NCBI GenBank assembly: GCA_964520195.1
Contig: CAZFNX010000001.1
Location: 34,421 to 98,420 of the forward strand
Direction of reading: 5' to 3'
DNA: 64,000 bases
DNA from: an uncultured Candidatus Saccharibacteria bacterium
Lineage (GTDB): Bacteria; Patescibacteriota; Minisyncoccia; Phycocordibacterales; CAIZLB01
Shown: one piece after another, positions 1 through 64,000 of the stretch
Layout: each line of letters opens with the position of its first letter
Position numbering within the stretch: the first letter of the stretch is position 1
Position numbers and translations under genes: made by a program
The notes under the pieces: model-generated
What the model saw: only the letters and a program-made list of their open reading frames with translations
The model's database searches: none
What the model was told of the DNA's origin: nothing

Positions 1-5
1 AGTCA

Positions 6-770
6 ATGTTCCTCAAAAAAGATGAGAAAGATTTATATGTAGTTGAATCATACACTTCAAACATTTTATTAAATGGATATAAGGTACCTGCCATAGATAA
101 TCAGATTGCTGAAACTGTTGCATTTCAATATGTCCACGTATATGCGAAGACATCATTTATCACACCTTTGATTCATGTGTTAGAGAGTATATTTCATACA
201 CATAAGGTTTTTCTAACATCTATATATGGCTTAACAGAATTTGTCTCTCATATGAGAGTTAGTTCAGGTGTCTCAGAGATTCAGATTATTCTTGAAGAGG
301 AAAGTGTTGATGTGTCTTATATATATGACGGATTACATGTTGTAAATATGTTTGTTCCATATAGTTATGCAGAGGCCGAGCATGATATCGCTATGAATCT
401 ATCTGCTCATAATGATGTCGTTCAAGATATTCTTATATCAAGAGGTGAATCTATGCAACAACGTGCAACAACTCAAGTTGATAAGAATGCAAAAAAGTTG
501 TGGCCAGATTTAGATGCTCAAGTTAAAGAGATCGTCAATACATCTATTTCAAATAGTCTTGAAAAAATAGTCCAGCATGTTCGTGATTGTATCGACACTA
601 TAGATATAGAATATATTAAAAGTTCAACTCGTGTTCAGGTCTACTGTGTCAATAAAAATCTTGTTTTGTCATATGGTATTGAGCTTGCACACAAGATTGC
701 AACTGATCCATATATTACCATGAAAGTTCATTCTGTTATAGATGATGACTCTGTTATTTCTTTGTTTTAA
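6..770 (+). CDS. hypothetical protein (254 aa), no recognisable domain
   Basis: Complete ORF in the track. Codon usage is similar to neighbouring genes. No motif I recognise. Confidence 0.4.
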   Translation: MFLKKDEKDLYVVESYTSNILLNGYKVPAIDNQIAETVAFQYVHVYAKTSFITPLIHVLESIFHTHKVFLTSIYGLTEFVSHMRVSSGVSEIQIILEEESVDVSYIYDGLHVVNMFVPYSYAEAEHDIAMNLSAHNDVVQDILISRGESMQQRATTQVDKNAKKLWPDLDAQVKEIVNTSISNSLEKIVQHVRDCIDTIDIEYIKSSTRVQVYCVNKNLVLSYGIELAHKIATDPYITMKVHSVIDDDSVISLF

Positions 771-801
771 TGTATATAATATGTAGTGTAGAATACTCTA
801 T

Positions 802-1944
802 ATGTACGGAGACATTATTCCACCAAAAAGAAAAATTCATACAACACGAACTGAAGAATATAATTCAGTACGTTTTTCTGCTCCACATATTTCATACACA
901 GAGCAGAAAAGTAAAAAGGTACCAATAGTTCTCTTTATGGCAGCGTTGGTTGTTATTGGACTAGTTTTGTATCAAAACATATATCATAGTACTAAGATAA
1001 CACTAACTCCAAAAACCACTCACTTTGAAATAAAACAAAAGATACCTCTTATTTTACAAGGTAGAGAAAAGGATTCGCTTACATATAGTTTAGTATATGT
1101 TCCTGCAACTGATGCAAGTAGTACTCGTAATCCGTTTGTTGCAACATCGACAAATACCACAACTTCAAAACAGGCAGTGTTTAGCATAACTGCAACGTCA
1201 ACAGGTGCAACGAAGCATATTCGTATTATTAACAAAACAGCAGATACAGTGCCTCTTCGTAAAGATACTCGGTTTGATGTTGGAGGGGTTACATACACAC
1301 TTGATAGTGCAACACAAAATCCTCCTTCATCTAAAGATGATATTGCACAAGCATCGTCTTCTGTTGTGTATAAGGTGATTGGGTTTAAAGGGTATCCAAC
1401 ATATGAGACAGTGTATGCAGTACCTGAAGAATCGACTGCAACTTCACAAACAACCAGTCTCTCTGATTCTGTTTCAGCGATTCCTCCACAAGATTTGTTA
1501 TCGCTTATGCCTGCTGGTACATTAGCACTTCAAAAAAGTACCATATATGATAAGTTGTTGGAACAATCTGCGGTTGTTGTTTTTGATCAAGCTTCTTTTG
1601 AGGATTTTTTAAAAAATACTATTTCACAGACTGCTGCGTATTATAAAGCTCTTAAACCTTTTGGAGAGAGTGTAACATATGATGTTCGTATTTCTGATTA
1701 TACACTCGAGACATCTGAAGATACTGGTAAACCTGTAGCTTTTTCTTCACTTACATTGGATATTACTCCTCAAATAGACTCTGAACATGCGAAAATGCAG
1801 TTTGCAGGGTTTAGTAAAGACACAATGAATACTGTTGAGAAACAAGTACATGAGTATGTGGTACTACATACTGCATATAAACCATTTTGGTCTGATACTG
1901 TAGCTTCAGCGGATAAGATACAAGTGCAAGTATTAGAGCAATAA
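802..1944 (+). CDS. membrane-anchored Ser/Thr-rich hypothetical protein
   Basis: N-terminal hydrophobic helix (VPIVLFMAALVVIGLVLY) followed by long S/T-rich, low-complexity segments. Probably extracytoplasmic. Confidence 0.45.
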   Translation: MYGDIIPPKRKIHTTRTEEYNSVRFSAPHISYTEQKSKKVPIVLFMAALVVIGLVLYQNIYHSTKITLTPKTTHFEIKQKIPLILQGREKDSLTYSLVYVPATDASSTRNPFVATSTNTTTSKQAVFSITATSTGATKHIRIINKTADTVPLRKDTRFDVGGVTYTLDSATQNPPSSKDDIAQASSSVVYKVIGFKGYPTYETVYAVPEESTATSQTTSLSDSVSAIPPQDLLSLMPAGTLALQKSTIYDKLLEQSAVVVFDQASFEDFLKNTISQTAAYYKALKPFGESVTYDVRISDYTLETSEDTGKPVAFSSLTLDITPQIDSEHAKMQFAGFSKDTMNTVEKQVHEYVVLHTAYKPFWSDTVASADKIQVQVLEQ

Positions 1945-1999
1945 TGAGTAACTCCTAAAAGTGTCTATTTTATACAATACATGCTACACTGAGTAAACT

Positions 2000-3034
2000 A
2001 TGGCATTTATAGATGAAATGGAAGTACATATTAAGGCAGGTAAAGGTGGAAACGGTGTTGTTCGCTGGTTGCATGAGTATGCAAAAGAGTTTGGTGGTCC
2101 GTCAGGTGGAGATGGTGGACGAGGAGGGGATGTATATATTCGCGCAATTGCGGATACATTTTACTTACGTAAGTATATGCACCAAAAAGAGTTTTTTGCC
2201 GAGGAGGGTGATTATGGAAGTGGAAATAGTAGTAAAGGAAAACAAGGAGAAGATCTTATTATAGATATTCCTGTTGGATCTATCGTAACTCGTATTCAAG
2301 ATATTAATGTGCATGATAACTTTACTATTTCTAATCCTGTTATAGAACTTAATACTGTAGGGCAAACTGTAAGAATTCTTAAAGGAGGAACTGGTGGATA
2401 CGGTAATGAACATTTTAAAGGATCTTCAAATCAAAAACCTGAAGAGTGGACACCGGGTAAACCTGGAGAAGAGGGGGTATTTCATATTGAGGTACGTATG
2501 ATTGCGGATATTGGTTTGATTGGATTACCGAATGCGGGCAAGTCATCTCTTTTAAATGTATTAACAAAAGCTGATGTAAAAGTTGCTAACTATGAGTTTA
2601 CAACCCTTGAACCAAATCTTGGAAGTATGTATGGTGTCATTCTTGCTGACATCCCAGGTCTTATAGAAGGAGCTTCAGAAGGAAAAGGGTTAGGTCATAC
2701 ATTTTTGCGTCACATACAAAGAACAAAAATTCTTGCACACTGTGTTTCTTTGGAGCAATCGCTTGAACAAATGATGGAGTCGTATACTGTTATTCGTAAC
2801 GAACTCGAACAGTATTCTTTGGGTTTGTCTGAGAAAAAAGAAGTTGTTATTTTAACAAAAACTGATACGTGTATACCTGAGGAAGTCGCTGAAAAAACCG
2901 CTGCTTTTATTAAAAAAATGAAATTAGATGTGGACAGTGTAAAAACAATATCTGTGTATGACCTTGATGCTATAAAGGTTTTGCGGGAATGGTTGACAAT
3001 AATAGTAAAACAGGTGTTTTATTATTTACCATAA
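2000..3034 (+). CDS. obg: GTPase Obg/CgtA
   Basis: N-terminal glycine-rich Obg fold (AGKGGNGVV...GGPSGGDGGRGGDV). G1 motif GLIGLPNAGKSSLLN, plus DIPGLIEGA. Confidence 0.9.
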   Translation: MAFIDEMEVHIKAGKGGNGVVRWLHEYAKEFGGPSGGDGGRGGDVYIRAIADTFYLRKYMHQKEFFAEEGDYGSGNSSKGKQGEDLIIDIPVGSIVTRIQDINVHDNFTISNPVIELNTVGQTVRILKGGTGGYGNEHFKGSSNQKPEEWTPGKPGEEGVFHIEVRMIADIGLIGLPNAGKSSLLNVLTKADVKVANYEFTTLEPNLGSMYGVILADIPGLIEGASEGKGLGHTFLRHIQRTKILAHCVSLEQSLEQMMESYTVIRNELEQYSLGLSEKKEVVILTKTDTCIPEEVAEKTAAFIKKMKLDVDSVKTISVYDLDAIKVLREWLTIIVKQVFYYLP

Positions 3035-3053
3035 ATATGCTACATATATATGC

Positions 3054-4535
3054 ATGAGTAATTCTTCGTATATACCTGTTATAGGGCTTGAAATCCATGC
3101 TGAACTTAATACTAAAAGTAAGATGTTTTGTAGTTGTGCAAACGCTCCTCTTGAACGTAATCCAAACATTCACATCTGTCCTATTTGTATGGCTCATCCA
3201 GGAACACTGCCTACATTGAACAAGACAGCTATAGAGCATGTTCTTAAAGTAGGTGTTGCTCTTGGTGCAGAGATTGCTGATTTTACGGAATGGGATAGAA
3301 AGAACTATTTTTATCCAGATATTCCAAAAGGATATCAGATTAGTCAGTATGCGTATCCACTTGTACAAAAAGGATCTTTGACTGTGAAAAATGAAAAAGG
3401 TGAAGATGTACAAGTTGGTATTACACGTATTCATCTCGAGGAAGATACGGCCCGTTCAAGTCACGATAAAGGTGATTTTAGTTTGGTTGATTACAATCGT
3501 GCAGGTGTACCACTTATGGAGTTGGTAACCAATGCATTAGATTTTTCTATACGAGATGCAAAGACTGCAGGTAACTTTGGAAGAGAGTTGCAGTTGCTTC
3601 TACAGACACTTGGAGTATCTGAAGCAAACATGGAGTTAGGGCAGATGCGTGTTGAAGTAAATATTTCTATACATAAAGAAGGTGAACCGCTTGGAACAAA
3701 AGTTGAGATTAAAAACCTAAACTCATTTCGTGCAGCTGAACGATCTATTGCCTACGAGATAGAACGACAGGCGAAGCTTCTTGATGCAGGAGAAAAAGTT
3801 GTGCAGGAAACTCGGGGATTTGAAGATGCTACAGGAAAAACATTTTCACAAAGAAAAAAAGAAAATGCAAACGACTATAGATATTTCCCAGATCCTGATC
3901 TACCAAAGTTATATATCTCACAAGTTCCAGAATGGTCTATGGATGCACTACGAGGGAGTTTACCAAAGCTTCCTTGGGTTCGCCGAGCCGAGTACTTGGC
4001 TGATGGATTGAAGGCTGAAGATGCAGAAATGTTTATCTCTGATGCATTTTATGGTGATTTCTATGAGGCGGTTTTGAAAACTATTACAAAACCAGAAGTA
4101 AAGAAGTTGGCTGTAAACTATATTGCTACAGATATTGCAGGTCTTGTGAAAAAAGAAGCAGAGCGTGCGCAAACGCTTGATACGTATGTACATCTTGAAC
4201 ATTTTGTTGATATTATACACATGATTGAGGCAGATGAACTTTCATCTCGTGGAGCAAAAGATTTGATTGCATTGCTATGGAAAGCAGATGAGACAACTCG
4301 AGCAAAAACTGCTAAAAGTATTGCTGAAGAAAAGGGGATGATTCAGAAAAATGATCCAGAAGTCCTAAAGACTATGATTCAAGGCGTGATTGATGCTAAT
4401 CCAGAACAGGTAGCAGGATTTAAGTCTGGAAAAGAACCTCTTCTTATGTATCTTGTGGGACAAGTTATGAAGGTTGGAAAAGGAGCTGTAAATCCTGCAA
4501 AAGCACAAGAGATGCTTCGGGAAATGCTTCGATAG
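3054..4535 (+). CDS. gatB: Asp/Glu-tRNA(Asn/Gln) amidotransferase subunit B
   Basis: GatB signature N-terminus IGLEIHAELNTKSKMFCSC and a C-terminal GatB/YqeY domain. 493 aa. Confidence 0.9.
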   Translation: MSNSSYIPVIGLEIHAELNTKSKMFCSCANAPLERNPNIHICPICMAHPGTLPTLNKTAIEHVLKVGVALGAEIADFTEWDRKNYFYPDIPKGYQISQYAYPLVQKGSLTVKNEKGEDVQVGITRIHLEEDTARSSHDKGDFSLVDYNRAGVPLMELVTNALDFSIRDAKTAGNFGRELQLLLQTLGVSEANMELGQMRVEVNISIHKEGEPLGTKVEIKNLNSFRAAERSIAYEIERQAKLLDAGEKVVQETRGFEDATGKTFSQRKKENANDYRYFPDPDLPKLYISQVPEWSMDALRGSLPKLPWVRRAEYLADGLKAEDAEMFISDAFYGDFYEAVLKTITKPEVKKLAVNYIATDIAGLVKKEAERAQTLDTYVHLEHFVDIIHMIEADELSSRGAKDLIALLWKADETTRAKTAKSIAEEKGMIQKNDPEVLKTMIQGVIDANPEQVAGFKSGKEPLLMYLVGQVMKVGKGAVNPAKAQEMLREMLR

Positions 4536-4589
4536 ATTTGTACACATAAGTGTCGCTCTTGTGTGTGATAGCGTGCTATAATCCTTCCT

Positions 4590-5495
4590 ATGGAATCTAG
4601 TTCTACATCACCTGCTTCGCAATCTAAAAAAATTACATCCTTTGGCGTGTTATTGATTGTCTTGCTTATGGTAGCCGATATAGCTTGGAATCAGTATCAA
4701 TCATTTACGTATAGAAAAACTATTGAGACATTACAGTCCGATCATGATGCAAATGTTCGTGAGTTGGCAGAGTTGAAGGCGAGTACAACACAATCAAGTG
4801 CACTTTTGAGTGATTTGTATACTACATTGTCTAGAGTTATTGATGAAGAAAAGGCTAAAAATAAAACACTAGAAGAAAAACTTGGTTCACTTGATAAGTT
4901 AGCTAAAGCAGATCCACAACTGCTAAAAAAATACTCCAAGATCTATTTTCTTAATGAAAATTATGCACCACTGCGACTTGTAACTATTCCTACTGAATAT
5001 ACATACAATCAAAAGACAACATATGAAATACATGCTGATGTACTGTATTACTTACAATCGTTACTTACTGATGCGCGAAATGATGGTATGAATTTGCTTA
5101 TTATCTCTGCGTTTCGGTCATTTGCAACACAAGCAACAGTTAAGAATATAAATGTTGTAAAGTTTGGTACAAAAACTGCAAATCAATTTTCTGCCGAACA
5201 AGGTTTTTCTGAACATCAACTCGGAACAACTGTTGATTTCACAACATCTGCAACTAAGGACAATTTTTCAAAATTTGATGGAACACAAGAATATCAATGG
5301 CTAAAAAATAATGCATACTTATACGGTTTCGTATTATCCTATCCAAAAGGTAACAGTTATTATGCATACGAACCATGGCACTGGCGTTTTGTAGGTGTGG
5401 AGTTGGCGAAACGTATTCATGATGAAGGAAAATATTTTTATGATTATGATCAGCGAGTGTTAGATGAGTATGTGACTAAGATTTTTGATAGATAA
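4590..5495 (+). CDS. D-alanyl-D-alanine carboxypeptidase-like peptidase (M15/VanY family), membrane anchored
   Basis: N-terminal transmembrane helix and a coiled-coil linker. The C-terminal region carries VanY-like motifs (SAFRSFATQ...EHQLGTTVDF...EPWHWRF). Confidence 0.7.
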   Translation: MESSSTSPASQSKKITSFGVLLIVLLMVADIAWNQYQSFTYRKTIETLQSDHDANVRELAELKASTTQSSALLSDLYTTLSRVIDEEKAKNKTLEEKLGSLDKLAKADPQLLKKYSKIYFLNENYAPLRLVTIPTEYTYNQKTTYEIHADVLYYLQSLLTDARNDGMNLLIISAFRSFATQATVKNINVVKFGTKTANQFSAEQGFSEHQLGTTVDFTTSATKDNFSKFDGTQEYQWLKNNAYLYGFVLSYPKGNSYYAYEPWHWRFVGVELAKRIHDEGKYFYDYDQRVLDEYVTKIFDR

Positions 5496-5584
5496 GTGGT
5501 GGTGTTATGAAGGTTTGATTGCCTTAGATGTACATTAGGTATGCTTGCATAGGAGTCTATAAAATCCTTAGAAATCATGTTACA

Positions 5585-7066
5585 ATGGGCTTTATGGAAT
5601 CTACACATGATGAACGTCTGGACAGACTTAAAAAGTTACAATCTATACAAGACGCTGGGGTCACTCCATATGCCGATAAATTTGAAAGAAGTGATGTATT
5701 GGCTGATGCGAAACAAAAACCTGAAAACACTACTGTAAAAGTGTGTGGTCGTATTGTGTTTTTACGTAATATGGGAAAACTTGCATTTATTAAACTGCAA
5801 GATTTTTCAGGGCAATTGCAGGCCGTGTTAAAAGTTGATGTATTAGGTGAAAAATTTGACAGACTTATTGACATGATTCACGTTGGAGACTTTATTGGTG
5901 TAGAAGGAACTATTTTTACTACTCAAAAAGGGGAGATATCTGTCATGGTCCAAGATTATGTATTTCTATCAAAATCATTGCGACCACTTCCAGAAAAATG
6001 GCATGGATTGCAAGATACAGAAACTGTGTACAGAAAAAGATATTTGGATTTGATTAGTAATAAAGAGACTATGGATCGATTTAAATTCAGATCTGATTTT
6101 CTTAGAGAGCTTCGAAACTTTTATGCTAAGCATAATTTTGTCGAGATAGATACTCCAGTGCTACAGACATCTCCATCAGGGGCATTGGCTAAGCCATTTA
6201 AAACACATTACAACGCGCTTGATATGGATGTGTATCTTCGTATTGCTCCCGAGATATTTCTAAAGGAAGCAGTTGTTGGAGGATTTGATCGAGTATTTGA
6301 AGTGGCTCGTGTTTTTCGTAATGAAGGTATGGATGCGTCACATCTACAAGAGTTTACTATGATAGAGCACTATGCATCGTATTGGGACTATGCGGATAAT
6401 ATGAAGTTCACTGAAGAAATGTTTGTTGAAATCATAGGAAAACTCAAAGGAACTATGGAGATTCAATGTATAAATCGCGATGGAGAAATGGTAACGGTTG
6501 ATCTTACTCCACCATGGGACAGAAAAACATTCCGTGAGTTGTTGATTGAAGATTGTGGTATTGATATTGATTTGTATCCAGATACAGAAACATTGAAAGC
6601 TGCTATACAAAAACTCGGTATTCAACTTAAGGATATTGATACATTGGGTCGTGGAAATATGATTGATTCATTGTACAAAAAAGTATCTAGACCAAAACTA
6701 GTAAAGCCAACTTTCTTGACTCATCATCCTATAGACATATCTCCACTTGCTCGAAAAAACGATGACAATCCTATGGTCACAGATCGTTTTCAACTCGTAT
6801 TAAATGGATGGGAGATTGTGAATGCATACAGTGAACTTGTTGATCCTATAGATCAAGCAGAGCGGTTTGCAAAACAAGCCGAGTATCGTGAGGGTGGTGA
6901 TGAAGAGGCTATGGAAAAAGATGATGAATATGTAGAGGCTATGGAGCACGGTATGCCTCCAATGTCAGGTTGGGGAATGGGAGTAGAGCGTGTGATCGCG
7001 CTCCTCACACATCAGCCGAATTTACGTGATGTTATCTTGTTTCCATTGTTGAAGCCAAAGGTGTAG
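5585..7066 (+). CDS. lysS: lysyl-tRNA synthetase (class II)
   Basis: OB-fold anticodon-binding N-terminus (VCGRIVFLRNMGKLAFIKLQD) and class II motifs FRNEG...GGWGMGVERV. The track ORF begins at 5528, but the LysS-like N-terminus begins at the ATG at 5585. Confidence 0.9.
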   Translation: MGFMESTHDERLDRLKKLQSIQDAGVTPYADKFERSDVLADAKQKPENTTVKVCGRIVFLRNMGKLAFIKLQDFSGQLQAVLKVDVLGEKFDRLIDMIHVGDFIGVEGTIFTTQKGEISVMVQDYVFLSKSLRPLPEKWHGLQDTETVYRKRYLDLISNKETMDRFKFRSDFLRELRNFYAKHNFVEIDTPVLQTSPSGALAKPFKTHYNALDMDVYLRIAPEIFLKEAVVGGFDRVFEVARVFRNEGMDASHLQEFTMIEHYASYWDYADNMKFTEEMFVEIIGKLKGTMEIQCINRDGEMVTVDLTPPWDRKTFRELLIEDCGIDIDLYPDTETLKAAIQKLGIQLKDIDTLGRGNMIDSLYKKVSRPKLVKPTFLTHHPIDISPLARKNDDNPMVTDRFQLVLNGWEIVNAYSELVDPIDQAERFAKQAEYREGGDEEAMEKDDEYVEAMEHGMPPMSGWGMGVERVIALLTHQPNLRDVILFPLLKPKV

Positions 7067-7152
7067 TCTTTGTTTAAGAATCATTTTAAGAAAAATTTAT
7101 AAGACTTCATCTTTTCTTGTAAAAAACTTTACCATTCATCAGGTAAAGTTTT

Positions 7153-7551
7153 TTGATGATTAAAAAATTTTTAGAGTGGGTACATAGTAAAATATATATT
7201 GATGAAAAACCAAGAGGTAAAATCATTCATATGTGTGAGGTGTATTGGTGTGCATTAGGTGAAAATATAGGAGATGAAGAAAATGGAAAAGGAGATGCAT
7301 TTACAAGACCTGTTTTGATTATTAAAAAATTTAATAACAATATATTTTGGGGTATACCCATGAGTACAAAACTTAAAGATAATAAATATTACATTAGAGT
7401 CATATTGAAAAATACCCCTCAATCTGTGATGATATCTCAACTGAGGGTTTTGGATGTAAAAAGGTTAGAACAATATATTGGCTATATATCAAGAAATGAT
7501 TTCCATAAAGTAAGATCTAGTTTGATTGATGTGTTATCGGACAATATTTAA
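7153..7551 (+). CDS. MazF/PemK (EndoA)-family endoribonuclease toxin-like protein, solitary
   Basis: GENIGDEENGK...RPVLIIKKFNNN...GIPMSTK and a C-terminal SVMISQLRVLDVKRLEQYIG align with EndoA/MazF (GSEQGGVRPVLVIQND...SVILLEQIRTIDKQRL). An 18-aa N-terminal extension is present. No antitoxin ORF is adjacent. Confidence 0.6.
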   Translation: MMIKKFLEWVHSKIYIDEKPRGKIIHMCEVYWCALGENIGDEENGKGDAFTRPVLIIKKFNNNIFWGIPMSTKLKDNKYYIRVILKNTPQSVMISQLRVLDVKRLEQYIGYISRNDFHKVRSSLIDVLSDNI

Positions 7552-7600
7552 ACCCCTGCTTTGTAAGGCAGGGGCAGGTGGGATAACCCATTTGTGATTA
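7552..7600 (+). terminator. Rho-independent terminator hairpin (CCCCTGC-TTTGTAA-GGCAGGGG)
   Basis: GC-rich inverted repeat immediately after the stop codon of the MazF-like gene. Confidence 0.5.
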
Positions 7601-7646
7601 AAGTATATCAAATGAAAAAGCTGTGTCAATATGCTATACTCACATC

Positions 7647-8666
7647 ATGAAAACAACTCCTACAACTCCAAATATAGCTCTCACAGGCGATCGTCCAACA
7701 GGCAGACTTCATCTTGGTCATTATGTCGGATCTATACAAAACCGTATTGCATTACAAAAGTCTGTTGATAAGGCGTATTACATGATTGCAGATATTCAGG
7801 CCTTAACAGATAATGCAAGTAATCCCTCAAAGGTAAGTGAACATGTGATAGAGGTTATTCTCGATAATATGGCGTGCGGAGTCGATCCTAAAAAAACAAC
7901 ATACTTTATACAATCACAGATTCCTGAGATTGCTGAGATGACAGTATTGTTTTTAAATATGGTAACGCTCGCACGATTGAAACGAAATCCGACTGTAAAA
8001 TCAGAAATGAAGCAAAAAGGTTTTGGAGAAGATGTGCCTGCTGGATTTTTATCATATCCAGTAAGTCAGGCTGCTGATATACTTTTTGCTCGAGCAACAA
8101 CTGTACCTGTTGGAGAAGATCAGCTTCCAGTGATAGAGCAAACAAATGAGCTTGTGAGAAAATTTAACAGTATTTACGGTCAATTCTTCAATGAAGTAAA
8201 ACCTCTACTTTCAGATGCTCCACGGCTTATAGGTACTGATGGACAAGCAAAAGCAAGTAAGTCTTTAGGTAATGCAATATATCTTTCTGATTCGGATGAG
8301 ATGATTGCAAAAAAAGTTATGGGTATGTACACAGATCCAAAACATATTCGAGTGGAAGATCCAGGAGAGGTGAAAGGAAATGTTGTGTTTACGTATCTTG
8401 ATATTTTTGATGAAAATAAAACAGAAGTTGCTGAGCTTAAAAAACAATATAAAAAAGGGGGACTTGGTGATGTTGTTGTAAAAAAGAGACTCATTAAAGT
8501 TTTACAAGACCTTATAGGTCCTATTCGAACACGTCGAGCTGAGCTCGCAAAAGATACAGATGCAGTTATGAAGATTGTTGAAGCAGGAACAAAGAAAGTT
8601 CAAGCAGAAGCCAAAGCGTACATGAAAGAAATGAAAAAGCATATGGGTATAGGGTATTTTGGGTAG
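7647..8666 (+). CDS. trpS: tryptophanyl-tRNA synthetase (class I)
   Basis: TGDRPTGRLHLGHYVGS is the HIGH-type motif and KASKSLGN is the KMSKS motif. The track ORF opens with GTG at 7623; the first ATG is at 7647. Confidence 0.9.
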   Translation: MKTTPTTPNIALTGDRPTGRLHLGHYVGSIQNRIALQKSVDKAYYMIADIQALTDNASNPSKVSEHVIEVILDNMACGVDPKKTTYFIQSQIPEIAEMTVLFLNMVTLARLKRNPTVKSEMKQKGFGEDVPAGFLSYPVSQAADILFARATTVPVGEDQLPVIEQTNELVRKFNSIYGQFFNEVKPLLSDAPRLIGTDGQAKASKSLGNAIYLSDSDEMIAKKVMGMYTDPKHIRVEDPGEVKGNVVFTYLDIFDENKTEVAELKKQYKKGGLGDVVVKKRLIKVLQDLIGPIRTRRAELAKDTDAVMKIVEAGTKKVQAEAKAYMKEMKKHMGIGYFG

Positions 8667-8724
8667 TATGTACTAAAACTCTTATCACCTTGTTTGATTG
8701 ACTGATGTGCTATAATACACCCAT

Positions 8725-9294
8725 ATGAATACAATCAAAAAAACTCCAATCATTATAGGTATTATTATACTTATCGGTATATATCTTTTTAGTTCGTATA
8801 ACAGTCTTGTAAACACTCAAGAAGCCTATACATCACAATGGTCTCAAGTGGAAAACCAATATCAACGACGCTTTGACCTTATACCTAACCTGGTCGGTGC
8901 AGTTCAAGGTGCTATGAAGCAAGAAACAGCTGTTTTTGGAGCTCTTGCTGAGGCTCGTACTCGATATAGTGGTGCAGCTCAGTCTGGATATCAAGCAGAT
9001 AAGGTGGCTGCGACAGCACAAGTTGAATCAGCTCTTTCTCGACTTCTCGTTGTTATGGAAAATTATCCAACACTTAAATCTATTGATACTGTTCAAAATC
9101 TACAAGTACAACTTGAGGGTACAGAAAATCGTGTAGCTATTGAAAGACAGAAGTATAATGATGCTGTTATGACATATAACTTAAAAGTAAAACGATTCCC
9201 TGGATTTATCTTTGCTAAGATGTTTGGTTTTTCTCAACAACCTTATTTTGAAGCAACAACAGGTTCAGAAGTTGCTCCAAAGGTTAATATATAA
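8725..9294 (+). CDS. lemA: LemA family protein
   Basis: N-terminal TM helix and the LemA core (NSLVNTQEAYTSQWSQVENQYQRRFDLIPNLV). Confidence 0.8.
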   Translation: MNTIKKTPIIIGIIILIGIYLFSSYNSLVNTQEAYTSQWSQVENQYQRRFDLIPNLVGAVQGAMKQETAVFGALAEARTRYSGAAQSGYQADKVAATAQVESALSRLLVVMENYPTLKSIDTVQNLQVQLEGTENRVAIERQKYNDAVMTYNLKVKRFPGFIFAKMFGFSQQPYFEATTGSEVAPKVNI

Positions 9295-9312
9295 ATAATT
9301 TTTTAAAAATAT

Positions 9313-10236
9313 ATGAAAAAACTGTATTACATTGTTGTGTTAAGTGTATGCAGTTTTTTTGTTATAATACACCCTGCATATGCTCAATCTGTTGTTGACA
9401 TGCGTCTTGACAGATATGTGACAGATACAGCAAACATGATTCCAGATGATGTACAGGCTCATATTGAAGATATATTACATGGATATGATGCCTCGACCAC
9501 AAATCAGATTGTGGTTGTAACAATTCCAGTATTACCAAGTGATGAGACTATAGAAACTGCAGCGTACAAAATATTTCAAGCAAATCATATCGGCCAAAAA
9601 TATAAAAATAATGGAATCCTTTTTCTTATCTCTTTACATGATAGAAAAAATCGTATTGAAGTAGGATATGGACTTGAGCCTGTATTGCCTGATGTATTAG
9701 CAAATATTATTTTACGCGATACAGTAAAACCTGCGTTTCAAGCCGGTGACTATGGGCGAGGAGTTTCAGATGCGGTGACTCGCATGATAGATATTATTGA
9801 TAAAAATGAAATATATACTCCAAGTGTAACAGATGAGCTTGCTTCAAAGTTGGGTGCTGAAAGTATTCCACAACTTTTCGGATTTATTCTATTTTTAGGA
9901 TTTATCCTTCTTTCATTCGTTGTTGGTATATTAAAAGCAATGTCACGAAGTAAGTCTGTGATACTTGGTTTGGTATTAGGTACAATACTCTCACTCATAT
10001 TGTTTTTTGTAACAGGGGTTGTGTATGTATTTATTTTTGTACTACTAGGTGTATTAGTTGATATATTTTTTTCAAGTAAATCTCCCGTGTCAGTAAAAAT
10101 ATTACAAATTCTTGAATTATTATCGAGATCAAGAGGGCGGGGAGGGTTTGGCGGTGGAGGATGGTCATCTGGCGGTGGAGGTTTTTCAGGTGGCGGAGGA
10201 TCGAGTGGTGGTGGAGGAAGTAGTGGAGGGTGGTAG
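9313..10236 (+). CDS. TPM-domain (YgcG-like) membrane protein with Gly/Ser-rich C-terminal tail
   Basis: Signal peptide, a TPM domain (GILFLISLHDRKNRIEVGYGLE), TM segments and a GGGxSGGGG repeat tail. It forms the classic LemA-TPM gene pair. Confidence 0.75.
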   Translation: MKKLYYIVVLSVCSFFVIIHPAYAQSVVDMRLDRYVTDTANMIPDDVQAHIEDILHGYDASTTNQIVVVTIPVLPSDETIETAAYKIFQANHIGQKYKNNGILFLISLHDRKNRIEVGYGLEPVLPDVLANIILRDTVKPAFQAGDYGRGVSDAVTRMIDIIDKNEIYTPSVTDELASKLGAESIPQLFGFILFLGFILLSFVVGILKAMSRSKSVILGLVLGTILSLILFFVTGVVYVFIFVLLGVLVDIFFSSKSPVSVKILQILELLSRSRGRGGFGGGGWSSGGGGFSGGGGSSGGGGSSGGW

Positions 10237-10281
10237 GAAAAAATATTTATCTAATATTTTGTTTTTCTTGAGGTAATAGTA

Positions 10282-18619: not shown

Positions 18620-19836
18620 TTATAGGTATGAAAAAGTTCCTGCAAACTTTTATAACTATAGGGGTGGTGGTTTTGATTTTTTTTATATGTCTTCGGATAT
18701 TTGCCTCTGATTCATTTCCTGAGCTTGGTCGGGTGATTGCATTTGAAGGTACAAGTACTGTGAGTACTTCAACTGCTGCAGATGTTGCTACGACTACATA
18801 TGAAGAACCAAAAAAGATTGTTCATATGAATATGCCTGATGAAGTTCGTGGTATATATGTAAGCTCGTATAGTTTTTTAAGTGATACGTTTCGAAAAAAA
18901 CTTGACTCGATGATTGACAATACAACAATAAACACTATTGTAGTCGATATTAAAGATGCTCCAGGAACTATTTTATTTGACATAGGTCTTGACTCGCCAT
19001 GTGTACAATCATTGTTAAGTAAGGAAAAGCTAGAAGAAAGGTTGGCGTATTATCAAAGTAAGGGTATATACACTGTCGCACGTATAGCTGTATTTCGTGA
19101 TGCGTGTTTTGTAAAAGAACATCCTGAACTTGCAGTTAAAGATATGCAAGGTAATCCATGGAGAGATTTTAAGGGTAACTACTGGCTATCTCCTCATCAG
19201 CAAGAGACAAAGGAGTATATTAGAGATATGGCTAAGGCGGTATATGATAGAGGGTTTGATGAAGTACAGTTTGACTATGTTCGCTATCCATCAGATGGAA
19301 ATATGAAAAATGTCGCATATCAATATATTTCAGATGTTGATGCATCTTCTACTCCTATGGTAAAGCGAAGAGCTACACTTAAAAGTTTCTTTTCGTATAT
19401 GAGATCTGAACTCACTGGTATACCTATATCAGCTGATGTATTTGGTATGGTTCTAACAAATACAGACGATTTAACTATCGGTCAACATCTTGATGATATT
19501 GCACCTTATGTAGATGCGCTTTCTGGTATGATTTATCCATCTCATTTTCCTAAACAATGGAATGGTCTACGAGATACTCATGCACAACCATATGAGACTA
19601 TCTATGATTCATCTAAGATGGGTCTTGATCGTATGACTGTGTTGTTTGGTAGTTCAACTGCTCGAAAACTTTCTCGGCCATGGTTGCAAGATTTTAGTAT
19701 TTTTGGAGTTGTATATAATGCACCGGAGGTAAAGGCTGAAATTAAGGCGCTTGATGATTTGGGTATTCATAATTTTCTCCTCTGGAATGCGTCAAATAGG
19801 TATACTCCAGGAGTATTGGATAAGTCTAGTTTTTAA
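18616..19836 (+). CDS. putative glycoside-hydrolase-like protein (GHL10/DUF4015 type), membrane anchored
   Basis: N-terminal TM helix. Motifs IRGIYVSSYSF and FDEVQFDYVRYPSDG are typical of the GHL10 family. Its start overlaps rsmI by 4 bp. Confidence 0.5.
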   Translation: MIIGMKKFLQTFITIGVVVLIFFICLRIFASDSFPELGRVIAFEGTSTVSTSTAADVATTTYEEPKKIVHMNMPDEVRGIYVSSYSFLSDTFRKKLDSMIDNTTINTIVVDIKDAPGTILFDIGLDSPCVQSLLSKEKLEERLAYYQSKGIYTVARIAVFRDACFVKEHPELAVKDMQGNPWRDFKGNYWLSPHQQETKEYIRDMAKAVYDRGFDEVQFDYVRYPSDGNMKNVAYQYISDVDASSTPMVKRRATLKSFFSYMRSELTGIPISADVFGMVLTNTDDLTIGQHLDDIAPYVDALSGMIYPSHFPKQWNGLRDTHAQPYETIYDSSKMGLDRMTVLFGSSTARKLSRPWLQDFSIFGVVYNAPEVKAEIKALDDLGIHNFLLWNASNRYTPGVLDKSSF

Positions 19837-19866
19837 CGCAGATTTGCTGTATAATCGCGACTATAT

Positions 19867-22602
19867 ATGTCAGCTTCAAAGTCACACCCTAAAAAGGTTT
19901 CTGTAGCAAAGGCTACACATAAGGAACTGATTCATAATCAGGATCTTATTACTATTCGAGGGGCAAGGACTCATAATTTGAAAGATATTTCTGTACAGAT
20001 TCCTCGTAATCAGATGACTGTGATTACTGGTCTTTCAGGTTCAGGTAAATCTTCTCTGGCATTTGATACTATTTTTGCTGAGGGACAGAGAAGATATATA
20101 GAGTCTCTTTCTTCATATGCAAGACAGTTTTTGCGACAGATGCAAAAACCTGAAGTTGATGAGATTGCAGGTTTATCTCCAGCTATTTCTATCGATCAAA
20201 AATCTCGTTCAAATAACCCACGGTCAACTGTGGCAACTATTACAGAGATATATGATTATTTGCGTATCTTGTATGCTCGAGTTGGTAAGCCACATTGTTT
20301 GATATGTGATAGAGAAATTAAAAAACTTTCTAAAGAAGAAATCATAGATACTATTCATCGTGTTGTAAAAGGTATCGATACTAAGTCTCATGTTGATGTG
20401 CATGATACAAAAACTCAAGATGAAAAAGCTGGAGAGAAAAAAACAACTAAAAAGAAAAAAGAGATTTTAGGAGTTGAAGTAAGTCCTGATATATTTAAAA
20501 TATTTGCTCCTGTTGTTATTGGAAGAAAGGGAGAGTATTATCAGATGCTGTATGACTTACTTGGTAAAGGATATGAAGAGGTTCGTATAGATGGGAAAAT
20601 TCAAAAATTACGTGAGCGTATTACTCTTGATAAAAATAAGAAACACGATATTGATGTTCTGATTGATACATTTTATATATCTGAAATAGAGTCTCCGTCT
20701 CAAAGTTTTACTGAGCGTCTCAATGAATCGATTGAACGAGGATTGCATGAAAGTGATGGATTGCTTCGCATAAGTACCGAGGCAGGAGATCATTTGATTT
20801 CATCTAAGTTTATGTGTCCATATGACGGGTTCTCATTTCCTGAAATAGAACCACGACTGTTTTCTTTTAACTCTCCATATGGTGCATGTCCAGAGTGTAA
20901 TGGACTTGGGACAGATAGTTTCTTCACTAATCGTATCTGTAAAGTGTGTAACGGCGCAAGACTCCGTCCTGAAGCACTTCGTGTGTTACTACAAGATAGA
21001 CAGCTTAATATTGTTGATTTCACTAAGATGACCATACAAGACGCTGTTGATTATATGCTTGGTCTCAAACTAAGTCCGATAGACGCAGAGATATCTGCAG
21101 TTATTACAAAAGAAATATTAGCTCGTTTGGAGTTTCTTCAAGAGGTTGGTCTTGAATACCTTGGACTTGACCGAAGGGCTAACACACTATCAGGAGGTGA
21201 AGCACAACGTATACGTCTAGCTTCGCAGCTAGGTTCTGGACTTGTTGGAGCAATGTATGTACTAGATGAGCCAACTATTGGTCTACATCAGCGTGATAAT
21301 GATAGATTGATTAAAACACTTGTACAGCTCAAAGATATGGGCAATACAGTTATCATTGTAGAGCATGATGAGGATACTATTTTAGCTTCTGATTATCTTG
21401 TGGATATAGGGCCGGGTGCAGGAGTTAAAGGTGGACATGTGGTTGTTTCTGGTCCACTTAAAAAACTTTTGAAGGATCCTATTAAATCACTCCCTGTAGA
21501 TAAAACTGTTGCCGACCCACAATCATTTACAGGGTCTTTAACATTGGACTATCTAAGAGGTGAGCATATGGTGGAAGTTCCAGAGCGAAGAAGAACAACA
21601 TCTAAGGGATCTTTGGTTATTACAGGTGGAAAGGTGAACAATATTGTCAACATGAATGCGGAGATACCTCTTGGCAAGCTTGTATGTGTTACTGGTGTTT
21701 CTGGTTCAGGTAAATCTTCTTTCGTATATGAGATTGTATATAAAAACTTACTTGGAAGACTTGATAGAGATCATAGAACGTCTCAACTCTATAACTGTAA
21801 TACATTTACAGGAACAGAATATCTTGGACGAACTATACTTATAGATCAATCACCTATAGGAAGAACACCACGATCAAACCCTGCAACATATACAGGGGCA
21901 TTTACTCATATTCGAGATCTGTTTGCTGAGACTATTGAAGCCAAAGCTAGAGGTTGGGGAGCTGGTCGTTTCTCTTTTAACGTTAAGGGTGGACGATGTG
22001 AGACATGTCAAGGTAATGGTGCTATCGAAGTTGAGATGCATTTCCTTCCGACTGTGTATGTGACATGTGATGTATGTCATGGAAAACGATTCATGAAAGA
22101 AACTCTCGAGGTGACATATAAGAAAAAAAATATTTACGAGATTTTGAAAATGACTATTGATGAAGCTGTTGTTTTCTTTGAAGATATGCCTGGTATTTAT
22201 GATAGAGTAAAAACATTACAAGAAGTTGGTCTTGGATATCTTGAGCTTGGCCAGTCGGCTACAACATTATCTGGTGGTGAAGCACAACGTGTGAAGATTG
22301 CTTCAGAGTTATACAAGCCTCATATTCAAAAAACTATATATATTCTTGATGAGCCAACAGTTGGATTACATTATCATGATGTACGAAAACTTATCGAGAT
22401 ATTACAAAAACTCGTTGATCAAGGAAATAGTGTCCTTGTCATCGAACACAATATGGATTTGATAAAATGTGCCGACTATCTTCTTGATATCGGTCCAGAA
22501 GGAGGGGATAAAGGAGGTCAACTTATAGCACATGGAACACCTGAGCAAGTAGCAGACAGTCCTAAGAGTTATACAGGTGTGTATCTCAAAAAGGTATTGT
22601 AG
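19867..22602 (+). CDS. uvrA: excinuclease ABC subunit A
   Basis: Two ABC modules: GLSGSGKSSLAFDTI plus LSGGEAQRIRLA, and GVSGSGKSS plus LSGGEAQRVKIA. Zinc-finger CxxC pairs. 911 aa. Confidence 0.95.
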   Translation: MSASKSHPKKVSVAKATHKELIHNQDLITIRGARTHNLKDISVQIPRNQMTVITGLSGSGKSSLAFDTIFAEGQRRYIESLSSYARQFLRQMQKPEVDEIAGLSPAISIDQKSRSNNPRSTVATITEIYDYLRILYARVGKPHCLICDREIKKLSKEEIIDTIHRVVKGIDTKSHVDVHDTKTQDEKAGEKKTTKKKKEILGVEVSPDIFKIFAPVVIGRKGEYYQMLYDLLGKGYEEVRIDGKIQKLRERITLDKNKKHDIDVLIDTFYISEIESPSQSFTERLNESIERGLHESDGLLRISTEAGDHLISSKFMCPYDGFSFPEIEPRLFSFNSPYGACPECNGLGTDSFFTNRICKVCNGARLRPEALRVLLQDRQLNIVDFTKMTIQDAVDYMLGLKLSPIDAEISAVITKEILARLEFLQEVGLEYLGLDRRANTLSGGEAQRIRLASQLGSGLVGAMYVLDEPTIGLHQRDNDRLIKTLVQLKDMGNTVIIVEHDEDTILASDYLVDIGPGAGVKGGHVVVSGPLKKLLKDPIKSLPVDKTVADPQSFTGSLTLDYLRGEHMVEVPERRRTTSKGSLVITGGKVNNIVNMNAEIPLGKLVCVTGVSGSGKSSFVYEIVYKNLLGRLDRDHRTSQLYNCNTFTGTEYLGRTILIDQSPIGRTPRSNPATYTGAFTHIRDLFAETIEAKARGWGAGRFSFNVKGGRCETCQGNGAIEVEMHFLPTVYVTCDVCHGKRFMKETLEVTYKKKNIYEILKMTIDEAVVFFEDMPGIYDRVKTLQEVGLGYLELGQSATTLSGGEAQRVKIASELYKPHIQKTIYILDEPTVGLHYHDVRKLIEILQKLVDQGNSVLVIEHNMDLIKCADYLLDIGPEGGDKGGQLIAHGTPEQVADSPKSYTGVYLKKVL

Positions 22603-22677
22603 TATAAAGTTGAAAATACAGTCCGTCCATCTGTATGGAGTTGCAAAAAACATATATACGCGTATAATAAATAACCT

Positions 22678-23313
22678 ATGTCATATGTCTTTTTCGATTT
22701 AGATAACACTCTTATTCGTGGACAAAGTCAACAACTATTACTTAAGGTTTTATATAAAAGAAAAATTATCTCTTTCATAGATTTGTGGAAGTTGAGAATA
22801 TTTTTTCTTTTATATACATTACATCTTGTATCGCATAAGAATACTGTTGATGTGTATATCAAAGTCGCACGTATGCTACAGGGTGTTGAAGTTGCATATC
22901 TTAAAAAAGTTGTGCGAGCTTTTGTGTTTGCTGAGTTTGGTAGTATACAAAACCTACGAGCTGTCGGTGAACTGGAAAAACATGTGTCTGCAGGTAAGCA
23001 TGTGGTTCTCGTCAGTGCCGCATTTGAGCCTATTGTAGAGGCCGCTGCTCAGTTTTTCCAAATACCTCAGTATGAATGTACAAAACTAGAGATAAAAGGT
23101 CATATCTACACAGGTAAACTTTTTGGTCAGCCAAACTATGGAGAACAAAAGATTAAAAATCTGGAAAAATACGGTTTCGAAGGGTCTTTTGCATATTCTG
23201 ATCATCATTCAGATATTCCACTTTTCTTGAAGGCTACATATAGATATGCGGTCAATCCAACGCGAAAACTTAAGAAGTATGCAACATCTCGAGGTTGGTT
23301 TGTTATCGAGTAA
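22678..23313 (+). CDS. HAD-superfamily hydrolase (HAD-IB/phosphoserine-phosphatase-like)
   Basis: Motif I FFDLDNTL (DxDxT) at the N-terminus and a C-terminal SDHHSD/ND region. Confidence 0.6.
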   Translation: MSYVFFDLDNTLIRGQSQQLLLKVLYKRKIISFIDLWKLRIFFLLYTLHLVSHKNTVDVYIKVARMLQGVEVAYLKKVVRAFVFAEFGSIQNLRAVGELEKHVSAGKHVVLVSAAFEPIVEAAAQFFQIPQYECTKLEIKGHIYTGKLFGQPNYGEQKIKNLEKYGFEGSFAYSDHHSDIPLFLKATYRYAVNPTRKLKKYATSRGWFVIE

Positions 23314-23330
23314 ACAAATAGATTTTATAG

Positions 23331-23368
23331 AAAATGTAGCCGTCCATCACGAATGCTAGAATTTTTCT
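23331..23368 (+). terminator. family-1 hairpin (conserved loop CGTCCATCACGAAT) between convergent HAD gene and efp
   Basis: Stem TAGC/GCTA plus flanking A/T pairing. Loop 23341-23354. Confidence 0.5.
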
Positions 23369-23408
23369 AAAATATTTTCAAATACTATATTACTGGATTG
23401 AAAAATAT

Positions 23409-23442
23409 AAAATCCCTACTTCGCATAAGCGGTAGGGATTTT
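23409..23442 (-). terminator. family-2 hairpin (11-bp stem AAAATCCCTAC/GTAGGGATTTT, loop TTCGCATAAGCG) 3' of efp
   Basis: Perfect 11-bp inverted repeat flanked by A/T runs, 25 nt downstream of the efp stop on the minus strand. Confidence 0.6.
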
Positions 23443-23466
23443 ACTATTTCGAGATTTCTTATGTAT

Positions 23467-24045
23467 TTACTTACTTACTGAAACTCGTTCTGCGTATTCT
23501 CCTGTATCTGTGTTTACTCTGATGATGTTACCTGGTTCTATGAACATAGGAGCAAGGATTTCAGCACCAGTCTCAAGAGTAATAATCTTGTTTCCACCTT
23601 TGGCTGTATCTCCTCGAACAGCTGGAGGTGCTTCAGTTACTTCTAGATCTATCTTGACAGGGAGCTTGACTCCAATAGGTATTTCTCCAAAGTATTTTAC
23701 ATCAATAATAGCGTTTGCTTTTAAAAACTTTCTACTGTCTCCAATAAGAGTATCAGCAAGCTTGAAACGTTTAGAAGGCTCGTTCTCTGGACAGAACCAC
23801 CATTCTCCTCTGTTGTTGTACAGATACTTAACCTTCATTGTTTCAATCTCAGCTTCCTCTGCTTTTTCAGTTGCTTGGAATGAGTGTTCAATAACTCGTC
23901 CACTAATAAGGTTTCGCATTTTTACTGCGTTTACAGGTTTTCTCATCTGCTTTCTGAAGATGTGATGATCAAGGATCTCATAAGGTTCATCTTCAAAAAT
24001 AATCATTTTTCGTGTGACAATGTCACTATATTCTATAATAGCCAT
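23467..24045 (-). CDS. efp: elongation factor P
   Basis: KOW/OB domains with conserved PAVRGDTAKGGNK...LETGAEI...GEYAERV. Confidence 0.85.
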   Translation of the reverse strand: MAIIEYSDIVTRKMIIFEDEPYEILDHHIFRKQMRKPVNAVKMRNLISGRVIEHSFQATEKAEEAEIETMKVKYLYNNRGEWWFCPENEPSKRFKLADTLIGDSRKFLKANAIIDVKYFGEIPIGVKLPVKIDLEVTEAPPAVRGDTAKGGNKIITLETGAEILAPMFIEPGNIIRVNTDTGEYAERVSVSK

Positions 24046-24095
24046 GAGTGTGAGTATATCGGTTTATGGCTTGTTTTGCAAGGATATGGTAGAGT

Positions 24096-25376
24096 TTGGG
24101 TATTATGCGACACAGTAATATTTTCACAAAGACACGAAAGGAGTATCCAAGTGATGAAGTGGCTAAAAACGCTCAGATGCTTATTCAGGCAGGTTTTATT
24201 CATAAAGAAATGGCCGGAGTGTATGCATATTTACCTCTAGGACTGCGAGTTATTGAAAAACTAAAGAATATCGCTCGGGAAGAGATGAATGCTGCTCGGG
24301 GACAAGAGATTCAGATGACAACATTGCAGAAGAAAGAGACGTGGGAGAAGACTGATCGATGGAGTGATGAGCAAGTGGATGTATGGTTTAAAAGTAAACT
24401 TGCAAATGGTACAGATATTGGTTTTGGCTGGTCACATGAAGAACCAATCACTGATATGATGATACATTTCATCAATAGTTATAAAAATCTTCCAGTATAT
24501 GTGTATCAATTTCAAACAAAATTACGTAACGAACTCCGTGCTAAAAGTGGCATCATGCGAGGGAGAGAGTTTTTAATGAAAGATTTATATTCATATAATA
24601 CAAATGAAATCGAACATGCAGCGTTTTATCAAAATATGATAGAAGCATATACAAAGTTTTATGACAGAGTAGGATTGGGTTCTGATACATTTTTAACTGT
24701 TGCTACAGGTGGTGCGTTCACCAAAAATACAAGTCATGAGTTTCAGACTATTTGTGATGCTGGAGAAGATATTGTGTATATAGATAGAAAACATAATATC
24801 GCATACAATACAGAAGCTCTTGAGAGTATGGACACTAAAGATGAGCTTATGAAAACGTGTGAACAAGTTAAAACAGCAGAGGTCGGGAATATCTTTAGTT
24901 TTGGAGGTGAAAAATCTGAGAAGATGGGTCTACTATTTACAGATACAGATGGAACACAGAAACCAGTTATTCTTGGATCATATGGTATAGGAATCACACG
25001 AGTTATGGGTGTAATTGTCGAAAAATATGCAGACGAAAAAGGACTTGTTTGGCCAAAAGCAGTAGCTCCATTTGAAATTGAAATTGTCTCACTTCATAAA
25101 GATAAAGACGATGCAACATATGTTGCAGCTTCTGATATATATGATCAACTAGTAAGCTGTCACTATGAATGTTTGATAGATGATAGACAGATGGGTATTA
25201 AAGATAAGCTGGAAAGTGCTGATATGTACGGTATACCTGTTCAGATTATTGTTGGTCCACGGACACTCGAGAAAGGTGTTGTTGAGGTGAAGGTGAGAAA
25301 GACAGGTGAAGTGCAAGAAATAGAGCTTGGAAAAGTTTCAGAGTTTGTTGATGAGATTTGGGAGAGTGTGTTTTAA
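24096..25376 (+). CDS. proS: prolyl-tRNA synthetase, bacterial-type N-terminus but lacking the INS editing domain (426 aa)
   Basis: N-terminus HKEMAGVYAYLPLGLRVIEKLKNIAREEM is ProRS-specific. Class II motifs are present. C-terminal HGTP-type anticodon-binding domain. Confidence 0.85.
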   Translation: MGIMRHSNIFTKTRKEYPSDEVAKNAQMLIQAGFIHKEMAGVYAYLPLGLRVIEKLKNIAREEMNAARGQEIQMTTLQKKETWEKTDRWSDEQVDVWFKSKLANGTDIGFGWSHEEPITDMMIHFINSYKNLPVYVYQFQTKLRNELRAKSGIMRGREFLMKDLYSYNTNEIEHAAFYQNMIEAYTKFYDRVGLGSDTFLTVATGGAFTKNTSHEFQTICDAGEDIVYIDRKHNIAYNTEALESMDTKDELMKTCEQVKTAEVGNIFSFGGEKSEKMGLLFTDTDGTQKPVILGSYGIGITRVMGVIVEKYADEKGLVWPKAVAPFEIEIVSLHKDKDDATYVAASDIYDQLVSCHYECLIDDRQMGIKDKLESADMYGIPVQIIVGPRTLEKGVVEVKVRKTGEVQEIELGKVSEFVDEIWESVF

Positions 25377-25447
25377 GATTTTCTGGTAAAATTTATACTT
25401 TTATATATCTTTTCTTTAGGAAAATTTCATGTATGTTTTTGTAATGT

Positions 25448-25948
25448 TTGTTAATGAACATTAAAGGTAAAACAATTGTGTATATAGATATGGCAAATCT
25501 TTCTATAGAATCAAGAAAGAAAAATATCATAATTGATATGTTTTTGATGTATACTTGGCTCATTGATAAATATGTAGCAGATGAGGTGTATATATTTACA
25601 GGTTATCTTAATAAGTATAAAGAAGAGTATGATACAAATAGTAAGATTGGATATAAATATATTTTTAAAGAAGTTATCTTCAATAAAGATGAGTATAAAA
25701 TAAAGGCGAATTGCGATGTTGATATTGCTATACAGGGTACAATCGATACTATTAATCATAATCTTAATCGTGCAATTTTGATTACAAGTGACGGTGATTT
25801 TTTAAGTCTTATAAAATTTTGGCTATCAAAAATTGTAATAGTCTCTATTATATCACCAGCGAATCCTGACAAATGCTCTTACTTACTAAAAAAAAGACAA
25901 TTTACCTATAACATATTTAAATCAAATTCTTTCAAGAATTACAAATGA
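25448..25948 (+). CDS. NYN/LabA-like (PIN-like) domain protein
   Basis: VYIDMANL ... CDVDIAIQGT ... AILITSDGDFLSLI matches the NYN (PF01936) acidic-residue pattern. Embedded in a very AT-rich stretch. Confidence 0.55.
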   Translation: MLMNIKGKTIVYIDMANLSIESRKKNIIIDMFLMYTWLIDKYVADEVYIFTGYLNKYKEEYDTNSKIGYKYIFKEVIFNKDEYKIKANCDVDIAIQGTIDTINHNLNRAILITSDGDFLSLIKFWLSKIVIVSIISPANPDKCSYLLKKRQFTYNIFKSNSFKNYK

Positions 25949-26041
25949 AAAGGCCCTCGATGAAGACAAAACATCATAAAGGCCCTTTTCTTGGATATGT
26001 ATACTATGCTAACAAAAAAAAGTTATTTTGTCAAATACTTA

Positions 26042-26482
26042 TTATTCTTTATGATACGGATGATTATGTAAAATAGTTATCGCTCGATAAACTTGCTCAC
26101 ATACAAGCATAGTTGCAAGTTCGTGAGGAAATGTCATAGGTGAGAGCGAGAGTTTTTGATCTGCAGTTTTGAGTTCTTCGATACTGAATCCAACACTTGG
26201 TCCAATAATAAAAATAATATGACTTGAGATGTGTGACTGTACATGCTCTATTTGTTTTGCAAATGTCTCTGATGTGTATATTTTTCCTTCCTCATCGAGG
26301 GTAAAGATATATGCACTTGGATATGATTTTTTTACATCAGCTACATGGTTGTGTTTTTTCTCTTCTTTAATATCAAAGAGCTGCACTTTTGCAAATCGTG
26401 AAAGTCTTTTTGTGTATTCGTTAATGAGAGGGGTGATGAGTTTGTTTTTAACTCCTGAGATGGTGATGATGGTGATATGCAT
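26042..26482 (-). CDS. rlmH: 23S rRNA (pseudouridine1915-N3)-methyltransferase RlmH (SPOUT)
   Basis: MHITIITISGVKNK...EYTKRL start and the C-terminal trefoil-knot region ELATMLVCEQVYRAITILHNHPYH. The track ORF extends to 26551; the internal Met at 26482 is the likely start. Confidence 0.8.
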   Translation of the reverse strand: MHITIITISGVKNKLITPLINEYTKRLSRFAKVQLFDIKEEKKHNHVADVKKSYPSAYIFTLDEEGKIYTSETFAKQIEHVQSHISSHIIFIIGPSVGFSIEELKTADQKLSLSPMTFPHELATMLVCEQVYRAITILHNHPYHKE

Positions 26483-26551
26483 GAGGGTATTGTAGCATGG
26501 TATAAAGTATGTACACTTATATAGAAACATGATATTTATTAAATCAAACAT

Positions 26552-27577
26552 ATGAACAATCCAGAAATAAATATAAAACTATCCTACATACCAGGTCTGC
26601 GACCTGTGGTTTTAGATGAGCTAAAAAAGAGTAACATGAAAGTGTTACGTGAGGTTGATGATTCTATATATCTTGAATTCTCAATACAAACCCTTCAAGA
26701 TGTGAAAAAACAGAGAAGTGTTGCACGGGCATATCTTATCGTACAGAATGCTTTATATAATCCGACATACCTTTCAAATCATAAATCAGTGCTTGGAAAT
26801 CTGGTCGAGCACGTTGTATCATGTGATAGTTTCAAGACGTTTAAAATAACATGCGCAGGATCTGATTCTCCTGAAGTTAGAAGTATTGCATCATATATTG
26901 AAAAGACTTATGGTATACAAGAAAACGATGATGCAGATTTAAAAATACACATGATTAAACCAGATGATGTTTGGGAGATAGGGGTACAAATAACACCTCG
27001 ACCTCTTTCTGTGAGAGATTATAAAGTTGTGAATATGAAGGGTGCGATGGATCCAACTATTGCATACGCTGTTAATTCTTTCTGTATACAAGATTCGACC
27101 AAAACATACCTTAATATATTTTCAGGTAGTGCGACATTGTTGATTGAGGCAGCAGAATGTTACCCTCATGTAGAGAAGTTGATAGGTTTTGATAATGATA
27201 AAAGCCATTTAACCCTTTCGATTCAAAATATCAAGAAAGCAGGTTTCATAAAAAAAATCCAAGTAAAGGAATGTGATATTTTTAATAAACCAGATTTAGG
27301 CACATTTGATGCCGTTGTGTCTGATGTGCCTTTCGGTATGTTGGTTTCAAAAGATCAGGATCTTCAAAAACTGTACGGAGTTTTCGTTGAGTATTGTGAG
27401 CATGTTTTGAATGTTGGAGGAAGATTGGTTATATATACAAGTGAATTTGAACTTATGGAATCAATCATATCTCAGTCTCAATTTAAGATCGTGCAATCAT
27501 TACAATTAACATTGAGTACAAATGTAGGTGCATATTTGAAGCCTAAAATAATTGTTTGTGAGTTTAAAGATAAATAA
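26552..27577 (+). CDS. THUMP-domain class I SAM-dependent RNA methyltransferase (RlmL/Trm14-like; motif IV DVPFG)
   Basis: N-terminal THUMP-like region, then a methyltransferase core with VVSDVPFGMLV (a (D/N)PP(F/Y)-type motif). Confidence 0.6.
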   Translation: MNNPEINIKLSYIPGLRPVVLDELKKSNMKVLREVDDSIYLEFSIQTLQDVKKQRSVARAYLIVQNALYNPTYLSNHKSVLGNLVEHVVSCDSFKTFKITCAGSDSPEVRSIASYIEKTYGIQENDDADLKIHMIKPDDVWEIGVQITPRPLSVRDYKVVNMKGAMDPTIAYAVNSFCIQDSTKTYLNIFSGSATLLIEAAECYPHVEKLIGFDNDKSHLTLSIQNIKKAGFIKKIQVKECDIFNKPDLGTFDAVVSDVPFGMLVSKDQDLQKLYGVFVEYCEHVLNVGGRLVIYTSEFELMESIISQSQFKIVQSLQLTLSTNVGAYLKPKIIVCEFKDK

Positions 27578-27610
27578 TTATACAATATAATATTATATTT
27601 TTGTGTGTGA

Positions 27611-27646
27611 AAAACCCTCAGGCACACGGTGTGTGACTGAGGGTTG
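27611..27646. terminator. family-3 palindromic element AAAACCCTCAGGCACACGGTGTGTGACTGAGGGTTGA between convergent genes
   Basis: Outer stem AACCCTCAG/CTGAGGGTT and inner stem CACAC/GTGTG. The same outer arms recur at 44287-44324. Confidence 0.5.
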
Positions 27647-27670
27647 ATGGTCTCCGTCGAGAAAAGGGGA

Positions 27671-28354
27671 TCACGCAGCTGCCTGCATGACTTTGTCCAT
27701 GTTTTGAAGAGACCACATGTGACCGTAACCTAAGGTTACAACTTTCGTTCTGAAGCTGCTACGTGCAGCAGTCAGAAATTCGGTTGTTTTCGTAGCAGTG
27801 CTGCCGATGATGCGATCGTTGGCAGCATTCACCACCACCATTTCGGTGGAAGGAGAAGCTTCGAACTTTTCCTGACGACGATACTGTCTCAGGATAGTGC
27901 TCCAGACGAACTTACCGCTGTCGGCCTGAAGATTCGGCATCATTTCTTCTGCCTCGTCGTCACTGAGAGAGAAGAGATTTTTAGCTTCACTTGGAGACAT
28001 TGCTACAGGTTTGCCTGTTAGTATTTCAACCAAGTGGGGCAATGTTGCCATAATCGTAGGATCCCACGGCATGAACTTGACTCCGGCAAGAGGGCCGGAG
28101 TTCATGAGGATGATTTTTTTAATCATCCCATCCGGGAGATGTTTCAGTGTCTCAGTAATCAGGACACAGCCTGCGCTGTGCCCAATCAGTGTTTCTACCT
28201 GAGGATTTGCTTCAATGTGGTCAATGAGCAGTTTTACTCGCTCTTCCATCGTATCCAACCCACATGGGTTGACGATGTTGAACCGATTTCCCAGTTTTTG
28301 AAAGAGTGGTCCTTGACTGTTGGCCCAAAGGCCAGGAACTAGCGTCATCTTCAA
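27671..28354 (-). CDS. alpha/beta-hydrolase fold protein (GHSAG nucleophile elbow); GC-rich, likely horizontally acquired
   Basis: GxSxG motif IGHSAGCVL. The gene and about 80 bp on each side are visibly GC-richer than the surrounding genes (by eye, not computed). Confidence 0.6.
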   Translation of the reverse strand: MKMTLVPGLWANSQGPLFQKLGNRFNIVNPCGLDTMEERVKLLIDHIEANPQVETLIGHSAGCVLITETLKHLPDGMIKKIILMNSGPLAGVKFMPWDPTIMATLPHLVEILTGKPVAMSPSEAKNLFSLSDDEAEEMMPNLQADSGKFVWSTILRQYRRQEKFEASPSTEMVVVNAANDRIIGSTATKTTEFLTAARSSFRTKVVTLGYGHMWSLQNMDKVMQAAA

Positions 28355-28566
28355 GACGTTACCTTTCTTTTGCGCGGGTATTCTACGTACCGCAAGTGAA
28401 TGTTCAGGGGTGAGGTAAGGTGTAGAAGGTCCTTAACTTGTATAGTATTATAGCATATATGTGTAATAAAAGCAAGGGTATACTCATCAAATCTTTGCAA
28501 TATATGGGTAGAAATATAAATTATTTAATATATACAATATTCATTTACATATAAATATGTTATAAT

Positions 28567-29514
28567 TTGTTACAAATGAAATTACTCATAGAGGCCATTG
28601 TTCAAAAACATGATCTAGGGGATTTCATATCTTTTGATGCGGTTAGTGAAGGGGTGCTTAATAAAAACTTTATCTTTGAAACAAGCAAAGGTAAGTTCTT
28701 CCTTAAGAACTGTCATGCGAAAACTAAGACTCGAATGAAGTTTATTAATGATGTTGAAAAATTTATGAAAACCCCAGCTGTTCCTTCGGTTGCAGCTATC
28801 TCTATTGATGAAGCAGAAGGATATATGCTCTATTCATTTGTTGAAAGCGACAGAACACATGACTATAATCTTAAAGATTATTTTAAAATGGGACAAATGC
28901 TTGGACATATTCATGCGGTGACATATGGAAAAGATATTCCAGAGAATTTAAAGCAATTTCCATATGTTGAAAGAGATCTGAAAGATATGGTTGTAGGAAT
29001 GAAAAAATATGAACAGATGTTGGAAACAAAAGAAAACAAAGATGAGGTTGATATATTATTTTTAGAATATATTCAAAAGAAACTTTCATATGCGGAAAAT
29101 TATGTCGATATACCAGAACTTGTAAATGATACATTAATGCATGGTGACTTTCATGCAGGGAACTTACTCTTCAGCAAAGACATGAGAGAAATAATTGGTG
29201 TATGTGATTGGGAAAAGGCACAATATTCCCCAAGAGTTTTAGATGTTGCACGAGCATATCTATATATTGGTTTTGGTACAAATACAGATGATATTGTTGA
29301 GTGTACTCAGATCGGGGAAGCTGTGCTTGAAGGATATAGAACAATACTACCTATATCAGATGAAGAATTTCAAAAAGGAATTAAGATTCGTATTAAATCA
29401 AATATCTTTACTCACTGGATTGAAGATAAATACTATATTGGAAAAGATGCTCGTGCAAATAAATTTATCAAAAACGGAATAATGATTTTAGATCATTTTT
29501 GTTCCATACAATAA
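28567..29514 (+). CDS. APH/ChoK/HSK2-type phosphotransferase (kinase)
   Basis: Catalytic loop HGDFHAGNLLF and the DFG-equivalent motif VCDWEKA. Family PF01636-like. Confidence 0.65.
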   Translation: MLQMKLLIEAIVQKHDLGDFISFDAVSEGVLNKNFIFETSKGKFFLKNCHAKTKTRMKFINDVEKFMKTPAVPSVAAISIDEAEGYMLYSFVESDRTHDYNLKDYFKMGQMLGHIHAVTYGKDIPENLKQFPYVERDLKDMVVGMKKYEQMLETKENKDEVDILFLEYIQKKLSYAENYVDIPELVNDTLMHGDFHAGNLLFSKDMREIIGVCDWEKAQYSPRVLDVARAYLYIGFGTNTDDIVECTQIGEAVLEGYRTILPISDEEFQKGIKIRIKSNIFTHWIEDKYYIGKDARANKFIKNGIMILDHFCSIQ

Positions 29515-29560
29515 ACCCATATACTTTCTGGTAAGGTATGGTATTATCATCATAATTTTT

Positions 29561-31123
29561 ATGCATAACGATAAACAAAAGATTATAAAAAATAAGACTC
29601 TTCCGAGGTCGATTAGATGTGTTGTGCGTATGTATCCCTCAAACCAAGTAAACAGATTGTATTATGGAGGGTTACCGCACCTTGGAAATGCTTTGTGGGG
29701 ATCTTGGAATTCTCTAGATATACAAAAGGCTTCAGAAGCATATGAAGACTATAGTCTTTCCACAAACCTTCTCATAAAAGGTTGTAAGGTGCCTACAGGG
29801 GATAAAGTTCGACTTGGAGGTGGAAGTCCTGCTCGATTTAAACCTTTCAACCAATCTCTCATTCAAATCCAGGAAACTTTGGACAATAGAATTCTTTCTG
29901 ATTATCCGCTAGCAGCAGGAGACAACACGGCAAAAGAATCTATTATCAAATATTTTAACGAGAGATATTCAAAAGAAATCCAGAAGAATAATATTATATT
30001 TGCTCACTCAAGTACGCAGGCATTTGCACTGGTTATGGAGGCAATACTCGATTATGGAGACGTGGTACTCATGACAGGTCCTAGTTATGGACTATTTGCA
30101 TTTATACCTGAAAGAGTTGGAGGAAAAGTTCGGTTACTTGAATTGACCTCTCAAGATGGCTGGAAGGTTAATCCTAAAAAACTAAAGAAGCTTATAGTAG
30201 AAATTAACGAAGAGCTAAAATCAGATTACGATAAAAATCGAGGTAAATATATTTTTAGACGTTCTGACACTTCTCCAAAAGTGGCAGCGTTTGTGAATAT
30301 AAATCCTCACAATCCAACAGGAATCGTATATGGAGAAAAAGATAAATCATTATTGATGGAAATATCAAGTATCTGTAAAGATGCTGGTGTATTTGTTATT
30401 GATGATCTTGCATATAGTGGACTGGAATATGATAGAAAAAATGTAGCTCTACCTATTTGTAGTTTGAAAGGACAGTTTGATAATACAATCACTTTGTACA
30501 CTCTTTCAAAAAGTTATGGGCTTGCTGGACTTCGGGCCGGAATGGTTATTTCTAATGAAATCGTTAGTTCACTAATCAGAGATAGAATTTTTCAGAGCTT
30601 TGACTCGTTATCTATTTTACAGTCGTCAGCAATAAGTGCTGCGTTTTTACCTGGAAAGAAAGCAGAGAGGGAAAGAGAAGAGTATTTTACATATACAACA
30701 AAAGAATATAACAATAGATATGTTTTTGTGAAATCTATAGTAGAGGGTGTGCAAAATCTTGATAAATCAGAGAAAACTCTATTGGATAAAATCATAAAAG
30801 AAAATAATCTAAAAATAGATTTTCATACGCATGTAAACGGAATTAAGGATATTAAAATCATTCTCAAGCCTGAATCAGGATTCTTCTTATTGCTGGATTT
30901 AACAGGACTTATTGGTAAAAGATATAAGAAATTTAAAATTATTGATGAAAGAACTCTACTTCAATTTCTATATACATCAGAAAACGTGAAGACGCTTACC
31001 GGTAAGGCTTTCTGCTGGTTGGACGAAAGCAAACTTGTGATTCGAGTAACTACAGCTTTTGATTACGAAGGTTTGTTGAAAAACTTCTTAAGATTTAAGT
31101 CATCTATCGAGTCACTCCAATGA
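29561..31123 (+). CDS. PLP-dependent aminotransferase class I/II with ~100-aa N-terminal extension
   Basis: NINPHNPTG (NPxNPTG) and the PLP-lysine motif LSKSYGLAGLRAG. Confidence 0.8.
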   Translation: MHNDKQKIIKNKTLPRSIRCVVRMYPSNQVNRLYYGGLPHLGNALWGSWNSLDIQKASEAYEDYSLSTNLLIKGCKVPTGDKVRLGGGSPARFKPFNQSLIQIQETLDNRILSDYPLAAGDNTAKESIIKYFNERYSKEIQKNNIIFAHSSTQAFALVMEAILDYGDVVLMTGPSYGLFAFIPERVGGKVRLLELTSQDGWKVNPKKLKKLIVEINEELKSDYDKNRGKYIFRRSDTSPKVAAFVNINPHNPTGIVYGEKDKSLLMEISSICKDAGVFVIDDLAYSGLEYDRKNVALPICSLKGQFDNTITLYTLSKSYGLAGLRAGMVISNEIVSSLIRDRIFQSFDSLSILQSSAISAAFLPGKKAEREREEYFTYTTKEYNNRYVFVKSIVEGVQNLDKSEKTLLDKIIKENNLKIDFHTHVNGIKDIKIILKPESGFFLLLDLTGLIGKRYKKFKIIDERTLLQFLYTSENVKTLTGKAFCWLDESKLVIRVTTAFDYEGLLKNFLRFKSSIESLQ

Positions 31124-32007
31124 AAATATTTATAGCTTCATCTGAAAATCATGTCGGAAAAATCCAAGAAGATATTTACCTACGTGATATGTTTATATCT
31201 AAGGTGTGTGAATCTGAAATTCTTACTCTAAAAAATATTTTGAATATTGCACAGACAGGTGATACAGTGATACTAAAAAGCATTTGGGGATACCATTTAA
31301 ATCCCGAAGAATTTCTTTCCCAAGTATCTGCTCTTACGTCTAAAAATGTTAGGTTAATAAATAATCTCCAATTTATTTTATGGAATATAGATAAATATCA
31401 GTATCTTAATGATATTAAAACTCTTGGAGTAGTTCCAACTAAATTATTATTAATCAAAGATACAGATGTTGCTTCGAATTTAGTTTCTGAATTGGGTAAA
31501 GATTTAGATGAAAACCCATTAGTTATTAAGCCTAATATATCTGCGAGTGGTTATTTAACATATTTATATGATGTTGAAAAAGATAATACAGATATTATTG
31601 CTTCACTCTTAGAGTATAAGCATCTTGATTTTATAACTCAACCATTCAGAGATTCTATTACCGAAGGAGAAATATCTGTCATTATAATTAATGGTAAAGC
31701 TTTGTATGGAATAAAAAGGTTTCCAGGAGTTTTTGTTAATAAAAGAAATCCGGATTTTATACATATGAATAATATTCCTGATGTCATACATGATAAACTC
31801 AAGAGGATAGAAGAATATTTTATTCAAAAATTTAATAGACTGCCAGGTATTTGTAGGGTTGATTTTCTAAGGTTTCAGGATACGTATGAGATTTCTGAGA
31901 TTGAACTAATTGATCCTGACTTATTTTTTCGCCATATACCAGAAGAGGTTAGAAAAGAGGCGCTTCTCCAGTTTTATGCTATGATAGAAACTAATAACAA
32001 TAATTAA
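31120..32007 (+). CDS. ATP-grasp-like ligase (RimK/GshB-like), translationally coupled (ATGA overlap) to the aminotransferase
   Basis: PLVIKPNISASGYL central motif and a C-terminal RVDFLRF...EIELIDPD motif of ATP-grasp type. Weak overall similarity. Confidence 0.45.
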   Translation: MKIFIASSENHVGKIQEDIYLRDMFISKVCESEILTLKNILNIAQTGDTVILKSIWGYHLNPEEFLSQVSALTSKNVRLINNLQFILWNIDKYQYLNDIKTLGVVPTKLLLIKDTDVASNLVSELGKDLDENPLVIKPNISASGYLTYLYDVEKDNTDIIASLLEYKHLDFITQPFRDSITEGEISVIIINGKALYGIKRFPGVFVNKRNPDFIHMNNIPDVIHDKLKRIEEYFIQKFNRLPGICRVDFLRFQDTYEISEIELIDPDLFFRHIPEEVRKEALLQFYAMIETNNNN

Positions 32008-32024
32008 TATATTTACTACATTTT

Positions 32025-32474
32025 ATGTATAGAAAAGGCGTTTCAGCACTCATTATAAATCCAAAGGGTAAATTCCTTATTGTGAACCTAAACTCGTTTG
32101 AGGAACAATTTTATGCTATTCCAGGGGGTGGTGTAGAGGAAGGTGAAAGTCTTGAAGAAGCAGCTTACCGAGAAGTAAAGGAAGAGCTTGGTATTGATGC
32201 AAAATCTCTTGAATTAATCGGAAAAGGTGAGACTCCTCTCCAATTTACTTTTAAAACACCTAAAGTTAAAAACGGAGTTGAAATCATCGGATCAGAACGA
32301 CATTTTTTTGGATTTAAGTTCATAGGTGATGATAATGAAATTAAACTTCAAGAAGATGAAGTAAGAGCATACAAATGGGTTCCATTTGTAGAACTGGATA
32401 AATTCTTACTTTTCGATAATCAACTCGCAGAGACTTCAGAAAAATTGGTAGAGCTATTTCCTCAATTTAAATAA
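32025..32474 (+). CDS. NUDIX hydrolase
   Basis: Nudix box GGGVEEGESLEEAAYREVKEELGI. Confidence 0.8.
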   Translation: MYRKGVSALIINPKGKFLIVNLNSFEEQFYAIPGGGVEEGESLEEAAYREVKEELGIDAKSLELIGKGETPLQFTFKTPKVKNGVEIIGSERHFFGFKFIGDDNEIKLQEDEVRAYKWVPFVELDKFLLFDNQLAETSEKLVELFPQFK

Positions 32475-32477
32475 GAT

Positions 32478-33707
32478 ATGATAAAACCAACACTTCTTTT
32501 TGTGGAAGAGGTTGAAAACACACTCACAAATAAAGTCACTTCAAATGAAACTATTAATGTAGTTCTGCTTCGATTTAAGCAGAATATGTTTTTTACTGAT
32601 GGACATTTACACAAAACATCTCATTTGCCGTGTTTTATGCTGGATAAAGAACAGCCATTACATGAAGAAGTATTGAGGTTCGAAACTTTTTGCATTGAAC
32701 ATGATATATCAATTAATTATTTTTACAATGACTCTGAATATAATCAAGAATTCATCCAAAGATTTGCATCAGAACTTAAGATACCTGGTTCTTTAAATGA
32801 ATACCAAGCACGTTGTGTTAGAGACAAAGCGGTAATGAAGGATATGCTTCAAAAAATTGGGTATAAGACCATGCAGTACAATGAACTATCTTCTCTGGAG
32901 GATGTGATATCGTTCTCGGAGAAGTATGGGGGATTTCCAGTAATTGTAAAATGGAGAAAGGGACTTTCATCAAAAGAGGTATATAAAATAGAGGATATTA
33001 ATCAACTGAAAGAATTACATTTAGATTATTCTTCAGGACGTTTTATTGCTGAAACATTTAATCCGTATTTAATATGGTGCATAGATTCACTGATTCAGGA
33101 TGGAAAAGTGGTTGGAACTTTCTATACATGGTTACCATATACAAACTTAAGCTTTGCAGAAAAGAAAGAGAAATTTGCTCAGATAACTGTAAGTGAATCT
33201 CCTACAGAAATTAAATTTGATGGAAATAAAGTAATTCAAGATATCGTAGATGAACTTGAGTTGAAGAACGGATATATACACTTAGAGGCTTTTGTTGATC
33301 CAGATGGTCAACCGACGATTTGTGAATTTGCATGGAGAACTCCAGGTGAGCATATGTTGCTGAATCATAGTAAGGCTTTTAATATTGATGTATATAACTT
33401 ATTAACAGAGATAGTTGTTGAAAGAAAAATCCAACCATTAAGTCTTAAAGGTGAAAAATGTGTAGGAGATATGTTTCTTCCTCTGGTTGCAGGTGAGGTA
33501 ACTATGATAACTCCGTTTTCTGTACTGAAAGATTTTGAGGGAGTCATTGATGGTGATGTTTATTATAAAGTAGGGGATAAGGTTGAATCAAAGAGACAAT
33601 ATACAAATTGTTCTGGATGGCTGCAGATTGAGGGAGATACAAAAGAAGAAGTTTTAAATCGAATGCTAAAAGTGTATGAAAAGTTTGAAATTCAAACAGA
33701 AGAGTAG
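32478..33707 (+). CDS. ATP-grasp enzyme, L-amino-acid-ligase-like
   Basis: GGFPVIVKWRKGLSSKEV (ATP-binding B-loop region) and GYIHLEAFVDPDGQPTICEFAWRTPGE (ATP-grasp E.N.R.GG-type motif). Confidence 0.6.
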   Translation: MIKPTLLFVEEVENTLTNKVTSNETINVVLLRFKQNMFFTDGHLHKTSHLPCFMLDKEQPLHEEVLRFETFCIEHDISINYFYNDSEYNQEFIQRFASELKIPGSLNEYQARCVRDKAVMKDMLQKIGYKTMQYNELSSLEDVISFSEKYGGFPVIVKWRKGLSSKEVYKIEDINQLKELHLDYSSGRFIAETFNPYLIWCIDSLIQDGKVVGTFYTWLPYTNLSFAEKKEKFAQITVSESPTEIKFDGNKVIQDIVDELELKNGYIHLEAFVDPDGQPTICEFAWRTPGEHMLLNHSKAFNIDVYNLLTEIVVERKIQPLSLKGEKCVGDMFLPLVAGEVTMITPFSVLKDFEGVIDGDVYYKVGDKVESKRQYTNCSGWLQIEGDTKEEVLNRMLKVYEKFEIQTEE

Positions 33708-33762
33708 TAAACTTGATTAATTAATATAAGCGTGGTACTTTAAATACAAAGAACCTTAACTT

Positions 33763-34422
33763 ATGAAAGATTTTACTCACCCTGTTCCTGAGCAGTATCA
33801 CGAGATGCTGTTCATTGGATACAAGAACAGTAGAGGGCATTTGATTGACTTCAAAGTTCCACCAGTTGTTGTTGATTCGGTAAGGTCAATCGATGAGTGT
33901 AGAAGCATTGTCCTTGCTGAACATATCAATATCAAGAGTCTTCCTTTCGATTATCAACAATCTAAGTGTTTCTTGATTGTAAGACCTACCGCTCTTCCTT
34001 ACAGATTCTATGTTAGAGACTTACTACTTGAATTAGGATTGAAGCTTAGTGATGAATTTGGGCTAGATAACTTCATGTCATTGGCTGATGTGCTGTATCA
34101 AGTTGATCTTGAAAAAGCATACCACTGGAAATGGAGAATCATAGTCAATACGCTTCATGAATCTGGAGCTCAAGACCAAAATAGAGCGCATGTGTTTCTG
34201 TTCGAAAGTGGTGATCAAGCAATCTGCGACAAAGTGATGATGCTGAAGAAAAAGATTCGTGTCGACTTGGGTGAACTACCTGTTGTTGTAAAACATAACG
34301 GTAAAGCAGTGCTTGCTCTTGGACTACATCACCTTCACTCGCCAGACATGAAAGACATCGCTTTGGAATTTAATGCAATAATGCATGCAAAAAATAAAAC
34401 GTCAGTATTTTCTGAGGTCTAA
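33763..34422 (+). CDS. hypothetical protein (219 aa), last gene of the ligase locus
   Basis: ORF with moderately elevated GC. No recognisable motif. Confidence 0.35.
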   Translation: MKDFTHPVPEQYHEMLFIGYKNSRGHLIDFKVPPVVVDSVRSIDECRSIVLAEHINIKSLPFDYQQSKCFLIVRPTALPYRFYVRDLLLELGLKLSDEFGLDNFMSLADVLYQVDLEKAYHWKWRIIVNTLHESGAQDQNRAHVFLFESGDQAICDKVMMLKKKIRVDLGELPVVVKHNGKAVLALGLHHLHSPDMKDIALEFNAIMHAKNKTSVFSEV

Positions 34423-34651
34423 AAGCTTCGAATCTAACCTCCCCTAGTGTAAAAGCTAGTAAGGAGGATTTTCTTTATTGATTATCTTGTGTCTCATATG
34501 GACGTAAAAGTTATATAGAAATTGTGTAGTTGTGGGGTATGTGGAGTTTATTCAATTTATATATATTTCATGCTACAATAATCCCATGCTCAGTCAACAA
34601 GCCATCCAGACAATACTTGGAATCAAAGAGAAAATATAATCTTCAAAATAC

Positions 34652-35311
34652 ATGAAATCCCACAGCACGCTTACTCGGTACACATACAAGATAACTCGAT
34701 TTTTTCTAACACCATTCATTAGATTTATATGGATTAAATCAACCGTAGGAGTAGAACATATTAAAAAACATAAAAAAGCTGCAATCGTCGCGGCAAATCA
34801 TCAAAGTTTTTTTGATTTTTTATGTCTTGTTTCAGCAACAAATAAGAATATACATTTTCTTTCCGCTGAAAAATTTTTCAAACATAAAGTATGGAGAATA
34901 CTTATGATTATTACGGGTCAGATTAAAGTAGAGAGAAATTCTCATGATAAGTCTGATGTACATATGTCAGTAAAACAACATTTACAAAAAAATAATCTTG
35001 TAGGTATATTTCCTGAAGGAACTCGTTCTCCGTCGGCAACAGAGATGCTTAAGGCGTATACTGGTGTTGCTCGTTATGCGTTAGAACATAATGTTCCTGT
35101 TATACCAGTAGGTATAAAAGGGGCTCACGATATTCACAACAAAGAAAGTAAAAAACTTTCATTTAAGAAAAATGTTGAGATTGTCATAGGAGAACCTCTG
35201 GTTTTTACGTATGCTGAAGGGGACTATTTGAATAAAGATATTTTACAAGATGTAACAAATGTTGTTATGAAAGAAATAGCCAGATTGTCTGGAAAAAACT
35301 ATCCATATTAG
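34652..35311 (+). CDS. plsC: 1-acyl-sn-glycerol-3-phosphate acyltransferase (lysophospholipid acyltransferase)
   Basis: HxxxxD motif (ANHQSFFD) and FPEGTRS motif. Confidence 0.75.
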   Translation: MKSHSTLTRYTYKITRFFLTPFIRFIWIKSTVGVEHIKKHKKAAIVAANHQSFFDFLCLVSATNKNIHFLSAEKFFKHKVWRILMIITGQIKVERNSHDKSDVHMSVKQHLQKNNLVGIFPEGTRSPSATEMLKAYTGVARYALEHNVPVIPVGIKGAHDIHNKESKKLSFKKNVEIVIGEPLVFTYAEGDYLNKDILQDVTNVVMKEIARLSGKNYPY

Positions 35312-35337
35312 AAAGATAATATGATACAATTGTAGAC

Positions 35338-36936
35338 ATGTCAGCCTTCAGTCTTTCAAGTCTTATACTTAGTCTCACGACTATTATTTTTAGTATCGTA
35401 GCGTACCAATCAGATAGAGAAAATAGGGTTAATAGATACTGGTTTTATTTTTCTATACCTTTTGCGGGGTGGAGTTTGGCACTGTATCTTTTGACAGATG
35501 CAAAAGATGCTGATCATGCATTGATATGGCAATATGCACTTGATGCTATTGCGGTGTGGATTCCTGCTACATATTTTGCATTTGTGTCTGCGCTTTTACG
35601 GTACAAGCAGACATATACAAAACATATTCTCTATGTGATTAGTTTTTTGTTATGTATATTTAGTTTCTCTGATTATTTTAAAGTAGGTGTTGTTAGAAAA
35701 TTTGATTTCTATTGGATAAATCCAGGAGCATGGTATGTGATATTCCCAATCTTCTTTGCTATTACGGTTATTATCAGTATTTTCCATATTTTGCACACGT
35801 TGAAGAAAATAGAAAAGGGAAGTACATATTCATCACAGCTTAAAAATACTCTTATTGTATGTATTATAGGGTTTACAGCTGGTGGAAGTAATTTTTTCCC
35901 GCAATTTTTCAACATCTATCCTTTTGGAAACTATATCGTAATCCTATATATCATAGTTATGGTGTATGGTGTGATTCGATATAAGGTATTAAGTCCAAAA
36001 GTGGTTTCTGCGCAGATATTTACATTAGCTTTGATGCTTTTGTCGTTTATAGAGATTATACTGGCTCCTGATGTTAAGCAGATACTATATAAGACAGTAA
36101 TGTTCATTCTTGTTTCTTTCTTTAGTTGGTTGTTTATTAAAAACCTAAAAGTAGAAATAAAAATTAAAAACGAACTAGCTACTATTAACGACACCCTCAT
36201 CAAAAAAAACATCGAACTGGACCGTATCTCAGCAGAAAAAACAGAATTCGTATCCCTTGCATCTCATCAGATTCGAGCGCCATTAACATCTATTCGTGGA
36301 TATATATCACTGCTTCGTGATGAAGATCTGGGTAAGCAAACAAAAGAAGCTAAAGAAGCTCTCGATATCATGGATACATCATGTACAACACTGTCATCAG
36401 TTGTTAATGATTATCTTGATGTATCACGTATCGAACAAGGTAAAATGCACTTTGATTTTATTGATATCGATGTTCGTGATTTGTTGCGTGAGTGTATGGC
36501 TGAGTTAAGTCCTTCACTCGCTAAAAAGAATCTAGAGTTTATCAATCATGTGCCAGATAGAGTCGATGTGTCTGATGTATCGTATAGTGTTCGTGCAGAC
36601 AAGGCGAAGTTGAAGCAAGTGATTATGAATATTATAGACAACTCTATAAAATATACTCCAAAAGGAAGTATTACTGTCACAACTTGTAAGAAAGATGAGC
36701 ATACTGTTCGTATTGAAATACAAGATACTGGGGTCGGTATTGCTCCTGAAGTTATGCCAAAACTTTTCGTAAAATTCTCACGTGCTCCTGATGCAAGTGA
36801 GGCAAACATACTTGGTACTGGTCTTGGGTTGTTTATTGCCAAATCATTCATTGAGGCTCATGAAGGAAAGATTTGGGCTGAGTCTGCTGGAACAGGAAAA
36901 GGAAGTTTGTTTGTAATTGAACTGAAAGGAGTATAG
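35338..36936 (+). CDS. sensor histidine kinase with polytopic N-terminal membrane domain (orphan; no adjacent response regulator)
   Basis: Seven or more TM helices. H-box SHQIRAPLTSIRGY. N/G1/G2 boxes (DNSIKYT ... GTGLGLFIAKSFIEAHEGKIW). Confidence 0.8.
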   Translation: MSAFSLSSLILSLTTIIFSIVAYQSDRENRVNRYWFYFSIPFAGWSLALYLLTDAKDADHALIWQYALDAIAVWIPATYFAFVSALLRYKQTYTKHILYVISFLLCIFSFSDYFKVGVVRKFDFYWINPGAWYVIFPIFFAITVIISIFHILHTLKKIEKGSTYSSQLKNTLIVCIIGFTAGGSNFFPQFFNIYPFGNYIVILYIIVMVYGVIRYKVLSPKVVSAQIFTLALMLLSFIEIILAPDVKQILYKTVMFILVSFFSWLFIKNLKVEIKIKNELATINDTLIKKNIELDRISAEKTEFVSLASHQIRAPLTSIRGYISLLRDEDLGKQTKEAKEALDIMDTSCTTLSSVVNDYLDVSRIEQGKMHFDFIDIDVRDLLRECMAELSPSLAKKNLEFINHVPDRVDVSDVSYSVRADKAKLKQVIMNIIDNSIKYTPKGSITVTTCKKDEHTVRIEIQDTGVGIAPEVMPKLFVKFSRAPDASEANILGTGLGLFIAKSFIEAHEGKIWAESAGTGKGSLFVIELKGV

Positions 36937-36987
36937 ATAGAATATATTTAAAAATTAATAGTAATTTAATGATACAATAGACACATC

Positions 36988-39321
36988 ATGAGACTTAAAT
37001 CCCTCCACATACATGGATTCAAATCATTTGCTAAAAAAGCTGATCTTGTGTTTAACACAGCTATCACTGGAGTTGTAGGTCCAAACGGTTCAGGAAAATC
37101 AAACGTGGTAGAAGCTTTTCGTTTTGTGCTTGGTGAACAGTCTCTTAAAAGTATGCGAGGAAAGAAGGGCGAAGATATGATTTTTAATGGTGGTAAAGAT
37201 TTGACTCGAGCGAACCGTGCGTCTGTACGAGTTGTTTTTGATAATGCATTGTTGGATGTTGAAGGTGAATATAAGCGATTGTTTGATAGCTATAGTTTTG
37301 ACGAGGTAGTTATAGAACGCGCAGTGAACCGAGACGGGTCAAATGAGTATTTGATCAATGGTTCTGCGTGTCGACTTAAAGATATACAAGAACTGCTCTC
37401 TGAGGCAAATATAGGAGGTTCTGGGCATCATATTATCTCTCAAGGTGAGGCAGATAGACTTCTTTCTTCATCAAACAAAGAAAGAAAGGAGATGATTGAA
37501 GATGCATTAGGTTTAAAAATCTATCAGTATAAAAAAGAAGAGAGTGAAAAGCGTTTGCTTAAAACAAAAGAGCACATGAAAGAGGTTGAGTCTCTTCGAC
37601 GGGAACTTGCACCACATCTTCGATTTTTAAAGAAACAGGTTGAAAAACTTGAAAAAGCCAAAGAAGTACGCCAACAATTAACTGATCTGTATAAAGAATA
37701 TTTCGCATATGAAAAGGTGATTCTTGATGGTGAGATTGCTCAGATTGAACAGCTTCGTGTTGAACCAAAAAAAGAGTTTAGCGAGCTTGAACAAAAACTT
37801 ATTTCTATAAAACAGACCCTTGCGGCAACGGATACAACATCAAGTTTAACAGATGAGTTGTTTGCGCGAGAGCAGGAACTTAAACATATTAGACAGACAA
37901 AAGATAACTATTCTCGCGAGATAGGAAGATATGAAGGAGAAGTTGCCTATATTAAACGAAGTATAGAAAAGAAAAAAGAAAAGAAAGAGGCTGCTCTACA
38001 AGTAACACATCATGAGGCTGATGTGCCTGTATCTCGAAAAGGTATTCTTGAACTTATTCAACGAATCAAGACAACATTACACGATATTACCCATGGAGTA
38101 TATGGAACTTCAGAAGAGATTCGTCAGGCATCTCTAGATCTTATACAACAATGTGAGACGTATACACAAAGTATTGCCGATGCAACTTCTCAACCCCTTG
38201 TTGAAGATATCTATGATACATCTGAAGAAGAAGCGGAACTGGTAAAGATTCGAGAGTCTATTGTTAATGCAGAAGCGTTAAGTAAAGAGGCAAAGGATGC
38301 CGAACTTGTTCTTTTGGAAAAATACGAGACTGTTAAAAAACAAATTGAAGACGAGAAACATAAAAATGTTGAGTCAGAAAAAGAACTTCTTAAGGTGATA
38401 TCACGACAACATGAAGTACGAGCCGAGCTTGATAAAATAGATGTTCGAGAAGAGATGTATAAGGCACGAAAATCCGGATATGAACAAGAAATGATGGAAG
38501 CCGGAGTTCTTGTTGGTGTGCATGCATTACGTTTTGATACTGTCAATGTCGAAGTCAATAGTGAGGGGGTGATTGATAAAGATATTCAAAAAAATAGATT
38601 GCACACACTAGAAAAATATAAGATTCGTCTTGAAGAGTTAGGTGGTGCTGGAGATGAAAGTGTTCATAGAGAATTTACAGAGACTGAGGAGCGAGATCTA
38701 TTCCTTGCAAAAGAACTAGAGGATTTGACAGCTTCATTGACAAATCTTGAGACATTGATTACAGACATTACTAAAACTGTTGCTGATATGTTTACAACAG
38801 GTATAGATAAGATTAATAGTCAATTTTCAGTATTTTTTAAGCAAATGTTTGGTGGCGGTGAGGCTCGATTGGTGGTCACACAAGAGAAAAAACGGAAGCG
38901 TAAGCTTACTGATATAGAGGATGATGAAGATATGGAAGAAGAGACAAGTGAGGATGGTGAGGTTGAGATAGGTATTGATGTTTTTGTATCATTGCCACAT
39001 AAAAAACTTAAGGGTCTCTCAATGCTCTCAGGAGGAGAACGAGCGCTCACATCTATTGCACTTTTGTTTGCAATGAGTCAGGTAAATCCACCACCATTTA
39101 TCATACTTGATGAAACAGATGCTGCTCTTGATGAAGCAAACTCACGACGATATGGAGATATGATTGAGCTCTTGAGTAAGCATTCGGAACTGATTCTTGT
39201 GACGCATAACAGAGAGACTATGTCGAGAGCTGGAGTCTTATATGGAGTAACTATGGGTAATACTGGATATTCACAACTTCTGTCTATTGGATTTGAAGAG
39301 GCGAGTGTCAATGCTAAATAA
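36988..39321 (+). CDS. smc: SMC-family ATPase, short (777 aa) and without an identifiable hinge
   Basis: Head N-terminus MRLKSLHIHGFKSFAKK...GPNGSGKSNVVEAFRFVLGEQS. C-terminal signature LSGGERALTSIALLFAM and Walker B FIILDETDAALD. The middle is all coiled-coil. Confidence 0.75.
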   Translation: MRLKSLHIHGFKSFAKKADLVFNTAITGVVGPNGSGKSNVVEAFRFVLGEQSLKSMRGKKGEDMIFNGGKDLTRANRASVRVVFDNALLDVEGEYKRLFDSYSFDEVVIERAVNRDGSNEYLINGSACRLKDIQELLSEANIGGSGHHIISQGEADRLLSSSNKERKEMIEDALGLKIYQYKKEESEKRLLKTKEHMKEVESLRRELAPHLRFLKKQVEKLEKAKEVRQQLTDLYKEYFAYEKVILDGEIAQIEQLRVEPKKEFSELEQKLISIKQTLAATDTTSSLTDELFAREQELKHIRQTKDNYSREIGRYEGEVAYIKRSIEKKKEKKEAALQVTHHEADVPVSRKGILELIQRIKTTLHDITHGVYGTSEEIRQASLDLIQQCETYTQSIADATSQPLVEDIYDTSEEEAELVKIRESIVNAEALSKEAKDAELVLLEKYETVKKQIEDEKHKNVESEKELLKVISRQHEVRAELDKIDVREEMYKARKSGYEQEMMEAGVLVGVHALRFDTVNVEVNSEGVIDKDIQKNRLHTLEKYKIRLEELGGAGDESVHREFTETEERDLFLAKELEDLTASLTNLETLITDITKTVADMFTTGIDKINSQFSVFFKQMFGGGEARLVVTQEKKRKRKLTDIEDDEDMEEETSEDGEVEIGIDVFVSLPHKKLKGLSMLSGGERALTSIALLFAMSQVNPPPFIILDETDAALDEANSRRYGDMIELLSKHSELILVTHNRETMSRAGVLYGVTMGNTGYSQLLSIGFEEASVNAK

Positions 39322-39334
39322 AAATCCTTAAAAC

Positions 39335-39372
39335 AAAAAATGCAACCGTCCATCACGAATGTTGCATTTTTT
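39335..39372 (+). terminator. family-1 hairpin (12-bp stem AAAAAATGCAAC/GTTGCATTTTTT, loop CGTCCATCACGAAT)
   Basis: Perfect stem plus a T-run, between the convergent smc and cupin-like genes. Confidence 0.7.
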
Positions 39373-39398
39373 GTTTTTACGGATTCGAACACTAGTGC

Positions 39399-39785
39399 TT
39401 ATGCCTTCATGAGTGTAAAACTTTCTTTAGTTTCAGACATAAGGATGATAACAATGTCTCCCTCTAGTCTAAATAGTTTTCCTGCTGGTATGGTTATAAC
39501 TGTTTGAGTGTGTACAGATGTTGATTCAGGTGTATCTGAATTTTTATCTTTCATCTGTACTGTTGCAGTACCTTCAATTCCGAGAATATACAGTGTTGTT
39601 GATTGGCAGTATACAAAACCTTCTTTAGGTAATGAGTGTTTGATCTTCATAACGCCAGAAGCAGGGAATGAAGAATTGTCTTGAGATTCTTCAAGAATCT
39701 CTCTGGCTGTTTTAAAGGGTAATGTTGCAATATCCTGTGTTTTCATAATGGTTTGTAGTATACCATGGTATGTAAATACTGTCAA
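39399..39785 (-). CDS. small hypothetical protein, possible cupin-like beta-barrel
   Basis: 128 aa predicted from the ORF. Weak cupin-like pattern only. Confidence 0.35.
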   Translation of the reverse strand: MTVFTYHGILQTIMKTQDIATLPFKTAREILEESQDNSSFPASGVMKIKHSLPKEGFVYCQSTTLYILGIEGTATVQMKDKNSDTPESTSVHTQTVITIPAGKLFRLEGDIVIILMSETKESFTLMKA

Positions 39786-39807
39786 ATATACTTAAAAAAT
39801 ATAATTA

Positions 39808-39843
39808 AAAATCCTTGCATTCGTGATGGACGGCAAGGATTTT
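39808..39843 (-). terminator. family-1 hairpin, reverse orientation (stem AAAATCCTTGC/GCAAGGATTTT; minus strand reads CGTCCATCACGAAT)
   Basis: Lies 3' of rnr on the minus strand. Confidence 0.7.
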
Positions 39844-39858
39844 TAATTATATTTTCCC

Positions 39859-41874
39859 TTAAATCTTCAGAACCTCGAAGTCTACACTCTTTGTCTCAAG
39901 GTCTACTCCTCGAAGTCGAACATGAACTACATCACCAAGAGTAATAACTTTTTTTGTATTTTGTCCTATAACTTTATATGTTTTTCTATCGACTTCGAAG
40001 AAATCATTTCCAAGATCTTTAAGTCGTATAAGTCCTTCAGCAAGTGATTCTTTCTCTTGTAGGAAAATTCCAAAGTCAGCAATACCTGAAACAACAACAT
40101 CAAACTCCTGTCCGATACGTGCACTAAGGTATTCAACTTGTTTGTATCGTATACTTGCTCGCTCTGCTTCTGCCGCCTTGACCTCTTGATCAGAAGAAAC
40201 AGTACAAATATCTTCAAGAGAGTCTAGTATAGGTTGAGGAATTGGTTGTTTTGTGAGTATGTATTGCATGATGCGGTGCACACAGAGATCTGGATATCTT
40301 CGAATAGGGGATGTGAAATGAGTATAATATTCAAAAGCTAAACCAAAGTGTCCAATATTGACTGTCTTATAAGCAGCCTTGGCCATAGACCGAAGAGTTG
40401 CTGTTTTAATAGTTGTTTCAGCTGGATGACCTATGGCTTTTTCAAGAAGTTTCTGTATATCTTTAGCGTGAACCTTTTTTCCTGGATGAAAATCAAGTCC
40501 GAGTGCATTTACAAAAATCTCAAGATCTGTGATCTTTTCAGGGTCTGGGGCATCGTGAACACGATACACACCAAGAAGTTTTTTTGTCCCGTGTACATTG
40601 TTCTTAAACATATACTCAGCAACTTCTCGATTGGCCAAAAGCATAAACTCTTCAACAAGATGATTTGTAAAGACTCTGTCTTTTTTATATACCTGAATAG
40701 GAAAACCTTTGTCGTCAAGAATAAACTTAATCTCATCACTCTCAAAATCTATAGCTCCAGCTCGTTTTCGCTCTGCCTGTAGTTGTAATGCATATTCACG
40801 TAGACTAAATAATGCTGGAAATTCTGCTGTATTGCCAGTGTCTAAAACATCCTGAGCTTCTTCATATGAAAATCTTTTATCTGAGTGTATGAGAGTTTTT
40901 CCAAACCATTTTGATACAATCTGTTTATTTGCATCAAATTCAAAAATACTTGAAAAGGCAAATCTGTCCTCGTTAGGGTTTAGACTACACATTCCGTTTG
41001 AAAGCACCTCAGGTAGCATAGGTACTGTTCGATCTACAAGATATACAGAGAAGGCTCGTTTTCGTGCTTCTGTATCAAGTATAGTGCCAGGTCGTACAAA
41101 GTGAGACACATCGGCAATATGTATACCTATTTCAACATTACCATTTGGTAGTGTTTGGAAAGAAAGGGCATCATCAAAATCTTTAGCATCAACTGGATCA
41201 ATAGTGCATGTCCACACATGTCTCATGTCTCTACGAGCATGAATCTCTTCTTCTGTAACTGTTCCATGTTCTTTAACTGATCTCTTAGCATCTTCCTCAA
41301 CAGCAGGTGAGTGCTCCATGGCAAAACCGGCAGCCGCTATAATAGATCTCATTTCTGCTTGATGTTCTCCTTGCATACCAAATATTTCAGTAACACGACC
41401 ATAAAATTCTCGTGTTACTTCCGTGTTCGTATATCCTTCAGGTGTCGGAGTTCGTGTGATTGTAATCTTAGGTTTTTTTGTCCAGTCAATAACTATAAAA
41501 ACTTTTTCTCCAACTTTAACAGGTAGTGATGGATCATTAAGTAGTGTAAATATACAACTGAGTTTTTGGTTATCAGGTTTTGCATGTATACCTTTATCTG
41601 TGATATCTGTAACAATACCAACCATACTTCCACTACCTCGTTTCTGTATTTCAGTTATCTTTCCCTCTATCTCGCCCCATTTATTTGGTTTTGGAAATGT
41701 ATCAACCAGAACGGTGTCTCCAGGAAGTGCATCTAAGATGTATTGTGGAGGTATACCAATAGAATCTTCTTTCTTTGCAGATGGTGTTGATTGACCATTT
41801 GCTGACGTTTGCAAGGGTCTAACGTATCCTTTACCTTTGTTGTTGAGTGCTAAGACTCCTAATATAGAGGGCAT
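39859..41874 (-). CDS. rnr: ribonuclease R (RNB family 3'-5' exoribonuclease)
   Basis: RNB motif HFTSPIRRYPDLCVHR, a cold-shock-like N-terminus and a C-terminal S1 domain. Confidence 0.9.
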   Translation of the reverse strand: MPSILGVLALNNKGKGYVRPLQTSANGQSTPSAKKEDSIGIPPQYILDALPGDTVLVDTFPKPNKWGEIEGKITEIQKRGSGSMVGIVTDITDKGIHAKPDNQKLSCIFTLLNDPSLPVKVGEKVFIVIDWTKKPKITITRTPTPEGYTNTEVTREFYGRVTEIFGMQGEHQAEMRSIIAAAGFAMEHSPAVEEDAKRSVKEHGTVTEEEIHARRDMRHVWTCTIDPVDAKDFDDALSFQTLPNGNVEIGIHIADVSHFVRPGTILDTEARKRAFSVYLVDRTVPMLPEVLSNGMCSLNPNEDRFAFSSIFEFDANKQIVSKWFGKTLIHSDKRFSYEEAQDVLDTGNTAEFPALFSLREYALQLQAERKRAGAIDFESDEIKFILDDKGFPIQVYKKDRVFTNHLVEEFMLLANREVAEYMFKNNVHGTKKLLGVYRVHDAPDPEKITDLEIFVNALGLDFHPGKKVHAKDIQKLLEKAIGHPAETTIKTATLRSMAKAAYKTVNIGHFGLAFEYYTHFTSPIRRYPDLCVHRIMQYILTKQPIPQPILDSLEDICTVSSDQEVKAAEAERASIRYKQVEYLSARIGQEFDVVVSGIADFGIFLQEKESLAEGLIRLKDLGNDFFEVDRKTYKVIGQNTKKVITLGDVVHVRLRGVDLETKSVDFEVLKI

Positions 41875-41877
41875 GAA

Positions 41878-43116
41878 TTATAGTAATTTTTTAAGATAAT
41901 CAATAAGGTTTGTAAGTTCAACAGATTCCTGAGAAAGGTTTTTCATATTTCGAACCATGACTGAGTTTTGCAGTGCTTCTTTGTGTCCAACAAGCAATAG
42001 ATAGGGAACATTCAATCGTTCTGCATGTTGTAGTTGAGCAGATATTTTCTCTTTAGAGATTGCTTGATGCATTGGTATGTGAGCTGAACGCATCATGTCC
42101 ATAATCTTCAATGTTTTAAATCGTGCCTCAGATCCAAGTTGTGCGTAGAAGAATTTAATATCTACATCTTCTATGATCTTAATTGCTTTTTTAGGTTGAG
42201 CCGCTTTCTTGAGTCCTGCTATTGTAAAACTAATAATAGGCACCTCTTTTTTGTTAAGAATCTTTTTAGCCATGATATCATGTCTACTACCGTGTATGTG
42301 GAGGTAGTCAGCTTGTATGTTAAACACAAGTCCACTTGTCACATCTGGTGATGTAAACAAAAATGGTTGAATACGAAAATTCATATCAAGCGCCTCTATG
42401 TATTCAAGGATCTCTTTAAACTCTGCTCGAGATGCAGCAGAAAGATGATCAATAGGGTTTGGTATTGTCACATCATCTGTTTCAACTCCTTCCTTGTCAG
42501 TCTTTTTTGTTTTTGGTTTTATATGAACTCCGTCTAGAAGTCTATATGCTTCATAGATGTCTTTTTTAACAAGCGCAGCAATATGCTTAGGTAGTGCTGC
42601 TATATTTTTTTTGAAAAAATGTTGCAGCTCTTTGGTAAATTTTTGAATAGATTCTTTGTCTCCTATAAAAGATATTTCCACAAGTATCTCTGCTTTAGGA
42701 CCAAGTATTTCATGTGCGACACTATATCCAGCTTCAATAGCTAGAGCATCGTATATATTTTTCTTTGTGCCAACAAGGTGACACATATAGGTATCTTTAT
42801 CTACACTGTATCCTATGTGTGCAGGAAGAGTGTGTAGTTCAAATGTTTTATCGAGAACTTTTTTCTGTATCTGTAGCGTATCGCATAAGTGTGTATCTTT
42901 AGAATATTTTGCTATGATTTTCTTTTCGAGATCAGTTGTCTGACCTTTCTCTGTTCCTATAAAGCCAAAATGTTGCAGTGTTTTAAATACGTGCATATGT
43001 TCAGCTAATATGCCAGCGCATATATTTTTTTGTTTCTTCTGCTTATCTTCTCCGTTTTTCTGAGAAATGTGAATATGAGTAACTGTTTTTTTCTGTATCT
43101 GAATAACTTTTTTCAT
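41878..43116 (-). CDS. HisRS-like class II aaRS homologue with HGTP anticodon-binding domain; catalytic motifs divergent
   Basis: The C-terminal 110 aa are a typical HGTP_anticodon domain (VPYLLLVGHKEALQNSVMVRNMK). The motif-3-like GSRHD...VPIISFTIAGLKK is present. I could not recognise motif 2 (FRYERPQ) in the sequence. Confidence 0.45.
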   Translation of the reverse strand: MKKVIQIQKKTVTHIHISQKNGEDKQKKQKNICAGILAEHMHVFKTLQHFGFIGTEKGQTTDLEKKIIAKYSKDTHLCDTLQIQKKVLDKTFELHTLPAHIGYSVDKDTYMCHLVGTKKNIYDALAIEAGYSVAHEILGPKAEILVEISFIGDKESIQKFTKELQHFFKKNIAALPKHIAALVKKDIYEAYRLLDGVHIKPKTKKTDKEGVETDDVTIPNPIDHLSAASRAEFKEILEYIEALDMNFRIQPFLFTSPDVTSGLVFNIQADYLHIHGSRHDIMAKKILNKKEVPIISFTIAGLKKAAQPKKAIKIIEDVDIKFFYAQLGSEARFKTLKIMDMMRSAHIPMHQAISKEKISAQLQHAERLNVPYLLLVGHKEALQNSVMVRNMKNLSQESVELTNLIDYLKKLL

Positions 43117-43123
43117 ATAGTTT

Positions 43124-43699
43124 TTATTGTTGTGTTGTTGTTCCTGTCTCTATTGATCCAGGTAAGAAGCCTATTTGATTAAAAGGGTAAAGTCGTAGAA
43201 CAACCCGTCCCTGAATGTGCTCTTTTTTTAAAATGCCCCAAGATCGAGAATCGTAACTTACCGCTCTGTTGTCTCCCATAACAAAATATTCATCAGCCTT
43301 GAGTGTAGTACTTGCAGTTCGAGGACTTTGGTATGTGACAAAATTTTCAACTTGTTTTACTCCATTTACAAAAGTTTCTGAACCATTTACAACTACAGTA
43401 TCACCAGGAATTCCTATAATACGTTTTATAAATCTATCAGCAGTTCTGTCTTGGATAGGTGGATTAAAGACAATAACATCACCTCGCTTAGGATCTATAA
43501 AATTATATGAAATCTTATCTACGAGAACATAGTCATTTGTATGAAATGTATTATCCATAGATGTTCCACTTACGGTATGAGGCTCAATAACATAGACTCT
43601 AAATACTATAATGAGAGCAAGGTAGATAAAAAAACTCTTCCAAGACATGTCTTTTTTAGTTTTTACAACAACCTCTTCTGTATCTAGCATTTTATCCAT
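43124..43699 (-). CDS. lepB: signal peptidase I
   Basis: TM helix. Ser box GTSMDNTF, box D KRIIGIPGDTV, box E GDNRAVSYDSRSWG. Confidence 0.85.
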   Translation of the reverse strand: MDKMLDTEEVVVKTKKDMSWKSFFIYLALIIVFRVYVIEPHTVSGTSMDNTFHTNDYVLVDKISYNFIDPKRGDVIVFNPPIQDRTADRFIKRIIGIPGDTVVVNGSETFVNGVKQVENFVTYQSPRTASTTLKADEYFVMGDNRAVSYDSRSWGILKKEHIQGRVVLRLYPFNQIGFLPGSIETGTTTQQ

Positions 43700-43722
43700 A
43701 ATACGGCTATTATAGCATATAT

Positions 43723-44277
43723 ATGCAAATCATAATAGGATTAGGAAATAAGGGCTCTGAATACGAAAAAACCCGTCATAATATAGGTCAACACGTGATT
43801 TCAACTATGGTCGCTGAGTACGGTGAAAAATTATCATATGATAAGTATATTTTGTCAAATACTGTAAAAATAGGGCAAAGTTTGTTTGTTATACCGGAAT
43901 TGTATGTGAATGAATCAGGTAAAGTTATGGATAGTTTGTTTAAACATATGCAAGATAAGAATGAGAATACAGAATATAAAGATTTGTTAATTGTTCGAGA
44001 TGATATGGATATGAAAATAGGTGATGTGAAGTTTGTGTATGACAGTGGGAGTGGGGGACATAATGGAATCAAAGATATTGAAGCGCATCTTAAGTCAAAA
44101 AAATATTGGCAGCTTAAAATAGGGATCTTACCAGTAGATTGTGATGGTGTTGTGCAAAAGCCTCATAAAGATGATGTGTCTGATTTTGTGGTGGGTAAGT
44201 TTTCAAAAGAAGAATGGAAACAGATGGAAGAGGTAACAAAGAAGGCGATAGAGAAGGTGAAGGAGTTTATGAAGTAG
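43723..44277 (+). CDS. pth: peptidyl-tRNA hydrolase
   Basis: IIIGLGNKGSEYEKTRHNIGQHV N-terminal signature. Confidence 0.9.
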   Translation: MQIIIGLGNKGSEYEKTRHNIGQHVISTMVAEYGEKLSYDKYILSNTVKIGQSLFVIPELYVNESGKVMDSLFKHMQDKNENTEYKDLLIVRDDMDMKIGDVKFVYDSGSGGHNGIKDIEAHLKSKKYWQLKIGILPVDCDGVVQKPHKDDVSDFVVGKFSKEEWKQMEEVTKKAIEKVKEFMK

Positions 44278-44286
44278 GGTAAATAT

Positions 44287-44324
44287 AAAACCCTCGAAGC
44301 GCACGGGTATGCGCTGAGGGTTGA
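44287..44324. terminator. family-3 palindromic element AAAACCCTCGAAGCGCACGGGTATGCGCTGAGGGTTGA after pth
   Basis: Same outer arms as 27611-27646; nested inner stem AGCGCA/TGCGCT. Confidence 0.5.
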
Positions 44325-44527
44325 AGAAAAAAGAAGAGAGGAGGAGGGGGTTAGTGAGCTGAGTTAATCTGAAGCTCTCCTTGATTATCATAAAATTTCC
44401 ACCATTTGTCTTGATCAGGTTTGACCATCTGGTCGATCAACATGCTTTGTTGCATCCAAAGGACTATCCTAAGGAATACAGTATAAATATCACATACATA
44501 TATAAATAACAACTAATACTCAAAAAC

Positions 44528-44564
44528 AAAAAAACCTTACTTCGCCTAAGCTGTAAGGTTTTTT
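44528..44564 (-). terminator. family-2 hairpin (12-bp stem AAAAAACCTTAC/GTAAGGTTTTTT, loop TTCGCCTAAGCT) 3' of rpsA
   Basis: Perfect stem with U-runs on both sides. The loop is 10/12 identical to the efp hairpin loop. Confidence 0.65.
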
Positions 44565-44576
44565 GTTTTAAGATTG

Positions 44577-45704
44577 TTATTTATTCTCAACCAAGTGTAG
44601 AGTCATTCGTTGTTCACGAGGCTCAAACATGTTGATTTTAAATGTATAACTTTTTCCGATATCAATTTTTTCTTTCATTTTTGCTTCACTTCCAAACTCT
44701 GAGATGTGAACAAGTCCTGAAACTCCTTCTTCTATTGATGCAAGTGCTCCGTGTCGGTTAAACTTGATAATAACACCTTTAACTTCATCATCTTTCTTGT
44801 ATTTTGTTGATGCAAGCTTCCAAGGGTTATCTTTTCGAGCTTTAAGTGACATAGATACTTTACCATCTTTTACGTCAATGATCCGTGCTTTTACTTGATC
44901 ACCAACCTTAAAGAGGATTCGAGGATCTTCAACAAGACCCCAATCAAGCTCTGAGATGTGTGCAAGTCCTTCAAGTTCATCGTTTACTTTGATAAATACA
45001 CCAAAGTCTACTGTTCCTGTAACTACTCCGTCAACATCATCTCCTACAGAATATTTAGCACTCATCTCTGCACTTTTTGCGGCACTGTTTTTATTTGCAC
45101 CACCCATATGTGATCCTGCATCCATACCTCGCTCTGAGAAGATAAGTTTACCTTCTTTTGCATCGGCAGTAATAATACTTAATGACATCTTTTGTCCAAT
45201 AAGCTTTTTGAGCTCATCTTGAATTCTGTCTTTGTTACCATCTTCTACTTTAGGATAGTGTTCAGGTTTTAGTTGTGATGCAGGAAGAAATCCGTGAATA
45301 CCTTGCCATACAATCATAAGTCCACCTTTGTTAGCATCTTGTACAGTCACTTCGAGAGGTGTTTTATCTAGAACAGCTTGTTCAGCTTCTTTCCAGATAA
45401 GTGCTTGTTTAGCTTCTTTAAGTGATAGTTCAATATATCCATCTTCCGTATCGAAACCACAAACTTTTGCTGTAATAAGATCTCCAGGTTGAACCTTTCG
45501 AATAATATCTCGAGCAATCATGAACTCTTTTCCATAGATAACTCCTGTACCGAAAGGTGAGAGGTCTACAAAAAGTCTACTTTTGTGTAATGTAATAACT
45601 TTTCCTTCAATATCATCTCCAATTTTTGGAGGGTTAGCTATGTTTGCAAATTGTGCAAACATAACTGTATTTGTTTCGTCTGGCATATGTGTGTATTTTG
45701 TCAT
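44577..45704 (-). CDS. rpsA: ribosomal protein S1-like (four S1 domains, 375 aa)
   Basis: Repeated S1 OB-folds (GDDIEGKVITL..., GDQVKARIIDV..., VKGVIIKFN...). Confidence 0.8.
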   Translation of the reverse strand: MTKYTHMPDETNTVMFAQFANIANPPKIGDDIEGKVITLHKSRLFVDLSPFGTGVIYGKEFMIARDIIRKVQPGDLITAKVCGFDTEDGYIELSLKEAKQALIWKEAEQAVLDKTPLEVTVQDANKGGLMIVWQGIHGFLPASQLKPEHYPKVEDGNKDRIQDELKKLIGQKMSLSIITADAKEGKLIFSERGMDAGSHMGGANKNSAAKSAEMSAKYSVGDDVDGVVTGTVDFGVFIKVNDELEGLAHISELDWGLVEDPRILFKVGDQVKARIIDVKDGKVSMSLKARKDNPWKLASTKYKKDDEVKGVIIKFNRHGALASIEEGVSGLVHISEFGSEAKMKEKIDIGKSYTFKINMFEPREQRMTLHLVENK

Positions 45705-45845
45705 GTACGGTAGTTTTGTGTTCTTGGAAATGTCTGAAAAGGGAACGCAAGGGTTACAAACCGTATATGTGTTTTATTAATGAATACCACTGGACTATAA
45801 CAAAAAAAAGCTATTTTTGCAAGGCTATGTGATACTCGAAAAATA

Positions 45846-45888
45846 AAAAACCTATGCCAGTTTGAGAGCATAGGTTTTTTATTTTTGA
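45846..45888 (-). terminator. Rho-independent terminator 3' of rpmA (AAAAAACCTATGC/GCATAGGTTTTTT)
   Basis: 13-bp perfect stem with T/A runs. Confidence 0.65.
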
Positions 45889-45893
45889 TAGTC

Positions 45894-46166
45894 TTACTTA
45901 ATGTGAACGACTTTCTTAACTGTAACTGTGTTGTCTATTTTGATTTTTCTTTTTGTGCCGAAAGATACTGTTCCAGCTTTAAGGGCGTATAGAGTATGAT
46001 CTTTACCAACTCCTACATTTTTCCCAGCCATGATTTTAGTACCTCGTTGTCGAACGATGATAGCTCCTGCTTCTGCTTTCTCACCTGCATACATCTTCAC
46101 ACCAAGATATTTTGGTTGTGAATCTTTAAGGTTTTTTGACGATCCTGCCGCTTTTTTGGTTGCCAT
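45894..46166 (-). CDS. rpmA: 50S ribosomal protein L27
   Basis: [12 protein letters not shown]...[11 protein letters not shown]...KAGTVSF; 90 aa. Confidence 0.9.
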
Positions 46167-46390
46167 GTGTTTATATTAATATATGTAATTTATGTTTTCT
46201 TTGAAAAATCTTTAACACTACCGTGGTATAGATATGAACATGAGTATATACCATATAATAAAAAAAATCAACAGCGACAGTCGGGAAGTATCGTTCAATA
46301 TACGTCAAGCTAGGGTCTTTATAATACTTCTGACAACTATATTGTTGATACAGGTTAGTATAGGGGTTATGGTCTGGGTTTATGTTGTAT

Positions 46391-46960
46391 AAAAAAGACC
46401 TCTTCCCCCCGACTAACTACGTCTCCTAAGAGTGTGTTTCGGGGCGGAAGAGGAAGTGCGGTTTGGTAGTGGATGAGGTTGTAAGCCTACCTGGCTACCG
46501 TTTTGCCGTGAAGCCAAGGACCTTTCGATCCGGTCTCGGCAAACACATTTATCGACGCCAGCCTAGACGAGCGCGATAAACAAACCATTGTGCACTCTTT
46601 AACTTTATCATTGTGAGTTTGTTTGTCAACCATATGAGCATGCTCGGAGACGGTGTGGTATAGGAAGGTATGGAAGGGATATGATTCTCTATAATATAAA
46701 TAAAAAAACCAAAGCTCTACTGAGGGCTTCGGGGTGCTTTTTGTTGTGTTGGAATAAATGAAGAGGATCTCCACTTGCCTCATGGAATAAATCTGGATTG
46801 TTGTCCAGACCTTGCTTCACAAGGCAAGTGGATAGACCGGCGTGTCCGCCACCTCCTCTCTACCGCATGCAGTTGCACACGTGTTTATACTCTTGGGTCG
46901 ACCGAACCATCAATAAGGGTCGACTTACGGTAATATTAGCATTTCAGGCTTTTTTATGTC
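46391..46960 (-). ncRNA. candidate structured non-coding RNA(s) of unknown class (GC-rich, hairpin-dense; minus-strand terminator at ~46391-46450)
   Basis: A 1.2-kb gap with no credible ORF. Its GC-rich segments contrast with the genome background. It contains a GNRA-capped hairpin (GGAUC-GAAA-GGUCC), long-range complementary arms (CCACTTGCC...GGCAAGTGG) and a minus-strand CCUCUUCCGCCCC...GGGGGGAAGAGG + U6 terminator. The boundaries are guesses. Confidence 0.25.
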
Positions 46961-46975
46961 AAATACAACAATCAA

Positions 46976-47021
46976 TAGGGTAGGGTAAAGGTAGGGTAAT
47001 AAGAGTAGGGGCTATACGGGG
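46976..47021 (+). repeat. degenerate (TAGGG)n G-tract microsatellite; potential G-quadruplex
   Basis: TAGGGTAGGGTAAAGGTAGGGTAATAAGAGTAGGGGCTATACGGGG. Confidence 0.5.
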
Positions 47022-47381
47022 AAATATGACTTATAATCAGTATATAAACAAACATCCCACTATTTCACCTAGATTTGTCATATGTCATATTTTACCATTA
47101 TTTTATAAGGGTAAAATGGTGGGAAAAAATATAGCCAAAATGGCAAAAACCCTCCCACTACTTGCATTTTGGGGTGGAATATGCTAAGATACTTAGGTCA
47201 CTGTAAGAGTGGCTATTTTATTTGTGCAACGTATATATTTTTTCAGAGGGCTTTCGCGATGAGTTATCTTTCTTACATAACTCCACTCAGTTGGCCATAC
47301 AGACATTGGTAAAAGATATATAAAGATTAACAAGTTAATATTAAGCTTATTTTACAATTCTCAACCCTTGCGTTTGCAACA

Positions 47382-47840
47382 TTGTTATCAGGTGCAGTTA
47401 TGACTATGCCAGATACATCGTTACAAAATGACGCAACAGTAGCCTCAAGCTCTGTATCAATAACTGAAGTAGCTTCAAGTACTAGACCATTAACAAAAAA
47501 AGAAGTTCAAAAACAACTAAACGCCACAGTTGGTTCATCTGTAAAATCTTATTTTAAGGATGCGCCTATTATGGAAAAAGTAGCATATTGTGAATCAACA
47601 TATATGCAGTTTGATTCAGTTGGTGTAGTTCATCGAGGTATTGTCAACAATAAAGACGTTGGTATATTCCAGATTAATGAAAAATACCACCTAAAACGTT
47701 CTCAAGATTTGGGTATGGATATATACTCAATCGAAGGAAACATGGAATATGCTCGAGTTCTGTATGAAGAACAAGGATTACAACCATGGTCAGCTTCTAA
47801 ACCTTGTTGGGGAAAGTTTCTTGATCTTGCTATCAAGTAA
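47382..47840 (+). CDS. lysozyme-like/transglycosylase-like (Rpf/SLT-type) domain protein
   Basis: AYCES...DVGIFQIN...W...C pattern resembling the Rpf/lysozyme-like fold. S/T-rich N-terminus. Confidence 0.45.
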   Translation: MLSGAVMTMPDTSLQNDATVASSSVSITEVASSTRPLTKKEVQKQLNATVGSSVKSYFKDAPIMEKVAYCESTYMQFDSVGVVHRGIVNNKDVGIFQINEKYHLKRSQDLGMDIYSIEGNMEYARVLYEEQGLQPWSASKPCWGKFLDLAIK

Positions 47841-47962
47841 TAACAATAACACCGCCTGTAAAAGGGTGGTGTTTTTGTTTTGTTGCTTAGCGACATGTTC
47901 TAGCTTTAAGACTGTTTGGTGATGTTGCAAAAAACCCTAACATGCGGTACAATAGGCAAATC

Positions 47963-48334
47963 ATGGCACAAACACCACTACCAAAACCAAAAGCTAAGAA
48001 AGCTACACCTGCAAAGGGAACACAGGCTGTTATTAAGACAGGAGGTAAACAATACCGAGTTCAAGAAGGTCAAACTCTTAAAGTTGAGAAGATTCTTGGT
48101 GATTTTAAAGTAGGAGACAAAGTAACATTTGATATGGTACTTCTAACAGATGATGGTTCAGCTATCACTCTTGGAACCCCATCTATCAAAGGTAAAAGTG
48201 TTTCTGCTACTATCACAGATATCGACCGATCTGCAAAAGTTATTGTTGGAAAGTTTAAACAAAAGAGTAAATATTTTGTTAAAAACGGTCACCGACAACC
48301 TTTCTTTGAAGTTAAGATTGATTCAATCAAATAA
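47963..48334 (+). CDS. rplU: 50S ribosomal protein L21 with Lys/Ala/Pro-rich N-terminal extension
   Basis: AVIKTGGKQYRVQEG...VEKI...GHRQPFFEVKI. The track ORF starts at 47942; the Met at 47963 is the likely start. Confidence 0.85.
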   Translation: MAQTPLPKPKAKKATPAKGTQAVIKTGGKQYRVQEGQTLKVEKILGDFKVGDKVTFDMVLLTDDGSAITLGTPSIKGKSVSATITDIDRSAKVIVGKFKQKSKYFVKNGHRQPFFEVKIDSIK

Positions 48335-48348
48335 AGAAACTCAAAAAT

Positions 48349-48386
48349 AAAAACACCAGCAGTCCATCACTAATGCTGGTGTTTTT
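48349..48386 (+). terminator. family-1 hairpin (stem AAAAACACCAGC/GCTGGTGTTTTT, loop AGTCCATCACTAAT) between convergent rplU and recR
   Basis: Perfect 12-bp stem plus T8. Confidence 0.7.
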
Positions 48387-48428
48387 ATTTTTTTCGTTCA
48401 TCAAACCTCTTGCTTTAGAGTACGGTGA

Positions 48429-49037
48429 CTATCGACGAAACTTCATTGCCTCTCTTAGTGTATCGCTATCAGCATACTCAAGCTCTCCACCTGTAGAAAG
48501 TCCACGTCCTAGAGTACTTACAGTAACGTTTGGATACTTTTTTTGAACATATTCACGGAGAATACGGGCAGTATAGTCTCCATCTGAGGTGGCGTTTGTT
48601 GCAAGTATGATCTCGGTTAAACCTTTCGTAAGAAGGGAATCAATGCGTGTATACATTTCAAGTACATGTACATATTCTTCTATATGTTCTGCAAAGAGTG
48701 GTATGTATCGTCCAAGTACATAGTAGTTACCTTGGTGCATCATGGTTTTTTCAAATACATCCACATCTGAGTCGTGGGCAACTATAAGTAGTGTTTTAGG
48801 ATCTCGTTGCTTACGACAAATAGAACAAGTAGAAAGGGTATCTGGTTTTGAATATGTGTCTATATATCTTCTGTTGCATAGAGAACATGTTGTCACATGG
48901 TTGTGAACTTGAAGAATTGCCGCCATCAACTCTCTTCTGTATACATCACTGCTGTGCATAATAAAAGAGACAAACCGTTTTGCTTGACGTGGTCCTATGC
49001 CTGGAAATTTTTTAAATAATTCTATAAGTTGGTCCAT
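48429..49037 (-). CDS. recR: recombination protein RecR
   Basis: HhH N-terminus LIELFKKFPGIGPRQAKR, a C4 zinc finger and a Toprim domain. Confidence 0.9.
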   Translation of the reverse strand: MDQLIELFKKFPGIGPRQAKRFVSFIMHSSDVYRRELMAAILQVHNHVTTCSLCNRRYIDTYSKPDTLSTCSICRKQRDPKTLLIVAHDSDVDVFEKTMMHQGNYYVLGRYIPLFAEHIEEYVHVLEMYTRIDSLLTKGLTEIILATNATSDGDYTARILREYVQKKYPNVTVSTLGRGLSTGGELEYADSDTLREAMKFRR

Positions 49038-49045
49038 GTGTGTGT

Positions 49046-50470
49046 TTACATATGATCTGCAAAGTCACCAAACTCACCGTGTTTTTTATCAAGAGTAACA
49101 AAGCATGAATGTTTATCATCAAACTTAAGACTGATGCTACCTGTCGGTCCGTTTCTGTGTTTCTCAATAAGAAGTTCTGCAATATTATCGCGTTCGTTGT
49201 GATCTTTGTATTTATCTTCTCGATGGATAAACATAACAATATCTGCATCCTGTTCAATAGAACCAGAATCTCGAAGGTCTGATAGACGAGGTTTACCTTG
49301 TCTTTGTTCTACTGCTCGAGAAAGCTGTGATAGGGCAATAACAGGGACATCAAGTTCACGAGCGAGTAGTTTGAGTGATCGAGAGATCTCTGTCATTTGC
49401 TGAACCACGTTGTCTGAGTTTCGACTCTGAGTTGGACTCATAAGTTGGAGATAGTCTACGACAATGAGACCAAGACCTTTGTCTGATTTTATTTTTCGTG
49501 CAGTACTTCGCATCTTTACAATGTTTGTACCAGGTTGATCGTCGATATATATAGGAGCTCGAGAAAGTTCACTGATACCGTGTTGCAGTCTGTCATACTC
49601 CTCTGAGTTATTGAGGTTGAGTTTACCGGTACGAAGTTTCCATGCATCTACCCGTGAGTGTGATGCAATCATACGATACAAGAGTTGTTGAGCACTCATT
49701 TCTAGGGAAAATATAAGCACCGGTGTGTTATGGTGTACTGCTGAGTTTCTAGCAATATCAAGAGCTAGAGATGTTTTTCCACAAGCTGGTCGAGCAGCAA
49801 GAATAATAAGATCTGATTTTTGTAGACCTGAAAGTTTTTGATCAAGATCTGTAAAACCAGTTGGAACTCCTCGTAGGTCTCCAGTACTGTTATGGAGTTT
49901 ATCGATCTGCTCCCATGCCTCGATTAATCCATGTTTAATGTCAGTAATAGTATTTCTAGTCTTTTTTTGTGTTACTCCAAATATCTCTTTCTCTGCCTGA
50001 TCAAGAATCTCTTCAAGATCTCCAGACTCTGCATAACTTATACTTGCAACTTTTTCAGATGCATAAATAAGTTTTCTCATCATGTATTTCTTTTCAAGAA
50101 TACGTGCGTAATACTCAATGTTACTTGCCGATGGAACAACTTGTACTAACTCAGCAAGATAGTGTGCGCCACCAACTTGTTCAAGTGAGCCCATTTCATC
50201 AAGAGTATTTTTTAGAGAAAGATAATCAACAGGATCTCCTTTGCCAAGCAGAGTAGAGATACCTGTATAAATAGTTTTATGCTTGTCGCTATAGAAATGC
50301 TCTATATCAACAATATCACTGATCTCCGCATATGCATCAGGACGAAGCATAATAGAACCCAGAACAGCTTGCTCAGCTTCAATACTATATGGAGGCAGCT
50401 TAAGATTGAAAGCGTCACCAGAGGTTGTCTTTTGCTGTTTGTAGTTAGTAGTATGATTACCTGCAGCCAT
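49046..50470 (-). CDS. dnaB: replicative DNA helicase DnaB
   Basis: N-terminal IEAEQAVLGSIML, Walker A GARPACGKTSLALDIA, plus H3/H4 motifs. 474 aa with no intein. Confidence 0.9.
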   Translation of the reverse strand: MAAGNHTTNYKQQKTTSGDAFNLKLPPYSIEAEQAVLGSIMLRPDAYAEISDIVDIEHFYSDKHKTIYTGISTLLGKGDPVDYLSLKNTLDEMGSLEQVGGAHYLAELVQVVPSASNIEYYARILEKKYMMRKLIYASEKVASISYAESGDLEEILDQAEKEIFGVTQKKTRNTITDIKHGLIEAWEQIDKLHNSTGDLRGVPTGFTDLDQKLSGLQKSDLIILAARPACGKTSLALDIARNSAVHHNTPVLIFSLEMSAQQLLYRMIASHSRVDAWKLRTGKLNLNNSEEYDRLQHGISELSRAPIYIDDQPGTNIVKMRSTARKIKSDKGLGLIVVDYLQLMSPTQSRNSDNVVQQMTEISRSLKLLARELDVPVIALSQLSRAVEQRQGKPRLSDLRDSGSIEQDADIVMFIHREDKYKDHNERDNIAELLIEKHRNGPTGSISLKFDDKHSCFVTLDKKHGEFGDFADHM

Positions 50471-50513
50471 AATATCCTTAATTGTACTTATTTTTATCTA
50501 GGTGTGTAGGCGT

Positions 50514-50987
50514 CTATATCATCACATAACACATATATAGAGCTATCCATAGGATAACTGAAAGAAGGGCAGTATATCGAAGCTCTTTATGATGTTCTAC
50601 AAAGGTATTTGACAAATGTTCATGCTTCTCCTGATACCTATACAAAATCTTGATTTGATAATATTTTTGTGTTGTTACAGTAAAGAGTAGGCAGGCTGAA
50701 ATAATAGTAGTAAGTGCTCCAAATCCATACATAAAACTGTTATATGTATTGACATTGTCTGTCATGATTAAGAAGAACACGTATCCTATTTGAATAAGGA
50801 AAATAATAAGTGATGAAATGAAACTATATGAAAGGACTCTGTTAATCACTTTTTTCTCAATACCTCGAATATGTTTTGTTTTCTCTACAATGATAATAAA
50901 TACATCCGCAATCAATGATGATGCAAGACCGATAGCAAGTGCTATTTGATGAAAAAGATAAAGTATAAAAAGAGTAAGCATGTACAT
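50514..50987 (-). CDS. small integral membrane protein (4 predicted TM helices)
   Basis: Hydrophobic segments throughout. No motif recognised. Confidence 0.4.
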   Translation of the reverse strand: MYMLTLFILYLFHQIALAIGLASSLIADVFIIIVEKTKHIRGIEKKVINRVLSYSFISSLIIFLIQIGYVFFLIMTDNVNTYNSFMYGFGALTTIISACLLFTVTTQKYYQIKILYRYQEKHEHLSNTFVEHHKELRYTALLSVILWIALYMCYVMI

Positions 50988-51042
50988 ATTGTAGCATGGA
51001 GAAATAAGTAGGGTAAATATCTTTCAGTTTTTTATCTGAATA

Positions 51043-51969
51043 TTACCTCTGCAACCACACATAAATATCTTCCAAGGCTTTCACTGCGTCACCACATGCA
51101 ATGTTGTTTTGATGATAGAGTCCATCTGTACAGTCTCCAGCTGCCCATATACCAAGAACTGATGTTCTCTGTGTTCGAGGATCTACTTTGATGTTTCCAG
51201 ATGGTGTCGTGTCAACAATATTTTTAACATAACTTGTATTCGGTTCTTGTCCTATTTCAACAAAAATACCTTCGACGTTCATCTTTTTTTGTACACCAGC
51301 TTGGGTATATGTCACACTCTCTACAAACTGTGTTCCATGTATCTCATCAATGGCTGCATTGATAACGAGTTCAATATTTGCTTTTTTCTTAACACTCTCA
51401 AGGGTTATCTCATCACCTCGGAATGTTTCTGTTCTATTAAAAATATATACTTTTTTACAGTACGCTGAAAGTTGTAATGCACTTTCAAGTCCTGCATTAC
51501 CTCCGCCAACAACGATAACATCTTGCTCTGCAAAAAATGGTCCATCACATGAGGCACAATAGGTAAGTCCTTTGTGTTCAAATGTATCAGCTCCAATAGC
51601 TTGAAGTTTTCTTCGAATACTTCCTGTTGTAACAAGAACTGTTTTTGTTTCTATGTATTCAACTTCGCTACCTTTTTTCTGTATATGGACCAGAAAAGAA
51701 TCAGTGCCTTGTTGCACGTCTATCACACGAGTTTTATCTCGAATCTCAAGCACTGTGCCTGCATACTCTCGAGCATGAGCTTCTAGATTTTGGGCAAGTT
51801 GAGCGCCGCTTATATGAGGTGTTCCTATCCAGTTTTGAATATCTTCTGATACAATACTTTGACCTCCAAAACTATCGGTTACAAGTACACTTTGTATTTT
51901 TTTTCGAGCAGCGTATACAGCTGCCGAAACACCAGCAGGACCTCCACCTAATATAACAAGATCAACCAT
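51043..51969 (-). CDS. trxB: thioredoxin-disulfide reductase
   Basis: FAD motif VILGGGPAG, redox-active CASCDG and NADPH motif VVGGGNAGLESA. Confidence 0.85.
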   Translation of the reverse strand: MVDLVILGGGPAGVSAAVYAARKKIQSVLVTDSFGGQSIVSEDIQNWIGTPHISGAQLAQNLEAHAREYAGTVLEIRDKTRVIDVQQGTDSFLVHIQKKGSEVEYIETKTVLVTTGSIRRKLQAIGADTFEHKGLTYCASCDGPFFAEQDVIVVGGGNAGLESALQLSAYCKKVYIFNRTETFRGDEITLESVKKKANIELVINAAIDEIHGTQFVESVTYTQAGVQKKMNVEGIFVEIGQEPNTSYVKNIVDTTPSGNIKVDPRTQRTSVLGIWAAGDCTDGLYHQNNIACGDAVKALEDIYVWLQR

Positions 51970-52025
51970 ATATAAATATTTTTTTATTACGTTAATAAAT
52001 AAATCCTAAAGAGCGGTTCGGTATA

Positions 52026-53267
52026 CTATCTTCCTTTTGATCGTCGGAGAAATGCAGGAACAGCATTCCAGTCATCTTCAATACTATCTGGAGCTGGTTT
52101 CATAACATTTGATGAACTTACTGTATCGTCAACAACTTCTTCAACAGAAGATGCTTGATTATTTGATTCATCTTTACTAAACATACCACCTAGAGAGTTA
52201 AAAATTTTTCCTGTTTTTGATGGTGCTGCAACAGAGTCGTTTTGATGAGCAACACTGTCTTGTACCATACTGTCTCTATCTCGGAAAATATTTCGAACAG
52301 CTGTAAGTTTATCAGGGAAGTTTGCTGCAATAACTGTAACTTGAATCTCATTTTTCTTAAGTTTTTCATCTCGAATAGTACCAAAGATAATCTTAGCATC
52401 TGGATCAACAGACTCTGTGATGACTCGAGCAGCTTCTGTGATCTCAAACATAGTAAGATCGTCATTACCAGCAATAGAGAAGAGAACTCCTTTTGCTCCA
52501 TGTATAGAAACATCGATAAGTGGTGATGAGATAGCGGCTTTTGCAGCTTCTGTTGCTCGGTTTTCACCACTTGCAGTACCAATACCCATAAGGGCAGATC
52601 CTGCATTTTCAAGAACTGCGCGGATGTCGGCAAAGTCAATGTTTCCAACTTGTCCCGGAGTTGTGATAAGTTGTGAAATACCCTCTACAGCCTGCTTAAG
52701 AACCTCATCAGACATTGCAAAAGCTTCTTTTGCAGTAGTGTCTTTTGAAATAGCTCCAAGGAGTTTGTCGTTAGGAACAACAATAAGTGCGTCTACAGAT
52801 TTTGAAAGTTCTGTAAGTCCTTCTTCTGCAAGTCGCATACGTCTTTGACCTTCAAACATGAAAGGTTTTGTCACAACACCAATAGTAAGTGCACCCATTT
52901 CTTTTGCAATCTTAGCAACAACAGGTCCTGCTCCTGTACAAGTTCCACCACCAAGTCCTCCTGCAACAAAAACCATGTCTGCATTTTTAAGAGCTTCTTG
53001 TACTTCCGCTCGAGTTTCTTCTGCAGCATTTTTACCAACTTCAGGATTCATACCAGCACCTAGACCTTTTGTTAGGTTTTTACCAATGTGAATTTTTCGC
53101 GGGGCGAGAGAATTTTGTAGATCTTGCGAGTCAGTATTGATAGCGAGAAAATCAACACCTCTAACTTTGGCGTTAATCATGTGGTTTGTGGCGTTTTTAC
53201 CAGAACCTCCTACTCCGATAACTTGAATTCTTGCAAATGATTCTACTTCAGTTTTTATGTGAGCCAT
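52026..53267 (-). CDS. ftsZ: cell division protein FtsZ
   Basis: Tubulin signature GGLGGGTCTGAGPVVAKIA and the GVGGSGKNA loop. Confidence 0.95.
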   Translation of the reverse strand: MAHIKTEVESFARIQVIGVGGSGKNATNHMINAKVRGVDFLAINTDSQDLQNSLAPRKIHIGKNLTKGLGAGMNPEVGKNAAEETRAEVQEALKNADMVFVAGGLGGGTCTGAGPVVAKIAKEMGALTIGVVTKPFMFEGQRRMRLAEEGLTELSKSVDALIVVPNDKLLGAISKDTTAKEAFAMSDEVLKQAVEGISQLITTPGQVGNIDFADIRAVLENAGSALMGIGTASGENRATEAAKAAISSPLIDVSIHGAKGVLFSIAGNDDLTMFEITEAARVITESVDPDAKIIFGTIRDEKLKKNEIQVTVIAANFPDKLTAVRNIFRDRDSMVQDSVAHQNDSVAAPSKTGKIFNSLGGMFSKDESNNQASSVEEVVDDTVSSSNVMKPAPDSIEDDWNAVPAFLRRSKGR

Positions 53268-53354
53268 GCAAAGAATAGTACCACAAAGTTACATAAATGA
53301 TAGTTTGAAGCCTTGCACACAGTGTGTTCTAGTTTTTATATCAAGGGTATATGT

Positions 53355-54650
53355 CTAAGGTAAAAACTGTTTAAACCATTCTAGTATACGGCCAAATGTT
53401 GAATATTCATCATGTAGGCCATGAGGTCTGTATAAGTGCTCCTCTTCGTGTTGGGTGAGATAATATAAGCCTGTTGTATATGCTGAAAGACAATCTACGT
53501 GCTGTATAGCTTGTTCTGATTGCTTGTGTTTACACACCTGTTTAAAAATATCAAGCTCCGGTACAACTTGAACTGGTAAATGAAGTATTTCTTTAGCTAT
53601 GACAGTTACATCGTTGATACGTCCACCTGCACCGTGGATAATAATTCCTGCAGGAAGTAATCTGTCTTTTTTTATCTTTCGTACATGTTGTTGGATAAGT
53701 TCAAAAATATCAATCAGACGTGCGTACACAATCTCATGATATCTCTCTTCAAGACTAAGATAGAGAGCTTTCTCTCTCTGATCTCGTTTGATGGCGACGT
53801 TTTGTTTCTTGATAAGAACTTCAGTAAGTTCTCCTGCAAGGTGTTGTAAACCTTTTGTTGGGTTAAGTTTGATATGTTCTGCTTGTTGCAAAGAAACTTT
53901 TAATCCAAGGGCTAGATCTTTTGTAATATCTTGTGATCCAATAGGGAATACATCAAGGAGTAATGGTATCCCTTCATCATATGTAATAGCTGTAGTCGTA
54001 TCTGCGCCAATATTTACAACACAAACTCCGGCCAATCTATCTGCTTCCTTAACTTGTTTTTTTGTAAATGCATACTCAGAAACTATCACGTCTTCAACTT
54101 TAAGATCCGCCTCCTCACACGCACAGAGTATTGTATCAAGATGTTGTTTCTGGACGTAGATACATAGTGCTCGAATATCTACAATATGTCCTTTCAGTTG
54201 TTGAGGGTGTAATGTCGAAATCTTTCTCCCGTCAATACGAAACTCTTGTGGAATAGTATGTACGATTTTTTTATTTTGAATAATATTATCAGGAATTCGT
54301 TGTTCAGCTTTTATATGTAGTTCTTGAACGAGTTGCTCTGTAATAAGCCCGAGTTTGTGTTTATTTTCGGTTTCAGCTCTACTTGAAATACTACCCAGAC
54401 TCATACCAGAAAGAGAAATAACAACTTTATCAATATTTCCAAGATAGATCTTATGAATTTGAGAAATAGCAAGACGAATACTCTGAGTCAATGCATCAAC
54501 GTCCGTTGCTACACCTCGTTTTATATAATCAATATCAACAGTAGATACAGCAACTACTTTATGCTCGTTTTGGTTTTCAAGTACAACAAGACGTAGTGAT
54601 TTTGTTCCGATATCTAGAACTGTGACGTGATGTGCCTCTTGTTTCTTCAT
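53355..54650 (-). CDS. ftsA: cell division protein FtsA (actin-like ATPase)
   Basis: LDIGTKSLRLVV phosphate-1 motif and IIHGAGGRIN adenosine motif. Located directly upstream of ftsZ. Confidence 0.85.
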   Translation of the reverse strand: MKKQEAHHVTVLDIGTKSLRLVVLENQNEHKVVAVSTVDIDYIKRGVATDVDALTQSIRLAISQIHKIYLGNIDKVVISLSGMSLGSISSRAETENKHKLGLITEQLVQELHIKAEQRIPDNIIQNKKIVHTIPQEFRIDGRKISTLHPQQLKGHIVDIRALCIYVQKQHLDTILCACEEADLKVEDVIVSEYAFTKKQVKEADRLAGVCVVNIGADTTTAITYDEGIPLLLDVFPIGSQDITKDLALGLKVSLQQAEHIKLNPTKGLQHLAGELTEVLIKKQNVAIKRDQREKALYLSLEERYHEIVYARLIDIFELIQQHVRKIKKDRLLPAGIIIHGAGGRINDVTVIAKEILHLPVQVVPELDIFKQVCKHKQSEQAIQHVDCLSAYTTGLYYLTQHEEEHLYRPHGLHDEYSTFGRILEWFKQFLP

Positions 54651-54655
54651 ATATA

Positions 54656-55096
54656 CTACTTAGTATACCTGTAAGGATAGAGTATGTGAAGTCTACGAGT
54701 GTATTTTTTTTCCAATGTATCCATATGTTCACCGTGATCATGTCCAAGAAGATGTATCATACCGTGTACAAGTACATATTCAAGATATTCTTTTTGAGTA
54801 ATATGAAATACTTTTGCTTTTTTTTCTATCATGTCGAAGCAGAGATATATTTCTCCAACACCACTGTTAACGTCTGTGTCAATAGGGAAGCTAAGTATGT
54901 CTGTAGGTTTGTCAATATTTCGATACTCAAGGTTTATTTTCCTCATTGCATCTTGTCCAACACATATAACAGAGAGCTCATACTTCTTCTTGAGGATTGT
55001 GTCTTTGGCACGTGACAAAAAAGCACCGTCCATAGGCGGTACTTTTTTTGTCGTGTAGGTAACTGTAAGATTGTGTGTGTCTAACAGTACGGCCAT
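54656..55096 (-). CDS. ybeY: rRNA maturation endoribonuclease YbeY
   Basis: Zinc-binding motif HGMIHLLGHDH. Confidence 0.85.
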   Translation of the reverse strand: MAVLLDTHNLTVTYTTKKVPPMDGAFLSRAKDTILKKKYELSVICVGQDAMRKINLEYRNIDKPTDILSFPIDTDVNSGVGEIYLCFDMIEKKAKVFHITQKEYLEYVLVHGMIHLLGHDHGEHMDTLEKKYTRRLHILYPYRYTK

Positions 55097-55097
55097 A

Positions 55098-55340
55098 TTA
55101 TTTACTTTTTTGTGTATTGAAAAACTTTCCTAGTTTGATATCTGCAAGTCGAGCCTCGTTGTTTTTGATCTTTTTAAGAGTCGCCATCTTAGTTTTGTAT
55201 GCTGAAAGACCTCTTTCTGCGTATCGTTTAGCTCGTACTTTATTAAGACCTCCCCAAGTTTGTATTTCCTTAGTGAATCTTCGAAGTATTGAAGATGCAG
55301 ATTCGTTTGCTTTTTTAGATATGATAACGTTTAATGACAT
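55098..55340 (-). CDS. rpsU: 30S ribosomal protein S21 (probable)
   Basis: ILRRFTKEIQTWGGLNKVRAKRYAERGLSAYK resembles S21 (ALRRFKR...GVLAEVRRREFYEKP). Start chosen at the internal Met; the track ORF extends to 55376. Confidence 0.5.
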   Translation of the reverse strand: MSLNVIISKKANESASSILRRFTKEIQTWGGLNKVRAKRYAERGLSAYKTKMATLKKIKNNEARLADIKLGKFFNTQKSK

Positions 55341-55441
55341 GCGGTACATTGTAGCATAAAAGGGAAAAGAGGGCAAATGTCATAATTATATATTTATTTA
55401 AGATATATACATGAGTGTTATGTTTACGATATACTTACATC

Positions 55442-57379
55442 ATGGCCTACTCTCATCATAAAACCCTTAAAAGCATACTTATTCTATTTTTTGCTATGTT
55501 TGGAGTTTTGATTGCAATGTCTGCTGTCTATGTGTTGTACGGTACATCATCATCTGGACCAACTATTGGGCAAATATTTAATGCGAATGCACCTGTGTCA
55601 GATTCAAATCCAACACAATCTTCATATCCGTGTTGGCATGTTGATAATGTCGCAACTACAACTGATGATCATGGTGTATATACTACAGGCCTCAGACTGT
55701 TTGTTCAGCAAGTCTATGATAAACCTGATGCATCGAGTACGTGTCCTGCAACATTTCCAGTTATCTCATACATAGAGGATGGTGTAGTTTCTTCTGGTGT
55801 ATATGCAGGGTATCATCGTGTAATAGGATTCCGTACATGGGATGGACCGTATGGTGATATACCAACTCCATATTTTTTTATTACTAAAGATTATAAGACA
55901 TATAAGATTGTAACTCATCCTTTAACACAAGAGCCTCTTGGGTATGGGAAAACTGTAGCGTCTCATCTTGCTGCGTTTCAGGCTATAGTTGATGCACGTA
56001 AGGTTACAGGATTGGCGGATGATATCAAGGATAAGATTAATTTTTCATTCGCTCATACTCTCCCTATGGGATCATTGACATATGTCTTGACACGGATTAA
56101 CACGGAGCTTGGTACATCATCAGCTCTTTTAGGTACAACATCACAAGGTTATGAAATATACAGTGATGTGCTGGACTCTAGTAAAAGTTTTGGCACATAT
56201 GCGTCATCAAGTGACGCTGCTATATTTGCGCGTTTGCGTGATTATTATGTTGGTACAACAAAGATATACGTACGTAATACATCTGGTATAGTTGCTGAAT
56301 ACAAACTCACACTTCCGACTAAAAAAATACTTCCTCGTGATGCCTATGCGTACCCTAGTTTGTTATATGCAGAAGATATTAAAACAAAAGAGTCTATATT
56401 TGATGAATATAATCAGGTGACTCCAACTCCATGTGGTATGAGTCCTGATATGTATGTAGCTCAAAACATTGCAGATGCTGATGTTAGAAAGATAGGAACA
56501 CATACTACAGGATTACAGTTGTATACATTTACAGATGTAAATCATCCTATACTGACCGCTGAGTATAAAGAAAAGATTAGTCAATACGATAAGACTATAT
56601 TTGGAGAGTTAAATAACAATGCTCCAATACCAACATATGCAGAGTACGTAGCAAAACATCCAGTACTCTTGTTTAAAGATGCATGGAATCGATGGGTGGT
56701 AGTGGGTGAGTATGATTATAAACTTGATGGTGGTTGTGGAAAGCCTGTTATATATCTATATCCAAAAACAACTACAAATGTTCGGGTGAATTTTAAACAT
56801 GTAGTACAGCTCACTACAGATATTCCAGAATATTCATACGGTATGTTTACAGGATGGTCAGTACAAGCAGAGCCTGATGGAACATTGCATGATGTGTCTA
56901 TTGAAGCTCAGGATAAGGATGTGTGTGATCAATACAAAAAATCTCACCCTGGAAGTGAATATGCATTAGATGCATGTAAGCAAAATGAGTATCCGTATAT
57001 ATATTGGGCAGGAAATACATTTGAAACATATCCAAGTATGAAAGAAGGGTTTGTGGTTCGTGCAAAAAATCTTAAAAAGACATTGGAAGAGAAACTTACA
57101 CAGATTGGGTTGACTGATTCAGAGATTAACGACATGGTCTCATATTGGTATCCAGAAATGATGCAAAAAAATGCTCCATTTTATAGAATTTCTTTTATGC
57201 AAACTCAGGCACTCAATACGTTTATACCAATGAATATTATTCCTCGTCCGGATACTATGATTCGTGTATTTTTGGATTGGGAACCGCTTCGAGAATCTAT
57301 TCCGTTGGCACCACAACAACTTGTCAAGACTCCTCGTCAAGGGTTTACATATGTTGAGTGGGGAGGACTTAGACGATAG
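55442..57379 (+). CDS. large membrane-anchored/secreted hypothetical protein (about 645 aa)
   Basis: N-terminal TM/signal anchor (ILILFFAMFGVLIAMSAVYVLY). The remainder is predicted extracytoplasmic, with conserved Cys pairs and no domain recognised. Its stop abuts the ABC gene start. Confidence 0.5.
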   Translation: MAYSHHKTLKSILILFFAMFGVLIAMSAVYVLYGTSSSGPTIGQIFNANAPVSDSNPTQSSYPCWHVDNVATTTDDHGVYTTGLRLFVQQVYDKPDASSTCPATFPVISYIEDGVVSSGVYAGYHRVIGFRTWDGPYGDIPTPYFFITKDYKTYKIVTHPLTQEPLGYGKTVASHLAAFQAIVDARKVTGLADDIKDKINFSFAHTLPMGSLTYVLTRINTELGTSSALLGTTSQGYEIYSDVLDSSKSFGTYASSSDAAIFARLRDYYVGTTKIYVRNTSGIVAEYKLTLPTKKILPRDAYAYPSLLYAEDIKTKESIFDEYNQVTPTPCGMSPDMYVAQNIADADVRKIGTHTTGLQLYTFTDVNHPILTAEYKEKISQYDKTIFGELNNNAPIPTYAEYVAKHPVLLFKDAWNRWVVVGEYDYKLDGGCGKPVIYLYPKTTTNVRVNFKHVVQLTTDIPEYSYGMFTGWSVQAEPDGTLHDVSIEAQDKDVCDQYKKSHPGSEYALDACKQNEYPYIYWAGNTFETYPSMKEGFVVRAKNLKKTLEEKLTQIGLTDSEINDMVSYWYPEMMQKNAPFYRISFMQTQALNTFIPMNIIPRPDTMIRVFLDWEPLRESIPLAPQQLVKTPRQGFTYVEWGGLRR

Positions 57380-59155
57380 ATGAATGGTTGTGTAACTATA
57401 TGTGTAGATATACGTTATATACAGTATATGTTTCAGAAAACTAAAAGACTATTTGAGCCAACACTGCATACGAAAAAAGCTTCTCTTAAGGCAATGATAG
57501 AGGCTGCTGTTGGATATGTAAATTATGACACATTGCCTATATTTGTTATTCCATATCTTATCTCTCTTCTTGAAAAACAATTATATCACTATGCGCTTAT
57601 TGTTTGTGCTATAACTTTTACTGGACATTGTTTTTTTTGGTTTTTAAATTATTTGATACGTGTTTGGGATATGTCAGCAAAATATGAGATGAATGCATAC
57701 ATAGAAAAAAAGTATCGTAAGCAAATACTCTTAAAAGATCATAAAGCTTTCGATCTTATTGGTACCGGTAAGGTTCAATCAATTGTGCAAAAAGGTGTAG
57801 ATGAGTGGTCTGAGTTGAATTGGCAGGTAATATATCAGATTCCTAAACTATGTGTTGGAATAGCTTCTGGAATCTATGTCATGTTTAAGTTTGATACTGT
57901 TTATCTTGTTGCTTTTATTGGACTTATGCTTGTTTCATTTTCTTTGTATACGTATTTAAAAATATTAAAGAAGGTATATAAAGAAAAGTCTAATAACGTT
58001 GATGATAGTATGAATGCAACATCTGTACGAAGTATTATGTCAAGACAAGAAGTTGTGTTTTCCGGTAAAGTTGATATAGAGGTTGATAACTTTATTGCAC
58101 TTAATAATCAAAGTAAGATTTTTAGTTTACAAGCTGAAAAACCTGATTATCTTGCAGATGTAATCCTTGAAGCATCAGGACCGGTTATTTCTTTTATATT
58201 TGTAGGTTGTATATTGTGGCAACATATATCTACTAATAGTTTATCTACTCTTGATATTGCATCGCTTATATTTCTGATATATTTTGCTACACGATTCGTG
58301 GCTCTTATGTATAACACGTCGTGGATTATTTCAAACATTCTTGATCGTCTACCAAAAATAGAAGCGTTTTGGAAATTCTTGGATACTACACCAAATCTTG
58401 AGCAATATGAAAAAGGTGATATATTTGTTCAGAAAAATATTTCCATAGAACTCAAAGATGTGTTCTTTTCATATGGTGAGAAAAAAGTTTTAGATAATTT
58501 TTCATTACACATTCCTTATGGAAAAAAGATTGCATTAGTTGGAAAAAGTGGTTCAGGAAAAACTACCATTGCAAAACTTATTACAGGATATATGTATGTT
58601 GATAGTGGCACGATTCTTATTGATGAACAAGATATACGAGATGTTTCTTTAAAATCCTACTACACCCATATTGGGTATCTAACTCAGGAACCTATGATAT
58701 TTGATGGTTCTGTAAAAGAAAACTTACTGTATGCAGTGGAAGATATTTCACATATAACAGACGAGATGTTGTGGAGTGTATTAAAGGCTGCACAGTGTGA
58801 TTTTGTAACAGATCTCAATACACAAATAGGAGAGAAGGGTATACGTCTTTCTGGTGGCGAACGACAACGATTAGCTATTGCAAAACTCATGCTTAAAAAT
58901 CCAGAGATTGTTATTTTAGATGAGCCCACCTCAGCACTGGATTCGTTTTCAGAGGAGAAGATTACTCAAGCGCTTGATGTGTTGTTTACAGGAAGAACGG
59001 TGATTATTATTGCTCATAGGCTACAGACCATTAAAAAAGCTGACACTATTCTTGTGATTGAGGAGGGGAAGATTATAGAAGAGGGAAAGCATGACGTGTT
59101 GATGAATAAGAAGGGGACGTACTATAAAATGGTGGAGTTGCAGAGTGGATTTTAG
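57380..59155 (+). CDS. ABC exporter, fused permease-ATPase (type I, 6 TM + NBD)
   Basis: Walker A GKSGSGKTT, signature LSGGERQRLAIA, Walker B ILDEPTSALD. No C39 peptidase domain. Confidence 0.85.
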   Translation: MNGCVTICVDIRYIQYMFQKTKRLFEPTLHTKKASLKAMIEAAVGYVNYDTLPIFVIPYLISLLEKQLYHYALIVCAITFTGHCFFWFLNYLIRVWDMSAKYEMNAYIEKKYRKQILLKDHKAFDLIGTGKVQSIVQKGVDEWSELNWQVIYQIPKLCVGIASGIYVMFKFDTVYLVAFIGLMLVSFSLYTYLKILKKVYKEKSNNVDDSMNATSVRSIMSRQEVVFSGKVDIEVDNFIALNNQSKIFSLQAEKPDYLADVILEASGPVISFIFVGCILWQHISTNSLSTLDIASLIFLIYFATRFVALMYNTSWIISNILDRLPKIEAFWKFLDTTPNLEQYEKGDIFVQKNISIELKDVFFSYGEKKVLDNFSLHIPYGKKIALVGKSGSGKTTIAKLITGYMYVDSGTILIDEQDIRDVSLKSYYTHIGYLTQEPMIFDGSVKENLLYAVEDISHITDEMLWSVLKAAQCDFVTDLNTQIGEKGIRLSGGERQRLAIAKLMLKNPEIVILDEPTSALDSFSEEKITQALDVLFTGRTVIIIAHRLQTIKKADTILVIEEGKIIEEGKHDVLMNKKGTYYKMVELQSGF

Positions 59156-59196
59156 GAGGCTTTGTTGCACTTGTGATAAACTTAGGATTATTAATT

Positions 59197-60108
59197 ATGA
59201 TTAATCCTTCAGATAAAAAGAAATATGTATTATTTATTGACGAATCAGGTAAATCAAAACTTGGTGATGTTGGGGATAAATTTTTACTCTCATCTGTAAT
59301 TATAGAAAAGAATTTACACGAAGCCTTATCGGGTTTTATGATCTCTCTTAAGAGAAAAAATAATATTCCAACAGATGTAAATATTCATGCATATGATTTG
59401 TTTGAAAAAGAAGATGTATCTGATGTTAATCTGAAAAATAGTGAAATTAATTACTTTTTTGAACATTTTATTCATTTAGTTCGGGGTACAGAAATGAGAT
59501 GTATATTATATGAGACAGATAAAAGGCCTTTTGTAGAAAGAATTAATAAAAGAGCAAAGAAAACAAATAGTACAGAAAAAGCAATTTTTCGATATCTTAA
59601 ATCAAAAGGAAATCATGACATCCTGTATGAAATTTTAACAGCAAAAATTATTTTAGATTTTGGAAAGTTTCTACATAAAGAAGATGCTATAGGTGAGGTT
59701 GTTGTTGAATCCAGAAGACAGGATGATGGAGCGGTTTTAGGTGGCTTTATGTTGGCAACAGAAAGGACAAAATATATTAAAAACAAGAATTATAAATATT
59801 ATTCAGAGAGTGCTTTTAATCGTATTACTACATTATCTTTTCAAAATAAAAAGGGTTTGAGTTTTGGATTAGAGCTCTCAGATCTGTTTGCTTGGGCAAA
59901 GTGGAATGCTGGAGGTTTACAGAAAAAACCAGAATCAAAGGCTAAAGAAAAAAGAATTACAGATAAAATAAAAGAAGTAATTAAAGTCTTAATTGATCAT
60001 AAAGTTAAAGCACTCGAAGATGTAACAATAACATCTTCGAGTGCTGTGGGTGGTTATAGGGTTTCCGAATTTATTAATTATCTTAATGAATATAAAAAGA
60101 TTAATTAA
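59197..60108 (+). CDS. DUF3800-family protein
   Basis: N-terminal YVLFIDESGKS and distal LELSDLFAWAKWNA match the DUF3800 hallmark motifs. AT-rich gene. Confidence 0.5.
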   Translation: MINPSDKKKYVLFIDESGKSKLGDVGDKFLLSSVIIEKNLHEALSGFMISLKRKNNIPTDVNIHAYDLFEKEDVSDVNLKNSEINYFFEHFIHLVRGTEMRCILYETDKRPFVERINKRAKKTNSTEKAIFRYLKSKGNHDILYEILTAKIILDFGKFLHKEDAIGEVVVESRRQDDGAVLGGFMLATERTKYIKNKNYKYYSESAFNRITTLSFQNKKGLSFGLELSDLFAWAKWNAGGLQKKPESKAKEKRITDKIKEVIKVLIDHKVKALEDVTITSSSAVGGYRVSEFINYLNEYKKIN

Positions 60109-60229
60109 TTCGGGGACCCCACAAAGTAACCTTTGTGAGCCTTGTATATCATTGTACTATTTTGTAGTTAGTTATGCAAGTTTTATGAATCCATACAAAT
60201 TCCCTTAATCCTGTGCTATATTTACCAAC

Positions 60230-62626
60230 ATGACTCCAGCAGATAATCATTTCTATAATCATAAAAAACAAGACGCCCTATGGCTTAAACAGTGGGCCAA
60301 AGACGATATTTACAAAGCCGCACAGTCTTCTACAAAGAAGAAAATGTATGTGCTTGATATGTTTCCATATCCATCTGGTGCAGGGCTCCATGTGGGGCAT
60401 CCGAGAGGATATATAGCTAGTGATGTGTATGCTCGTATGAAGCGTATGCAAGGGTACAATGTACTTCATCCTATGGGATATGATGCTTTTGGGTTACCTG
60501 CAGAACAGTATGCTATTAAAAACAAGGTACACCCTCGAAAGGCAGTTGAAATCAATGTGAAGACTTTTGAAAAACAACTCGAAAGTATTGGTCTTTCATT
60601 TGATTGGTCACGACGTATCAATACAACTGATCCTGAGTATTACAAATGGACACAGTGGATCTTTTTAAAGCTGTATGATTCTTGGTATGATGAGAAAAAA
60701 CAAAAAGCTCGACCCATCAAAGAGCTTGTAGAGATTCTTGCAAAAAAAGACAAGGCCTGGAAAACGTACAATAAAAAAACAAAGCAAGATATTCTTATGA
60801 ATCATCGTCTTGCCTATGAAGGGTATAGTGAAGTGAACTGGTGTCCTGAACTTGGTACTGTGCTTGCAAATGATGAAGTTATTGATGGAAAAAGTGAACG
60901 AGGTGGTTTCCCTGTGGAAAAGAAAATCATGCGTCAATGGTTTATGCGTATTAGTGCATATGCTGACAGACTTTTAAGTGGACTTGATGGATTAGACTGG
61001 TCAGATCATATAAAAACTATTCAGAGAAATTGGATCGGGAAAAGTGAGGGATATGAAGTAACGTTTCAAGTTGTTGGTGCTCACGCAAAGTCAGTAGAGC
61101 CTATTACCGTATACACAACAAGACTAGATACACTTTCAGGTATGACATTTGCTGTTGTTTCAAAAGATCATCCATTTGCAAAAAATTATATAGAACAAAC
61201 TAAGCATTGGATTGTTGATCCTGAAAATCAACATACAACAGAGAAAAAAGGTATTCTTATTGATGGTATTCAAGTGTTGCATCCTGATACAAAAAAACAA
61301 CTTCCTATATACGTGACTAACTATGTTATATCAACATATGGAACTGGTGCTGTTATGGGTGTGCCTGATATGGATGAACGAGATTATGCATTTGCAGAAA
61401 AATATAATATATCTGTGACAAAAGTTGTCTTCGAAGACGCGGCAAAGATTGCAAAAAGAATCGGCGCAAAAAAAGTTTCAAAATATAAAATGCGAGATGC
61501 TGTCTTTGCGCGTCAGAGATATTGGGGAGAGCCAATACCACTTCGTCACGACAAAGATGGTGTGATTACACCTCTTAAAAATACAGAATTACCACTCACA
61601 CTTCCTAATGTTTCTTCATATGCTCCAACAGGAACAGGTGAATCACCACTTGCTGGAATCAAGTCATGGGTCAAAGAAGGATTAGAGACAAACACTATGC
61701 CAGGATGGGCGGGATCAAGTTGGTACTTTTTACGATACATGGATCCTACTAACAAGTCGGCGCTTGCAAGTAAAAAAGCTATTGATACTTGGAAACAAGT
61801 TGATATGTATGTTGGTGGGGCAGAGCATGCGACAGGTCACCTACTATACTCACGATTTTGGAATAAGTTTTTGTATGATATAGGTATTGCAAAAACAGAT
61901 GAACCGTTTAAGGCTCTTCGAAATCAAGGTATGATCCTTGGTCCAGATAATAGAAAAATGAGTAAGAGTTGGGGTAATGTTATCAATCCAGATGAATGTA
62001 TTGCTACATATGGTGTAGATGCCTTTCGAATGTATGAGATGTTTATTGGTCCATTTGATGCAAGTATGCCTTGGTCAACTGAAAGTATTATCGGTACACG
62101 TAGATTTGTTGATAGAGTGTATAGACTTCATGAAAAAGTTCTTGCTCAGGATATCAGTGTCAAGAGTGATGTCAAGGTTGTCTCACAGTTACATAAAACT
62201 ATTCAAAAAGTTACTTCTGATATAGAAAGCTTTAACTTTAACACTGCTGTTTCTGCGTATATGATTTTGTTAAATACAATAGAGGAGGGGACTATATCGA
62301 GAAGTGATTTTGAAATATGTATTACCCTACTTGCTCCATTTGCAATATCTATATCTGAAACTATATGGAAAAAACTAGGACACACAGACTCTGTGCATCT
62401 TGCTCCATGGCCAAAGTACAATGCTAAAAAAGTTGTTGAAGAATCTGTAACTGTTGGTATTCAGGTTAATGGAAAACTACGAGGAGAGATAGAAGTGACT
62501 GCGTCTGATGAAGAGAAAGATGTTATTGCAAAAGCATTGACCATTGTAGCTACACATGTACAAGGTAAAGAGATTAAAAAAACTATTTACGTGAAAAATA
62601 AAATAGTAAGTATTGTGGTGGGGTAG
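60230..62626 (+). CDS. leuS: leucyl-tRNA synthetase
   Basis: MFPYPSGAGLHVGHPRGY (HIGH), KMSKS, and a CP1 editing insertion. 798 aa. Confidence 0.95.
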   Translation: MTPADNHFYNHKKQDALWLKQWAKDDIYKAAQSSTKKKMYVLDMFPYPSGAGLHVGHPRGYIASDVYARMKRMQGYNVLHPMGYDAFGLPAEQYAIKNKVHPRKAVEINVKTFEKQLESIGLSFDWSRRINTTDPEYYKWTQWIFLKLYDSWYDEKKQKARPIKELVEILAKKDKAWKTYNKKTKQDILMNHRLAYEGYSEVNWCPELGTVLANDEVIDGKSERGGFPVEKKIMRQWFMRISAYADRLLSGLDGLDWSDHIKTIQRNWIGKSEGYEVTFQVVGAHAKSVEPITVYTTRLDTLSGMTFAVVSKDHPFAKNYIEQTKHWIVDPENQHTTEKKGILIDGIQVLHPDTKKQLPIYVTNYVISTYGTGAVMGVPDMDERDYAFAEKYNISVTKVVFEDAAKIAKRIGAKKVSKYKMRDAVFARQRYWGEPIPLRHDKDGVITPLKNTELPLTLPNVSSYAPTGTGESPLAGIKSWVKEGLETNTMPGWAGSSWYFLRYMDPTNKSALASKKAIDTWKQVDMYVGGAEHATGHLLYSRFWNKFLYDIGIAKTDEPFKALRNQGMILGPDNRKMSKSWGNVINPDECIATYGVDAFRMYEMFIGPFDASMPWSTESIIGTRRFVDRVYRLHEKVLAQDISVKSDVKVVSQLHKTIQKVTSDIESFNFNTAVSAYMILLNTIEEGTISRSDFEICITLLAPFAISISETIWKKLGHTDSVHLAPWPKYNAKKVVEESVTVGIQVNGKLRGEIEVTASDEEKDVIAKALTIVATHVQGKEIKKTIYVKNKIVSIVVG

Positions 62627-62648
62627 GGTTATATGAGATACTTATGTC

Positions 62649-63119
62649 ATGCACAACACTGTTGATATACATATTGAGGAAATAGACCTGAAAGAACATC
62701 CACATAAGTTAGAAGAATTTCAAACCACTGAATGGGCATTGTCTGATACTGAACATTTTGGAGAAGTGTTGAGTGACTATAGTAAAAAAAAGTTTCTCTA
62801 TGTTGCGCGACAAGATGATAAGATAGTTGCATATATTGCTCTTGAGACAAATCTAGGTGTTGCTACTATCGATGTTGTGATTGTAAAACTTTCAGAAAGA
62901 GGACAGGGAATAGGTAAGGAGTTGATTAAGTTTGTGATTGAAAAGGCGCGCAAGAAAGAATGTCACGTGATCAAGCTTGAGACAGGGGTGAGTTGGAAAG
63001 CTCGACTTGTATATGAAAAACTAGGATTTAAGATTCGAGCCGTGCTTCCAAACTACTATGGAAATCAAGAATACGTTCTTATGGATATGAAGTTACAGGA
63101 GAATCCGTATGATAACTAA
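62649..63119 (+). CDS. GNAT family N-acetyltransferase
   Basis: Motif A ...SERGQGIGKELIKFVIEKARKK... Confidence 0.75.
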   Translation: MHNTVDIHIEEIDLKEHPHKLEEFQTTEWALSDTEHFGEVLSDYSKKKFLYVARQDDKIVAYIALETNLGVATIDVVIVKLSERGQGIGKELIKFVIEKARKKECHVIKLETGVSWKARLVYEKLGFKIRAVLPNYYGNQEYVLMDMKLQENPYDN

Positions 63120-63131
63120 AAAAGTCAAAAG

Positions 63132-63169
63132 AAAAAAACTAGCAGTCCATCACTAATGCTAGTTTTTTT
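63132..63169 (+). terminator. family-1 hairpin, first of a tandem triplet (stem AAAAAAACTAGC/GCTAGTTTTTTT, loop AGTCCATCACTAAT)
   Basis: Perfect 12-bp stem plus a T-run directly after the GNAT stop. Confidence 0.7.
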
Positions 63170-63190
63170 CTTTTTCCTTTTTCAAAATTC

Positions 63191-63216
63191 GATTTAAAGC
63201 AGTCCATCACTAAATC
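63191..63216 (+). repeat. family-1 hairpin, second copy (short stem GATTTA/TAAATC, loop ...AGTCCATCAC)
   Basis: Partial motif copy within a 6-bp-stem hairpin. Confidence 0.45.
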
Positions 63217-63226
63217 TAAAACACGA

Positions 63227-63262
63227 AAAATCACAACCGTCCATCATGAATGTTGTGATGTT
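63227..63262 (+). terminator. family-1 hairpin, third copy (stem ATCACAAC/GTTGTGAT, loop CGTCCATCATGAAT)
   Basis: 8-bp stem followed by GTTTTGTTTTT. Confidence 0.6.
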
Positions 63263-63305
63263 TTGTTTTTAGATTTCAAAGAAACGTGATATATTGAGTT
63301 GTATT

Positions 63306-63764
63306 ATGGAAACATTACAACAAACAATAAAATCACAAATTAAAGAAGCCATGATGGCTAAAGATGCTGTACGACTGACAGTTGTACGAGGGTTATCTTC
63401 TGCTATGACAAATGAACTCGTTACAAAAGGACGTATGCCTACAGACGCTCTCTCTGATGAGGAAGTGCTTGCGGTTATTCGACGACAAGTTAAACAACGA
63501 AAAGATGCTATTGATCAGTTTATAACAGGAGGACGACCTGAGCTTGCAGAGAGTGAACAAGCTGAGCTTGCTATTCTTGAGGCCTATCTTCCAGCGATGA
63601 TGTCTGAGGCAGATGTTCGCACAGCTGTTCTTGCAAAACAAACAGCCATGGGTATTACTGACAAAAAAGATGCAAATAAACTTATGGCAGAAGTCATGAA
63701 AGATCTTAAAGGGAAGGCAGATGGTACAGTTGTAAAAGCTGTAGTTGACGGATTGTTTGCATAA
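63306..63764 (+). CDS. yqeY: GatB/YqeY-domain protein
   Basis: LTVVRGLSSAMTNELV...AELAILEAYLP is the YqeY pattern. The track ORF starts at 63294; the Met at 63306 is the likely start. Confidence 0.7.
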   Translation: METLQQTIKSQIKEAMMAKDAVRLTVVRGLSSAMTNELVTKGRMPTDALSDEEVLAVIRRQVKQRKDAIDQFITGGRPELAESEQAELAILEAYLPAMMSEADVRTAVLAKQTAMGITDKKDANKLMAEVMKDLKGKADGTVVKAVVDGLFA

Positions 63765-63792
63765 CGTATTGTTTGGTTCAGTAGGAAAAAAT

Positions 63793-63830
63793 AAAAAACT
63801 CAACATTCGTGATGGACGGTTGAGTTTTTT
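63793..63830 (-). terminator. family-1 hairpin, reverse orientation (stem AAAAAACTCAAC/GTTGAGTTTTTT; minus strand reads CGTCCATCACGAAT)
   Basis: Perfect 12-bp stem with T-runs. It probably terminates a minus-strand gene whose 3' end enters the window at about 63843-64000. Confidence 0.65.
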
Positions 63831-64000
63831 TATTTTTGATTTATTAATATCTCACTTCAAACTTGCCACTTGCTCCGTCTAAACTTTTAACTGTTCTATA
63901 GGGTATGTAGGTGACAGGGTCTGTTGAATCTGTTGGATACTCGGCTTTATATATATGGTAGGCAAGATCGAGTTCTGAGCCGTTAATATGTTCCTCTGTG

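Follow-up and report, generated by a model that had tools for sequence, protein, structure and literature searches.

The window, by which we mean the whole 64 kb stretch of DNA that was analysed, carries between lysS and trpS a plus-strand gene for a MazF-like protein, separated by 86 nt from lysS (stop at 7066) and by 95 nt from trpS (ATG at 7647). Directly behind its stop codon, on the opposite strand, lies a predicted small RNA (sRNA) gene with its own promoter. The features of the locus, as read from the DNA, are the following.

7121-7154, plus strand: hairpin AAAAAACTTTACC / GGTAAAGTTTTTT, directly before the toxin ATG, read from the sequence
7144-7149, plus strand: -10-like box TAAAGT of the toxin gene, in the 3' arm of that hairpin and 6 nt before the ATG
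7156 (ATG)-7551, plus strand: putative toxin gene, encoding a PemK/MazF-fold endoribonuclease-like protein of 131 aa (132 aa from an alternative TTG start at 7153)
~7595 to 7543, minus strand: predicted sRNA of ~52 nt, 5'-ACAAAU (single-stranded)-hp2-ACCU-hp1-UUAAAUAUU-3', with an estimated 3' end
7552-7575, minus strand: hp1, the GC-rich 3' hairpin of the sRNA, GCCCCUGC-loop-GCAGGGGU, adjoining the toxin stop codon (7549-7551)
7579-7590, minus strand: hp2, a small clamp hairpin, (U)GGG-UUAU-CCC(A)
7629-7602, minus strand: sRNA promoter, TTGACA (7629-7624), a 16-nt spacer, TGATATACT, with an extended -10 element TGA-TATACT (7610-7602)
7612-7649, plus strand: trpS promoter-like site, -10 element TATACT at 7635-7640, 6 nt before the ATG at 7647

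The MazF-like gene and its surroundings

The predicted protein matched the Pfam family PemK_toxin (PF02452) over residues 29-127 (profile positions 4-108/109; E=1e-13, 51.8 bits against a curated cut-off of 23.1 bits) and phrog_9567, a MazF-like phage protein family of PHROGs, over residues 4-124 (E=9e-21). An AlphaFold model (pLDDT 84) found its best Foldseek matches in solved MazF structures of S. aureus, B. subtilis, M. tuberculosis and E. coli (4mzm, 4mdx, 1ne8, 5cr2 and others; E ~3e-6, TM 0.65-0.77), and the MazF/Kid SH3-like barrel is present in the protein as modelled. When it was aligned by hhalign with an approximate sequence of B. subtilis MazF, R51 of the RP motif fell on R25 and proved invariant in 29 homologues; S70/T71, in the conserved IPMSTK motif, is the probable equivalent of Thr48, in a part of the alignment that is gapped and insecure. 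Arg25 and Thr48 are the catalytic residues of the B. subtilis enzyme. The original prediction of a MazF/PemK-type enzyme is thus borne out by family and by fold, with the catalytic arginine kept and the threonine probably so. We infer that the 131-aa protein is a toxic endoribonuclease.

The protein shares its fold and the catalytic Arg with the toxins of canonical MazEF, PemIK and EndoA-EndoAI, but it differs from them in three ways: no mazE/pemI-type gene lies upstream, a helix is added at the N terminus, and one loop is longer (GENIGDEENGKG). The helix, predicted earlier as an N-terminal extension, spans residues 2-17, with F5, W8 and K12 invariant in 29 homologues; it is conserved throughout the clade, and the motif SQLRxLDxKRL is present in the window's protein. 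The suggestion of the original prediction that this extension might serve as an intramolecular inhibitor found no support. The length of 132 aa given by the original prediction is correct if translation starts at the TTG at 7153, whereas gene callers and homologues use the ATG at 7156. The gaps to lysS and trpS were as described, and the conservation of this position, which had been put forward as a check, was found in relatives that keep the order lysS-toxin-trpS with 76-79% toxin protein identity.

We found no recognisable protein antitoxin among the ORFs of at least 20 aa, on both strands, that lie upstream of or overlap the toxin gene, and none suitable in the 86- and 95-nt gaps. Pfam searches of the small proteins within 64 kb returned no MazE/AbrB/RHH-type protein except the housekeeping MraZ, and an antitoxin-like upstream ORF (Phd/YefM-like) was seen in only 1 of 66 related loci, L055. 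Thus the earlier statement that a MazE/PemI-type antitoxin is lacking in cis was upheld. The further statement that no small ORF overlaps the gene on either strand was not, as several minus-strand ORFs of 20-61 aa do so; these are not consistently kept in relatives. Assignment of the locus to type II MazEF/PemIK was rejected, since such systems have an adjacent, co-transcribed protein antitoxin gene and the 86-nt gap holds no ORF.

The hairpin at 7121-7154 is probably the lysS terminator. An alignment of 26 close relatives revealed an invariant TAnnnT box 6 nt 5' of the toxin ATG, mostly preceded by TGn, and a -10 element adjoining the ATG in the absence of an SD is a layout common across the window. 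We infer that the TAAAGT box is the toxin promoter, which in the window has neither a TG extension nor a -35 box. The toxin mRNA would here probably be leaderless or nearly so.

A predicted convergent small RNA gene behind the toxin gene

The promoter on the minus strand matches the consensus at 11 of 12 positions and has the TG in addition, and 6 nt separate its -10 box from the predicted start at 7595. It lies back-to-back with the trpS promoter-like site and overlaps it, the latter being context outside the module. The predicted sRNA folds with an MFE of -20.3 kcal/mol (z = -2.8), with a 3' tail that is antisense to the stop codon and the final codons of the toxin gene. Its GC-rich hairpin hp1, presumed to be the terminator stem of the sRNA, had been taken for the toxin gene's own terminator. 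On the plus strand this hairpin (7552-7575) has no T-run, and a scan returned zero terminator-like sites; the structure is instead the 3' hairpin of the convergent sRNA gene. Accordingly, the description of the toxin as solitary, with no space for an antitoxin, remains valid for protein antitoxins only, as the spacer encodes a conserved convergent sRNA.

The arrangement of toxin gene and downstream sRNA gene recurred in at least 61 related loci from Patescibacteria and Campylobacterota that passed a strict test. A common minus-strand order follows the stop codon in almost all homologues, those of other phyla with 35-45% identity among them: TTGACA-16/17-(TGn)TAnnnT-6 nt-ACAAAU-hairpin-hairpin. 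Across the 61 loci TTGACA is exact in 44 and the TG is present in 38, while the predicted start lies 42-60 nt past the toxin stop codon in 56. The 5' hexamer is ACAAAU in 42 and has an invariant A at positions 3-4, and the fold of a 5-7-nt leader and two hairpins is found in 58 (mean z = -3.8). In one subgroup a classical hairpin and U-run terminator of the sRNA falls within the final ~35 nt of the toxin CDS; in the window's subgroup the sRNA overlaps the CDS by a few nt only.

Both hairpins covary. For hp1, compensatory changes were seen at all 8 of 8 pairs, 91.9% or, on alignment A3, 93.8% of the cells are paired, and none of 500 shuffles reached the observed covariation; for hp2, GGG/CCC, UCC/GGA, GCC/GGC and other pairings occupy equivalent columns in the 61 loci, and the loop in distant relatives is a C(UUCG)G tetraloop. 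The minus strand is favoured by the ratio of G-U to A-C pairs in hp1 (32 vs 6), by the greater stability of its RNA (45 loci vs 20, p=1e-4) and by the UUCG tetraloops, which occur on that strand only. Taken together, these comparisons of sequences showed a minus-strand sRNA gene whose promoter, structure, strand and position are conserved across phyla.

A covariance model of the sRNA gave a single match in the 64 kb (7546-7595, minus strand, 56.6 bits), the window itself being part of the training set, and it also found loci outside the training set, in the same place behind the toxin gene. No Rfam family was matched, either in E-value mode on the locus or in gathering mode on the window and eight related loci, and the sRNA is absent from the paper on the type I toxin-antitoxin database. 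A scan of metagenome contigs with the 16-mer ACAAATGGGTTATCCC returned 125 matches, nearly all of them chance hits in coding regions and only two real (L128 and L183); a pattern-based scan of viral contigs revealed no relatives. We also considered whether the conserved element might be a small protein gene, and rejected this: the AUG inside ACAAAUGGG opens ORFs of 3-24 codons that vary by locus and is missing in many (ACAAUU, ACAAAC), and the changes in the hairpins are compensatory pairs, not codon-like patterns.

The joint conservation of promoter, spacing, leader and both hairpins downstream of the toxin gene, seen in 61 or more loci of different phyla and contexts, bears directly on the possibility that the toxin is truly solitary, followed by a bidirectional terminator and an unrelated promoter and restrained by an antitoxin in trans or by its own N-terminal helix. 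Such a promoter might arise by chance, as promoter-like hexamers are common in AT-rich DNA (4 observed by scan vs 5.7 expected), yet this one has no gene to serve on the minus strand other than the sRNA. The helix is indeed conserved, and the antitoxin search spanned 64 kb of the genome; however, the homologous element of C. jejuni is the most strongly started transcript of its plasmid (see below), and sRNA genes persist beside dead toxins and as orphans. We therefore regard a solitary toxin as very improbable, and neutralisation in trans, one of the options of the original prediction, as unnecessary given the sRNA gene in cis.

Mobile copies and the Campylobacter jejuni counterpart

The toxin-sRNA pair is shared by differing contexts, namely lysS/trpS, efp/recA, plasmids and prophages. 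The toxin family was also found on conjugative plasmids, on small mobilisable plasmids and inside restriction-modification loci, and plasmids and prophages of Campylobacter and Helicobacter carry the clade. Several toxin copies per genome were observed, including tandem copies. In two loci the toxin gene is frameshifted and the sRNA intact (L028, L038), and in two others the sRNA gene is an orphan (L064, L128).

One of the plasmid homologues is pVir0047 of C. jejuni 81-176 (pVir, 30634-31038; 38% identity, E=7e-16 by tblastn). The corresponding gene of strain IA3902 is pVir0046. Like the window's toxin, pVir0047 has an N-terminal F..W...KK helix and RPVL and S/T-K motifs, and no protein antitoxin is annotated alongside it. 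Behind it lies CJpv3, a Northern-positive minus-strand sRNA of 77 nt that runs from 31119 to 31043 (Dugar et al. 2013, PMC3656092, Table S12). In the dRNA-seq data of the same study, the start-site step height is 16164 for CJpv3 and 28 at 30608, where the toxin mRNA begins (PMC3656092, Table S5), i.e. the two starts are ~580-fold apart, and CJpv3 is the most strongly started transcript on pVir. CJpv3 is convergent with pVir0047, starting ~80 nt past its stop and ending 5 nt from it, and it resembles the window's sRNA in its 6-nt single-stranded 5' leader and in the terminal GC-rich hairpin that adjoins the toxin stop. The two RNAs differ in length (77 nt vs ~52 nt), in the number of hairpins (three vs two) and in their leaders (GUUUGA vs ACAAAU), and the covariance model does not connect them. 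The toxin mRNAs differ as well, that of Campylobacter having a 26-nt leader with an SD whereas the one in the window is probably leaderless. The window locus has, as read from its sequence, both a toxin homologous to pVir0047 and a predicted convergent sRNA directly after the stop.

pVir0047 may be the protein named CjpT, and pVir0047 and CJpv3 are probably the type I pair CjpT/CjrA. Shen et al. 2016, as cited in PMC7826846 and PMC10470494, which give no gene names, reported that pVir encodes a type I pair made up of the RNA CjrA and the protein CjpT; CJpv2, a pVir sRNA adjoining a 41-aa ORF, could be CjrA instead.

These observations also bear on whether the protein has been domesticated as a non-toxic housekeeping endoribonuclease, its expression being tuned by an antisense sRNA, in which case neither addiction nor abortive infection would be involved. 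The gene is stable between lysS and trpS in this lineage, its neighbours in another genome (efp and recA) are likewise housekeeping genes, and the small genomes of Patescibacteria might be expected to shed selfish modules. Set against this, contexts vary among lineages, single genomes hold paralogous, tandem and frameshifted copies, and the gene travels on conjugative and small mobilisable plasmids, in prophages and in restriction-modification loci. Furthermore, the sRNA promoter is far stronger than that of the toxin, as the pVir start sites illustrate, and such an excess of sRNA over toxin mRNA is the usual signature of an antitoxin kept in excess. Domestication, which the original prediction had also proposed, is in our view improbable for the family, all the more so given the orphan sRNA genes.

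How the small RNA might restrain the toxin

We consider it reasonably likely that the locus is a toxin-antitoxin-like module in which a MazF/PemK-fold toxin is countered by a structured sRNA antitoxin acting via the 3' end of the toxin mRNA. It is probable that toxin and cis-encoded sRNA form a module with an RNA antitoxin, and the arrangement suggests that the sRNA neutralises the toxin. The gene architecture is that of type I systems, with a predicted cis antisense RNA gene that has its own promoter and abuts or overlaps the toxin 3' end, transcripts having been shown only for the C. jejuni homologue. Under the preferred reading, a weak promoter would give rise to the toxin mRNA, with little or no leader, and a strong near-consensus promoter just past the toxin gene, aimed back at it, to the ~52-nt sRNA. 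Because the genes converge and no terminator-like site separates them on the plus strand, toxin transcripts should extend across the sRNA gene, and their 3' end would be a perfect complement of the sRNA. The abundant sRNA would then pair with this 3' end and cause decay of the mRNA, as in txpA/RatA and bsrG/SR4 of B. subtilis, convergent transcription may interfere too, and toxin would be made only once the supply of sRNA drops. Pairing hinges on predicted read-through of the hairpins by the toxin transcript, since the CDS overlap in the window's subgroup amounts to a few nt; the toxin and sRNA 3' ends in the window are likewise predicted positions. Pairing of the sRNA with the 5' end of the toxin mRNA gave no signal in 51 loci (mean z = 0), and without such complementarity any translational control would need to be indirect.

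A 3'-overlapping, type I-like action appears most likely. It is well established for type I systems that the RNAs pair at their 3' ends and are then cleaved by RNase III, and txpA/RatA, bsrG/SR4 and yonT/SR6 of B. subtilis have convergent toxin and antitoxin genes, 3'-end pairing and antitoxin RNA usually in excess (PMC6562991). In these 3'-overlapping pairs the terminator loop can be the recognition loop, and RNase III cuts the duplex (PMC6562991). The toxins of the B. subtilis pairs are small hydrophobic membrane peptides, unlike the 131-aa MazF-fold RNase-like protein of the window, and the window's sRNA is unrelated to their antitoxin RNAs and has its own 5' hexamer and clamp hairpin, conserved across phyla. 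As a separate observation, known type I toxins are nearly all small hydrophobic peptides, which speaks against type I (PMC6562991).

Conservation of ACAAAU and of the clamp hairpin goes beyond the need of plain cis-antisense pairing and hints at recognition by a protein. This raises the possibility of a hybrid, type III-like mode, in which the sRNA blocks the toxin protein itself and the clamp hairpin offers the 5'-triphosphate ACAAAU to the MazF groove as a pseudo-substrate. B. subtilis MazF cuts U^ACAU; if the present enzyme cuts 5' of an ACA-type site, an RNA that starts at that A and has no scissile bond would be a competitive inhibitor. The frequency of the hexamer, the exact 6-nt spacing from the -10 box, which fixes the sRNA 5' end, and the lack of pairing with the toxin mRNA 5' end are consistent with such a mode, as is hp2, which is often a UUCG tetraloop and hence a rigid structural clamp and a poor kissing loop. 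However, a strictly convergent, abutting sRNA gene across phyla would be needless for a purely protein-binding RNA, and the toxin genes show no depletion of ACAAA, by a weak test. Type III toxins belong to the Kid/MazF-like structural superfamily, and the window's protein has a weak match to the NCBIfam CptIN model (E=0.017); yet the score of 15 bits compares with a cut-off of 90 and the structural matches are to MazF, not to ToxN or CptN, and membership in the ToxN/CptN/TenpN/AbiQ toxin family was rejected. We judge this hybrid mode unlikely.

The type III systems ToxIN, CptIN, TenpIN and AbiQ/antiQ likewise pair an RNA antitoxin with an endoribonuclease toxin. Their RNA consists of tandem repeats encoded upstream in the same operon and is processed by the toxin, whereas the window's sRNA is single-copy and is encoded downstream, on the opposite strand, under its own promoter. 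No tandem repeat array was found upstream of the toxin gene, where only a weak 12-nt A/T-rich repeat (score 41) was detected. A broader proposal seems to us rather doubtful, namely that a novel class of RNA antitoxin neutralises the cross-phylum MazF clade that has the N-terminal helix. In it, pppACAAAU, kept single-stranded by the clamp hairpin, would fill the active-site groove as an uncleavable pseudo-substrate, and the protein would be targeted rather than, or besides, the mRNA. If the pseudo-substrate reading were true, the module would combine type I geometry with type III-like chemistry, and the N-terminal helix would be explained as an RNA-docking element.

MazF/PemK proteins are the standard example of type II toxins, and annotation pipelines assign all the homologues here to that type, the NCBI name of each being 'type II toxin-antitoxin system PemK/MazF family toxin'. 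What we describe is a whole MazF clade that has no MazE, possesses a conserved sRNA gene and is spread over Patescibacteria and Campylobacterota, with reduced-genome Patescibacteria keeping several such modules. Our literature search found no description of a MazF-family toxin with a cross-phylum conserved sRNA, Shen et al. 2016 being covered through the papers that cite it. ORF-based toxin-antitoxin finders are blind to an sRNA partner; many MazF toxins regarded as 'orphans' and annotated as protein-antitoxin systems may carry the wrong label, and orphan or solitary toxins merit re-examination for RNA partners. In addition, the sRNA is a compact, well-covarying RNA family open to curation, and the module would be a cheap two-part system for asking how RNA restrains a MazF-type RNase.

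A further comparison is offered by SymE/SymR of E. coli. The fold of SymE is AbrB/MazE-like, not MazF, and SymR overlaps the 5' end and SD of symE, whereas the window's predicted sRNA lies at the 3' end of its toxin gene. SymE/SymR is a type I precedent in which the toxin is a soluble, RNA-cleaving protein and not a membrane peptide (PMC8167048).

A PemK/MazF-family gene between lysS and trpS

The sole ORF between lysS and trpS belongs to the PemK/MazF family, as the original prediction held, and the gaps it gave, 86 nt on the lysS side and 95 nt on the trpS side, were confirmed.

Genes and toxin-proximal signals of the lysS-trpS interval (window G+C, 35.8%)
7066: stop codon of lysS (Pfam tRNA-synt_2, E=1e-80)
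7144-7149 (+): TAAAGT, -10-like sequence of the toxin gene, lacking TG, inside the 3' arm of a hairpin followed by a T-run
7153 (TTG) or 7156 (ATG) to 7551 (+): toxin ORF, from the ORF listing and Pfam
7647: ATG of trpS (Pfam tRNA-synt_1b, E=2e-55)

The ATG start, which gives 131 aa, is the one chosen by gene callers in public assemblies and in all homologues. Pfam PemK_toxin matches residues 29-127 (E=1e-13), far over the curated cut-off, and residues 4-124 also match a phage "MazF-like growth inhibitor" family. An AlphaFold model with 29 homologues as input (pLDDT 84) has a helix at residues 2-17 and then a MazF barrel; the closest solved structures are MazF of S. aureus, B. subtilis, B. cereus, M. 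tuberculosis and E. coli. The catalytic residues were also examined: in a profile-profile alignment the invariant R51 falls on R25 of B. subtilis MazF. R25 and T48 are the catalytic positions of that enzyme; S70/T71 is probably the counterpart of T48, in a gapped part of the alignment. The position of the gene is kept in relatives, since the closest homologues (76-79% identity) retain the lysS-gene-trpS order.

The absence of a cognate MazE/PemI-type antitoxin in cis was borne out. The upstream gap contains no plus-strand ORF of at least 20 aa, and the minus-strand ORFs that overlap the toxin gene are not consistently conserved among relatives. One such antisense ORF of 37-54 aa (7227-7361, minus strand; +66 to +230 of the toxin gene) faces the toxin codons with the strongest conservation; of 10 close loci, 8 keep this frame open and two (L015 and L024) do not, and it is probably a by-product of the conserved sense sequence. 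Among small proteins elsewhere in the 64 kb, no MazE/AbrB/RHH-type match was found, with the sole exception of MraZ in the cell-division cluster. An antitoxin-like ORF ahead of the toxin gene was seen in one of 66 related loci with sufficient upstream sequence: at L055 (2724-3011), a 95-aa Phd/YefM-like ORF lies immediately 5' of the toxin gene and overlaps it, and the downstream sRNA is present too, so that protein and RNA partners may coexist in this module.

Analysis of the expression signals revealed, in an alignment of 26 close relatives, an invariant TAnnnT box 6 nt 5' of the ATG, mostly TG-extended. The hairpin and T-run that hold TAAAGT in the window probably terminate lysS. Upstream of the toxin -10, close relatives carry three CTTTA boxes at intervals of about 11 nt (TCTTTA-N5-TTCTTTA-N5-ACTTTA; 7106-7133 in the window), which stand where a -35 is expected and could be an operator or UP-like element. 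An SD is missing from most genes in the window; in many, a TGnTAnnnT box stands 5-8 nt ahead of the start codon (extended -10 elements near starts occur, for example, at 4590, 5594, 7647, 8725, 23467 on the minus strand, 35338, 43124 on the minus strand, and 60230). This pattern suggests that leaderless mRNAs are the apparent rule in the organism. A leaderless toxin mRNA would therefore not be special, and an antitoxin RNA could not act on it by SD masking.

A conserved convergent small RNA gene behind the toxin gene

Flank comparison of the closest homologues, and of a distant genome in which efp and recA flank two copies in tandem, revealed that the non-coding stretch 3' of the stop codon is conserved. 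We compared 130 nt past the stop codon for 80 homologues with identity down to 33%, drawn from one-genome-per-species contigs of Patescibacteria, Campylobacterota, and a few Bdellovibrionales and alphaproteobacterial MAGs; these are the loci reachable by two peptide patterns, a sample biased to conserved toxins. The layout is near-universal: stop codon, GC-rich hairpin of variable sequence, 2-4 nt, small hairpin, ATTTGT, 6 nt, reversed -10, 16-17 nt, and TGTCAA. Read on the minus strand, this is a predicted sigma-70-type promoter followed by a small RNA gene.

Predicted sRNA signals in the toxin-trpS spacer
7629-7624 (-): -35, TTGACA, with a 16-nt spacer to the -10
7610-7602 (-): extended -10, TGA-TATACT, the best promoter match of the region (11/12 plus TG)
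A7595 (-): predicted sRNA start

The predicted window RNA reads 5'-ACAAAU-(U)GGGUUAUCCC(A)-CCU-GCCCCUGC CUUACAAA GCAGGGGU-UUAAAUAUU, with an estimated 3' end; by the same estimate its tail is complementary to the toxin stop codon and last codons. It folds at -20.3 kcal/mol (z = -2.8). No Rfam family matched the locus, the window or any of eight related loci. A peptide starting at the AUG inside ACAAAUGGG was considered and rejected: the ORFs run from 3 to 24 codons and differ among loci, many of which have no AUG.

In this AT-rich region the number of promoter-like hexamers is by itself not significant (4 observed versus 5.7 expected); what sets the sRNA gene apart from chance is its conservation. 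A strict automatic test (promoter score of 9 or more, plus a start of the A[CT]AA type placed 6 nt past the -10) was satisfied by 61 loci, and most others pass by eye or by covariance model. Among these 61, the -35 is exactly TTGACA in 44, the -10 is TG-extended in 38, the initial six transcribed bases are ACAAAU in 42, and the predicted start lies 42-60 nt beyond the stop codon in 56. The fold consists of a 5-7 nt single-stranded leader and exactly two hairpins in 58 of 61, and relative to shuffled sequences the z-score averages -3.8.

A covariance model trained on 29 sequences, the window among them, gave one match in the 64 kb (7546-7595, minus strand, 56.6 bits; E-values are rough, from a quick calibration). 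Across 84 sources it gave 38 matches, each on the strand opposite the toxin gene; all but two weak extra matches in L064 lie directly 3' of a toxin gene or frameshifted toxin copy. The matches include ones outside the training set, in loci L038, L026, L034, L025, L029 and L017 and in a second copy in L028. In the correct register 91.9% of cells in the model alignment are paired, falling to 21-57% in slid registers, and compensatory double changes occur in 10 of 11 pairs, a degree of covariation reached by none of 500 shuffles. The small hairpin covaries as well (GGG/CCC, UCC/GGA, GCC/GGC and others). The strand is the minus strand, because G-U pairs exceed A-C pairs (32 versus 6), the minus-strand RNA is the more stable in 45 loci versus 20 (p=1e-4), and C(UUCG)G tetraloops occur on the minus strand only.

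These results change the reading of two features. The toxin gene had been called solitary, and it is in fact accompanied by a strongly promoted, structured, convergent sRNA gene that travels with it. The GC-rich hairpin taken for the toxin gene's own terminator is the 3' hairpin of this predicted convergent RNA; the plus strand has no T-run, and a terminator scan of the region on both strands gave no sites by its criteria. The plus-strand form of the hairpin is more stable than the minus form in the window and its two closest relatives, where it may serve the toxin transcript as well. One possibility is that AUUUGU, on the plus strand past the small hairpin, aids termination of the toxin transcript, which would account for its conservation too.

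Distribution of the module and its counterpart on C. jejuni pVir

A genome can have several members of the family (one MAG, for instance, supplied the four loci L026, L030, L034 and L035), which are also found in tandem in the distant genome and on plasmids and prophages; intact toxins without the sRNA are rare. Frameshifted toxin genes at L028 (2401-2852) and L038 (3001-3439) adjoin intact sRNAs that score 62 and 60 bits, equal to the best, a pattern that fits a toxin decaying first with its antidote retained. Orphan sRNA genes with their own TTGAC promoters and no toxin gene behind them occur at L064 (2729-2873) and L128 (two, about 135 nt apart). Taken together, this behaviour, as read from sequence, fits a toxin-antitoxin module and not the housekeeping enzyme that had been suggested.

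Several loci have features of their own. The orphan sRNA genes of L064 and L128 adjoin complete toxin-sRNA modules, and L064 holds a second toxin gene (3581-4012). In L085, L045 and L046 (Campylobacterota) the toxin gene lies within an apparent type I restriction-modification operon; the sequence past it reads by eye like the start of an HsdS specificity subunit, and L085 has no sRNA. Under translation table 11 the toxin ORF of L063, L080 and L087 (Gracilibacteria-type contigs) appears to extend through the sRNA region, to 149 aa; UGA is probably a sense codon in these lineages. A metagenome scan with the 16-mer ACAAATGGGTTATCCC also caught two unrelated repeat families containing it (L106 4150-4400; L119, L135, L142, L153, L162, L177), one a tandem array of 31-nt units (L106) and the other a dispersed palindromic element, GGGGCTACAAATGGGTTATCCCTACGGGAT.

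A tblastn search of plasmids and phages found homologues sharing 34-43% identity; they lie on plasmids of Campylobacter, Helicobacter and Nitratiruptor and in CJIE4 prophages of Campylobacter. No antitoxin is annotated alongside the C. jejuni 81-176 homologue, which lies at 30634-31038 of pVir (old tag pVir0047). It has been previously reported that a Northern blot-detected 77-nt sRNA, CJpv3, runs from 31119 to 31043 on the minus strand, convergent between pVir0047 and pVir0048 (Dugar et al. 2013, PMC3656092, Table S12). Its start at 31119(-) has a step height of 16164, the top value on the plasmid, and is flagged antisense to pVir0047; the toxin start at 30608(+) has a step height of 28 (PMC3656092, Table S5). 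This pair, the closest relative of the window locus, likewise has a promoter (TTGATT-17-TGATATAAT), a 6-nt single-stranded leader, hairpins, and a terminal GC hairpin, which ends 5 nt from the stop; in the CJIE4 prophage copy the terminal hairpin overlaps the stop codon.

A type I pair on pVir, the antisense RNA antitoxin CjrA and the protein toxin CjpT, is attributed to Shen et al. 2016 in the papers that cite it (PMC7826846, PMC10470494). CjpT is likely the MazF-like pVir0047, because pVir carries no other recognisable toxin domain and the antisense RNA of Dugar et al. lies behind it; the reported pair could instead be CJpv2 and an adjoining 41-aa ORF. If pVir0047/CJpv3 is CjpT/CjrA, a single experimental study has already described this kind of system, to which the window locus adds a new, distant member. 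Three aspects appear undescribed: the toxin/sRNA pairing across the whole cross-phylum MazF clade, the conserved covarying two-hairpin RNA with its fixed 5' hexamer, and Patescibacteria with several copies of the module. Reference resources miss the sRNA: NCBI labels the toxins "type II", Rfam has no family, and the T1TAdb paper makes no mention of the module.

Proposed action of the RNA and class of the system

What is established is a MazF-fold protein with the catalytic Arg, for which no protein partner was found and with which a convergent structured sRNA gene travels. On balance, we favour the sRNA as an antitoxin that would act mainly via the toxin mRNA. It would do so in cis, pairing at the 3' ends, because the genes always converge without an intervening terminator-like signal; a classical sRNA terminator lies, in one subgroup, within the final ~35 nt of the toxin coding sequence. 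The same convergent 3'-overlap arrangement is found in B. subtilis type I systems, in which the 3' ends of the antitoxin RNA and the toxin RNA form a duplex that RNase III cuts (PMC6562991). A type III-like action, in which the sRNA binds the enzyme, perhaps as a pseudo-substrate, seems unlikely to us; the invariant spacing that fixes the sRNA 5' end, the conserved single-stranded ACAAAU, and the clamp hairpin, often a rigid UUCG tetraloop, all exceed the needs of antisense pairing and speak for it, and neither the architecture nor the toxin family is that of type III. Neither complementarity of the sRNA to the toxin mRNA 5' end nor depletion of ACAAA in toxin genes was found, and these two results do not separate action on the mRNA from action on the protein.

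The protein is a member of the PemK/MazF superfamily. The locus falls outside type II MazEF systems, since the defining adjoining protein antitoxin was sought there and not found. Judged from gene order, its architecture is that of type I, with the action of the RNA on the toxin mRNA as the proposed mechanism.

Elsewhere in the window, an ORF-free stretch at 46380-46960, with 44-53% G+C in a 36% G+C genome, adjoins the L27 gene (45894-46166, minus strand). Neither an Rfam family, even at E=0.1, nor a tRNA or tmRNA was found in it. Its predicted folding is much more stable than that of shuffled sequences on either strand (z = -4.7 and -4.8), and it is a candidate large structured non-coding RNA.

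What the first reader, a model, noticed from the sequence alone, without database searches (positions are those of the whole stretch)
23331..63830. Terminator-like hairpins with variable stems but a conserved 14-nt loop (N-GTCCATCAC-K-AAT): 8 copies, including a tandem triplet
Eight hairpins share a loop sequence while each has a different stem. They are at 23341, 39347, 39819 (reverse), 48361, 63144, 63201, 63238 and 63805 (reverse). The loop is CGTCCATCACGAAT or AGTCCATCACTAAT; copy 63238 has CATCATG. The stems are perfect 8-12 bp A/T-started arms such as TGCAAC, CACCAGC, CTAGC, CTCAAC, CCTTGC and CACAAC. All copies sit at gene 3' ends. Where the flanking genes are co-directional, the loop reads GUCCAUCAC on the sense strand of the upstream gene. 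Three copies are stacked within 130 bp between the GNAT gene and yqeY. Stem variation with loop conservation is the opposite of what replication-driven repeats (REP/MITE) or stem-located DNA-uptake signals would show. It argues for selection on the single-stranded loop. Possible explanations are an RNA-binding-protein or RNase recognition site, a kissing-loop partner, a transcription-termination factor site, or a loop-located uptake/recognition signal. I know of no described terminator family with this loop.
Basis: seen in the sequence. Interest (0 to 1): 0.75.

Follow-up and report, generated by a model that had tools for sequence, protein, structure and literature searches.

The report
Terminator hairpins with a conserved cap
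About half of the transcription-terminator hairpins in this uncultured ultra-small (Patescibacteria) bacterium and some relatives carry the same 14-base loop on otherwise unrelated stems, which points to an undescribed clade-specific signal at gene ends that something in the cell reads.

Summary
GTCCATCAC occurs 8 times in the window against 0.32 expected. Seven hairpins (one has the CAT variant), each flanked by an A-run and a T-run at a gene 3' end, carry the 14-nt loop MGTCCATCACKAAT. One further copy (63201) has no stem and one (51540) is a coding coincidence.

I found 15 more hairpins, with different stems, in related Patescibacteria MAGs and metagenome contigs. The family is discrete: copies are perfect or absent. 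It is patchy among close relatives.

The loop is structured: a 3-bp mini-helix (C-G or A-U, G-C, U-A), a CCAUC pentaloop and a 3' AAU bulge, with perfect covariation.

Even so, 17 of 20 scorable copies read sense to the nearest upstream gene.

Best reading (about 0.42): a clade-specific factor recognises this cap on the transcript, or on the non-template DNA strand, at mRNA 3' ends. Rivals are a DNA-level signal (for example uptake or self-marking) and a selfish REP-like repeat. No Rfam family or paper matches it. The function remains inferred.

The parts
23331..23364 (+). Motif hairpin 1. Loop 23341-23354 is CGTCCATCACGAAT. The stem is weak and imperfect (4 perfect bp). It lies 3' of the HAD hydrolase gene, in a convergent spacer with EF-P that also holds a second, non-motif terminator at 23408-23443.
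   Evidence: dG -9.1, z -1.5; 51.6 bits
39330..39377 (+). Motif hairpin 2. The perfect stem is 17 bp; loop 39347-39360 is CGTCCATCACGAAT. The stem starts 8 nt after the SMC stop codon, and the loop is sense to SMC.
   Evidence: dG -24.2, z -5.7; 56.4 bits
39796..39855 (-). Motif hairpin 3. The perfect stem is 23 bp; the loop (39819-39832) reads CGTCCATCACGAAT on the - strand. It lies 3 nt after the RNase R stop in a co-directional context and is sense. The ortholog in L132 keeps the outer stem but has the A..T loop type.
   Evidence: dG -29, z -7.0; 55.2 bits
48343..48392 (+). Motif hairpin 4. Loop 48361-48374 is AGTCCATCACTAAT. It lies 8 nt after the L21 stop and is convergent with RecR. Orthologous spacers in relatives hold 0, 1 or 2 motif hairpins.
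   Evidence: dG -25.5, z -7.5; 55.2 bits
63127..63174 (+). Motif hairpin 5. Loop 63144-63157 is AGTCCATCACTAAT. It lies 7 nt after the GNAT acetyltransferase stop, co-directional with yqeY, and is sense.
   Evidence: dG -22.1, z -8.1; 56.8 bits
63201..63214 (+). Stemless 'satellite' copy, AGTCCATCACTAAA, directly abutting the base of hairpin 6. Analogous satellites lie next to hairpins in L134 (644) and L141 (874).
   Evidence: 15.7 bits, loop part only
63212..63276 (+). Motif hairpin 6. Loop 63238-63251 is CGTCCATCATGAAT. The C-to-T change turns the G-C pair of the mini-helix into G-U on the sense strand. It lies upstream of yqeY.
   Evidence: 47.8 bits
63793..63830 (-). Motif hairpin 7. The loop (63805-63818) reads CGTCCATCACGAAT on the - strand. 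It sits between convergent yqeY (28 nt away) and a 163-aa gene (13 nt away) and is sense to the nearer gene. In the 97%-identical strain L009 the loop is flipped and carries 2 substitutions.
   Evidence: dG -14.7, z -5.0; 56.5 bits

Best explanation
These are ordinary intrinsic terminators of the two-way type (A-run, stem, T-run). Their tip has been replaced by a conserved 14-nt cap.

In single-stranded form the cap folds into three parts: a 3-bp mini-helix (C-G or A-U, G-C, U-A), a CCAUC pentaloop, and an unpaired AAU on the 3' side. It sits on an invariant C-G closing pair.

I propose that a clade-specific trans-acting factor reads this cap on the transcript, or equivalently on the non-template DNA strand in the transcription bubble. 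The factor is most likely a protein. It would act at mRNA 3' ends, either helping termination at hairpins weakened by a 14-nt loop or protecting or marking the 3' end against exonucleases such as the RNase R encoded here.

The stems are free to drift by compensated changes. The loop flips often, through strand switching or recombination between the two stem arms. Selection then keeps most copies in the sense orientation. Lineages that lost the factor let the loop decay.

Shown: the structure, the conservation, the position, the orientation bias, the flipping and the patchy distribution. Inferred: that a factor exists, that it reads RNA, and what it does.
For: 1. Enrichment: 8 copies against 0.32 expected.

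2. Position and form: every hairpin starts 1-28 nt after a stop codon and has A/T-run flanks.

3. Spread: 22 independent hairpins with unrelated stems occur in the window species, MAG JAZKFG01 and about 9 other metagenomic lineages.

4. Discreteness: covariance-model scores are 40-57 bits for members and 26 bits or less for everything else, so copies are intact or absent.

5. Mini-helix pair counts:
- pair 11-21 is CG 12, AU 8, with no mismatch;
- pair 12-20 is GC 19, GU 1, and the G-U is a pair only on the sense strand;
- pair 13-19 is UA 20.
The mini-helix fold is within 0.2 kcal/mol of the minimum free energy.

6. Orthologous sites: the yqeY/163-aa hairpin has an identical loop in the window and in L190, with two compensated stem changes. 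The RNase R hairpin differs between the window and L132 by a switch from C..G to A..T.

7. Orientation: 17 copies are sense and 3 antisense to the nearest upstream gene (binomial p about 0.003; gene calls). This includes two opposed hairpins 100 nt apart in L143, each sense to its own gene, so the bias follows transcription and not replication.

8. Flip rate: there are 2 loop inversions against 13 substitution clusters in 11 kb between two strains. Flips are therefore fast, and a neutral orientation would be randomised.

9. Stability within the window species: in 10 contigs the two co-directional hairpins never flip. The one flipped copy, in L009, is also the one that has decayed.

10. Loss of constraint elsewhere: the nearest relatives have no copy in 33.6 kb (about 4 expected), and their orthologous loops are unrelated. 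This fits loss of a trans factor.
Against: - Three intact copies are antisense in clear contexts (L137, L139 and the second L032 copy).
- One species carries both orientations at a co-directional site, in 2 and 2 contigs.
- Complete invariance of 14 nt is more than most RNA-binding proteins demand.
- Three stemless satellites keep the 9-mer exactly while their flanks differ. This hints at sequence-level rather than structure-level constraint, or at recent partial duplication.
- No candidate reader protein was identified in the window.
- There are no expression or 3'-end data.
- The orientation count relies on a nearest-gene rule for convergent spacers. In strictly co-directional spacers alone, the count is about 4 loci sense, 2 antisense and 1 polymorphic, which is not significant.
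- The mismatch types in the stems (G-T 7, A-C 3) do not discriminate between strands.
Confidence: 0.42

Rival explanations
1. A DNA-level recognition signal that merely sits in terminator loops because, in a very compact genome, they are the only place a 14-bp motif is tolerated. Possible roles:
- an uptake or self-recognition sequence for natural transformation, like DUS or USS;
- a Chi-like self marker;
- a nucleoid-protein site, comparable to the IHF site between inverted REPs in E. coli RIP elements.
It would be read on double-stranded DNA or on an extruded cruciform, so orientation would not matter.
For: - The loop inverts between near-identical strains, and both orientations persist in one species at a co-directional site.
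- Intact antisense copies exist.
- The copy distribution is discrete (perfect or absent), the motif is lineage-specific and patchy among relatives, and two sequence variants exist. This resembles uptake-sequence dialects.
- Stemless satellites keep the exact 9-mer.
- With DNA energy parameters the mini-helix fold is the minimum-energy structure.
- Patescibacteria are widely reported to carry competence genes. This is my background knowledge and was not tested here.
Against: - The 17:3 sense bias tracks local gene direction, including opposed hairpins 100 nt apart.
- There is no excess of the motif, or of 1-mismatch variants, in coding sequence or in free intergenic DNA (13 one-mismatch sites against about 10 expected). 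True uptake sequences are common in genes.
- Density is about 1 per 8 kb, lower than for DUS or USS.
- Covariation C..G to A..T, together with a retained asymmetric AAU bulge, is not expected for a double-stranded DNA site.
- No paper mentions uptake sequences in Patescibacteria.
Confidence: 0.2
2. A selfish or neutral repeat. A tiny hairpin core would spread among terminators by ectopic template switching or gene conversion that uses the shared A-run and T-run arms as microhomology. Alternatively, a REP/RAYT-like or other HUH-type enzyme that recognises a hairpin loop would mobilise it. It would have no function for the host.
For: - Hairpin-associated strand switching is clearly rampant here. 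Loops of 3, 14 and 15 nt flip between strains.
- Stems are almost all perfect (385 Watson-Crick pairs among 413 stem positions), as expected from palindrome correction.
- The distribution among relatives is patchy, and the number of motif hairpins per orthologous spacer varies (0, 1 or 2).
- Partial satellite copies abut hairpins, and hairpins occur in tandem at 63127-63276.
- A conserved loop on variable stems is the hallmark of HUH nick-site hairpins (background knowledge).
Against: - Without selection, loops should decay as fast as the neutral loop does in the P0122 species (5 of 14 positions retained on an identical stem). Instead they are 14/14 identical across species.
- Inner-stem sharing between non-orthologous copies is no more than chance: about 2 six-mer coincidences against about 1 expected (my count).
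- No transposase, Rep or RAYT gene was found among the proteins scanned with Pfam, which cover most but not all genes in the window.
- This model does not explain the sense bias.
- No real copies were found in viral contigs.
Confidence: 0.2
3. A target or partner for another nucleic acid. In this reading the loop pairs with a complementary RNA. Sense CCAUC loops and antisense GAUGG loops could kiss each other, or the partner could be a guide or small RNA, or the loop could be a specific cleavage site for an endoribonuclease toxin. A MazF/PemK gene lies at 7153-7551.
For: - Full invariance of the loop is what base-pairing with a fixed partner would demand.
- Loops of opposite orientation are perfectly complementary and sometimes lie 100 nt apart (L143).
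- MazF-type genes occur in the window and in L190.
Against: - The covarying mini-helix would occlude 6 of the 14 nucleotides.
- No complementary sequence exists in the window other than flipped copies.
- No partner RNA was identified.
- This reading is speculative.
Confidence: 0.08

Closest known systems
Intrinsic (Rho-independent) bidirectional terminators
   Same: A stem followed by a T-run and preceded by an A-run, placed a few nucleotides after stop codons, often shared by convergent genes. Stems evolve by compensated changes.
   Different: Loops of known terminators are short (3-8 nt) and not conserved between genes. Here a 14-nt loop is identical across genes and species and has its own substructure. 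The tool's terminator scan, limited to loops of 3-8 nt, missed all of them.
REP/BIME elements with RAYT transposases; RIP elements with a central IHF site (E. coli and relatives)
   Same: Short extragenic palindromes at gene 3' ends, present in many copies and specific to a lineage. RIP elements carry a protein site between inverted arms.
   Different: In REPs the stem sequence, together with a 5' GTAG-type tetranucleotide, is conserved, while the centre varies. Here the pattern is the reverse. No RAYT gene was seen in the window.
DNA uptake sequences (Neisseria DUS, Pasteurellaceae USS)
   Same: A short, invariant, over-represented, lineage-specific motif that is often associated with terminators and exists in sequence variants ('dialects').
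   Different: DUS and USS form the stems as inverted pairs, are frequent inside genes and have no transcriptional orientation. This motif sits singly in loops, is not enriched in genes, and is biased 17:3 to the sense strand.
Protein-binding capped hairpins such as lambda boxB (N protein), HIV TAR (Tat) and MS2/PP7 operators
   Same: A helix, a small bulge, a short upper helix and a 5-6 nt loop, with invariant bulge and loop bases. In those systems this architecture is read by a specific protein.
   Different: This is a resemblance of architecture only. The sequence is unrelated, those elements are not terminator tips present at many genes, and no binder is known here.
Origin or nick-site hairpins of HUH endonucleases (for example the CRESS-DNA virus nonanucleotide loop, or rolling-circle plasmid origins)
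   Same: An invariant loop sequence on stems that differ between replicons.
   Different: Those occur once per replicon, next to a Rep gene. Here there are many chromosomal copies at gene ends and no Rep or relaxase gene in view.
Flip-flop inversions of hairpin loops in chloroplast non-coding DNA
   Same: The loop between two inverted arms inverts repeatedly between close relatives while the arms stay unchanged (plastid literature surfaced).
   Different: The plastid loops are not a conserved multi-copy motif. Here flipping is superimposed on a strongly conserved sequence with an orientation bias.

Membership tests
Intrinsic terminator | A G+C-containing stem followed directly by a T/U run, downstream of a stop codon | tested here: met
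   all seven hairpins lie 3-28 nt after a stop codon and have T-runs (and A-runs).
Intrinsic terminator | Short loop (typically 3-8 nt) with no conserved sequence | tested here: not met
   The loop is 14 nt and invariant. The consensus scan with loops of 3-8 nt missed every copy.
Intrinsic terminator | Transcripts end at the T-run | not testable with these tools
   No RNA 3'-end data are available.
REP/BIME (RAYT-associated) repeats | Conserved palindromic stem sequence shared by the copies | tested here: not met
   Stem columns vary freely; only the closing C-G and an adjacent R-Y pair are constrained.
REP/BIME (RAYT-associated) repeats | A RAYT (Y1 transposase) gene in the genome | tested here: inconclusive
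   None among the window's genes, but the whole genome was not available.
DNA uptake sequence (DUS/USS type) | Motif strongly over-represented in the genome | tested here: met
   8 against 0.32 expected in the window.
DNA uptake sequence (DUS/USS type) | Occurs in both orientations without regard to transcription, and also inside genes | tested here: not met
   17:3 sense bias. The only coding copy is an ancestral coincidence. One-mismatch sites are at chance level.
DNA uptake sequence (DUS/USS type) | Biased uptake of motif-bearing DNA by a competence system | not testable with these tools
Integron attC sites | Conserved R/L boxes at the outer ends of an imperfect palindrome with a variable centre, at cassette 3' ends | tested here: not met
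   Conservation is central and the outer arms are A/T runs. The flanking genes are housekeeping genes.
HUH-endonuclease nick-site hairpin | Invariant loop on variable stems | tested here: met
HUH-endonuclease nick-site hairpin | A Rep, relaxase or Y1-transposase gene adjacent or in the genome | tested here: inconclusive
   None in the window or in the fetched flanks with Pfam calls. Whole genomes were not searched.
K-turn / K-loop | A 3-nt bulge followed by tandem sheared G-A pairs | tested here: not met
   By inspection of alignment A3, the bases flanking the AAU bulge are C-G and G-Y on either strand, not G-A/A-G.
Any Rfam family | Score at or above the family's gathering threshold | tested here: not met
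   Only one tRNA in the window. Permissive scans of two regions gave only generic hairpin matches far below threshold.

The most novel reading that the evidence does not exclude
A subclade of Paceibacteria-like Patescibacteria marks roughly half of its mRNA 3' ends with a structured 14-nt 'terminator cap' read by a dedicated, still unknown factor. This would be a sequence-specific layer on intrinsic termination or 3'-end stability that is not known in bacteria. Because the cap sits between perfect inverted arms, it can be switched off and on for individual genes by rapid loop inversion, which would make it a potential per-gene phase-variation mechanism.
Probability: 0.3. Interest if true: 0.85.

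Novelty: new variant of a known kind. Interest (0 to 1): 0.66.

Why it matters
Intrinsic terminators are regarded as factor-independent structures with no sequence identity of their own. This family has an invariant, structured tip. It is conserved across species while the stems drift. It is biased to the sense strand, and it is lost as a set in sister lineages. Together these features suggest that some bacteria add a sequence-specific reader to termination or to mRNA 3'-end handling.

The element occurs in Patescibacteria, where almost nothing is known about gene regulation. It gives a concrete handle for finding a new RNA- or DNA-binding factor: a 14-nt bait, together with phylogenetic profiling of motif-positive against motif-negative genomes.

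The fast loop inversions are also of practical interest. They are a mutation class that could confound strain comparison and assembly, and that could act as a switch.

Tried and rejected
**Searches that found nothing**
- Literature searches for the 9-mer returned only primer noise, and searches for the 13-mers gave no relevant hit. Searches on uptake sequences in Patescibacteria, loop inversion, terminators in the candidate phyla radiation, and 'conserved loop / variable stem' gave nothing that describes this element.
- Rfam at gathering threshold and at permissive thresholds gave no family.
- The viral-contig scan gave 36 single hits. None has A/T-run hairpins; two have 5-bp stems by chance.
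Only MAG JAZKFG01 was informative.
- Look-ups: P0131 (the JAZKFG01 YqeY) was not on record. The look-up with the 128-aa protein gave one short contig that breaks inside the hairpin loop.

**Models considered by inspection and rejected**
- K-turn or K-loop: no G-A pairs next to the bulge.
- T-loop.
- CsrA site: the antisense loop contains AUGGA, but most copies are sense.
- IHF, DnaA-box or LexA-box similarity: only 4-5 nt.
- Complementarity to the 16S 3' end: only 5 nt.
- Small ORFs starting at the loop's AUG: no ribosome-binding site, and they are products of the T-runs.
- An inversion of the SMC-RNase R cassette between the two opposed hairpins: the 128-aa and 110-aa proteins are unrelated.

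**Ideas tested and not supported**
- Stems generated by fold-back copying next to an inserted motif. Rejected because non-motif terminators in the same genome have equally long perfect A/T-run stems.
- Copy-and-paste of whole hairpin cores. Sharing of inner stems between non-orthologous copies is at chance level.
- G-T against A-C mismatches in the stems as a strand test: too few to tell (7 against 3).
- Assembly artefact as the cause of the flips. This is unlikely: stems of 11-24 bp are shorter than the assemblers' final k-mers as far as I know them (background knowledge, not checked). The flips also travel with linked SNP haplotypes.

Full report

GTCCATCAC occurs 8 times in the 64-kb window. 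Dinucleotide-preserving shuffles give 0.32, and none of 100 shuffles reaches 8.

Six copies sit at the tip of strong hairpins flanked by an A-run and a T-run. Their RNA folds range from -14.7 to -29 kcal/mol, and five have z-scores of -5 to -8. These are the copies at 39347, 39819 (- strand), 48361, 63144, 63238 (the CAT variant) and 63805 (- strand).

The remaining copies need comment:
- Copy 23341 has the intact loop on a weak stem (4 perfect bp, z -1.5).
- Copy 63201 has no stem of its own and lies against the base of the 63238 hairpin.
- A ninth exact 9-mer, at 51540, was not listed. It lies inside the thioredoxin-reductase-like gene, has no hairpin, and is present in the same coding context in a relative that lacks the family (L142). 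It is a coding coincidence.

One-mismatch variants outside the hairpins are at chance level: about 13 against about 10 expected.

All hairpins follow stop codons of ordinary housekeeping genes: a HAD hydrolase, SMC, RNase R, L21, a GNAT acetyltransferase and a 163-aa protein next to YqeY. About half of the terminator-like hairpins in the window (7 of about 14) carry the motif. The others have equally long, perfect A/T-run stems with different loops. Long perfect stems are therefore a property of this lineage's terminators, not of the motif.

**2. What organism, and where else does the motif occur?**

The window's proteins occur only in metagenome assemblies. Their homologs are named Parcubacteria, Paceibacterota or 'Patescibacteria group'.

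It did find one Patescibacteria MAG, JAZKFG01, with 4 copies in A/T-run hairpins with new stems. A stricter pattern in the metagenome collection gave 12 loci. Ten of them are true hairpins, again with different stems. Contigs fetched through L21 and YqeY homologs added two more lineages.

In total I count:
- 22 independent hairpins;
- 3 stemless satellites, each directly abutting a hairpin base (window 63201, L134 644, L141 874);
- 2 decayed copies.

A covariance model built from 20 copies (R1) scores members at 40-57 bits and everything else at 26 bits or less. Copies are either essentially perfect or absent.

Viral contigs hold only chance hits. No Rfam family matches, and no paper mentions the sequence or such an element.

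**3. Anatomy**

The alignment of 20 copies shows these invariant features:
- the 9-mer;
- AAT on its 3' side;
- the closing C-G pair;
- an R-Y pair next to the closing pair;
- a pyrimidine at stem position -4.

The two positions flanking the 9-mer are either C..G (12 copies) or A..T (8 copies), never mixed. They form the outer pair of a 3-bp mini-helix. The pair counts are CG 12 / AU 8, then GC 19 / GU 1, then UA 20, with 100% of cells paired. This leaves a CCAUC pentaloop and an unpaired AAU on the 3' side.

The single G-U, at 63238, is a pair only on the motif-sense strand. The mini-helix fold is within 0.2 kcal/mol of the minimum free energy for RNA, and it is the minimum with DNA parameters. 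Both loop types coexist in the window genome.

**4. Evolution at orthologous sites**

*yqeY / 163-aa spacer*:
- The window and L190 (YqeY 83% identical) have the identical loop. Their stems differ at two compensated positions.
- The P0122 species (88%) has the same stem as the window but a diverged 15-nt loop.
- L191 (86%) and L192 (81%) have unrelated loops.

*RNase R terminator*:
- The window and L132 share the outer stem. They differ in the inner stem and in loop type (C..G against A..T).

*L21 / RecR spacer*:
- The window has one copy, sense to L21.
- L143 has two opposed copies that flank a plain terminator.
- L134 has one copy, sense to RecR, plus a satellite.
- L142, L144 and L185 have none.

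The relatives closest by L21 (92%: L142, L184) and L191 together show no copy in 33.6 kb. About 4 would be expected at the window's density.

The loop is therefore held constant where it is kept, and it is free to decay elsewhere. The family is present or absent by lineage.

**5. The loop flips**

In four contigs of one species that encode an identical YqeY, the GNAT-yqeY spacer is identical except for the 14-nt loop. Two contigs read AGTCCATCACTAAT and two read its exact reverse complement. In the same contigs, a diverged 15-nt loop and a 3-nt loop also flip.

Over 11,161 aligned bases, two strains differ by 13 substitution clusters and 2 loop inversions. Inversion per hairpin is therefore far faster than substitution per site.

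The window and the 97%-identical L009 differ by a flip at 63805, and the flipped copy has two substitutions that break the mini-helix.

An assembly artefact is unlikely. The arms (11-24 bp) are shorter than the assemblers' final k-mers as far as I know them (background knowledge, not checked), and the flips are linked to SNP haplotypes.

**6. Orientation**

I scored each copy against the nearest upstream gene. Gene calls were checked with Pfam where needed.

| Class | Count | Copies |
|---|---|---|
| Sense | 17 | including all 7 in the window |
| Antisense | 3 | second L032 copy; L137 (L25 to a hydrolase gene); L139 (SecG to the malic enzyme gene) |
| Tie | 1 | L087 |
| Polymorphic | 1 | the P0122 species |

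The two-sided binomial p is about 0.003. Without orthologous duplicates the count is 15:3 and p is about 0.008.

The bias follows local gene direction. In L143, two hairpins 100 nt apart each face their own gene, so the bias is not a replication-strand effect. In strictly co-directional spacers alone the numbers are too small to be significant. Because flips are fast, a persistent sense bias implies selection on orientation.

**7. Interpretation**

The data fit best a cis-element read in single-stranded, sense form, on the transcript or on the non-template strand.

The architecture (helix, 3-nt bulge, 3-bp helix, pentaloop) resembles protein-binding hairpins such as boxB or TAR. That is a resemblance and not membership. 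What the factor does is inference. A 14-nt loop should weaken an intrinsic terminator, so a helper of termination or a protector of the 3' end is plausible.

The rivals are listed here with what counts against each:
- **A DNA-level signal parked in loops (uptake or self-marking).** Supported by the flipping, the discreteness and the patchiness. Weakened by the sense bias, the absence from genes and the covariation.
- **A selfish REP-like or HUH-mobilised repeat.** Supported by the evident strand-switching activity and the satellites. Weakened by cross-species invariance of the loop, by inner-stem sharing at chance level, and by the lack of a candidate enzyme in view.
- **A nucleic-acid partner or toxin target.** Speculative.

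**8. Novelty and verdict**

The components are known: intrinsic terminators, extragenic palindromes and hairpin-loop inversions. The combination has no described counterpart that I could find. It consists of an invariant structured tip on variable terminator stems at many genes, biased to the sense strand, specific to a lineage, and flipping.

I rate it a new variant of a known kind. It is real, and it is of good interest for RNA biology and for Patescibacteria biology. Its function is open.

Noticed in passing
L186/L188 vs L187/L189 (9934-9945 in L186); L189 5129-5143; L186 10567-10574; window 63805-63818 vs L009 1519-1532: Hairpin loops of 14, 15 and 3 nt are exactly inverted between otherwise near-identical strains. 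There are 2 flips against 13 substitution clusters in 11 kb. This fast mutation class resembles plastid 'flip-flop' hairpins and is not restricted to the motif.
   Followed up: yes
window 23408-23443 and 44529-44564; L142 6956-7003: A second small terminator family shares both inner stem and loop: CCYTAC-TTCGNNTAAGCK-GTARGG. It has 2 copies in the window against 0.05 expected. The 44529 copy has an ortholog in L142. At the same orthologous site, JAZKFG01 (L032 2851) carries the GTCCATCAC motif instead.
   Followed up: partly
window 45839-45886; L142 8287-8334; L191 9449-9496: A third recurring terminator tip, ATGC-CAGTNNNNRA-GCAT. It includes a non-orthologous site in L191 with the same inner stem (CCTATGC) as window 45839.
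   Followed up: no
L142 10462 (- strand) and L191 9468 (+ strand): Two non-orthologous terminator loops in the motif-negative sister lineage(s) share the 8-mer AGTCGGCG. I estimate chance at about 0.02. Like the A-type motif (AGTCCATCAC), it starts with AGTC, so it may be a different 'dialect' of loop signal.
   Followed up: partly
window 63201-63214; L134 644-652; L141 874-882: Stemless copies keep the exact 9-mer but not its flanks. Each lies directly against the base of a motif hairpin, in the same orientation, 34-37 nt from the loop copy. They are either products of partial duplication or a second binding site.
   Followed up: partly
window 39321-39859 vs L032 7541-7670, L132 300-780, L142 1126-1590: The spacer between convergent SMC and RNase R is a variable slot. 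It holds an unannotated 128-aa ORF in the window, an unrelated 110-aa ORF in L142, another small ORF in L132, and nothing in JAZKFG01.
   Followed up: partly
window 55379-55422 vs L001/L002 2525-2774: Strains that are 99.8% identical differ by a replacement of about 44 bp with about 250 bp in the divergent promoter region between the YbeY-side small gene and the 654-aa gene.
   Followed up: no
window 7121-7154 and 7153-7551: A MazF/PemK-type toxin gene starts at the end of a terminator hairpin whose 8-nt loop, ATTCATCA, matches GTCCATCA at 6 of 8 positions. No upstream antitoxin ORF is obvious. L190 also carries a PemK gene.
   Followed up: no
L194 (whole contig, 1118 nt): A metagenome contig of the window species ends exactly inside the loop of the 39796-39855 hairpin. 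These long palindromes break short-read assemblies.
   Followed up: no

What the first reader, a model, noticed from the sequence alone, without database searches (positions are those of the whole stretch)
28567..34422. Compact same-strand locus of kinase, aminotransferase, two ATP-grasp ligases, NUDIX and an unknown protein: candidate small-molecule or dipeptide pathway
Six tightly packed + strand genes look like a small-molecule or peptide biosynthesis/modification pathway. They are an APH/ChoK-type kinase (HGDFHAGN...CDWEKA), a class-I aminotransferase (NPHNPTG, SKSYGLAGLRAG), a RimK-like ATP-grasp gene overlapping the aminotransferase by ATGA, a NUDIX hydrolase, an L-amino-acid-ligase-like ATP-grasp enzyme (ICEFAWRTPGE), and a 219-aa unknown protein. 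Aminotransferase plus two carboxylate-amine ligases is the logic used for dipeptide antibiotics such as bacilysin and dapdiamide, and for unusual peptidoglycan stem-peptide or amino-acid conjugates. The kinase and NUDIX could add or remove a phosphate or nucleotide handle, as in self-resistance or pro-drug logic. This content is unexpected in an otherwise minimal housekeeping genome, and the locus sits next to a GC-anomalous hydrolase gene. No precursor-peptide ORF is visible, so a graspetide is unlikely.
Basis: partly seen in the sequence, partly recalled or inferred. Interest (0 to 1): 0.7.

Follow-up and report, generated by a model that had tools for sequence, protein, structure and literature searches.

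The report
Conserved aminotransferase, two-ligase, NUDIX operon
This is a real, conserved operon of ultra-small bacteria, built around an aminotransferase, two ATP-dependent amide ligases, a NUDIX hydrolase and a kinase-like protein, that probably makes an unknown amino-acid conjugate on a phosphate or nucleotide handle, and no paper found here describes it.

Summary
The six + strand genes exist as described and form one tight operon at 28576-34422. None of them reaches the curated cut-off of any named housekeeping enzyme.

**Gene identities**
- An APH-fold kinase.
- A divergent 520-aa class I PLP aminotransferase (AT).
- An ATP-grasp enzyme whose closest relative is D-cycloserine synthetase DcsG. 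This is closer than RimK.
- A NUDIX hydrolase.
- A true L-amino-acid-ligase-type ATP-grasp enzyme (LAL). Its closest solved structure is 4wd3.
- The "unknown" protein, which has a nucleoside-diphosphate-kinase (NDK) fold.

**Conservation**
- About 90 related loci were compared. Gene maps of 93 were tallied.
- AT lies directly upstream of the DcsG-like gene in 69 of 70 cases, usually overlapping it.
- LAL follows in 65 of 68 cases.
- NUDIX and an NDK-fold gene recur.
- Fusion proteins link the core genes: NUDIX+AT, AT+DcsG-like, DcsG-like+methyltransferase+NUDIX, and 2xLAL+AT.

**Distribution**
- The module is native in GC content.
- It occurs in Patescibacteria and in a large low-GC clade from gut metagenomes.
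- Its partners vary: kinases, phosphatases, a nucleotidyltransferase, amino-acid importers and tailoring enzymes.

**Best reading:** a PLP plus two-ligase pathway that builds an amino-acid conjugate on a phosphorylated or nucleotide-tagged scaffold. The product is unknown. A bacilysin-type secreted antibiotic is less likely.

The parts
28558..28566 (+). Promoter-like extended -10 element (TGTTATAAT), 9 nt upstream of the ATG at 28576. This is a pattern match only. It would imply a near-leaderless transcript.
   Evidence: Sequence read. It lies in the AT-rich 212-nt divergent intergenic region 28355-28566. The consensus scan also lists a weaker site at 28509-28538.
28576..29514 (+). APH/ChoK-fold small-molecule kinase. 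It is an accessory member of the module. Its closest named family is type II homoserine kinase, far below that family's cut-off.
   Evidence: Pfam APH E 3.4e-18. NCBIfam homoserine kinase 48.7 bits against a cut-off of 271. PDB 2ppq homoserine kinase E 2e-5. The HGDFHAGN and CDWEKA motifs are present. The gene is adjacent to the core in 10 of the 93 loci mapped: window, L009/L034, L010, L031, L037, L083, L091, L093 and L094.
29561..31123 (+). 520-aa class I PLP-dependent aminotransferase-fold enzyme (AT). It carries an invariant ~80-aa N-terminal extension and insertions, and founds a distinct ~500-aa subfamily.
   Evidence: Pfam PF00155 at 108 bits. No NCBIfam equivalog cut-off is reached. 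In 16 orthologues, N251, D281/D282, Y285, K317, R325 and R495 are invariant. Orthologues are 62-86% identical. About 75 cluster representatives reach E<=1e-30. Fusions exist with NUDIX, GNAT, AG1-like and LAL-like domains.
31120..32007 (+). 295-aa DcsG-like ATP-grasp carboxylate-amine ligase (AG1). Its start overlaps the AT stop (ATGA), so the two are probably translationally coupled.
   Evidence: NCBIfam DcsG E 5e-16, 58.6 bits against a cut-off of 360. Profile against PDB: DcsG 6jil E 2.4e-15. The AlphaFold model has pLDDT 93. The top Foldseek hit is DcsG (TM 0.77), then LysX/ArgX, RimK, Ddl and GshB. AT lies immediately upstream in 69 of 70 loci.
32025..32474 (+). 149-aa NUDIX hydrolase with an intact Nudix box (GGGVEEGESLEEAAYREVKEELGI). 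It is a core member.
   Evidence: Pfam NUDIX at 86 bits. The best NCBIfam hits (RppH, NudB, NudC) are all below cut-off. In relatives it is fused to a methyltransferase, to a 2OG-oxygenase-like domain, to AG1+methyltransferase, or to AT.
32478..33707 (+). 409-aa L-amino-acid-ligase-type ATP-grasp enzyme (LAL).
   Evidence: Pfam LAL_C2 at 30.7 bits, above the 29.4 cut-off. Profile against PDB: 4wd3 L-amino acid ligase E 1.7e-14, BacD 2e-9, BL00235 1e-7. K158, E192, E270, E283, R287 and N296 are invariant. Orthologues are 56-67% identical.
33763..34422 (+). 219-aa protein with a nucleoside-diphosphate-kinase-like fold and a ~65-aa N-terminal extension. It alternates, locus by locus, with a divergent 140-aa NDK gene placed next to LAL.
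34438..34479 (+). Weak terminator-like hairpin followed by a U-rich tract, 16 nt after the last stop codon. It marks the probable end of the operon.
   Evidence: The RNA fold is -13.4 kcal/mol with z -1.6. Sequence read. The consensus scan did not list it.

Best explanation
The six genes are one operon. It encodes a conserved metabolic module of reduced-genome bacteria, with a core of AT, the DcsG-like ATP-grasp ligase (AG1), NUDIX, LAL and an NDK-fold protein. In this genome an APH-fold kinase is added.

Proposed mechanism (inferred, not shown):
1. A hydroxylated precursor, either an amino acid of the Ser/Thr/homoserine type or an amino sugar, is phosphorylated by the kinase. In some lineages it is also nucleotidylated.
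2. The class I PLP enzyme makes or remodels the alpha-amino acid centre. It keeps the Schiff-base Lys and the alpha-carboxylate Arg.
3. The translationally coupled DcsG-like ligase forms a first amide or C-N bond through an acyl-phosphate.
4. The LAL forms a second, dipeptide-type amide.
5. NUDIX cleaves a pyrophosphate linkage to remove or trim the phosphate or nucleotide handle. The NDK-fold protein, or P-loop kinases in other lineages, handles the nucleotide phosphates.

The product would be a small pseudo-di- or tripeptide conjugate that carries, at least transiently, a phosphate or nucleotide. It would serve the cell itself, as a metabolite, cofactor or envelope building block, rather than being a secreted antibiotic.

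Shown here: gene identities, operon structure, conservation and fusions. Inferred: substrates, order of steps and product.
For: **Operon anatomy**
- Junctions are 46 nt, a 4-nt overlap, 17 nt, 3 nt and 55 nt.

**Conservation**
- AT lies directly upstream of AG1 in 69 of 70 loci.
- LAL lies within five genes in 65 of 68.
- NUDIX is nearby in at least 51 of 68.
- An NDK-fold gene is nearby in 33 of 50.

**Fusion proteins linking all four core enzymes**
- AG1+methyltransferase+NUDIX (L010), methyltransferase+NUDIX, and 2OG-oxygenase-like+NUDIX.
- NUDIX+AT (P0156, P0162), AT+GNAT, AT+AG1-like (P0204), and 2xLAL-like+AT (P0233, P0271).

**Catalytic residues**
- They are intact and invariant in AT, AG1 and LAL.

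**Phosphate or nucleotide handle**
- NUDIX is core.
- The NDK-fold protein recurs.
- P-loop nucleoside or nucleotide kinase-like genes recur: AAA_18, AAA_28, thymidylate-kinase/dNK-like.
- A second APH kinase and a Cof-type HAD phosphatase occur.
- An NTP_transferase lies next to the NUDIX+AT fusion.

**Constraint and native composition, not a recent import**
- Against L009, AT is 62% and LAL 57% identical. AG1, the NDK-like protein and the kinase are 40-44%, like housekeeping genes at 36-46%.
- GC is native.

**Supply side**
- A polar-amino-acid ABC importer or a Na/Ala symporter sits in the cluster in other lineages.

**Precedents**
- Nucleotidyl activation with aminotransferase-fold partners in phosphonate pathways (PMC6697681).
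- The argolaphos cluster combines NUDIX, an ATP-grasp ligase, an NDK-like protein, GNAT and a nucleotidyltransferase (PMC8976061).
Against: - No substrate was identified for any enzyme.
- Every assignment is at family or fold level.
- NUDIX enzymes also hydrolyse non-nucleotide diphosphates, so the 'nucleotide handle' could be a plain pyrophosphate.
- The NDK-fold gene could be the organism's only NDK, kept nearby by inherited synteny. It is absent from the neighbourhood in about a third of loci.
- Alignment of a catalytic His in the 219-aa protein could not be verified.
- The kinase is adjacent in only a minority of loci, so step 1 may be lineage-specific.
- The amino-sugar hints each come from one or two lineages: PIG-L in L059/L060 (one lineage) and probably in L099, where the matching 209-aa gene was not profile-scanned, and GH20 in L023.
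- The E1 alpha/beta genes upstream in some loci look like ordinary pyruvate dehydrogenase and may be unrelated.
Confidence: 0.45

Rival explanations
1. One reading: a bacilysin/dapdiamide-type secreted di- or tripeptide antimetabolite. AT makes an unusual amino acid and the two ligases join it to carrier amino acids. The kinase and NUDIX serve self-resistance or pro-drug handling.
For: - LAL's nearest solved relatives are the 4wd3 L-amino acid ligase and BacD.
- AG1's nearest relative, DcsG, makes an antibiotic.
- Tailoring enzymes vary between lineages (methyltransferase, 2OG oxygenases, radical SAM, GNAT), as in biosynthetic gene clusters.
Against: - No exporter, immunity target copy or peptidase was seen in the neighbourhoods examined. 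Importers occur instead.
- GC is native, and divergence differs gene by gene rather than being uniformly low as a recent transfer would give.
- The gut-clade AT family has more than 1100 clusters, with the top 120 at 67-99% identity. This is more like a lineage-wide core function.
- NUDIX is fused to biosynthetic enzymes, which does not fit a resistance role.
Confidence: 0.15
2. Cell-envelope precursor pathway. The scaffold is an amino sugar or phospho-amine that is activated as an NDP derivative. This would follow the logic of AmgK-MurU-MupP for UDP-MurNAc salvage, LicA-LicC for CDP-choline, or PIG-L deacetylase plus ligase as in mycothiol and bacillithiol. The two ligases decorate the scaffold with amino acids before transfer to peptidoglycan, teichoic-acid-like polymers or glycans.
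For: - The APH-fold kinase belongs to the fold used by anomeric sugar kinases and choline kinases (established knowledge).
- An NTP_transferase (PF00483/PF12804) and a PIG-L deacetylase lie inside the cluster in L059/L060. L099 has the same gene order, with an unscanned 209-aa gene in the PIG-L position.
- A GH20 hexosaminidase is inserted between AG1 and NUDIX in L023.
- A Cof-type HAD phosphatase occurs.
- In L009 the cluster sits between mreBCD-PBP2 and mraZ-mraW-ftsI.
- LicC-type transferases activate phospho-amines for surface decoration (PMC6697681).
Against: - The amino-sugar genes are rare accessories, not core.
- No glycosyltransferase, flippase or LicD-type transferase is consistently adjacent.
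- The AT is class I with an alpha-carboxylate Arg. It is not a DegT-type sugar aminotransferase.
- Proximity to cell-wall genes is seen clearly in only one lineage.
Confidence: 0.2
3. Salvage or alternative synthesis of an essential nucleotide-containing cofactor from imported amino acids. One example would be a CoA- or pantetheine-like route with two amide bonds, a kinase and a PLP decarboxylase or transaminase. This would compensate for missing canonical pathways in auxotrophic, reduced genomes.
For: - The module is confined, as far as sampled, to small low-GC, reduced-looking genomes, and is very strongly conserved.
- It makes two amide bonds and includes kinases, NUDIX, P-loop kinases with faint CoaE/dNK/NadR-type similarity, an amino-acid importer and a LysR regulator.
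- A D-2-hydroxyacid dehydrogenase is adjacent in 14 loci.
Against: - No specific cofactor enzyme signature was found: none for PanB/C, CoaBC, NadD/E or FolC.
- The similarities to CoaE and NadR are at noise level.
- Presence of the module could not be compared with absence of canonical cofactor genes using these tools.
Confidence: 0.1
4. Protein-modifying system. The RimK/LysX-like ligase adds amino acids to the C-terminus of a ribosomal or carrier protein, as RimK does on S6 or LysX on LysW. The other genes supply or trim the added residues.
For: After DcsG, the next structural neighbours of AG1 are LysX/ArgX and RimK.
Against: - No LysW-like or acidic-tailed small ORF lies in or next to the operon, and the gaps are too small to hold one.
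- AG1 groups with DcsG, a small-molecule enzyme, by sequence profile, and not with RimK: 25 bits against a cut-off of 143.
- LAL is a free-amino-acid ligase type.
Confidence: 0.04
5. Ordinary housekeeping genes that merely happen to lie together: Ddl, PurK/PurT, a CPS fragment, AspAT, RppH, Ndk.
For: Weak NCBIfam hits to PurK, Ddl, a CPS-like family, RppH and aspartate aminotransferase.
Against: - All these hits are far below the curated cut-offs: PurK 27.5 against 318, Ddl 17 against 246, RppH 55 against 116, archaeal AspAT 82 against 550.
- The block is syntenic across about 90 loci and its genes are fused to each other in several lineages.
Confidence: 0.02

Closest known systems
D-cycloserine synthetase DcsG (PDB 6JIL; Pfam PF27100 DcsG_N; NCBIfam NF058666)
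   Same: It is the closest relative of the 295-aa ATP-grasp protein by profile (E 2.4e-15, aligned over almost the full length) and by fold (Foldseek E 1.8e-17, TM 0.77). Relatives of the window protein carry the DcsG_N Pfam domain. Both are about 300 aa. DcsG is known to act on a small molecule, and the same is inferred for the window protein.
   Different: Identity is only about 17%. The score is 58.6 bits against the 360-bit equivalog cut-off. None of the other dcs genes was recognised in the loci examined: no arginase, N-hydroxylase, CysK-like synthase, racemase or O-acetyltransferase. Here the partner is always a class I aminotransferase.
L-amino acid ligases: the 4wd3 L-amino acid ligase (RizA, the rhizocticin ligase, by my recollection), BacD/YwfE (bacilysin) and BL00235
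   Same: The 409-aa protein has the ATP-grasp core plus the LAL_C2 domain. With a family profile it matches 4wd3 at E 1.7e-14, BacD at 2e-9 and BL00235 at 1e-7. AT plus LAL is the pairing used in bacilysin (BacF and BacD, from established knowledge).
   Different: No prephenate-pathway gene was recognised in the loci examined, and no PEP-mutase signature motif was found in any locus ORF. There is no exporter. The family is 56-67% identical across Patescibacteria, which points to an unusually constrained substrate.
Nucleotidyl-activated phosphonate and phosphonopeptide pathways (argolaphos alp cluster, FR-900098 FrbH, PntC-AEPT fusions)
   Same: The toolbox is the same. The alp cluster lists a NUDIX hydrolase (AlpB), an ATP-grasp ligase (AlpC), an NDK-like protein (AlpE), GNAT proteins and a nucleotidyltransferase (AlpM) (PMC8976061). 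Nucleotidyltransferase fused to an aminotransferase-fold PLP enzyme is established there (PMC6697681). This parallels the NUDIX+AT fusion and the adjacent NTP_transferase found here.
   Different: No PEP-mutase signature motif was found in any locus ORF, and no PEP-mutase family appeared in the profile scans that were run on part of them. Any handle would therefore sit on a phosphate ester, not a phosphonate. The organisms are Patescibacteria and an unidentified low-GC gut lineage, not actinomycetes.
Peptidyl-nucleoside pathways with cryptic phosphorylation (pseudouridimycin; puromycin)
   Same: Pseudouridimycin uses an aminotransferase (PumG), the ATP-grasp ligase PumK plus a second attachment enzyme PumM, and an adenylate-kinase homologue (PMC10127198). 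Puromycin uses a NUDIX hydrolase (Pur7), an aminotransferase and methyltransferases (PMC11641026).
   Different: PumG/SapH is a DAPA-synthase-like fold-type I aminotransferase, related to 7,8-diaminopelargonic acid synthase, and so of a different subgroup from the class I enzyme here. Pur6 is not an ATP-grasp enzyme. No nucleoside-forming enzyme was found here: no pseudouridine synthase and no oxidoreductase.
AmgK-MurU-MupP (MurNAc salvage), LicA-LicC (CDP-choline) and PIG-L deacetylase plus ligase (mycothiol, bacillithiol), cited from established knowledge
   Same: The same families occur as accessories: an APH-fold kinase, a small NTP_transferase, a HAD phosphatase and a PIG-L deacetylase.
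   Different: They are accessory and scattered over lineages. None of the defining enzymes (MurU, LicD, MshA/BshA, MshC/BshC) was identified. The core here is AT plus two ATP-grasp ligases, which those systems lack.

Membership tests
L-amino acid ligase (ATP-grasp with LAL_C2 domain) | The LAL_C2 domain reaches Pfam's gathering score, and solved LALs are the best-matching structures. | tested here: met
   PF18603 scores 30.7 bits against a cut-off of 29.4. The profile matches 4wd3 at E 1.7e-14, BacD at 2e-9 and BL00235 at 1e-7, with no other family above them.
L-amino acid ligase (ATP-grasp with LAL_C2 domain) | ATP-grasp catalytic residues are conserved: the ATP-binding Lys, the Mg-binding acidic residues and the Arg of the E-x-x-x-R-x-x-G segment. 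| tested here: met
   K158, E192, E270, E283, R287, G290 and N296 are invariant in 12-16 orthologues, including the 32-43% identical ones.
L-amino acid ligase (ATP-grasp with LAL_C2 domain) | ATP-dependent condensation of two free L-amino acids into a dipeptide. | not testable with these tools
   This needs an enzyme assay.
D-cycloserine synthetase DcsG (equivalog) | Sequence score at or above the NCBIfam equivalog cut-off. | tested here: not met
   58.6 bits against a cut-off of 360. It is a homologue of the DcsG_N family, not a DcsG orthologue.
D-cycloserine synthetase DcsG (equivalog) | Context of dcs genes: arginase, N-hydroxylase, O-ureidoserine synthase and racemase. | tested here: not met
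   None of these appeared in the precomputed Pfam lists or the profile scans of the loci examined. Many neighbouring genes were not scanned.
DcsG_N-type ATP-grasp family (PF27100) | Homology over the full length to DcsG, with DcsG as the best structural match. | tested here: met
   The profile E-value is 2.4e-15 over positions 23-282. The top Foldseek hit is 6jil at TM 0.77. PF27100 is recorded on many orthologues.
Class I/II aminotransferase (PF00155) | Domain above the gathering score, with a conserved PLP Lys, Asp, Asn, Tyr, phosphate Arg and alpha-carboxylate Arg. | tested here: met
   108 bits against a cut-off of 19.7. N251, D281/D282, Y285, K317, R325 and R495 are invariant. Mapping these residues onto the AspAT roles is my reading of the motifs.
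Any named aminotransferase equivalog (AspAT, AlaAT, DapL, HisC, GntC, VioD, PatB) | NCBIfam curated cut-off. | tested here: not met
   The best hit is GntC at 109 bits against 415. All 71 hits are below cut-off. PDB relatives are only generic, at E about 1e-18.
NUDIX hydrolase | NUDIX domain above cut-off with an intact Nudix box GX5EX7REUXEEXGU. | tested here: met
   86 bits against 21.1. The box GGGVEEGESLEEAAYREVKEELGI is read in the translation. No substrate-specific equivalog is reached.
Type II homoserine kinase (ThrB_alt) within the APH fold | Equivalog cut-off. | tested here: not met
   48.7 bits against 271, and 40.7 against 256. The APH domain itself is met at 66.7 bits, and the HxDxxxxN and D-W-E motifs are present.
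Nucleoside diphosphate kinase (for the 219-aa protein) | NDK fold. | tested here: met
Nucleoside diphosphate kinase (for the 219-aa protein) | Sequence membership (PF00334) and a catalytic His aligned with the NxxHGSD motif. | tested here: inconclusive
   There is no Pfam hit. hhalign against the loci's NDK family gives E 9e-5 and 60% probability, but the alignment stops before the His. The HMM against a canonical Ndk aligns only the RPTAL/KPNAV segment. An invariant HHLHSPD motif sits at the structurally expected place, but this is only my reading.
Housekeeping ATP-grasp enzymes (Ddl, PurK/PurT/PurD, CPS-like, GshB, RimK) | Curated cut-offs of the respective NCBIfam models. | tested here: not met
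   PurK 27.5 against 318; Ddl 17.3 against 246; PurD 15.5 against 288; CPS-like at most 20 against at least 218; GshB 15.5 against 272; RimK family 25.3 against 143.
Graspetide (RiPP) system | A precursor-peptide gene next to the ATP-grasp ligase. | tested here: not met
   The gaps inside the operon are 46, -4, 17, 3 and 55 nt, so they hold no small ORF. The ligases match small-molecule ligases best.
Phosphonate or phosphonopeptide gene cluster | A PEP mutase gene. | tested here: not met
   No EDK...K.NS-type motif was found in any ORF of the loci. PEP_mutase did not appear in the precomputed Pfam lists of the contigs looked up, nor in the scans run on selected neighbours.
Anti-phage defence system | A match to PADLOC models. 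| tested here: not met
   Only a generic NUDIX hit (PDC-S07) and a noise-level Cas6 hit were found.

The most novel reading that the evidence does not exclude
The AT, DcsG-like ligase, NUDIX, LAL and NDK-fold module is an unrecognised, widely conserved pathway. It would make a new nucleotide- or phosphate-linked peptide-like metabolite, either a cofactor-like molecule or an envelope building block. On this reading ultra-small Patescibacteria and a large low-GC gut lineage depend on it, and the PLP enzyme and ligases work on a nucleotide-tagged intermediate as a physical complex.
Probability: 0.3. Interest if true: 0.85.

Novelty: new variant of a known kind. Interest (0 to 1): 0.62.

Why it matters
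Patescibacteria and other reduced-genome bacteria keep very few biosynthetic genes, so a multi-enzyme pathway that they conserve more strongly than cell-division proteins is likely to be important for their lifestyle. The module is common. The DcsG-like ligase alone has 115 clusters at 90% identity, mostly from Patescibacteria, and the AT of the gut-metagenome clade has more than 1100 clusters. The literature searches found no paper on the module.

The many gene fusions give a ready-made hypothesis of consecutive steps. All the enzymes are soluble, small and easy to assay, so the product could be identified directly. If the product is an envelope or cofactor component, it would fill a gap in the metabolic models of these uncultivated organisms. 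It could also help to cultivate or target them.

Tried and rejected
1. Distant AG1 homologues (25-33% identity) in Gemmatimonadota, Cytophagales and Alphaproteobacteria share no context with each other or with the module, so they gave no functional lead.
2. The PADLOC defence scan found nothing.
3. The puromycin analogy fails at the ligase, because Pur6 is not an ATP-grasp enzyme. The pseudouridimycin aminotransferase belongs to another subgroup of fold-type I aminotransferases. Both were kept only as logic-level parallels.
4. The 450-aa protein that takes LAL's place in L055 has no detectable similarity to LAL or to any Pfam family.
5. The taxon of the low-GC gut clade could not be identified. 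No source names were returned, and the AlphaFold-database fold library was unavailable.
7. The E1 alpha/beta genes upstream in some loci score close to genuine pyruvate dehydrogenase E1, so they were not counted as members.
8. The consensus promoter and terminator scans were uninformative in this AT-rich DNA.
9. Literature searches combining Patescibacteria or candidate phyla radiation with ATP-grasp, aminotransferase and NUDIX found no description of this cluster.

Full report
**Observation.** The window is a 36% GC stretch dense in housekeeping genes. These include ProRS, GatB, LysRS-type and Tyr/Trp-type tRNA synthetases, FtsI, FtsZ/FtsA, DnaB, UvrA, SMC and EF-P. Relatives of its genes come from Patescibacteria, with records named Paceibacterota, Zambryskibacteria, Taylorbacteria and Parcubacteria.

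The junctions are 46 nt, a 4-nt ATGA overlap, 17 nt, 3 nt and 55 nt. Upstream lies a 212-nt AT-rich divergent intergenic region with a TGTTATAAT element 9 nt before an ATG at 28576. That ATG is the start used on a same-species contig. Downstream lies a weak hairpin followed by a U-tract. The six genes are therefore best read as one operon, 28576-34422.

**Gene identities.**
- The first gene is an APH-fold kinase (Pfam E 3e-18). Its nearest named family is type II homoserine kinase, but at 49 bits against a cut-off of 271.
- The second is a 520-aa class I PLP enzyme (AT). It scores 108 bits on PF00155 but reaches no equivalog cut-off. Its best solved relatives are generic aminotransferases at E about 1e-18. 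Sixteen orthologues keep every PLP-binding residue and the C-terminal Arg that binds an alpha-carboxylate. They also keep an almost invariant 80-residue N-terminal extension.
- The third (AG1) is an ATP-grasp protein whose closest relative is D-cycloserine synthetase DcsG. The family profile gives E 2.4e-15. A pLDDT-93 model gives DcsG as the top Foldseek hit (TM 0.77), ahead of LysX/ArgX, RimK, Ddl and GshB. At 59 bits against 360 it is not a DcsG orthologue.
- The fourth is a NUDIX hydrolase with an intact Nudix box and no substrate-specific assignment.
- The fifth (LAL) is an L-amino-acid-ligase-type ATP-grasp enzyme. LAL_C2 is above cut-off. The profile matches 4wd3 at E 1.7e-14, BacD at 2e-9 and BL00235 at 1e-7.

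The hits to PurK, Ddl, CPS-like, GshB and RimK models are all an order of magnitude below their cut-offs.

**Conservation.** Three sets of related loci were collected: a genome scan with the AG1 family (L010-L054), a metagenome scan with the LAL family (L062-L118), and look-ups of individual relatives. Together they give about 90 independent loci.
- AT lies immediately upstream of AG1 on the same strand in 69 of 70 cases.
- The two genes overlap by 4 nt in 39 loci and by 22 nt in 16. They are 1-2 nt apart in 13.
- LAL follows within five genes in 65 of 68 cases.
- NUDIX is detected nearby in at least 51 of 68.
- A divergent 140-aa NDK gene lies convergent to LAL in 13 loci of the first set, and upstream of AT in one more. 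It scores only 36 bits against the 155-bit NDK cut-off. Within that first set (L007-L038) the loci carrying it lack the 219-aa protein nearby, and the loci with the 219-aa protein lack it. An NDK-fold protein is thus a fifth recurrent member, found near the core in 33 of 50 loci.
- The APH kinase is adjacent only in a minority: the window, L009/L034, L010, L031, L037, L083, L091, L093 and L094.

**Fusions.** Gene fusions tie the core together.
- L010, the closest relative, has AG1+methyltransferase+NUDIX in one 635-aa protein.
- Other loci have methyltransferase+NUDIX and 2OG-oxygenase-like+NUDIX.
- In the wider AT family there are NUDIX+AT (P0156, P0162), AT+GNAT (P0157), AT+AG1-like (P0204) and two LAL-like domains+AT (P0233, P0271).

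NUDIX is therefore an enzyme of the pathway, not a bystander.

**Evolution.** The locus has native composition (GC 0.29-0.39). The alpha/beta-hydrolase gene next to it is foreign (GC 0.48, GC3 0.51), and among the loci it matched only L002, a same-species contig.

Against L009, the housekeeping proteins MraZ, MraW, FtsI and the class II tRNA synthetase are 36-46% identical. AG1, the NDK-like protein and the kinase are 40-44%, while AT is 62% and LAL 57%. This gene-by-gene pattern fits vertical descent with very strong constraint on AT and LAL better than a recent transfer of the whole block.

The AT belongs to a distinct family of about 500-aa class I enzymes, with about 75 cluster representatives at E<=1e-30. 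Members at 34-42% identity sit in the same module in other lineages.
- L055 has AT, AG1, an unknown 450-aa protein, a methyltransferase, NUDIX and the NDK-like protein.
- L060 and L099 have NTP_transferase, [NUDIX+AT], PIG-L deacetylase, AT, AG1, LAL and a B12 radical-SAM enzyme. L060 continues with a second radical-SAM gene and a Na/Ala symporter. The L099 genes were matched to L060 by order and size only, apart from its radical-SAM gene.
- A large clade with about 26% GC comes mostly from gut metagenomes. Its cluster runs LysR, NUDIX, AT, AG1, a P-loop (AAA_28) kinase, LAL, a polar-amino-acid ABC importer, either a methyltransferase-like protein plus an AAA_18 kinase or APH + radical SAM + APH + a thymidylate-kinase/dNK-like kinase, then NUDIX x2 and a Cof-type HAD phosphatase.
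- That clade's AT has more than 1100 clusters, the best 120 at 67-99% identity. Its taxon could not be determined.

**Mechanism.** Several things are shown here. There is a translationally coupled PLP enzyme and DcsG-type ligase, a second ligase of the LAL type, and a NUDIX hydrolase that evolution repeatedly fuses to these enzymes. The partners recurrently handle phosphates and nucleotides: the NDK fold, P-loop nucleoside/nucleotide-kinase-like proteins, APH kinases, a HAD phosphatase and an NTP_transferase. Amino-acid importers and variable tailoring enzymes also occur.

From the established chemistry of these families I infer the following.
- The AT makes or remodels an alpha-amino acid.
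- Each ATP-grasp enzyme forms one amide through an acyl-phosphate.
- The intermediate carries a phosphate or nucleotide handle. Kinases or a nucleotidyltransferase install it, and NUDIX or the HAD phosphatase removes it.

The best precedents are nucleotidyl-activated phosphonate and phosphonopeptide pathways.
- The argolaphos cluster lists NUDIX, an ATP-grasp ligase, an NDK-like protein, GNAT proteins and a nucleotidyltransferase (PMC8976061).
- Cytidylyltransferases are fused to aminotransferase-fold PLP enzymes in PntC-AEPT and FrbH (PMC6697681).
- The nearest solved relative of LAL is 4wd3, which I recall as the rhizocticin ligase RizA.

However, no PEP-mutase signature motif was found in any locus ORF. 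A phosphate ester or a sugar or nucleoside phosphate is therefore more likely than a phosphonate. Peptidyl-nucleoside pathways such as pseudouridimycin and puromycin share the logic but not the enzyme subfamilies.

**Rivals.**
- A secreted bacilysin-type dipeptide remains possible. It is weakened by the lack of exporters or immunity genes, the presence of importers, the native composition and the lineage-wide conservation.
- An envelope-precursor reading is a serious alternative or refinement. It rests on an amino sugar or phospho-amine activated as an NDP derivative and decorated with amino acids. Support comes from PIG-L, GH20, NTP_transferase, the HAD phosphatase, and the position between mre and mra genes in L009. 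These hints are lineage-restricted.
- Cofactor salvage and protein C-terminal modification are less supported.
- Accidental clustering of housekeeping genes is excluded.

**Novelty.** All the enzyme folds are known. The module, the AT subfamily with its N-terminal extension and the NDK-like member are not described in any paper found. I rate it a new variant of a known kind, namely an ATP-grasp/PLP small-molecule pathway with a phosphate or nucleotide handle. Its interest lies in being conserved and common in organisms that keep almost no biosynthesis.

Noticed in passing
window 27671-28354 (- strand): This alpha/beta-hydrolase gene (Abhydrolase_6) has GC 0.48 and GC3 0.51 in a 0.36/0.25 genome. 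Among the loci it matched only L002, a same-species contig. It looks like a recent foreign insertion between a UPF0020 methyltransferase gene and the operon.
   Followed up: partly
window 28558-28578: The extended -10-like element TGTTATAAT ends 9 nt before the probable ATG start of the kinase gene, and there is no Shine-Dalgarno sequence. This suggests a leaderless or near-leaderless first gene.
   Followed up: no
L007:11978-12400, with orthologues in L008, L013-L019, L021, L022, L024, L029 and L031: The 140-aa 'NDK' of these Patescibacteria is very divergent: 36 bits against the 155-bit NDK cut-off, with NVIHRP in place of NxxHGSD. It keeps a fixed position convergent to LAL. It may not be an ordinary housekeeping Ndk.
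   Followed up: partly
L056, L100-L117 (metagenome contigs, about 26% GC; L107 from human gut): A second, very abundant clade carries the module with an amino-acid ABC importer and a LysR regulator. Its AT family has more than 1100 clusters. The organism could not be named. A separate set of loci with about 42% LAL identity (L096, with L097 and L099) has a DUF285 'Mycoplasma' repeat protein and a T4SS coupling protein next to the module in L096, which hints at Bacillota/Mollicutes-like hosts for that set.
   Followed up: partly
L007:9374-10243 (- strand), with orthologues in about 10 loci: A 289-aa protein of the SCO1664 family (TIGR03843, with faint PI3/PI4-kinase similarity) is inserted on the opposite strand between NUDIX and LAL. 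It occurs in exactly the loci that lack the APH kinase, so it is a possible non-orthologous kinase replacement.
   Followed up: partly
P0193 (1085 aa) and L057/L058: More distant members of the ~500-aa AT family occur in other contexts. One is fused to a ThDP-dependent decarboxylase-type enzyme. One is fused to a GNAT. One sits beside radical-SAM and DegT genes. The AT subfamily is therefore used in several other uncharacterised pathways.
   Followed up: no
window 25448-25948: This NYN-domain gene has unusually low GC (0.25). It lies between ProRS and a SPOUT methyltransferase gene.
   Followed up: no
window 4590-5495 and 18616-19836: A VanY-type D-Ala-D-Ala carboxypeptidase gene and a DUF4015 putative glycosyl hydrolase gene sit among the housekeeping genes. 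This fits a peptidoglycan-containing envelope.
   Followed up: no

Follow-up and report, generated by a model that had tools for sequence, protein, structure and literature searches.

The non-coding space between rpmA and p146

The largest gap between genes in the window (the whole 64-kb stretch of DNA that was analysed) spans positions 46167-47381 and adjoins rpmA, whereas a crude gene map gives a median intergenic spacer of 55 nt. A preliminary description of this DNA had singled out the 1.2-kb gap as exceptional in size and lacking a plausible ORF, and both points were confirmed, as it is the longest gap in the window and none of the ORFs of at least 40 aa within 46167-47381 had a Pfam match at E ≤ 1. 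The two GC-rich segments described there are also present: GC content reaches 51-55% within 46400-46600 and 48-55% within 46750-46950, whereas the window as a whole has 35.8%. The right flank, previously given as rplU, had to be corrected: the direct right neighbour is p146 (47349..47840, plus strand), a lysozyme-like ORF of 146-152 aa with weak Lys/SLT_3 Pfam matches below the cut-off, and rplU lies one gene beyond p146, at 47942-48334. Because the p146 frame is conserved as protein from approximately 47343-47349, the non-coding DNA stops about 35 nt before 47381, the end coordinate assigned earlier. The coding sequence for a conserved hydrophobic N-terminus of p146 precedes the first canonical start codon, and KLILQFSTLAFATLLSGAV is conserved as protein, including a synonymous TTA/CTA change. 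The candidate start is an ATT at 47349-47351, the only in-frame one that is conserved in all species.

The gap divides into four parts: the rpmA promoter and leader, a zone of two units (U1 and U2; 46290-47050, minus strand), the p146 promoter with a set of DNA motifs, and the p146 leader. The earlier proposal of one or more structured RNA candidates was borne out in that unassigned candidates are present, but they are neither a single RNA nor a leader, since each of the two units runs from its own promoter to its own terminator. The Rfam check proposed with that description was run on both strands and assigned no known family to the region; nothing in the gap reached the gathering score in a window-wide search, only noise appeared at E ≤ 10 (46100-47450), and a search of 12 related loci gave nothing relevant. 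ARAGORN identified neither a tRNA nor a tmRNA in the gap, its sole find being a tRNA-Val at 10945. A 37-aa ORF at 47193-47306, which is called in public contigs, was rejected as a conserved gene because of frame-shifting indels in relatives.

At the left end, rpmA has a minus-strand promoter at 46243..46271 (TTGATT, 17-nt spacer, TATACT) that is found in all 20 related sequences. The rpmA 5' leader (46167..46236, minus strand) contains a small conserved hairpin at approximately 46232-46209 with a variable tetraloop; its 8 pairs are nearly invariant and 1 is compensatory (RNAalifold), so that the hairpin is conserved, its structure not being proven by covariation. A C/A-rich, G-poor spacer, recognised from its sequence, lies downstream of the U2 terminator (46340..46385, minus strand), and similar tracts occur at 46640-46690 and 46963-47020. 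All relatives have such a tract ahead of the rpmA promoter, among them L046, which carries no unit. As guesses only, it might be a Rho-loading site or an ancestral spacer that was split by insertions.

Two promoter-to-terminator units on the rpmA strand

U1 (46702..46926, minus strand) is a small-RNA-like candidate transcript of approximately 225 nt, with a 5' end placed from the position of the -10 element. Its promoter (46933..46962, minus strand) consists of TTGACA, an 18-nt spacer, and the -10 element TAATAT, which an extended TG precedes; it has 10/12 matches plus the TG in a promoter scan with which a second scan agrees. The predicted fold (-81.4 kcal/mol; z of -4.5 to -4.8 against dinucleotide shuffles) begins with a 5' hairpin, GUCGACC/GGUCGAC, continues with a long composite hairpin on CCACUUGCC/GGCAAGUGG that holds UCUGGA/UCCAGA within it, and ends in a terminator hairpin, CCGAAGC...GCUUUGG, followed by U7 at 46708-46702. 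The long-range arms reported previously, TCCACTTGCCT/AGGCAAGTGGA at 46770-46780 and 46822-46832, show 100% complementarity and enclose TCTGGA/TCCAGA. A short ORF in U1 has 16 codons and starts with MV.

U2 (46391..46595, minus strand) is a second candidate of this kind, of approximately 205 nt and with a 5' end placed in the same way. The U2 promoter (46602..46629, minus strand; TTGACA, 16-nt spacer, TAAAGT, extended TG before the -10) likewise has 10/12 matches plus the TG, on which the two scans agree. The predicted fold has a closing stem around three hairpins, one of which is the GAAA-capped GGAUC/GGUCC hairpin inside GCCG/CGGC that had been described earlier and is present on the minus strand at approximately 46536-46503. 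The minus-strand terminator seen at that time (CCTCTTCC.../...GGAAGAGG plus a T-run) was found at 46391-46453, and comprises a 14-bp hairpin, CCUCUUCCGCCCCG...CGGGGGGAAGAGG, followed by U6 at 46396-46391. The fold energy is -79.9 kcal/mol (z of -4.45 against dinucleotide shuffles), and U2 contains a 33-codon ORF (MVCLSRSS...), for which there are no homologs to compare.

Across tests, the fold z of U1 and U2 ranged from -3.9 to -4.8, indicating folding beyond chance, and the plus and minus strands fold about equally well. Ten conspecific contigs, which come from several samples, are 99.3-100% identical in sequence; their within-species variants all fall outside the U1 and U2 RNA bodies and are too few for a test of selection. 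Distant-mode BLAST of U1 and U2 against phage and plasmid collections gave no match. Exact-pattern scans of viral contigs with two hairpin sequences returned five 18-mer matches for one pattern, taken as chance because their flanks show no similarity, and none for the other. No further copy of any unit was found in the 64-kb window or in approximately 340 kb of related loci, and a duplex-energy target search against 59 translation-start regions was uninformative.

The locus in related species

The corresponding loci of approximately 18 related Patescibacteria species were located via the S1 and L27 proteins. Alignment is confined to the flanks; the stretch between them varies from 287 to 1367 nt and shows no sequence relationship among species, and no homolog of U1 or U2 was found in any of these species. 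In this locus-level comparison, both units are absent at the syntenic site even where the S1 protein is 91-94% identical. What fills the middle in the relatives is different units built to the same plan, all of them oriented like rpmA. These are likewise GC-rich and have fold z values of approximately -2.5 to -6.6. The number of units per species varies from 0 to at least 4. In the variable zones of 16 species, promoters with at least 10/12 matches number 21 on the forward and 2 on the reverse strand (shuffles, 2.8 ± 1.7), exact TTGACA has 21 forward occurrences and a single reverse one, and there are 39 T6+ runs versus 10 A6+ runs. The only motifs common among units are the promoter, the terminator tail, a DnaA box, and GTTGGGAGGC, the last in three species. 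L046 has zero units, and the related species L016 has a gene for a 179-aa secreted protein at the same site; the site therefore holds dispensable cargo.

Only one unit is shared by two species, L018 and L019. Its 14-bp hairpin is kept through 6 compensatory pairs, and 9/26 pairs are compensatory overall (two sequences). Both species retain the loop GUUGGGAGGC, and G-U pairs fall on the forward strand. As far as two aligned sequences can, these changes demonstrate structural selection on this unit, an analogue of U1 and U2 in sister species.

These comparisons bear on two explanations in which the units are not genes. U1 and U2 may be relics of horizontally acquired or decaying DNA, for instance pieces of foreign genes or of a degraded element, in a neutral space between promoters, perhaps transcribed and functionless. 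The complete turnover of the zone between species, with no homolog in relatives, fits such an origin, as do a GC content far above the genome average, which foreign DNA would show, and the presence at the same site of a protein gene in L016 and of nothing in L046. Relic DNA does not account well for a near-consensus promoter and a proper terminator flanking each GC-rich body, or for the recurrence of the same strand-biased design in 16 species. Unselected GC-rich hairpins would moreover erode in an AT-biased genome, the L018/L019 unit has undergone compensatory evolution, and there is neither a Pfam trace of a coding past nor a match in the phage and plasmid collections. We regard this explanation as unlikely.

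The units could also be small mobile or cassette-like elements, either MITE-like or dependent on an unknown recombinase, that target the C/A-rich tract upstream of rpmA, with the hairpins being terminal or recombination structures rather than parts of an RNA. Presence, absence, and copy number do vary between close species, similar C/A-rich tracts bracket each unit as if one tract had been split, and some units of relatives have long near-perfect hairpins (for example, L011_U2). Against this origin, no terminal inverted repeats or target duplications were recognised in a MITE test of U1 and U2, a second copy is missing from both the window and the related loci searched, the gene lists contain no integrase or transposase nearby, and the orientation of the units is constant. 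Mobility would in addition leave the promoters and terminators unexplained, and we consider it highly improbable.

Housekeeping RNAs and small proteins as alternatives

GC-rich, structured units with strong promoters that adjoin ribosomal protein genes might be expected to represent a divergent housekeeping RNA (RNase P RNA, tmRNA, SRP RNA, or 6S RNA) or a long rpmA leader, and the preliminary description had pointed to the likeness between a GGCUUAC stretch and the 3' strand of helix P4 of RNase P RNA. It had nevertheless been unable to fit RNase P RNA, tmRNA, or SRP RNA to the region, and Rfam and ARAGORN support that failure. With a 1.35-kb query and lax filters, no Rfam match was obtained even at E ≤ 10. 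RNase P RNA was rejected for U1 and U2 as no covariance-model match reached the gathering score or E ≤ 10, tmRNA as both ARAGORN and Rfam were negative, and SRP RNA as Rfam gave no match at E ≤ 10 and the GAAA hairpin, judged by eye, does not have the GGAA/AGCA loop pattern. The suggestion of a 6S-like RNA did not hold up either: Rfam gave no match, and the predicted folds are a multi-hairpin structure for U1, the ends of which do not pair into a 6S-like rod, and a three-hairpin junction for U2, with no end-paired rod. A ribosomal-protein leader, also proposed, conflicts with the arrangement of the locus, as the units are not conserved and end in terminators upstream of the promoter of rpmA itself. 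Since rpmA keeps its conserved promoter downstream of both terminators, U1 and U2 are not an rpmA leader, and since the units are absent at the locus in all relatives, one of which is unit-free (L046), a conserved housekeeping RNA at this place is excluded. U1 and U2 resemble 6S, RNase P, SRP, and tmRNA in their strong promoters, structure, and GC-richness relative to an AT-rich genome, and differ from them in having no covariance-model match, a locus that is not conserved, a number that ranges from 0 to at least 4, and none of the family motifs. This explanation is largely refuted and, in our assessment, exceedingly improbable.

U1, U2, or both may instead code for tiny proteins (of 16 and 33 codons, each beginning with MV). 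The structured RNA would then serve as an mRNA, like those of type I toxin-antitoxin systems or of genes for small proteins. A distance of 9-19 nt separates their ATG-initiated ORFs from the inferred 5' ends, the absence of a Shine-Dalgarno sequence is not decisive as none is obvious before rpmA and S1 in this lineage, and the unit of one relative, L047, has a hydrophobic 55-codon ORF. The peptides of U1 and U2 are not hydrophobic, and no plus-strand promoter with at least 10/12 matches lies antisense to them in the zone, which argues against a type I toxin-antitoxin system. No family-wide ORF pattern was seen across units either. In the L018/L019 unit, the sole shared ORF passes through the terminator with no stop codon within the transcript, and the compensatory changes in the hairpin alter the amino acids that this ORF would encode. 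A coding role appears highly unlikely.

Promoter region and structured leader of p146

The p146 promoter (47162..47190, plus strand) has the sequence TTGCAT, a 17-nt spacer, and TGnTAAGAT, with an extended -10. It is conserved in 17 species and varies only at positions 3-4 of the -10 (TAAGAT, TATGAT, TAATAT, TATTAT, TATACT). Together with motifs of fixed phase within 47040..47160, it forms the part of the gap at 47040-47195. The motifs, GTGGGA/TCCCAC at 47153-47158, 47119-47124, and 47055-47060, keep an indel-free, fixed spacing in 13 species, and in an alignment of the motif region they are invariant, with 0/10 pairs compensatory. We read them as putative protein-binding sites at the level of DNA. 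A conserved short minus-strand RNA in this region ('U0'; TTGCAC-17-TACAGT) was considered and rejected, as its promoter has just 7/12 matches, there is no covariation, and invariant motifs at fixed spacing fit DNA-binding sites better. Most relatives have a DnaA box in the region upstream of the p146 promoter, this window being without one (none in the gap at ≤1 mismatch). The idea of a replication origin, which came from the boxes in relatives, was also rejected; the GC skew is positive on either side of the gap region, with no switch.

Downstream of the promoter lies a structured 5' leader (47197..47335, plus strand), approximately 140 nt long and AT-rich, that shows covariation in 17 species. 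Promoter and leader together account for the rightmost, AT-rich quarter of the gap. It comprises P1 (47197-47202/47208-47213), P2 (47220-47225/47330-47335), P3, a 12-bp A-U helix (47232-47243/47311-47322), P4 (47250-47253/47292-47295), and P5 (47264-47267/47277-47280), all on the plus strand, to which the leader was assigned on the basis of frequent U-G pairs. Across the 17 species, 15/32 pairs are compensatory and 97.2% of cells are paired, compared with 39-49% in slid controls, and the observed values were reached by 0/500 shuffles. The internal-loop nucleotides are conserved. The leader had no Rfam match at E ≤ 10, and a covariance model built from it and run over the window and related loci picked up no copy other than the syntenic one of each species. 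By this sequence comparison, an RNA structure has real comparative support in one part of the gap only, the p146 leader, which the preliminary description had missed.

Its location between promoter and coding start, its synteny in 17 species, and covariation beyond controls characterise the leader as a candidate cis-regulatory element. The long A-U-rich helices end approximately 13 nt before the conserved reading frame, and the leader may regulate the translation or the mRNA stability of p146 in cis. In its position from promoter to start, its multi-helix architecture, and its strong covariation, it is like the cis-regulatory 5' leaders and riboswitch-like motifs that comparative genomics has uncovered in intergenic regions that are GC-rich or conserved (the 'Cis-reg; leader' type of Rfam); it is unlike them in having no family match, in being AT-rich with a 12-bp A-U helix, and in that its only known setting is a single lysozyme-like gene of one clade.

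Discussion

The explanation we favour, to which we give about an even chance as a whole, is that the gap is a hotspot for accessory cargo between core promoters, that U1 and U2 are small-RNA genes within it, and that the p146 leader is a separate cis-acting element. On this view, the gap separates two conserved core promoters that point away from each other, that of rpmA leftwards and that of p146 rightwards, and in this clade of Patescibacteria the cargo between them would be gained, lost, and replaced between species. In the window, this cargo would consist of a pair of small, independent genes on the same strand as rpmA. Each has its own strong sigma-70 promoter and intrinsic terminator, and would yield a highly structured product of approximately 205-225 nt with no convincing coding capacity. 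From the observed promoters, terminators, strand bias, folding, and lack of conservation at the locus, we infer that U1 and U2 are expressed and functional and that their transcripts are stable, trans-acting non-coding small RNAs, accessory and lineage-specific rather than housekeeping, which probably act via exposed loops or protein binding.

Lineage specificity and fast turnover characterise a general class of bacterial intergenic sRNA genes, in which each gene has a promoter and an intrinsic terminator of its own. Both U1 and U2 have the features of stand-alone sRNA genes, namely a sigma-70 promoter of their own, a length of 100-250 nt, no convincing ORF, a stable predicted structure, and a Rho-independent terminator, and they are placed between core genes and poorly conserved beyond close relatives. 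They differ from typical sRNA genes in being unusually GC-rich and almost fully paired, with no obvious single-stranded seed. It is also atypical that several unrelated units stand in tandem at one fixed hotspot in a single orientation and that turnover between species is complete. Accessory-gene and defence hotspots, in turn, occur between conserved core genes. Like these, the locus has constant flanks around cargo that changes from one close relative to the next, and in L046 the site is empty; unlike them, it holds cargo that is mostly tiny and non-coding, has no recombinase or mobility gene, and is below 1.4 kb in scale.

A bolder extension, which we consider distinctly unlikely, would make the rpmA/p146 space an 'RNA cassette island' in which episymbiotic Patescibacteria continually acquire, invent, and replace strongly expressed structured small RNAs. 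Some units would be under DnaA-box control, as in sister species, and the whole would form a fast-evolving accessory layer, for example of RNA-based defence, decoys, or effectors against phage or the host cell. If true, such an island would be the counterpart, built from RNA only, of protein defence islands.

The non-coding RNAs of candidate-phyla-radiation bacteria are almost unexplored, and the literature that we searched yielded nothing on sRNA genes in these organisms. The p146 leader adds a newly recognised covarying structure, absent from Rfam, before a secreted lysozyme-like gene. One fixed site with zero to at least four unrelated units in sister species constitutes a natural experiment, in which the birth, death, and exchange of small-RNA genes can be compared across genomes. 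If the units are expressed and functional, they would show a symbiont with a 1-Mb genome spending scarce space on fast-changing RNAs; if they are not functional, the site would be an example of GC-rich, hairpin-dense DNA that mimics an RNA gene.

Genomic context of the rpmA-p146 gap

The gap (46167-47381) separates rpmA, which encodes L27 (45894-46166, minus strand), from p146 (47382/47400-47840, plus strand), an ORF of 146-152 aa whose weak, sub-threshold Pfam matches are lysozyme-like; rplU lies beyond it on the plus strand (47942-48334). By a crude gene map this is the longest intergenic spacer of the window, where the median is 55 nt, and the genome is AT-rich (window GC, 35.8%). Close relatives are labeled in public collections as Patescibacteria, Candidatus Saccharibacteria or Parcubacteria MAGs. 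The ORFs within the gap had no match in Pfam, ARAGORN found neither tRNA nor tmRNA in it, and the Rfam search proposed in the preliminary description assigned it to no known family: nothing reached the gathering score, and what appeared at E<=10 was noise. A hairpin with an A-run and a T-run at its sides, which lies between rpmA and the S1-like gene (45845-45880), resembles a bidirectional terminator. Elsewhere in the window, the strongest GC island (10114-10244, 65% GC) is ordinary: it encodes the glycine-rich C-terminus of a membrane protein (ORF 9313-10236). The 3' end of the tRNA-Val gene (10945-11017), together with ~35 nt downstream, recurs as two partial direct copies (11140-11195 and 11200-11220) that look like att-site scars from integrative elements.

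Two self-terminating units in the GC-rich part of the gap

The features from which a structured RNA had been proposed are present in the sequence: GC islands at 46400-46600 and 46750-46950, a GAAA-capped GGAUC/GGUCC hairpin inside GCCG/CGGC, perfect complementary arms of 11 nt (46770-46780 and 46822-46832) with TCTGGA/TCCAGA nested, and a terminator consisting of a CCUCUUCC.../...GGAAGAGG hairpin followed by a U-run (46391-46453). Two promoter-like sites, each with a perfect TTGACA and an extended -10, were located on the minus strand, in the rpmA direction, at 46962-46933 (unit U1) and 46629-46602 (unit U2), and each leads within 205-225 nt to a hairpin and U-tract. The U1 body extends from ~46926 to 46702 (hairpin and U-tract at 46708-46702) and the U2 body from ~46595 to 46391 (46396-46391). 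Because each promoter-like site has its own hairpin and U-tract, the GC-rich material consists of two separate units and is not a single long RNA. No comparable promoter or terminator was found on the plus strand of this zone. Both GC-rich stretches have fold z-scores of about -4.5 against dinucleotide shuffles, with approximately equal fold strength on the complementary strand, and the spacers before, between and after the units are C/A-rich and G-poor. The C-rich spacer before U1 has, in its plus-strand complement, four G-tracts (46977-47012; GGG TA GGG TAAAGGTA GGG ... GGGG) with the potential to fold into a G-quadruplex; in all relatives, C/A-rich tracts like it are found ahead of the rpmA promoter. 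Directly 3' of the U1 terminator, 32 nt (TTGGTTTTTTTATTTATATTATAG..., 46681-46712) are 75% identical to the rpmA promoter (TTGATTTTTTTTATTATATGGTAT..., 46240-46271), and may be a decayed promoter duplicate from the insertion history or an AT-rich coincidence.

Several identities were considered for U1 and U2. A housekeeping RNA, as the preliminary description had suggested, finds neither a covariance-model match nor orthologs at the locus. Another of its suggestions, a ribosomal-protein leader (here of rpmA), conflicts with the termination of both units and with the separate rpmA promoter (TTGATT-17-TATACT, 46271-46243, minus strand), which is conserved with its short leader in 20/20 related sequences; we regard both ideas as highly improbable. 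A type I toxin-antitoxin locus was not supported. Tiny-protein genes have a small probability, as do mobile elements, for which neither extra copies nor terminal repeats were found in the ~400 kb searched.

The variable zone in related species

Within the species, ten contigs show 99.3-100% identity here, and their few variants are located in the spacers and in T-run length. We gathered the syntenic locus from ~18 other species by means of the S1 protein (GTDB genomes and JGI metagenomes) and of L27 homologs with the contigs that carry them. Alignment to the window was confined, in every species, to the ends of the gap (~47399-47050 and 46280-46167); the middle spans 287-1367 nt and is unalignable between species even at 91-94% S1 protein identity. 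One locus (L046) has essentially nothing there, and at another the same hotspot (L016:3045-3584) contains an ORF of 179 aa that encodes a signal peptide, has a TTGACA promoter of its own and matches nothing in Pfam. No U1 or U2 homologs were found in the loci of the ~18 relatives or in phage and plasmid collections, and two exact-pattern scans of viral contigs returned only chance 18-mers.

Relatives such as L013 and L014 repeat this promoter-body-terminator design, with promoters matching 11 of 12 positions and bodies of 100-190 nt (43-57% GC), each unit terminating in a hairpin and T-run, always in the rpmA direction. Across the variable zones of 16 species (12 kb), the forward strand has 21 promoters that match in at least 10 of 12 positions and the reverse strand 2 (shuffles, 2.8 +/- 1.7); the exact hexamer TTGACA is found 21 times and once, respectively, and 39 T6+ runs compare with 10 A6+ runs. 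The variable zone differs from random DNA, and we consider it unlikely that U1 and U2 are functionless acquired DNA. Most units have fold z-scores of -2.5 to -6.6; no internal motif common to them was found. In five relatives (L011, L014, L018, L019 and L047) one unit each has a perfect DnaA box placed ~20 nt upstream of its TTGACA -35, a promoter module that is conserved with an almost wholly different transcribed part.

One unit is common to L018 and L019, with promoter and terminator tail conserved, a 14-bp hairpin maintained via six double substitutions, and a conserved loop, GUUGGGAGGC, that is found again in L047. Between the two sequences, 9 of the 26 predicted pairs are compensatory, and the G-U pairs are consistent with the forward strand. 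The sole shared ORF is not credible as coding because it reads through the terminator. In at least this one case, then, such a unit is an RNA whose structure is under selection; the argument for U1 and U2 is by analogy, together with the promoters, terminators and folds that they themselves show.

The p146 promoter and leader

Conservation on the right side of the gap stops exactly at the -35 of the p146 promoter (TTGCAT-17-TGnTAAGAT, 47162-47190, plus strand), whose -10 differs between the 17 species compared at positions 3-4 alone. Downstream, from an inferred start at ~47197 to 47335, alignment of the 17 species outlines an AT-rich leader of five helices, including P3, a 12-bp A-U helix (47232-47243 with 47311-47322). 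Compensatory changes affect 15/32 pairs; 97.2% of cells are paired, versus 39-49% in controls with partners slid by 1-3 columns, and 41 cells are compensatory, versus at most 8 in the slid controls. None of 500 shuffles attained the observed values. The RNA is assigned to the plus strand since its many U-G pairs, read from the opposite strand, would turn into A-C mismatches. Its covariance model recovered only the syntenic copy per species in 369 kb, and it matched no Rfam family. From these alignments, the leader is the single feature with hard comparative support and a new candidate cis-regulatory RNA.

The leader ends ~13 nt upstream of a conserved reading frame. Ahead of the first canonical start codon, over 47343-47400, protein-level conservation of the p146 frame (KLILQFSTLAFATLLSGAV, including one synonymous change, TTA/CTA) covers a hydrophobic N-terminus. 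The L016 group does not preserve the TTG at 47382, and ATT at 47349-47351 is the sole in-frame start candidate found in 17/17 species, making an AUU start possible.

Three GTGGGA/TCCCAC motifs (47055-47060, 47119-47124 and 47153-47158) lie in the stretch that separates the variable zone from the p146 promoter (47040-47160). Their spacing is identical and free of indels in 13 species, with varying sequence in between. This alignment (A8) contains no covariation at the motifs, which we read as putative DNA-level binding sites. A DnaA box (TTATCCACA, either orientation) occupies a fixed place among them in 10/13 relatives and is lost in the window. As several relatives carry perfect DnaA boxes, a replication origin was considered and rejected: in the window the gap has no DnaA box and GC skew does not switch.

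Interpretation

The gap lies between two divergent core promoters and has, in our interpretation, turned into a hotspot for dispensable cargo; in this species that cargo is two self-contained genes resembling small non-coding RNAs. That U1 and U2 are expressed, functional, accessory sRNAs is, in our estimate, an even prospect. As to the mode of action we infer, the bodies are predicted to be almost fully paired, which seems to favor loop-mediated pairing or the binding of a protein over a long single-stranded seed. U1, U2 and the p146 leader are absent from Rfam and from the literature searched. No new category is needed, as stand-alone sRNA genes, accessory hotspots and structured leaders are known kinds; what is unusual is that, in so small a symbiont genome, structured RNA units are arrayed in tandem and in a single direction, with complete turnover.
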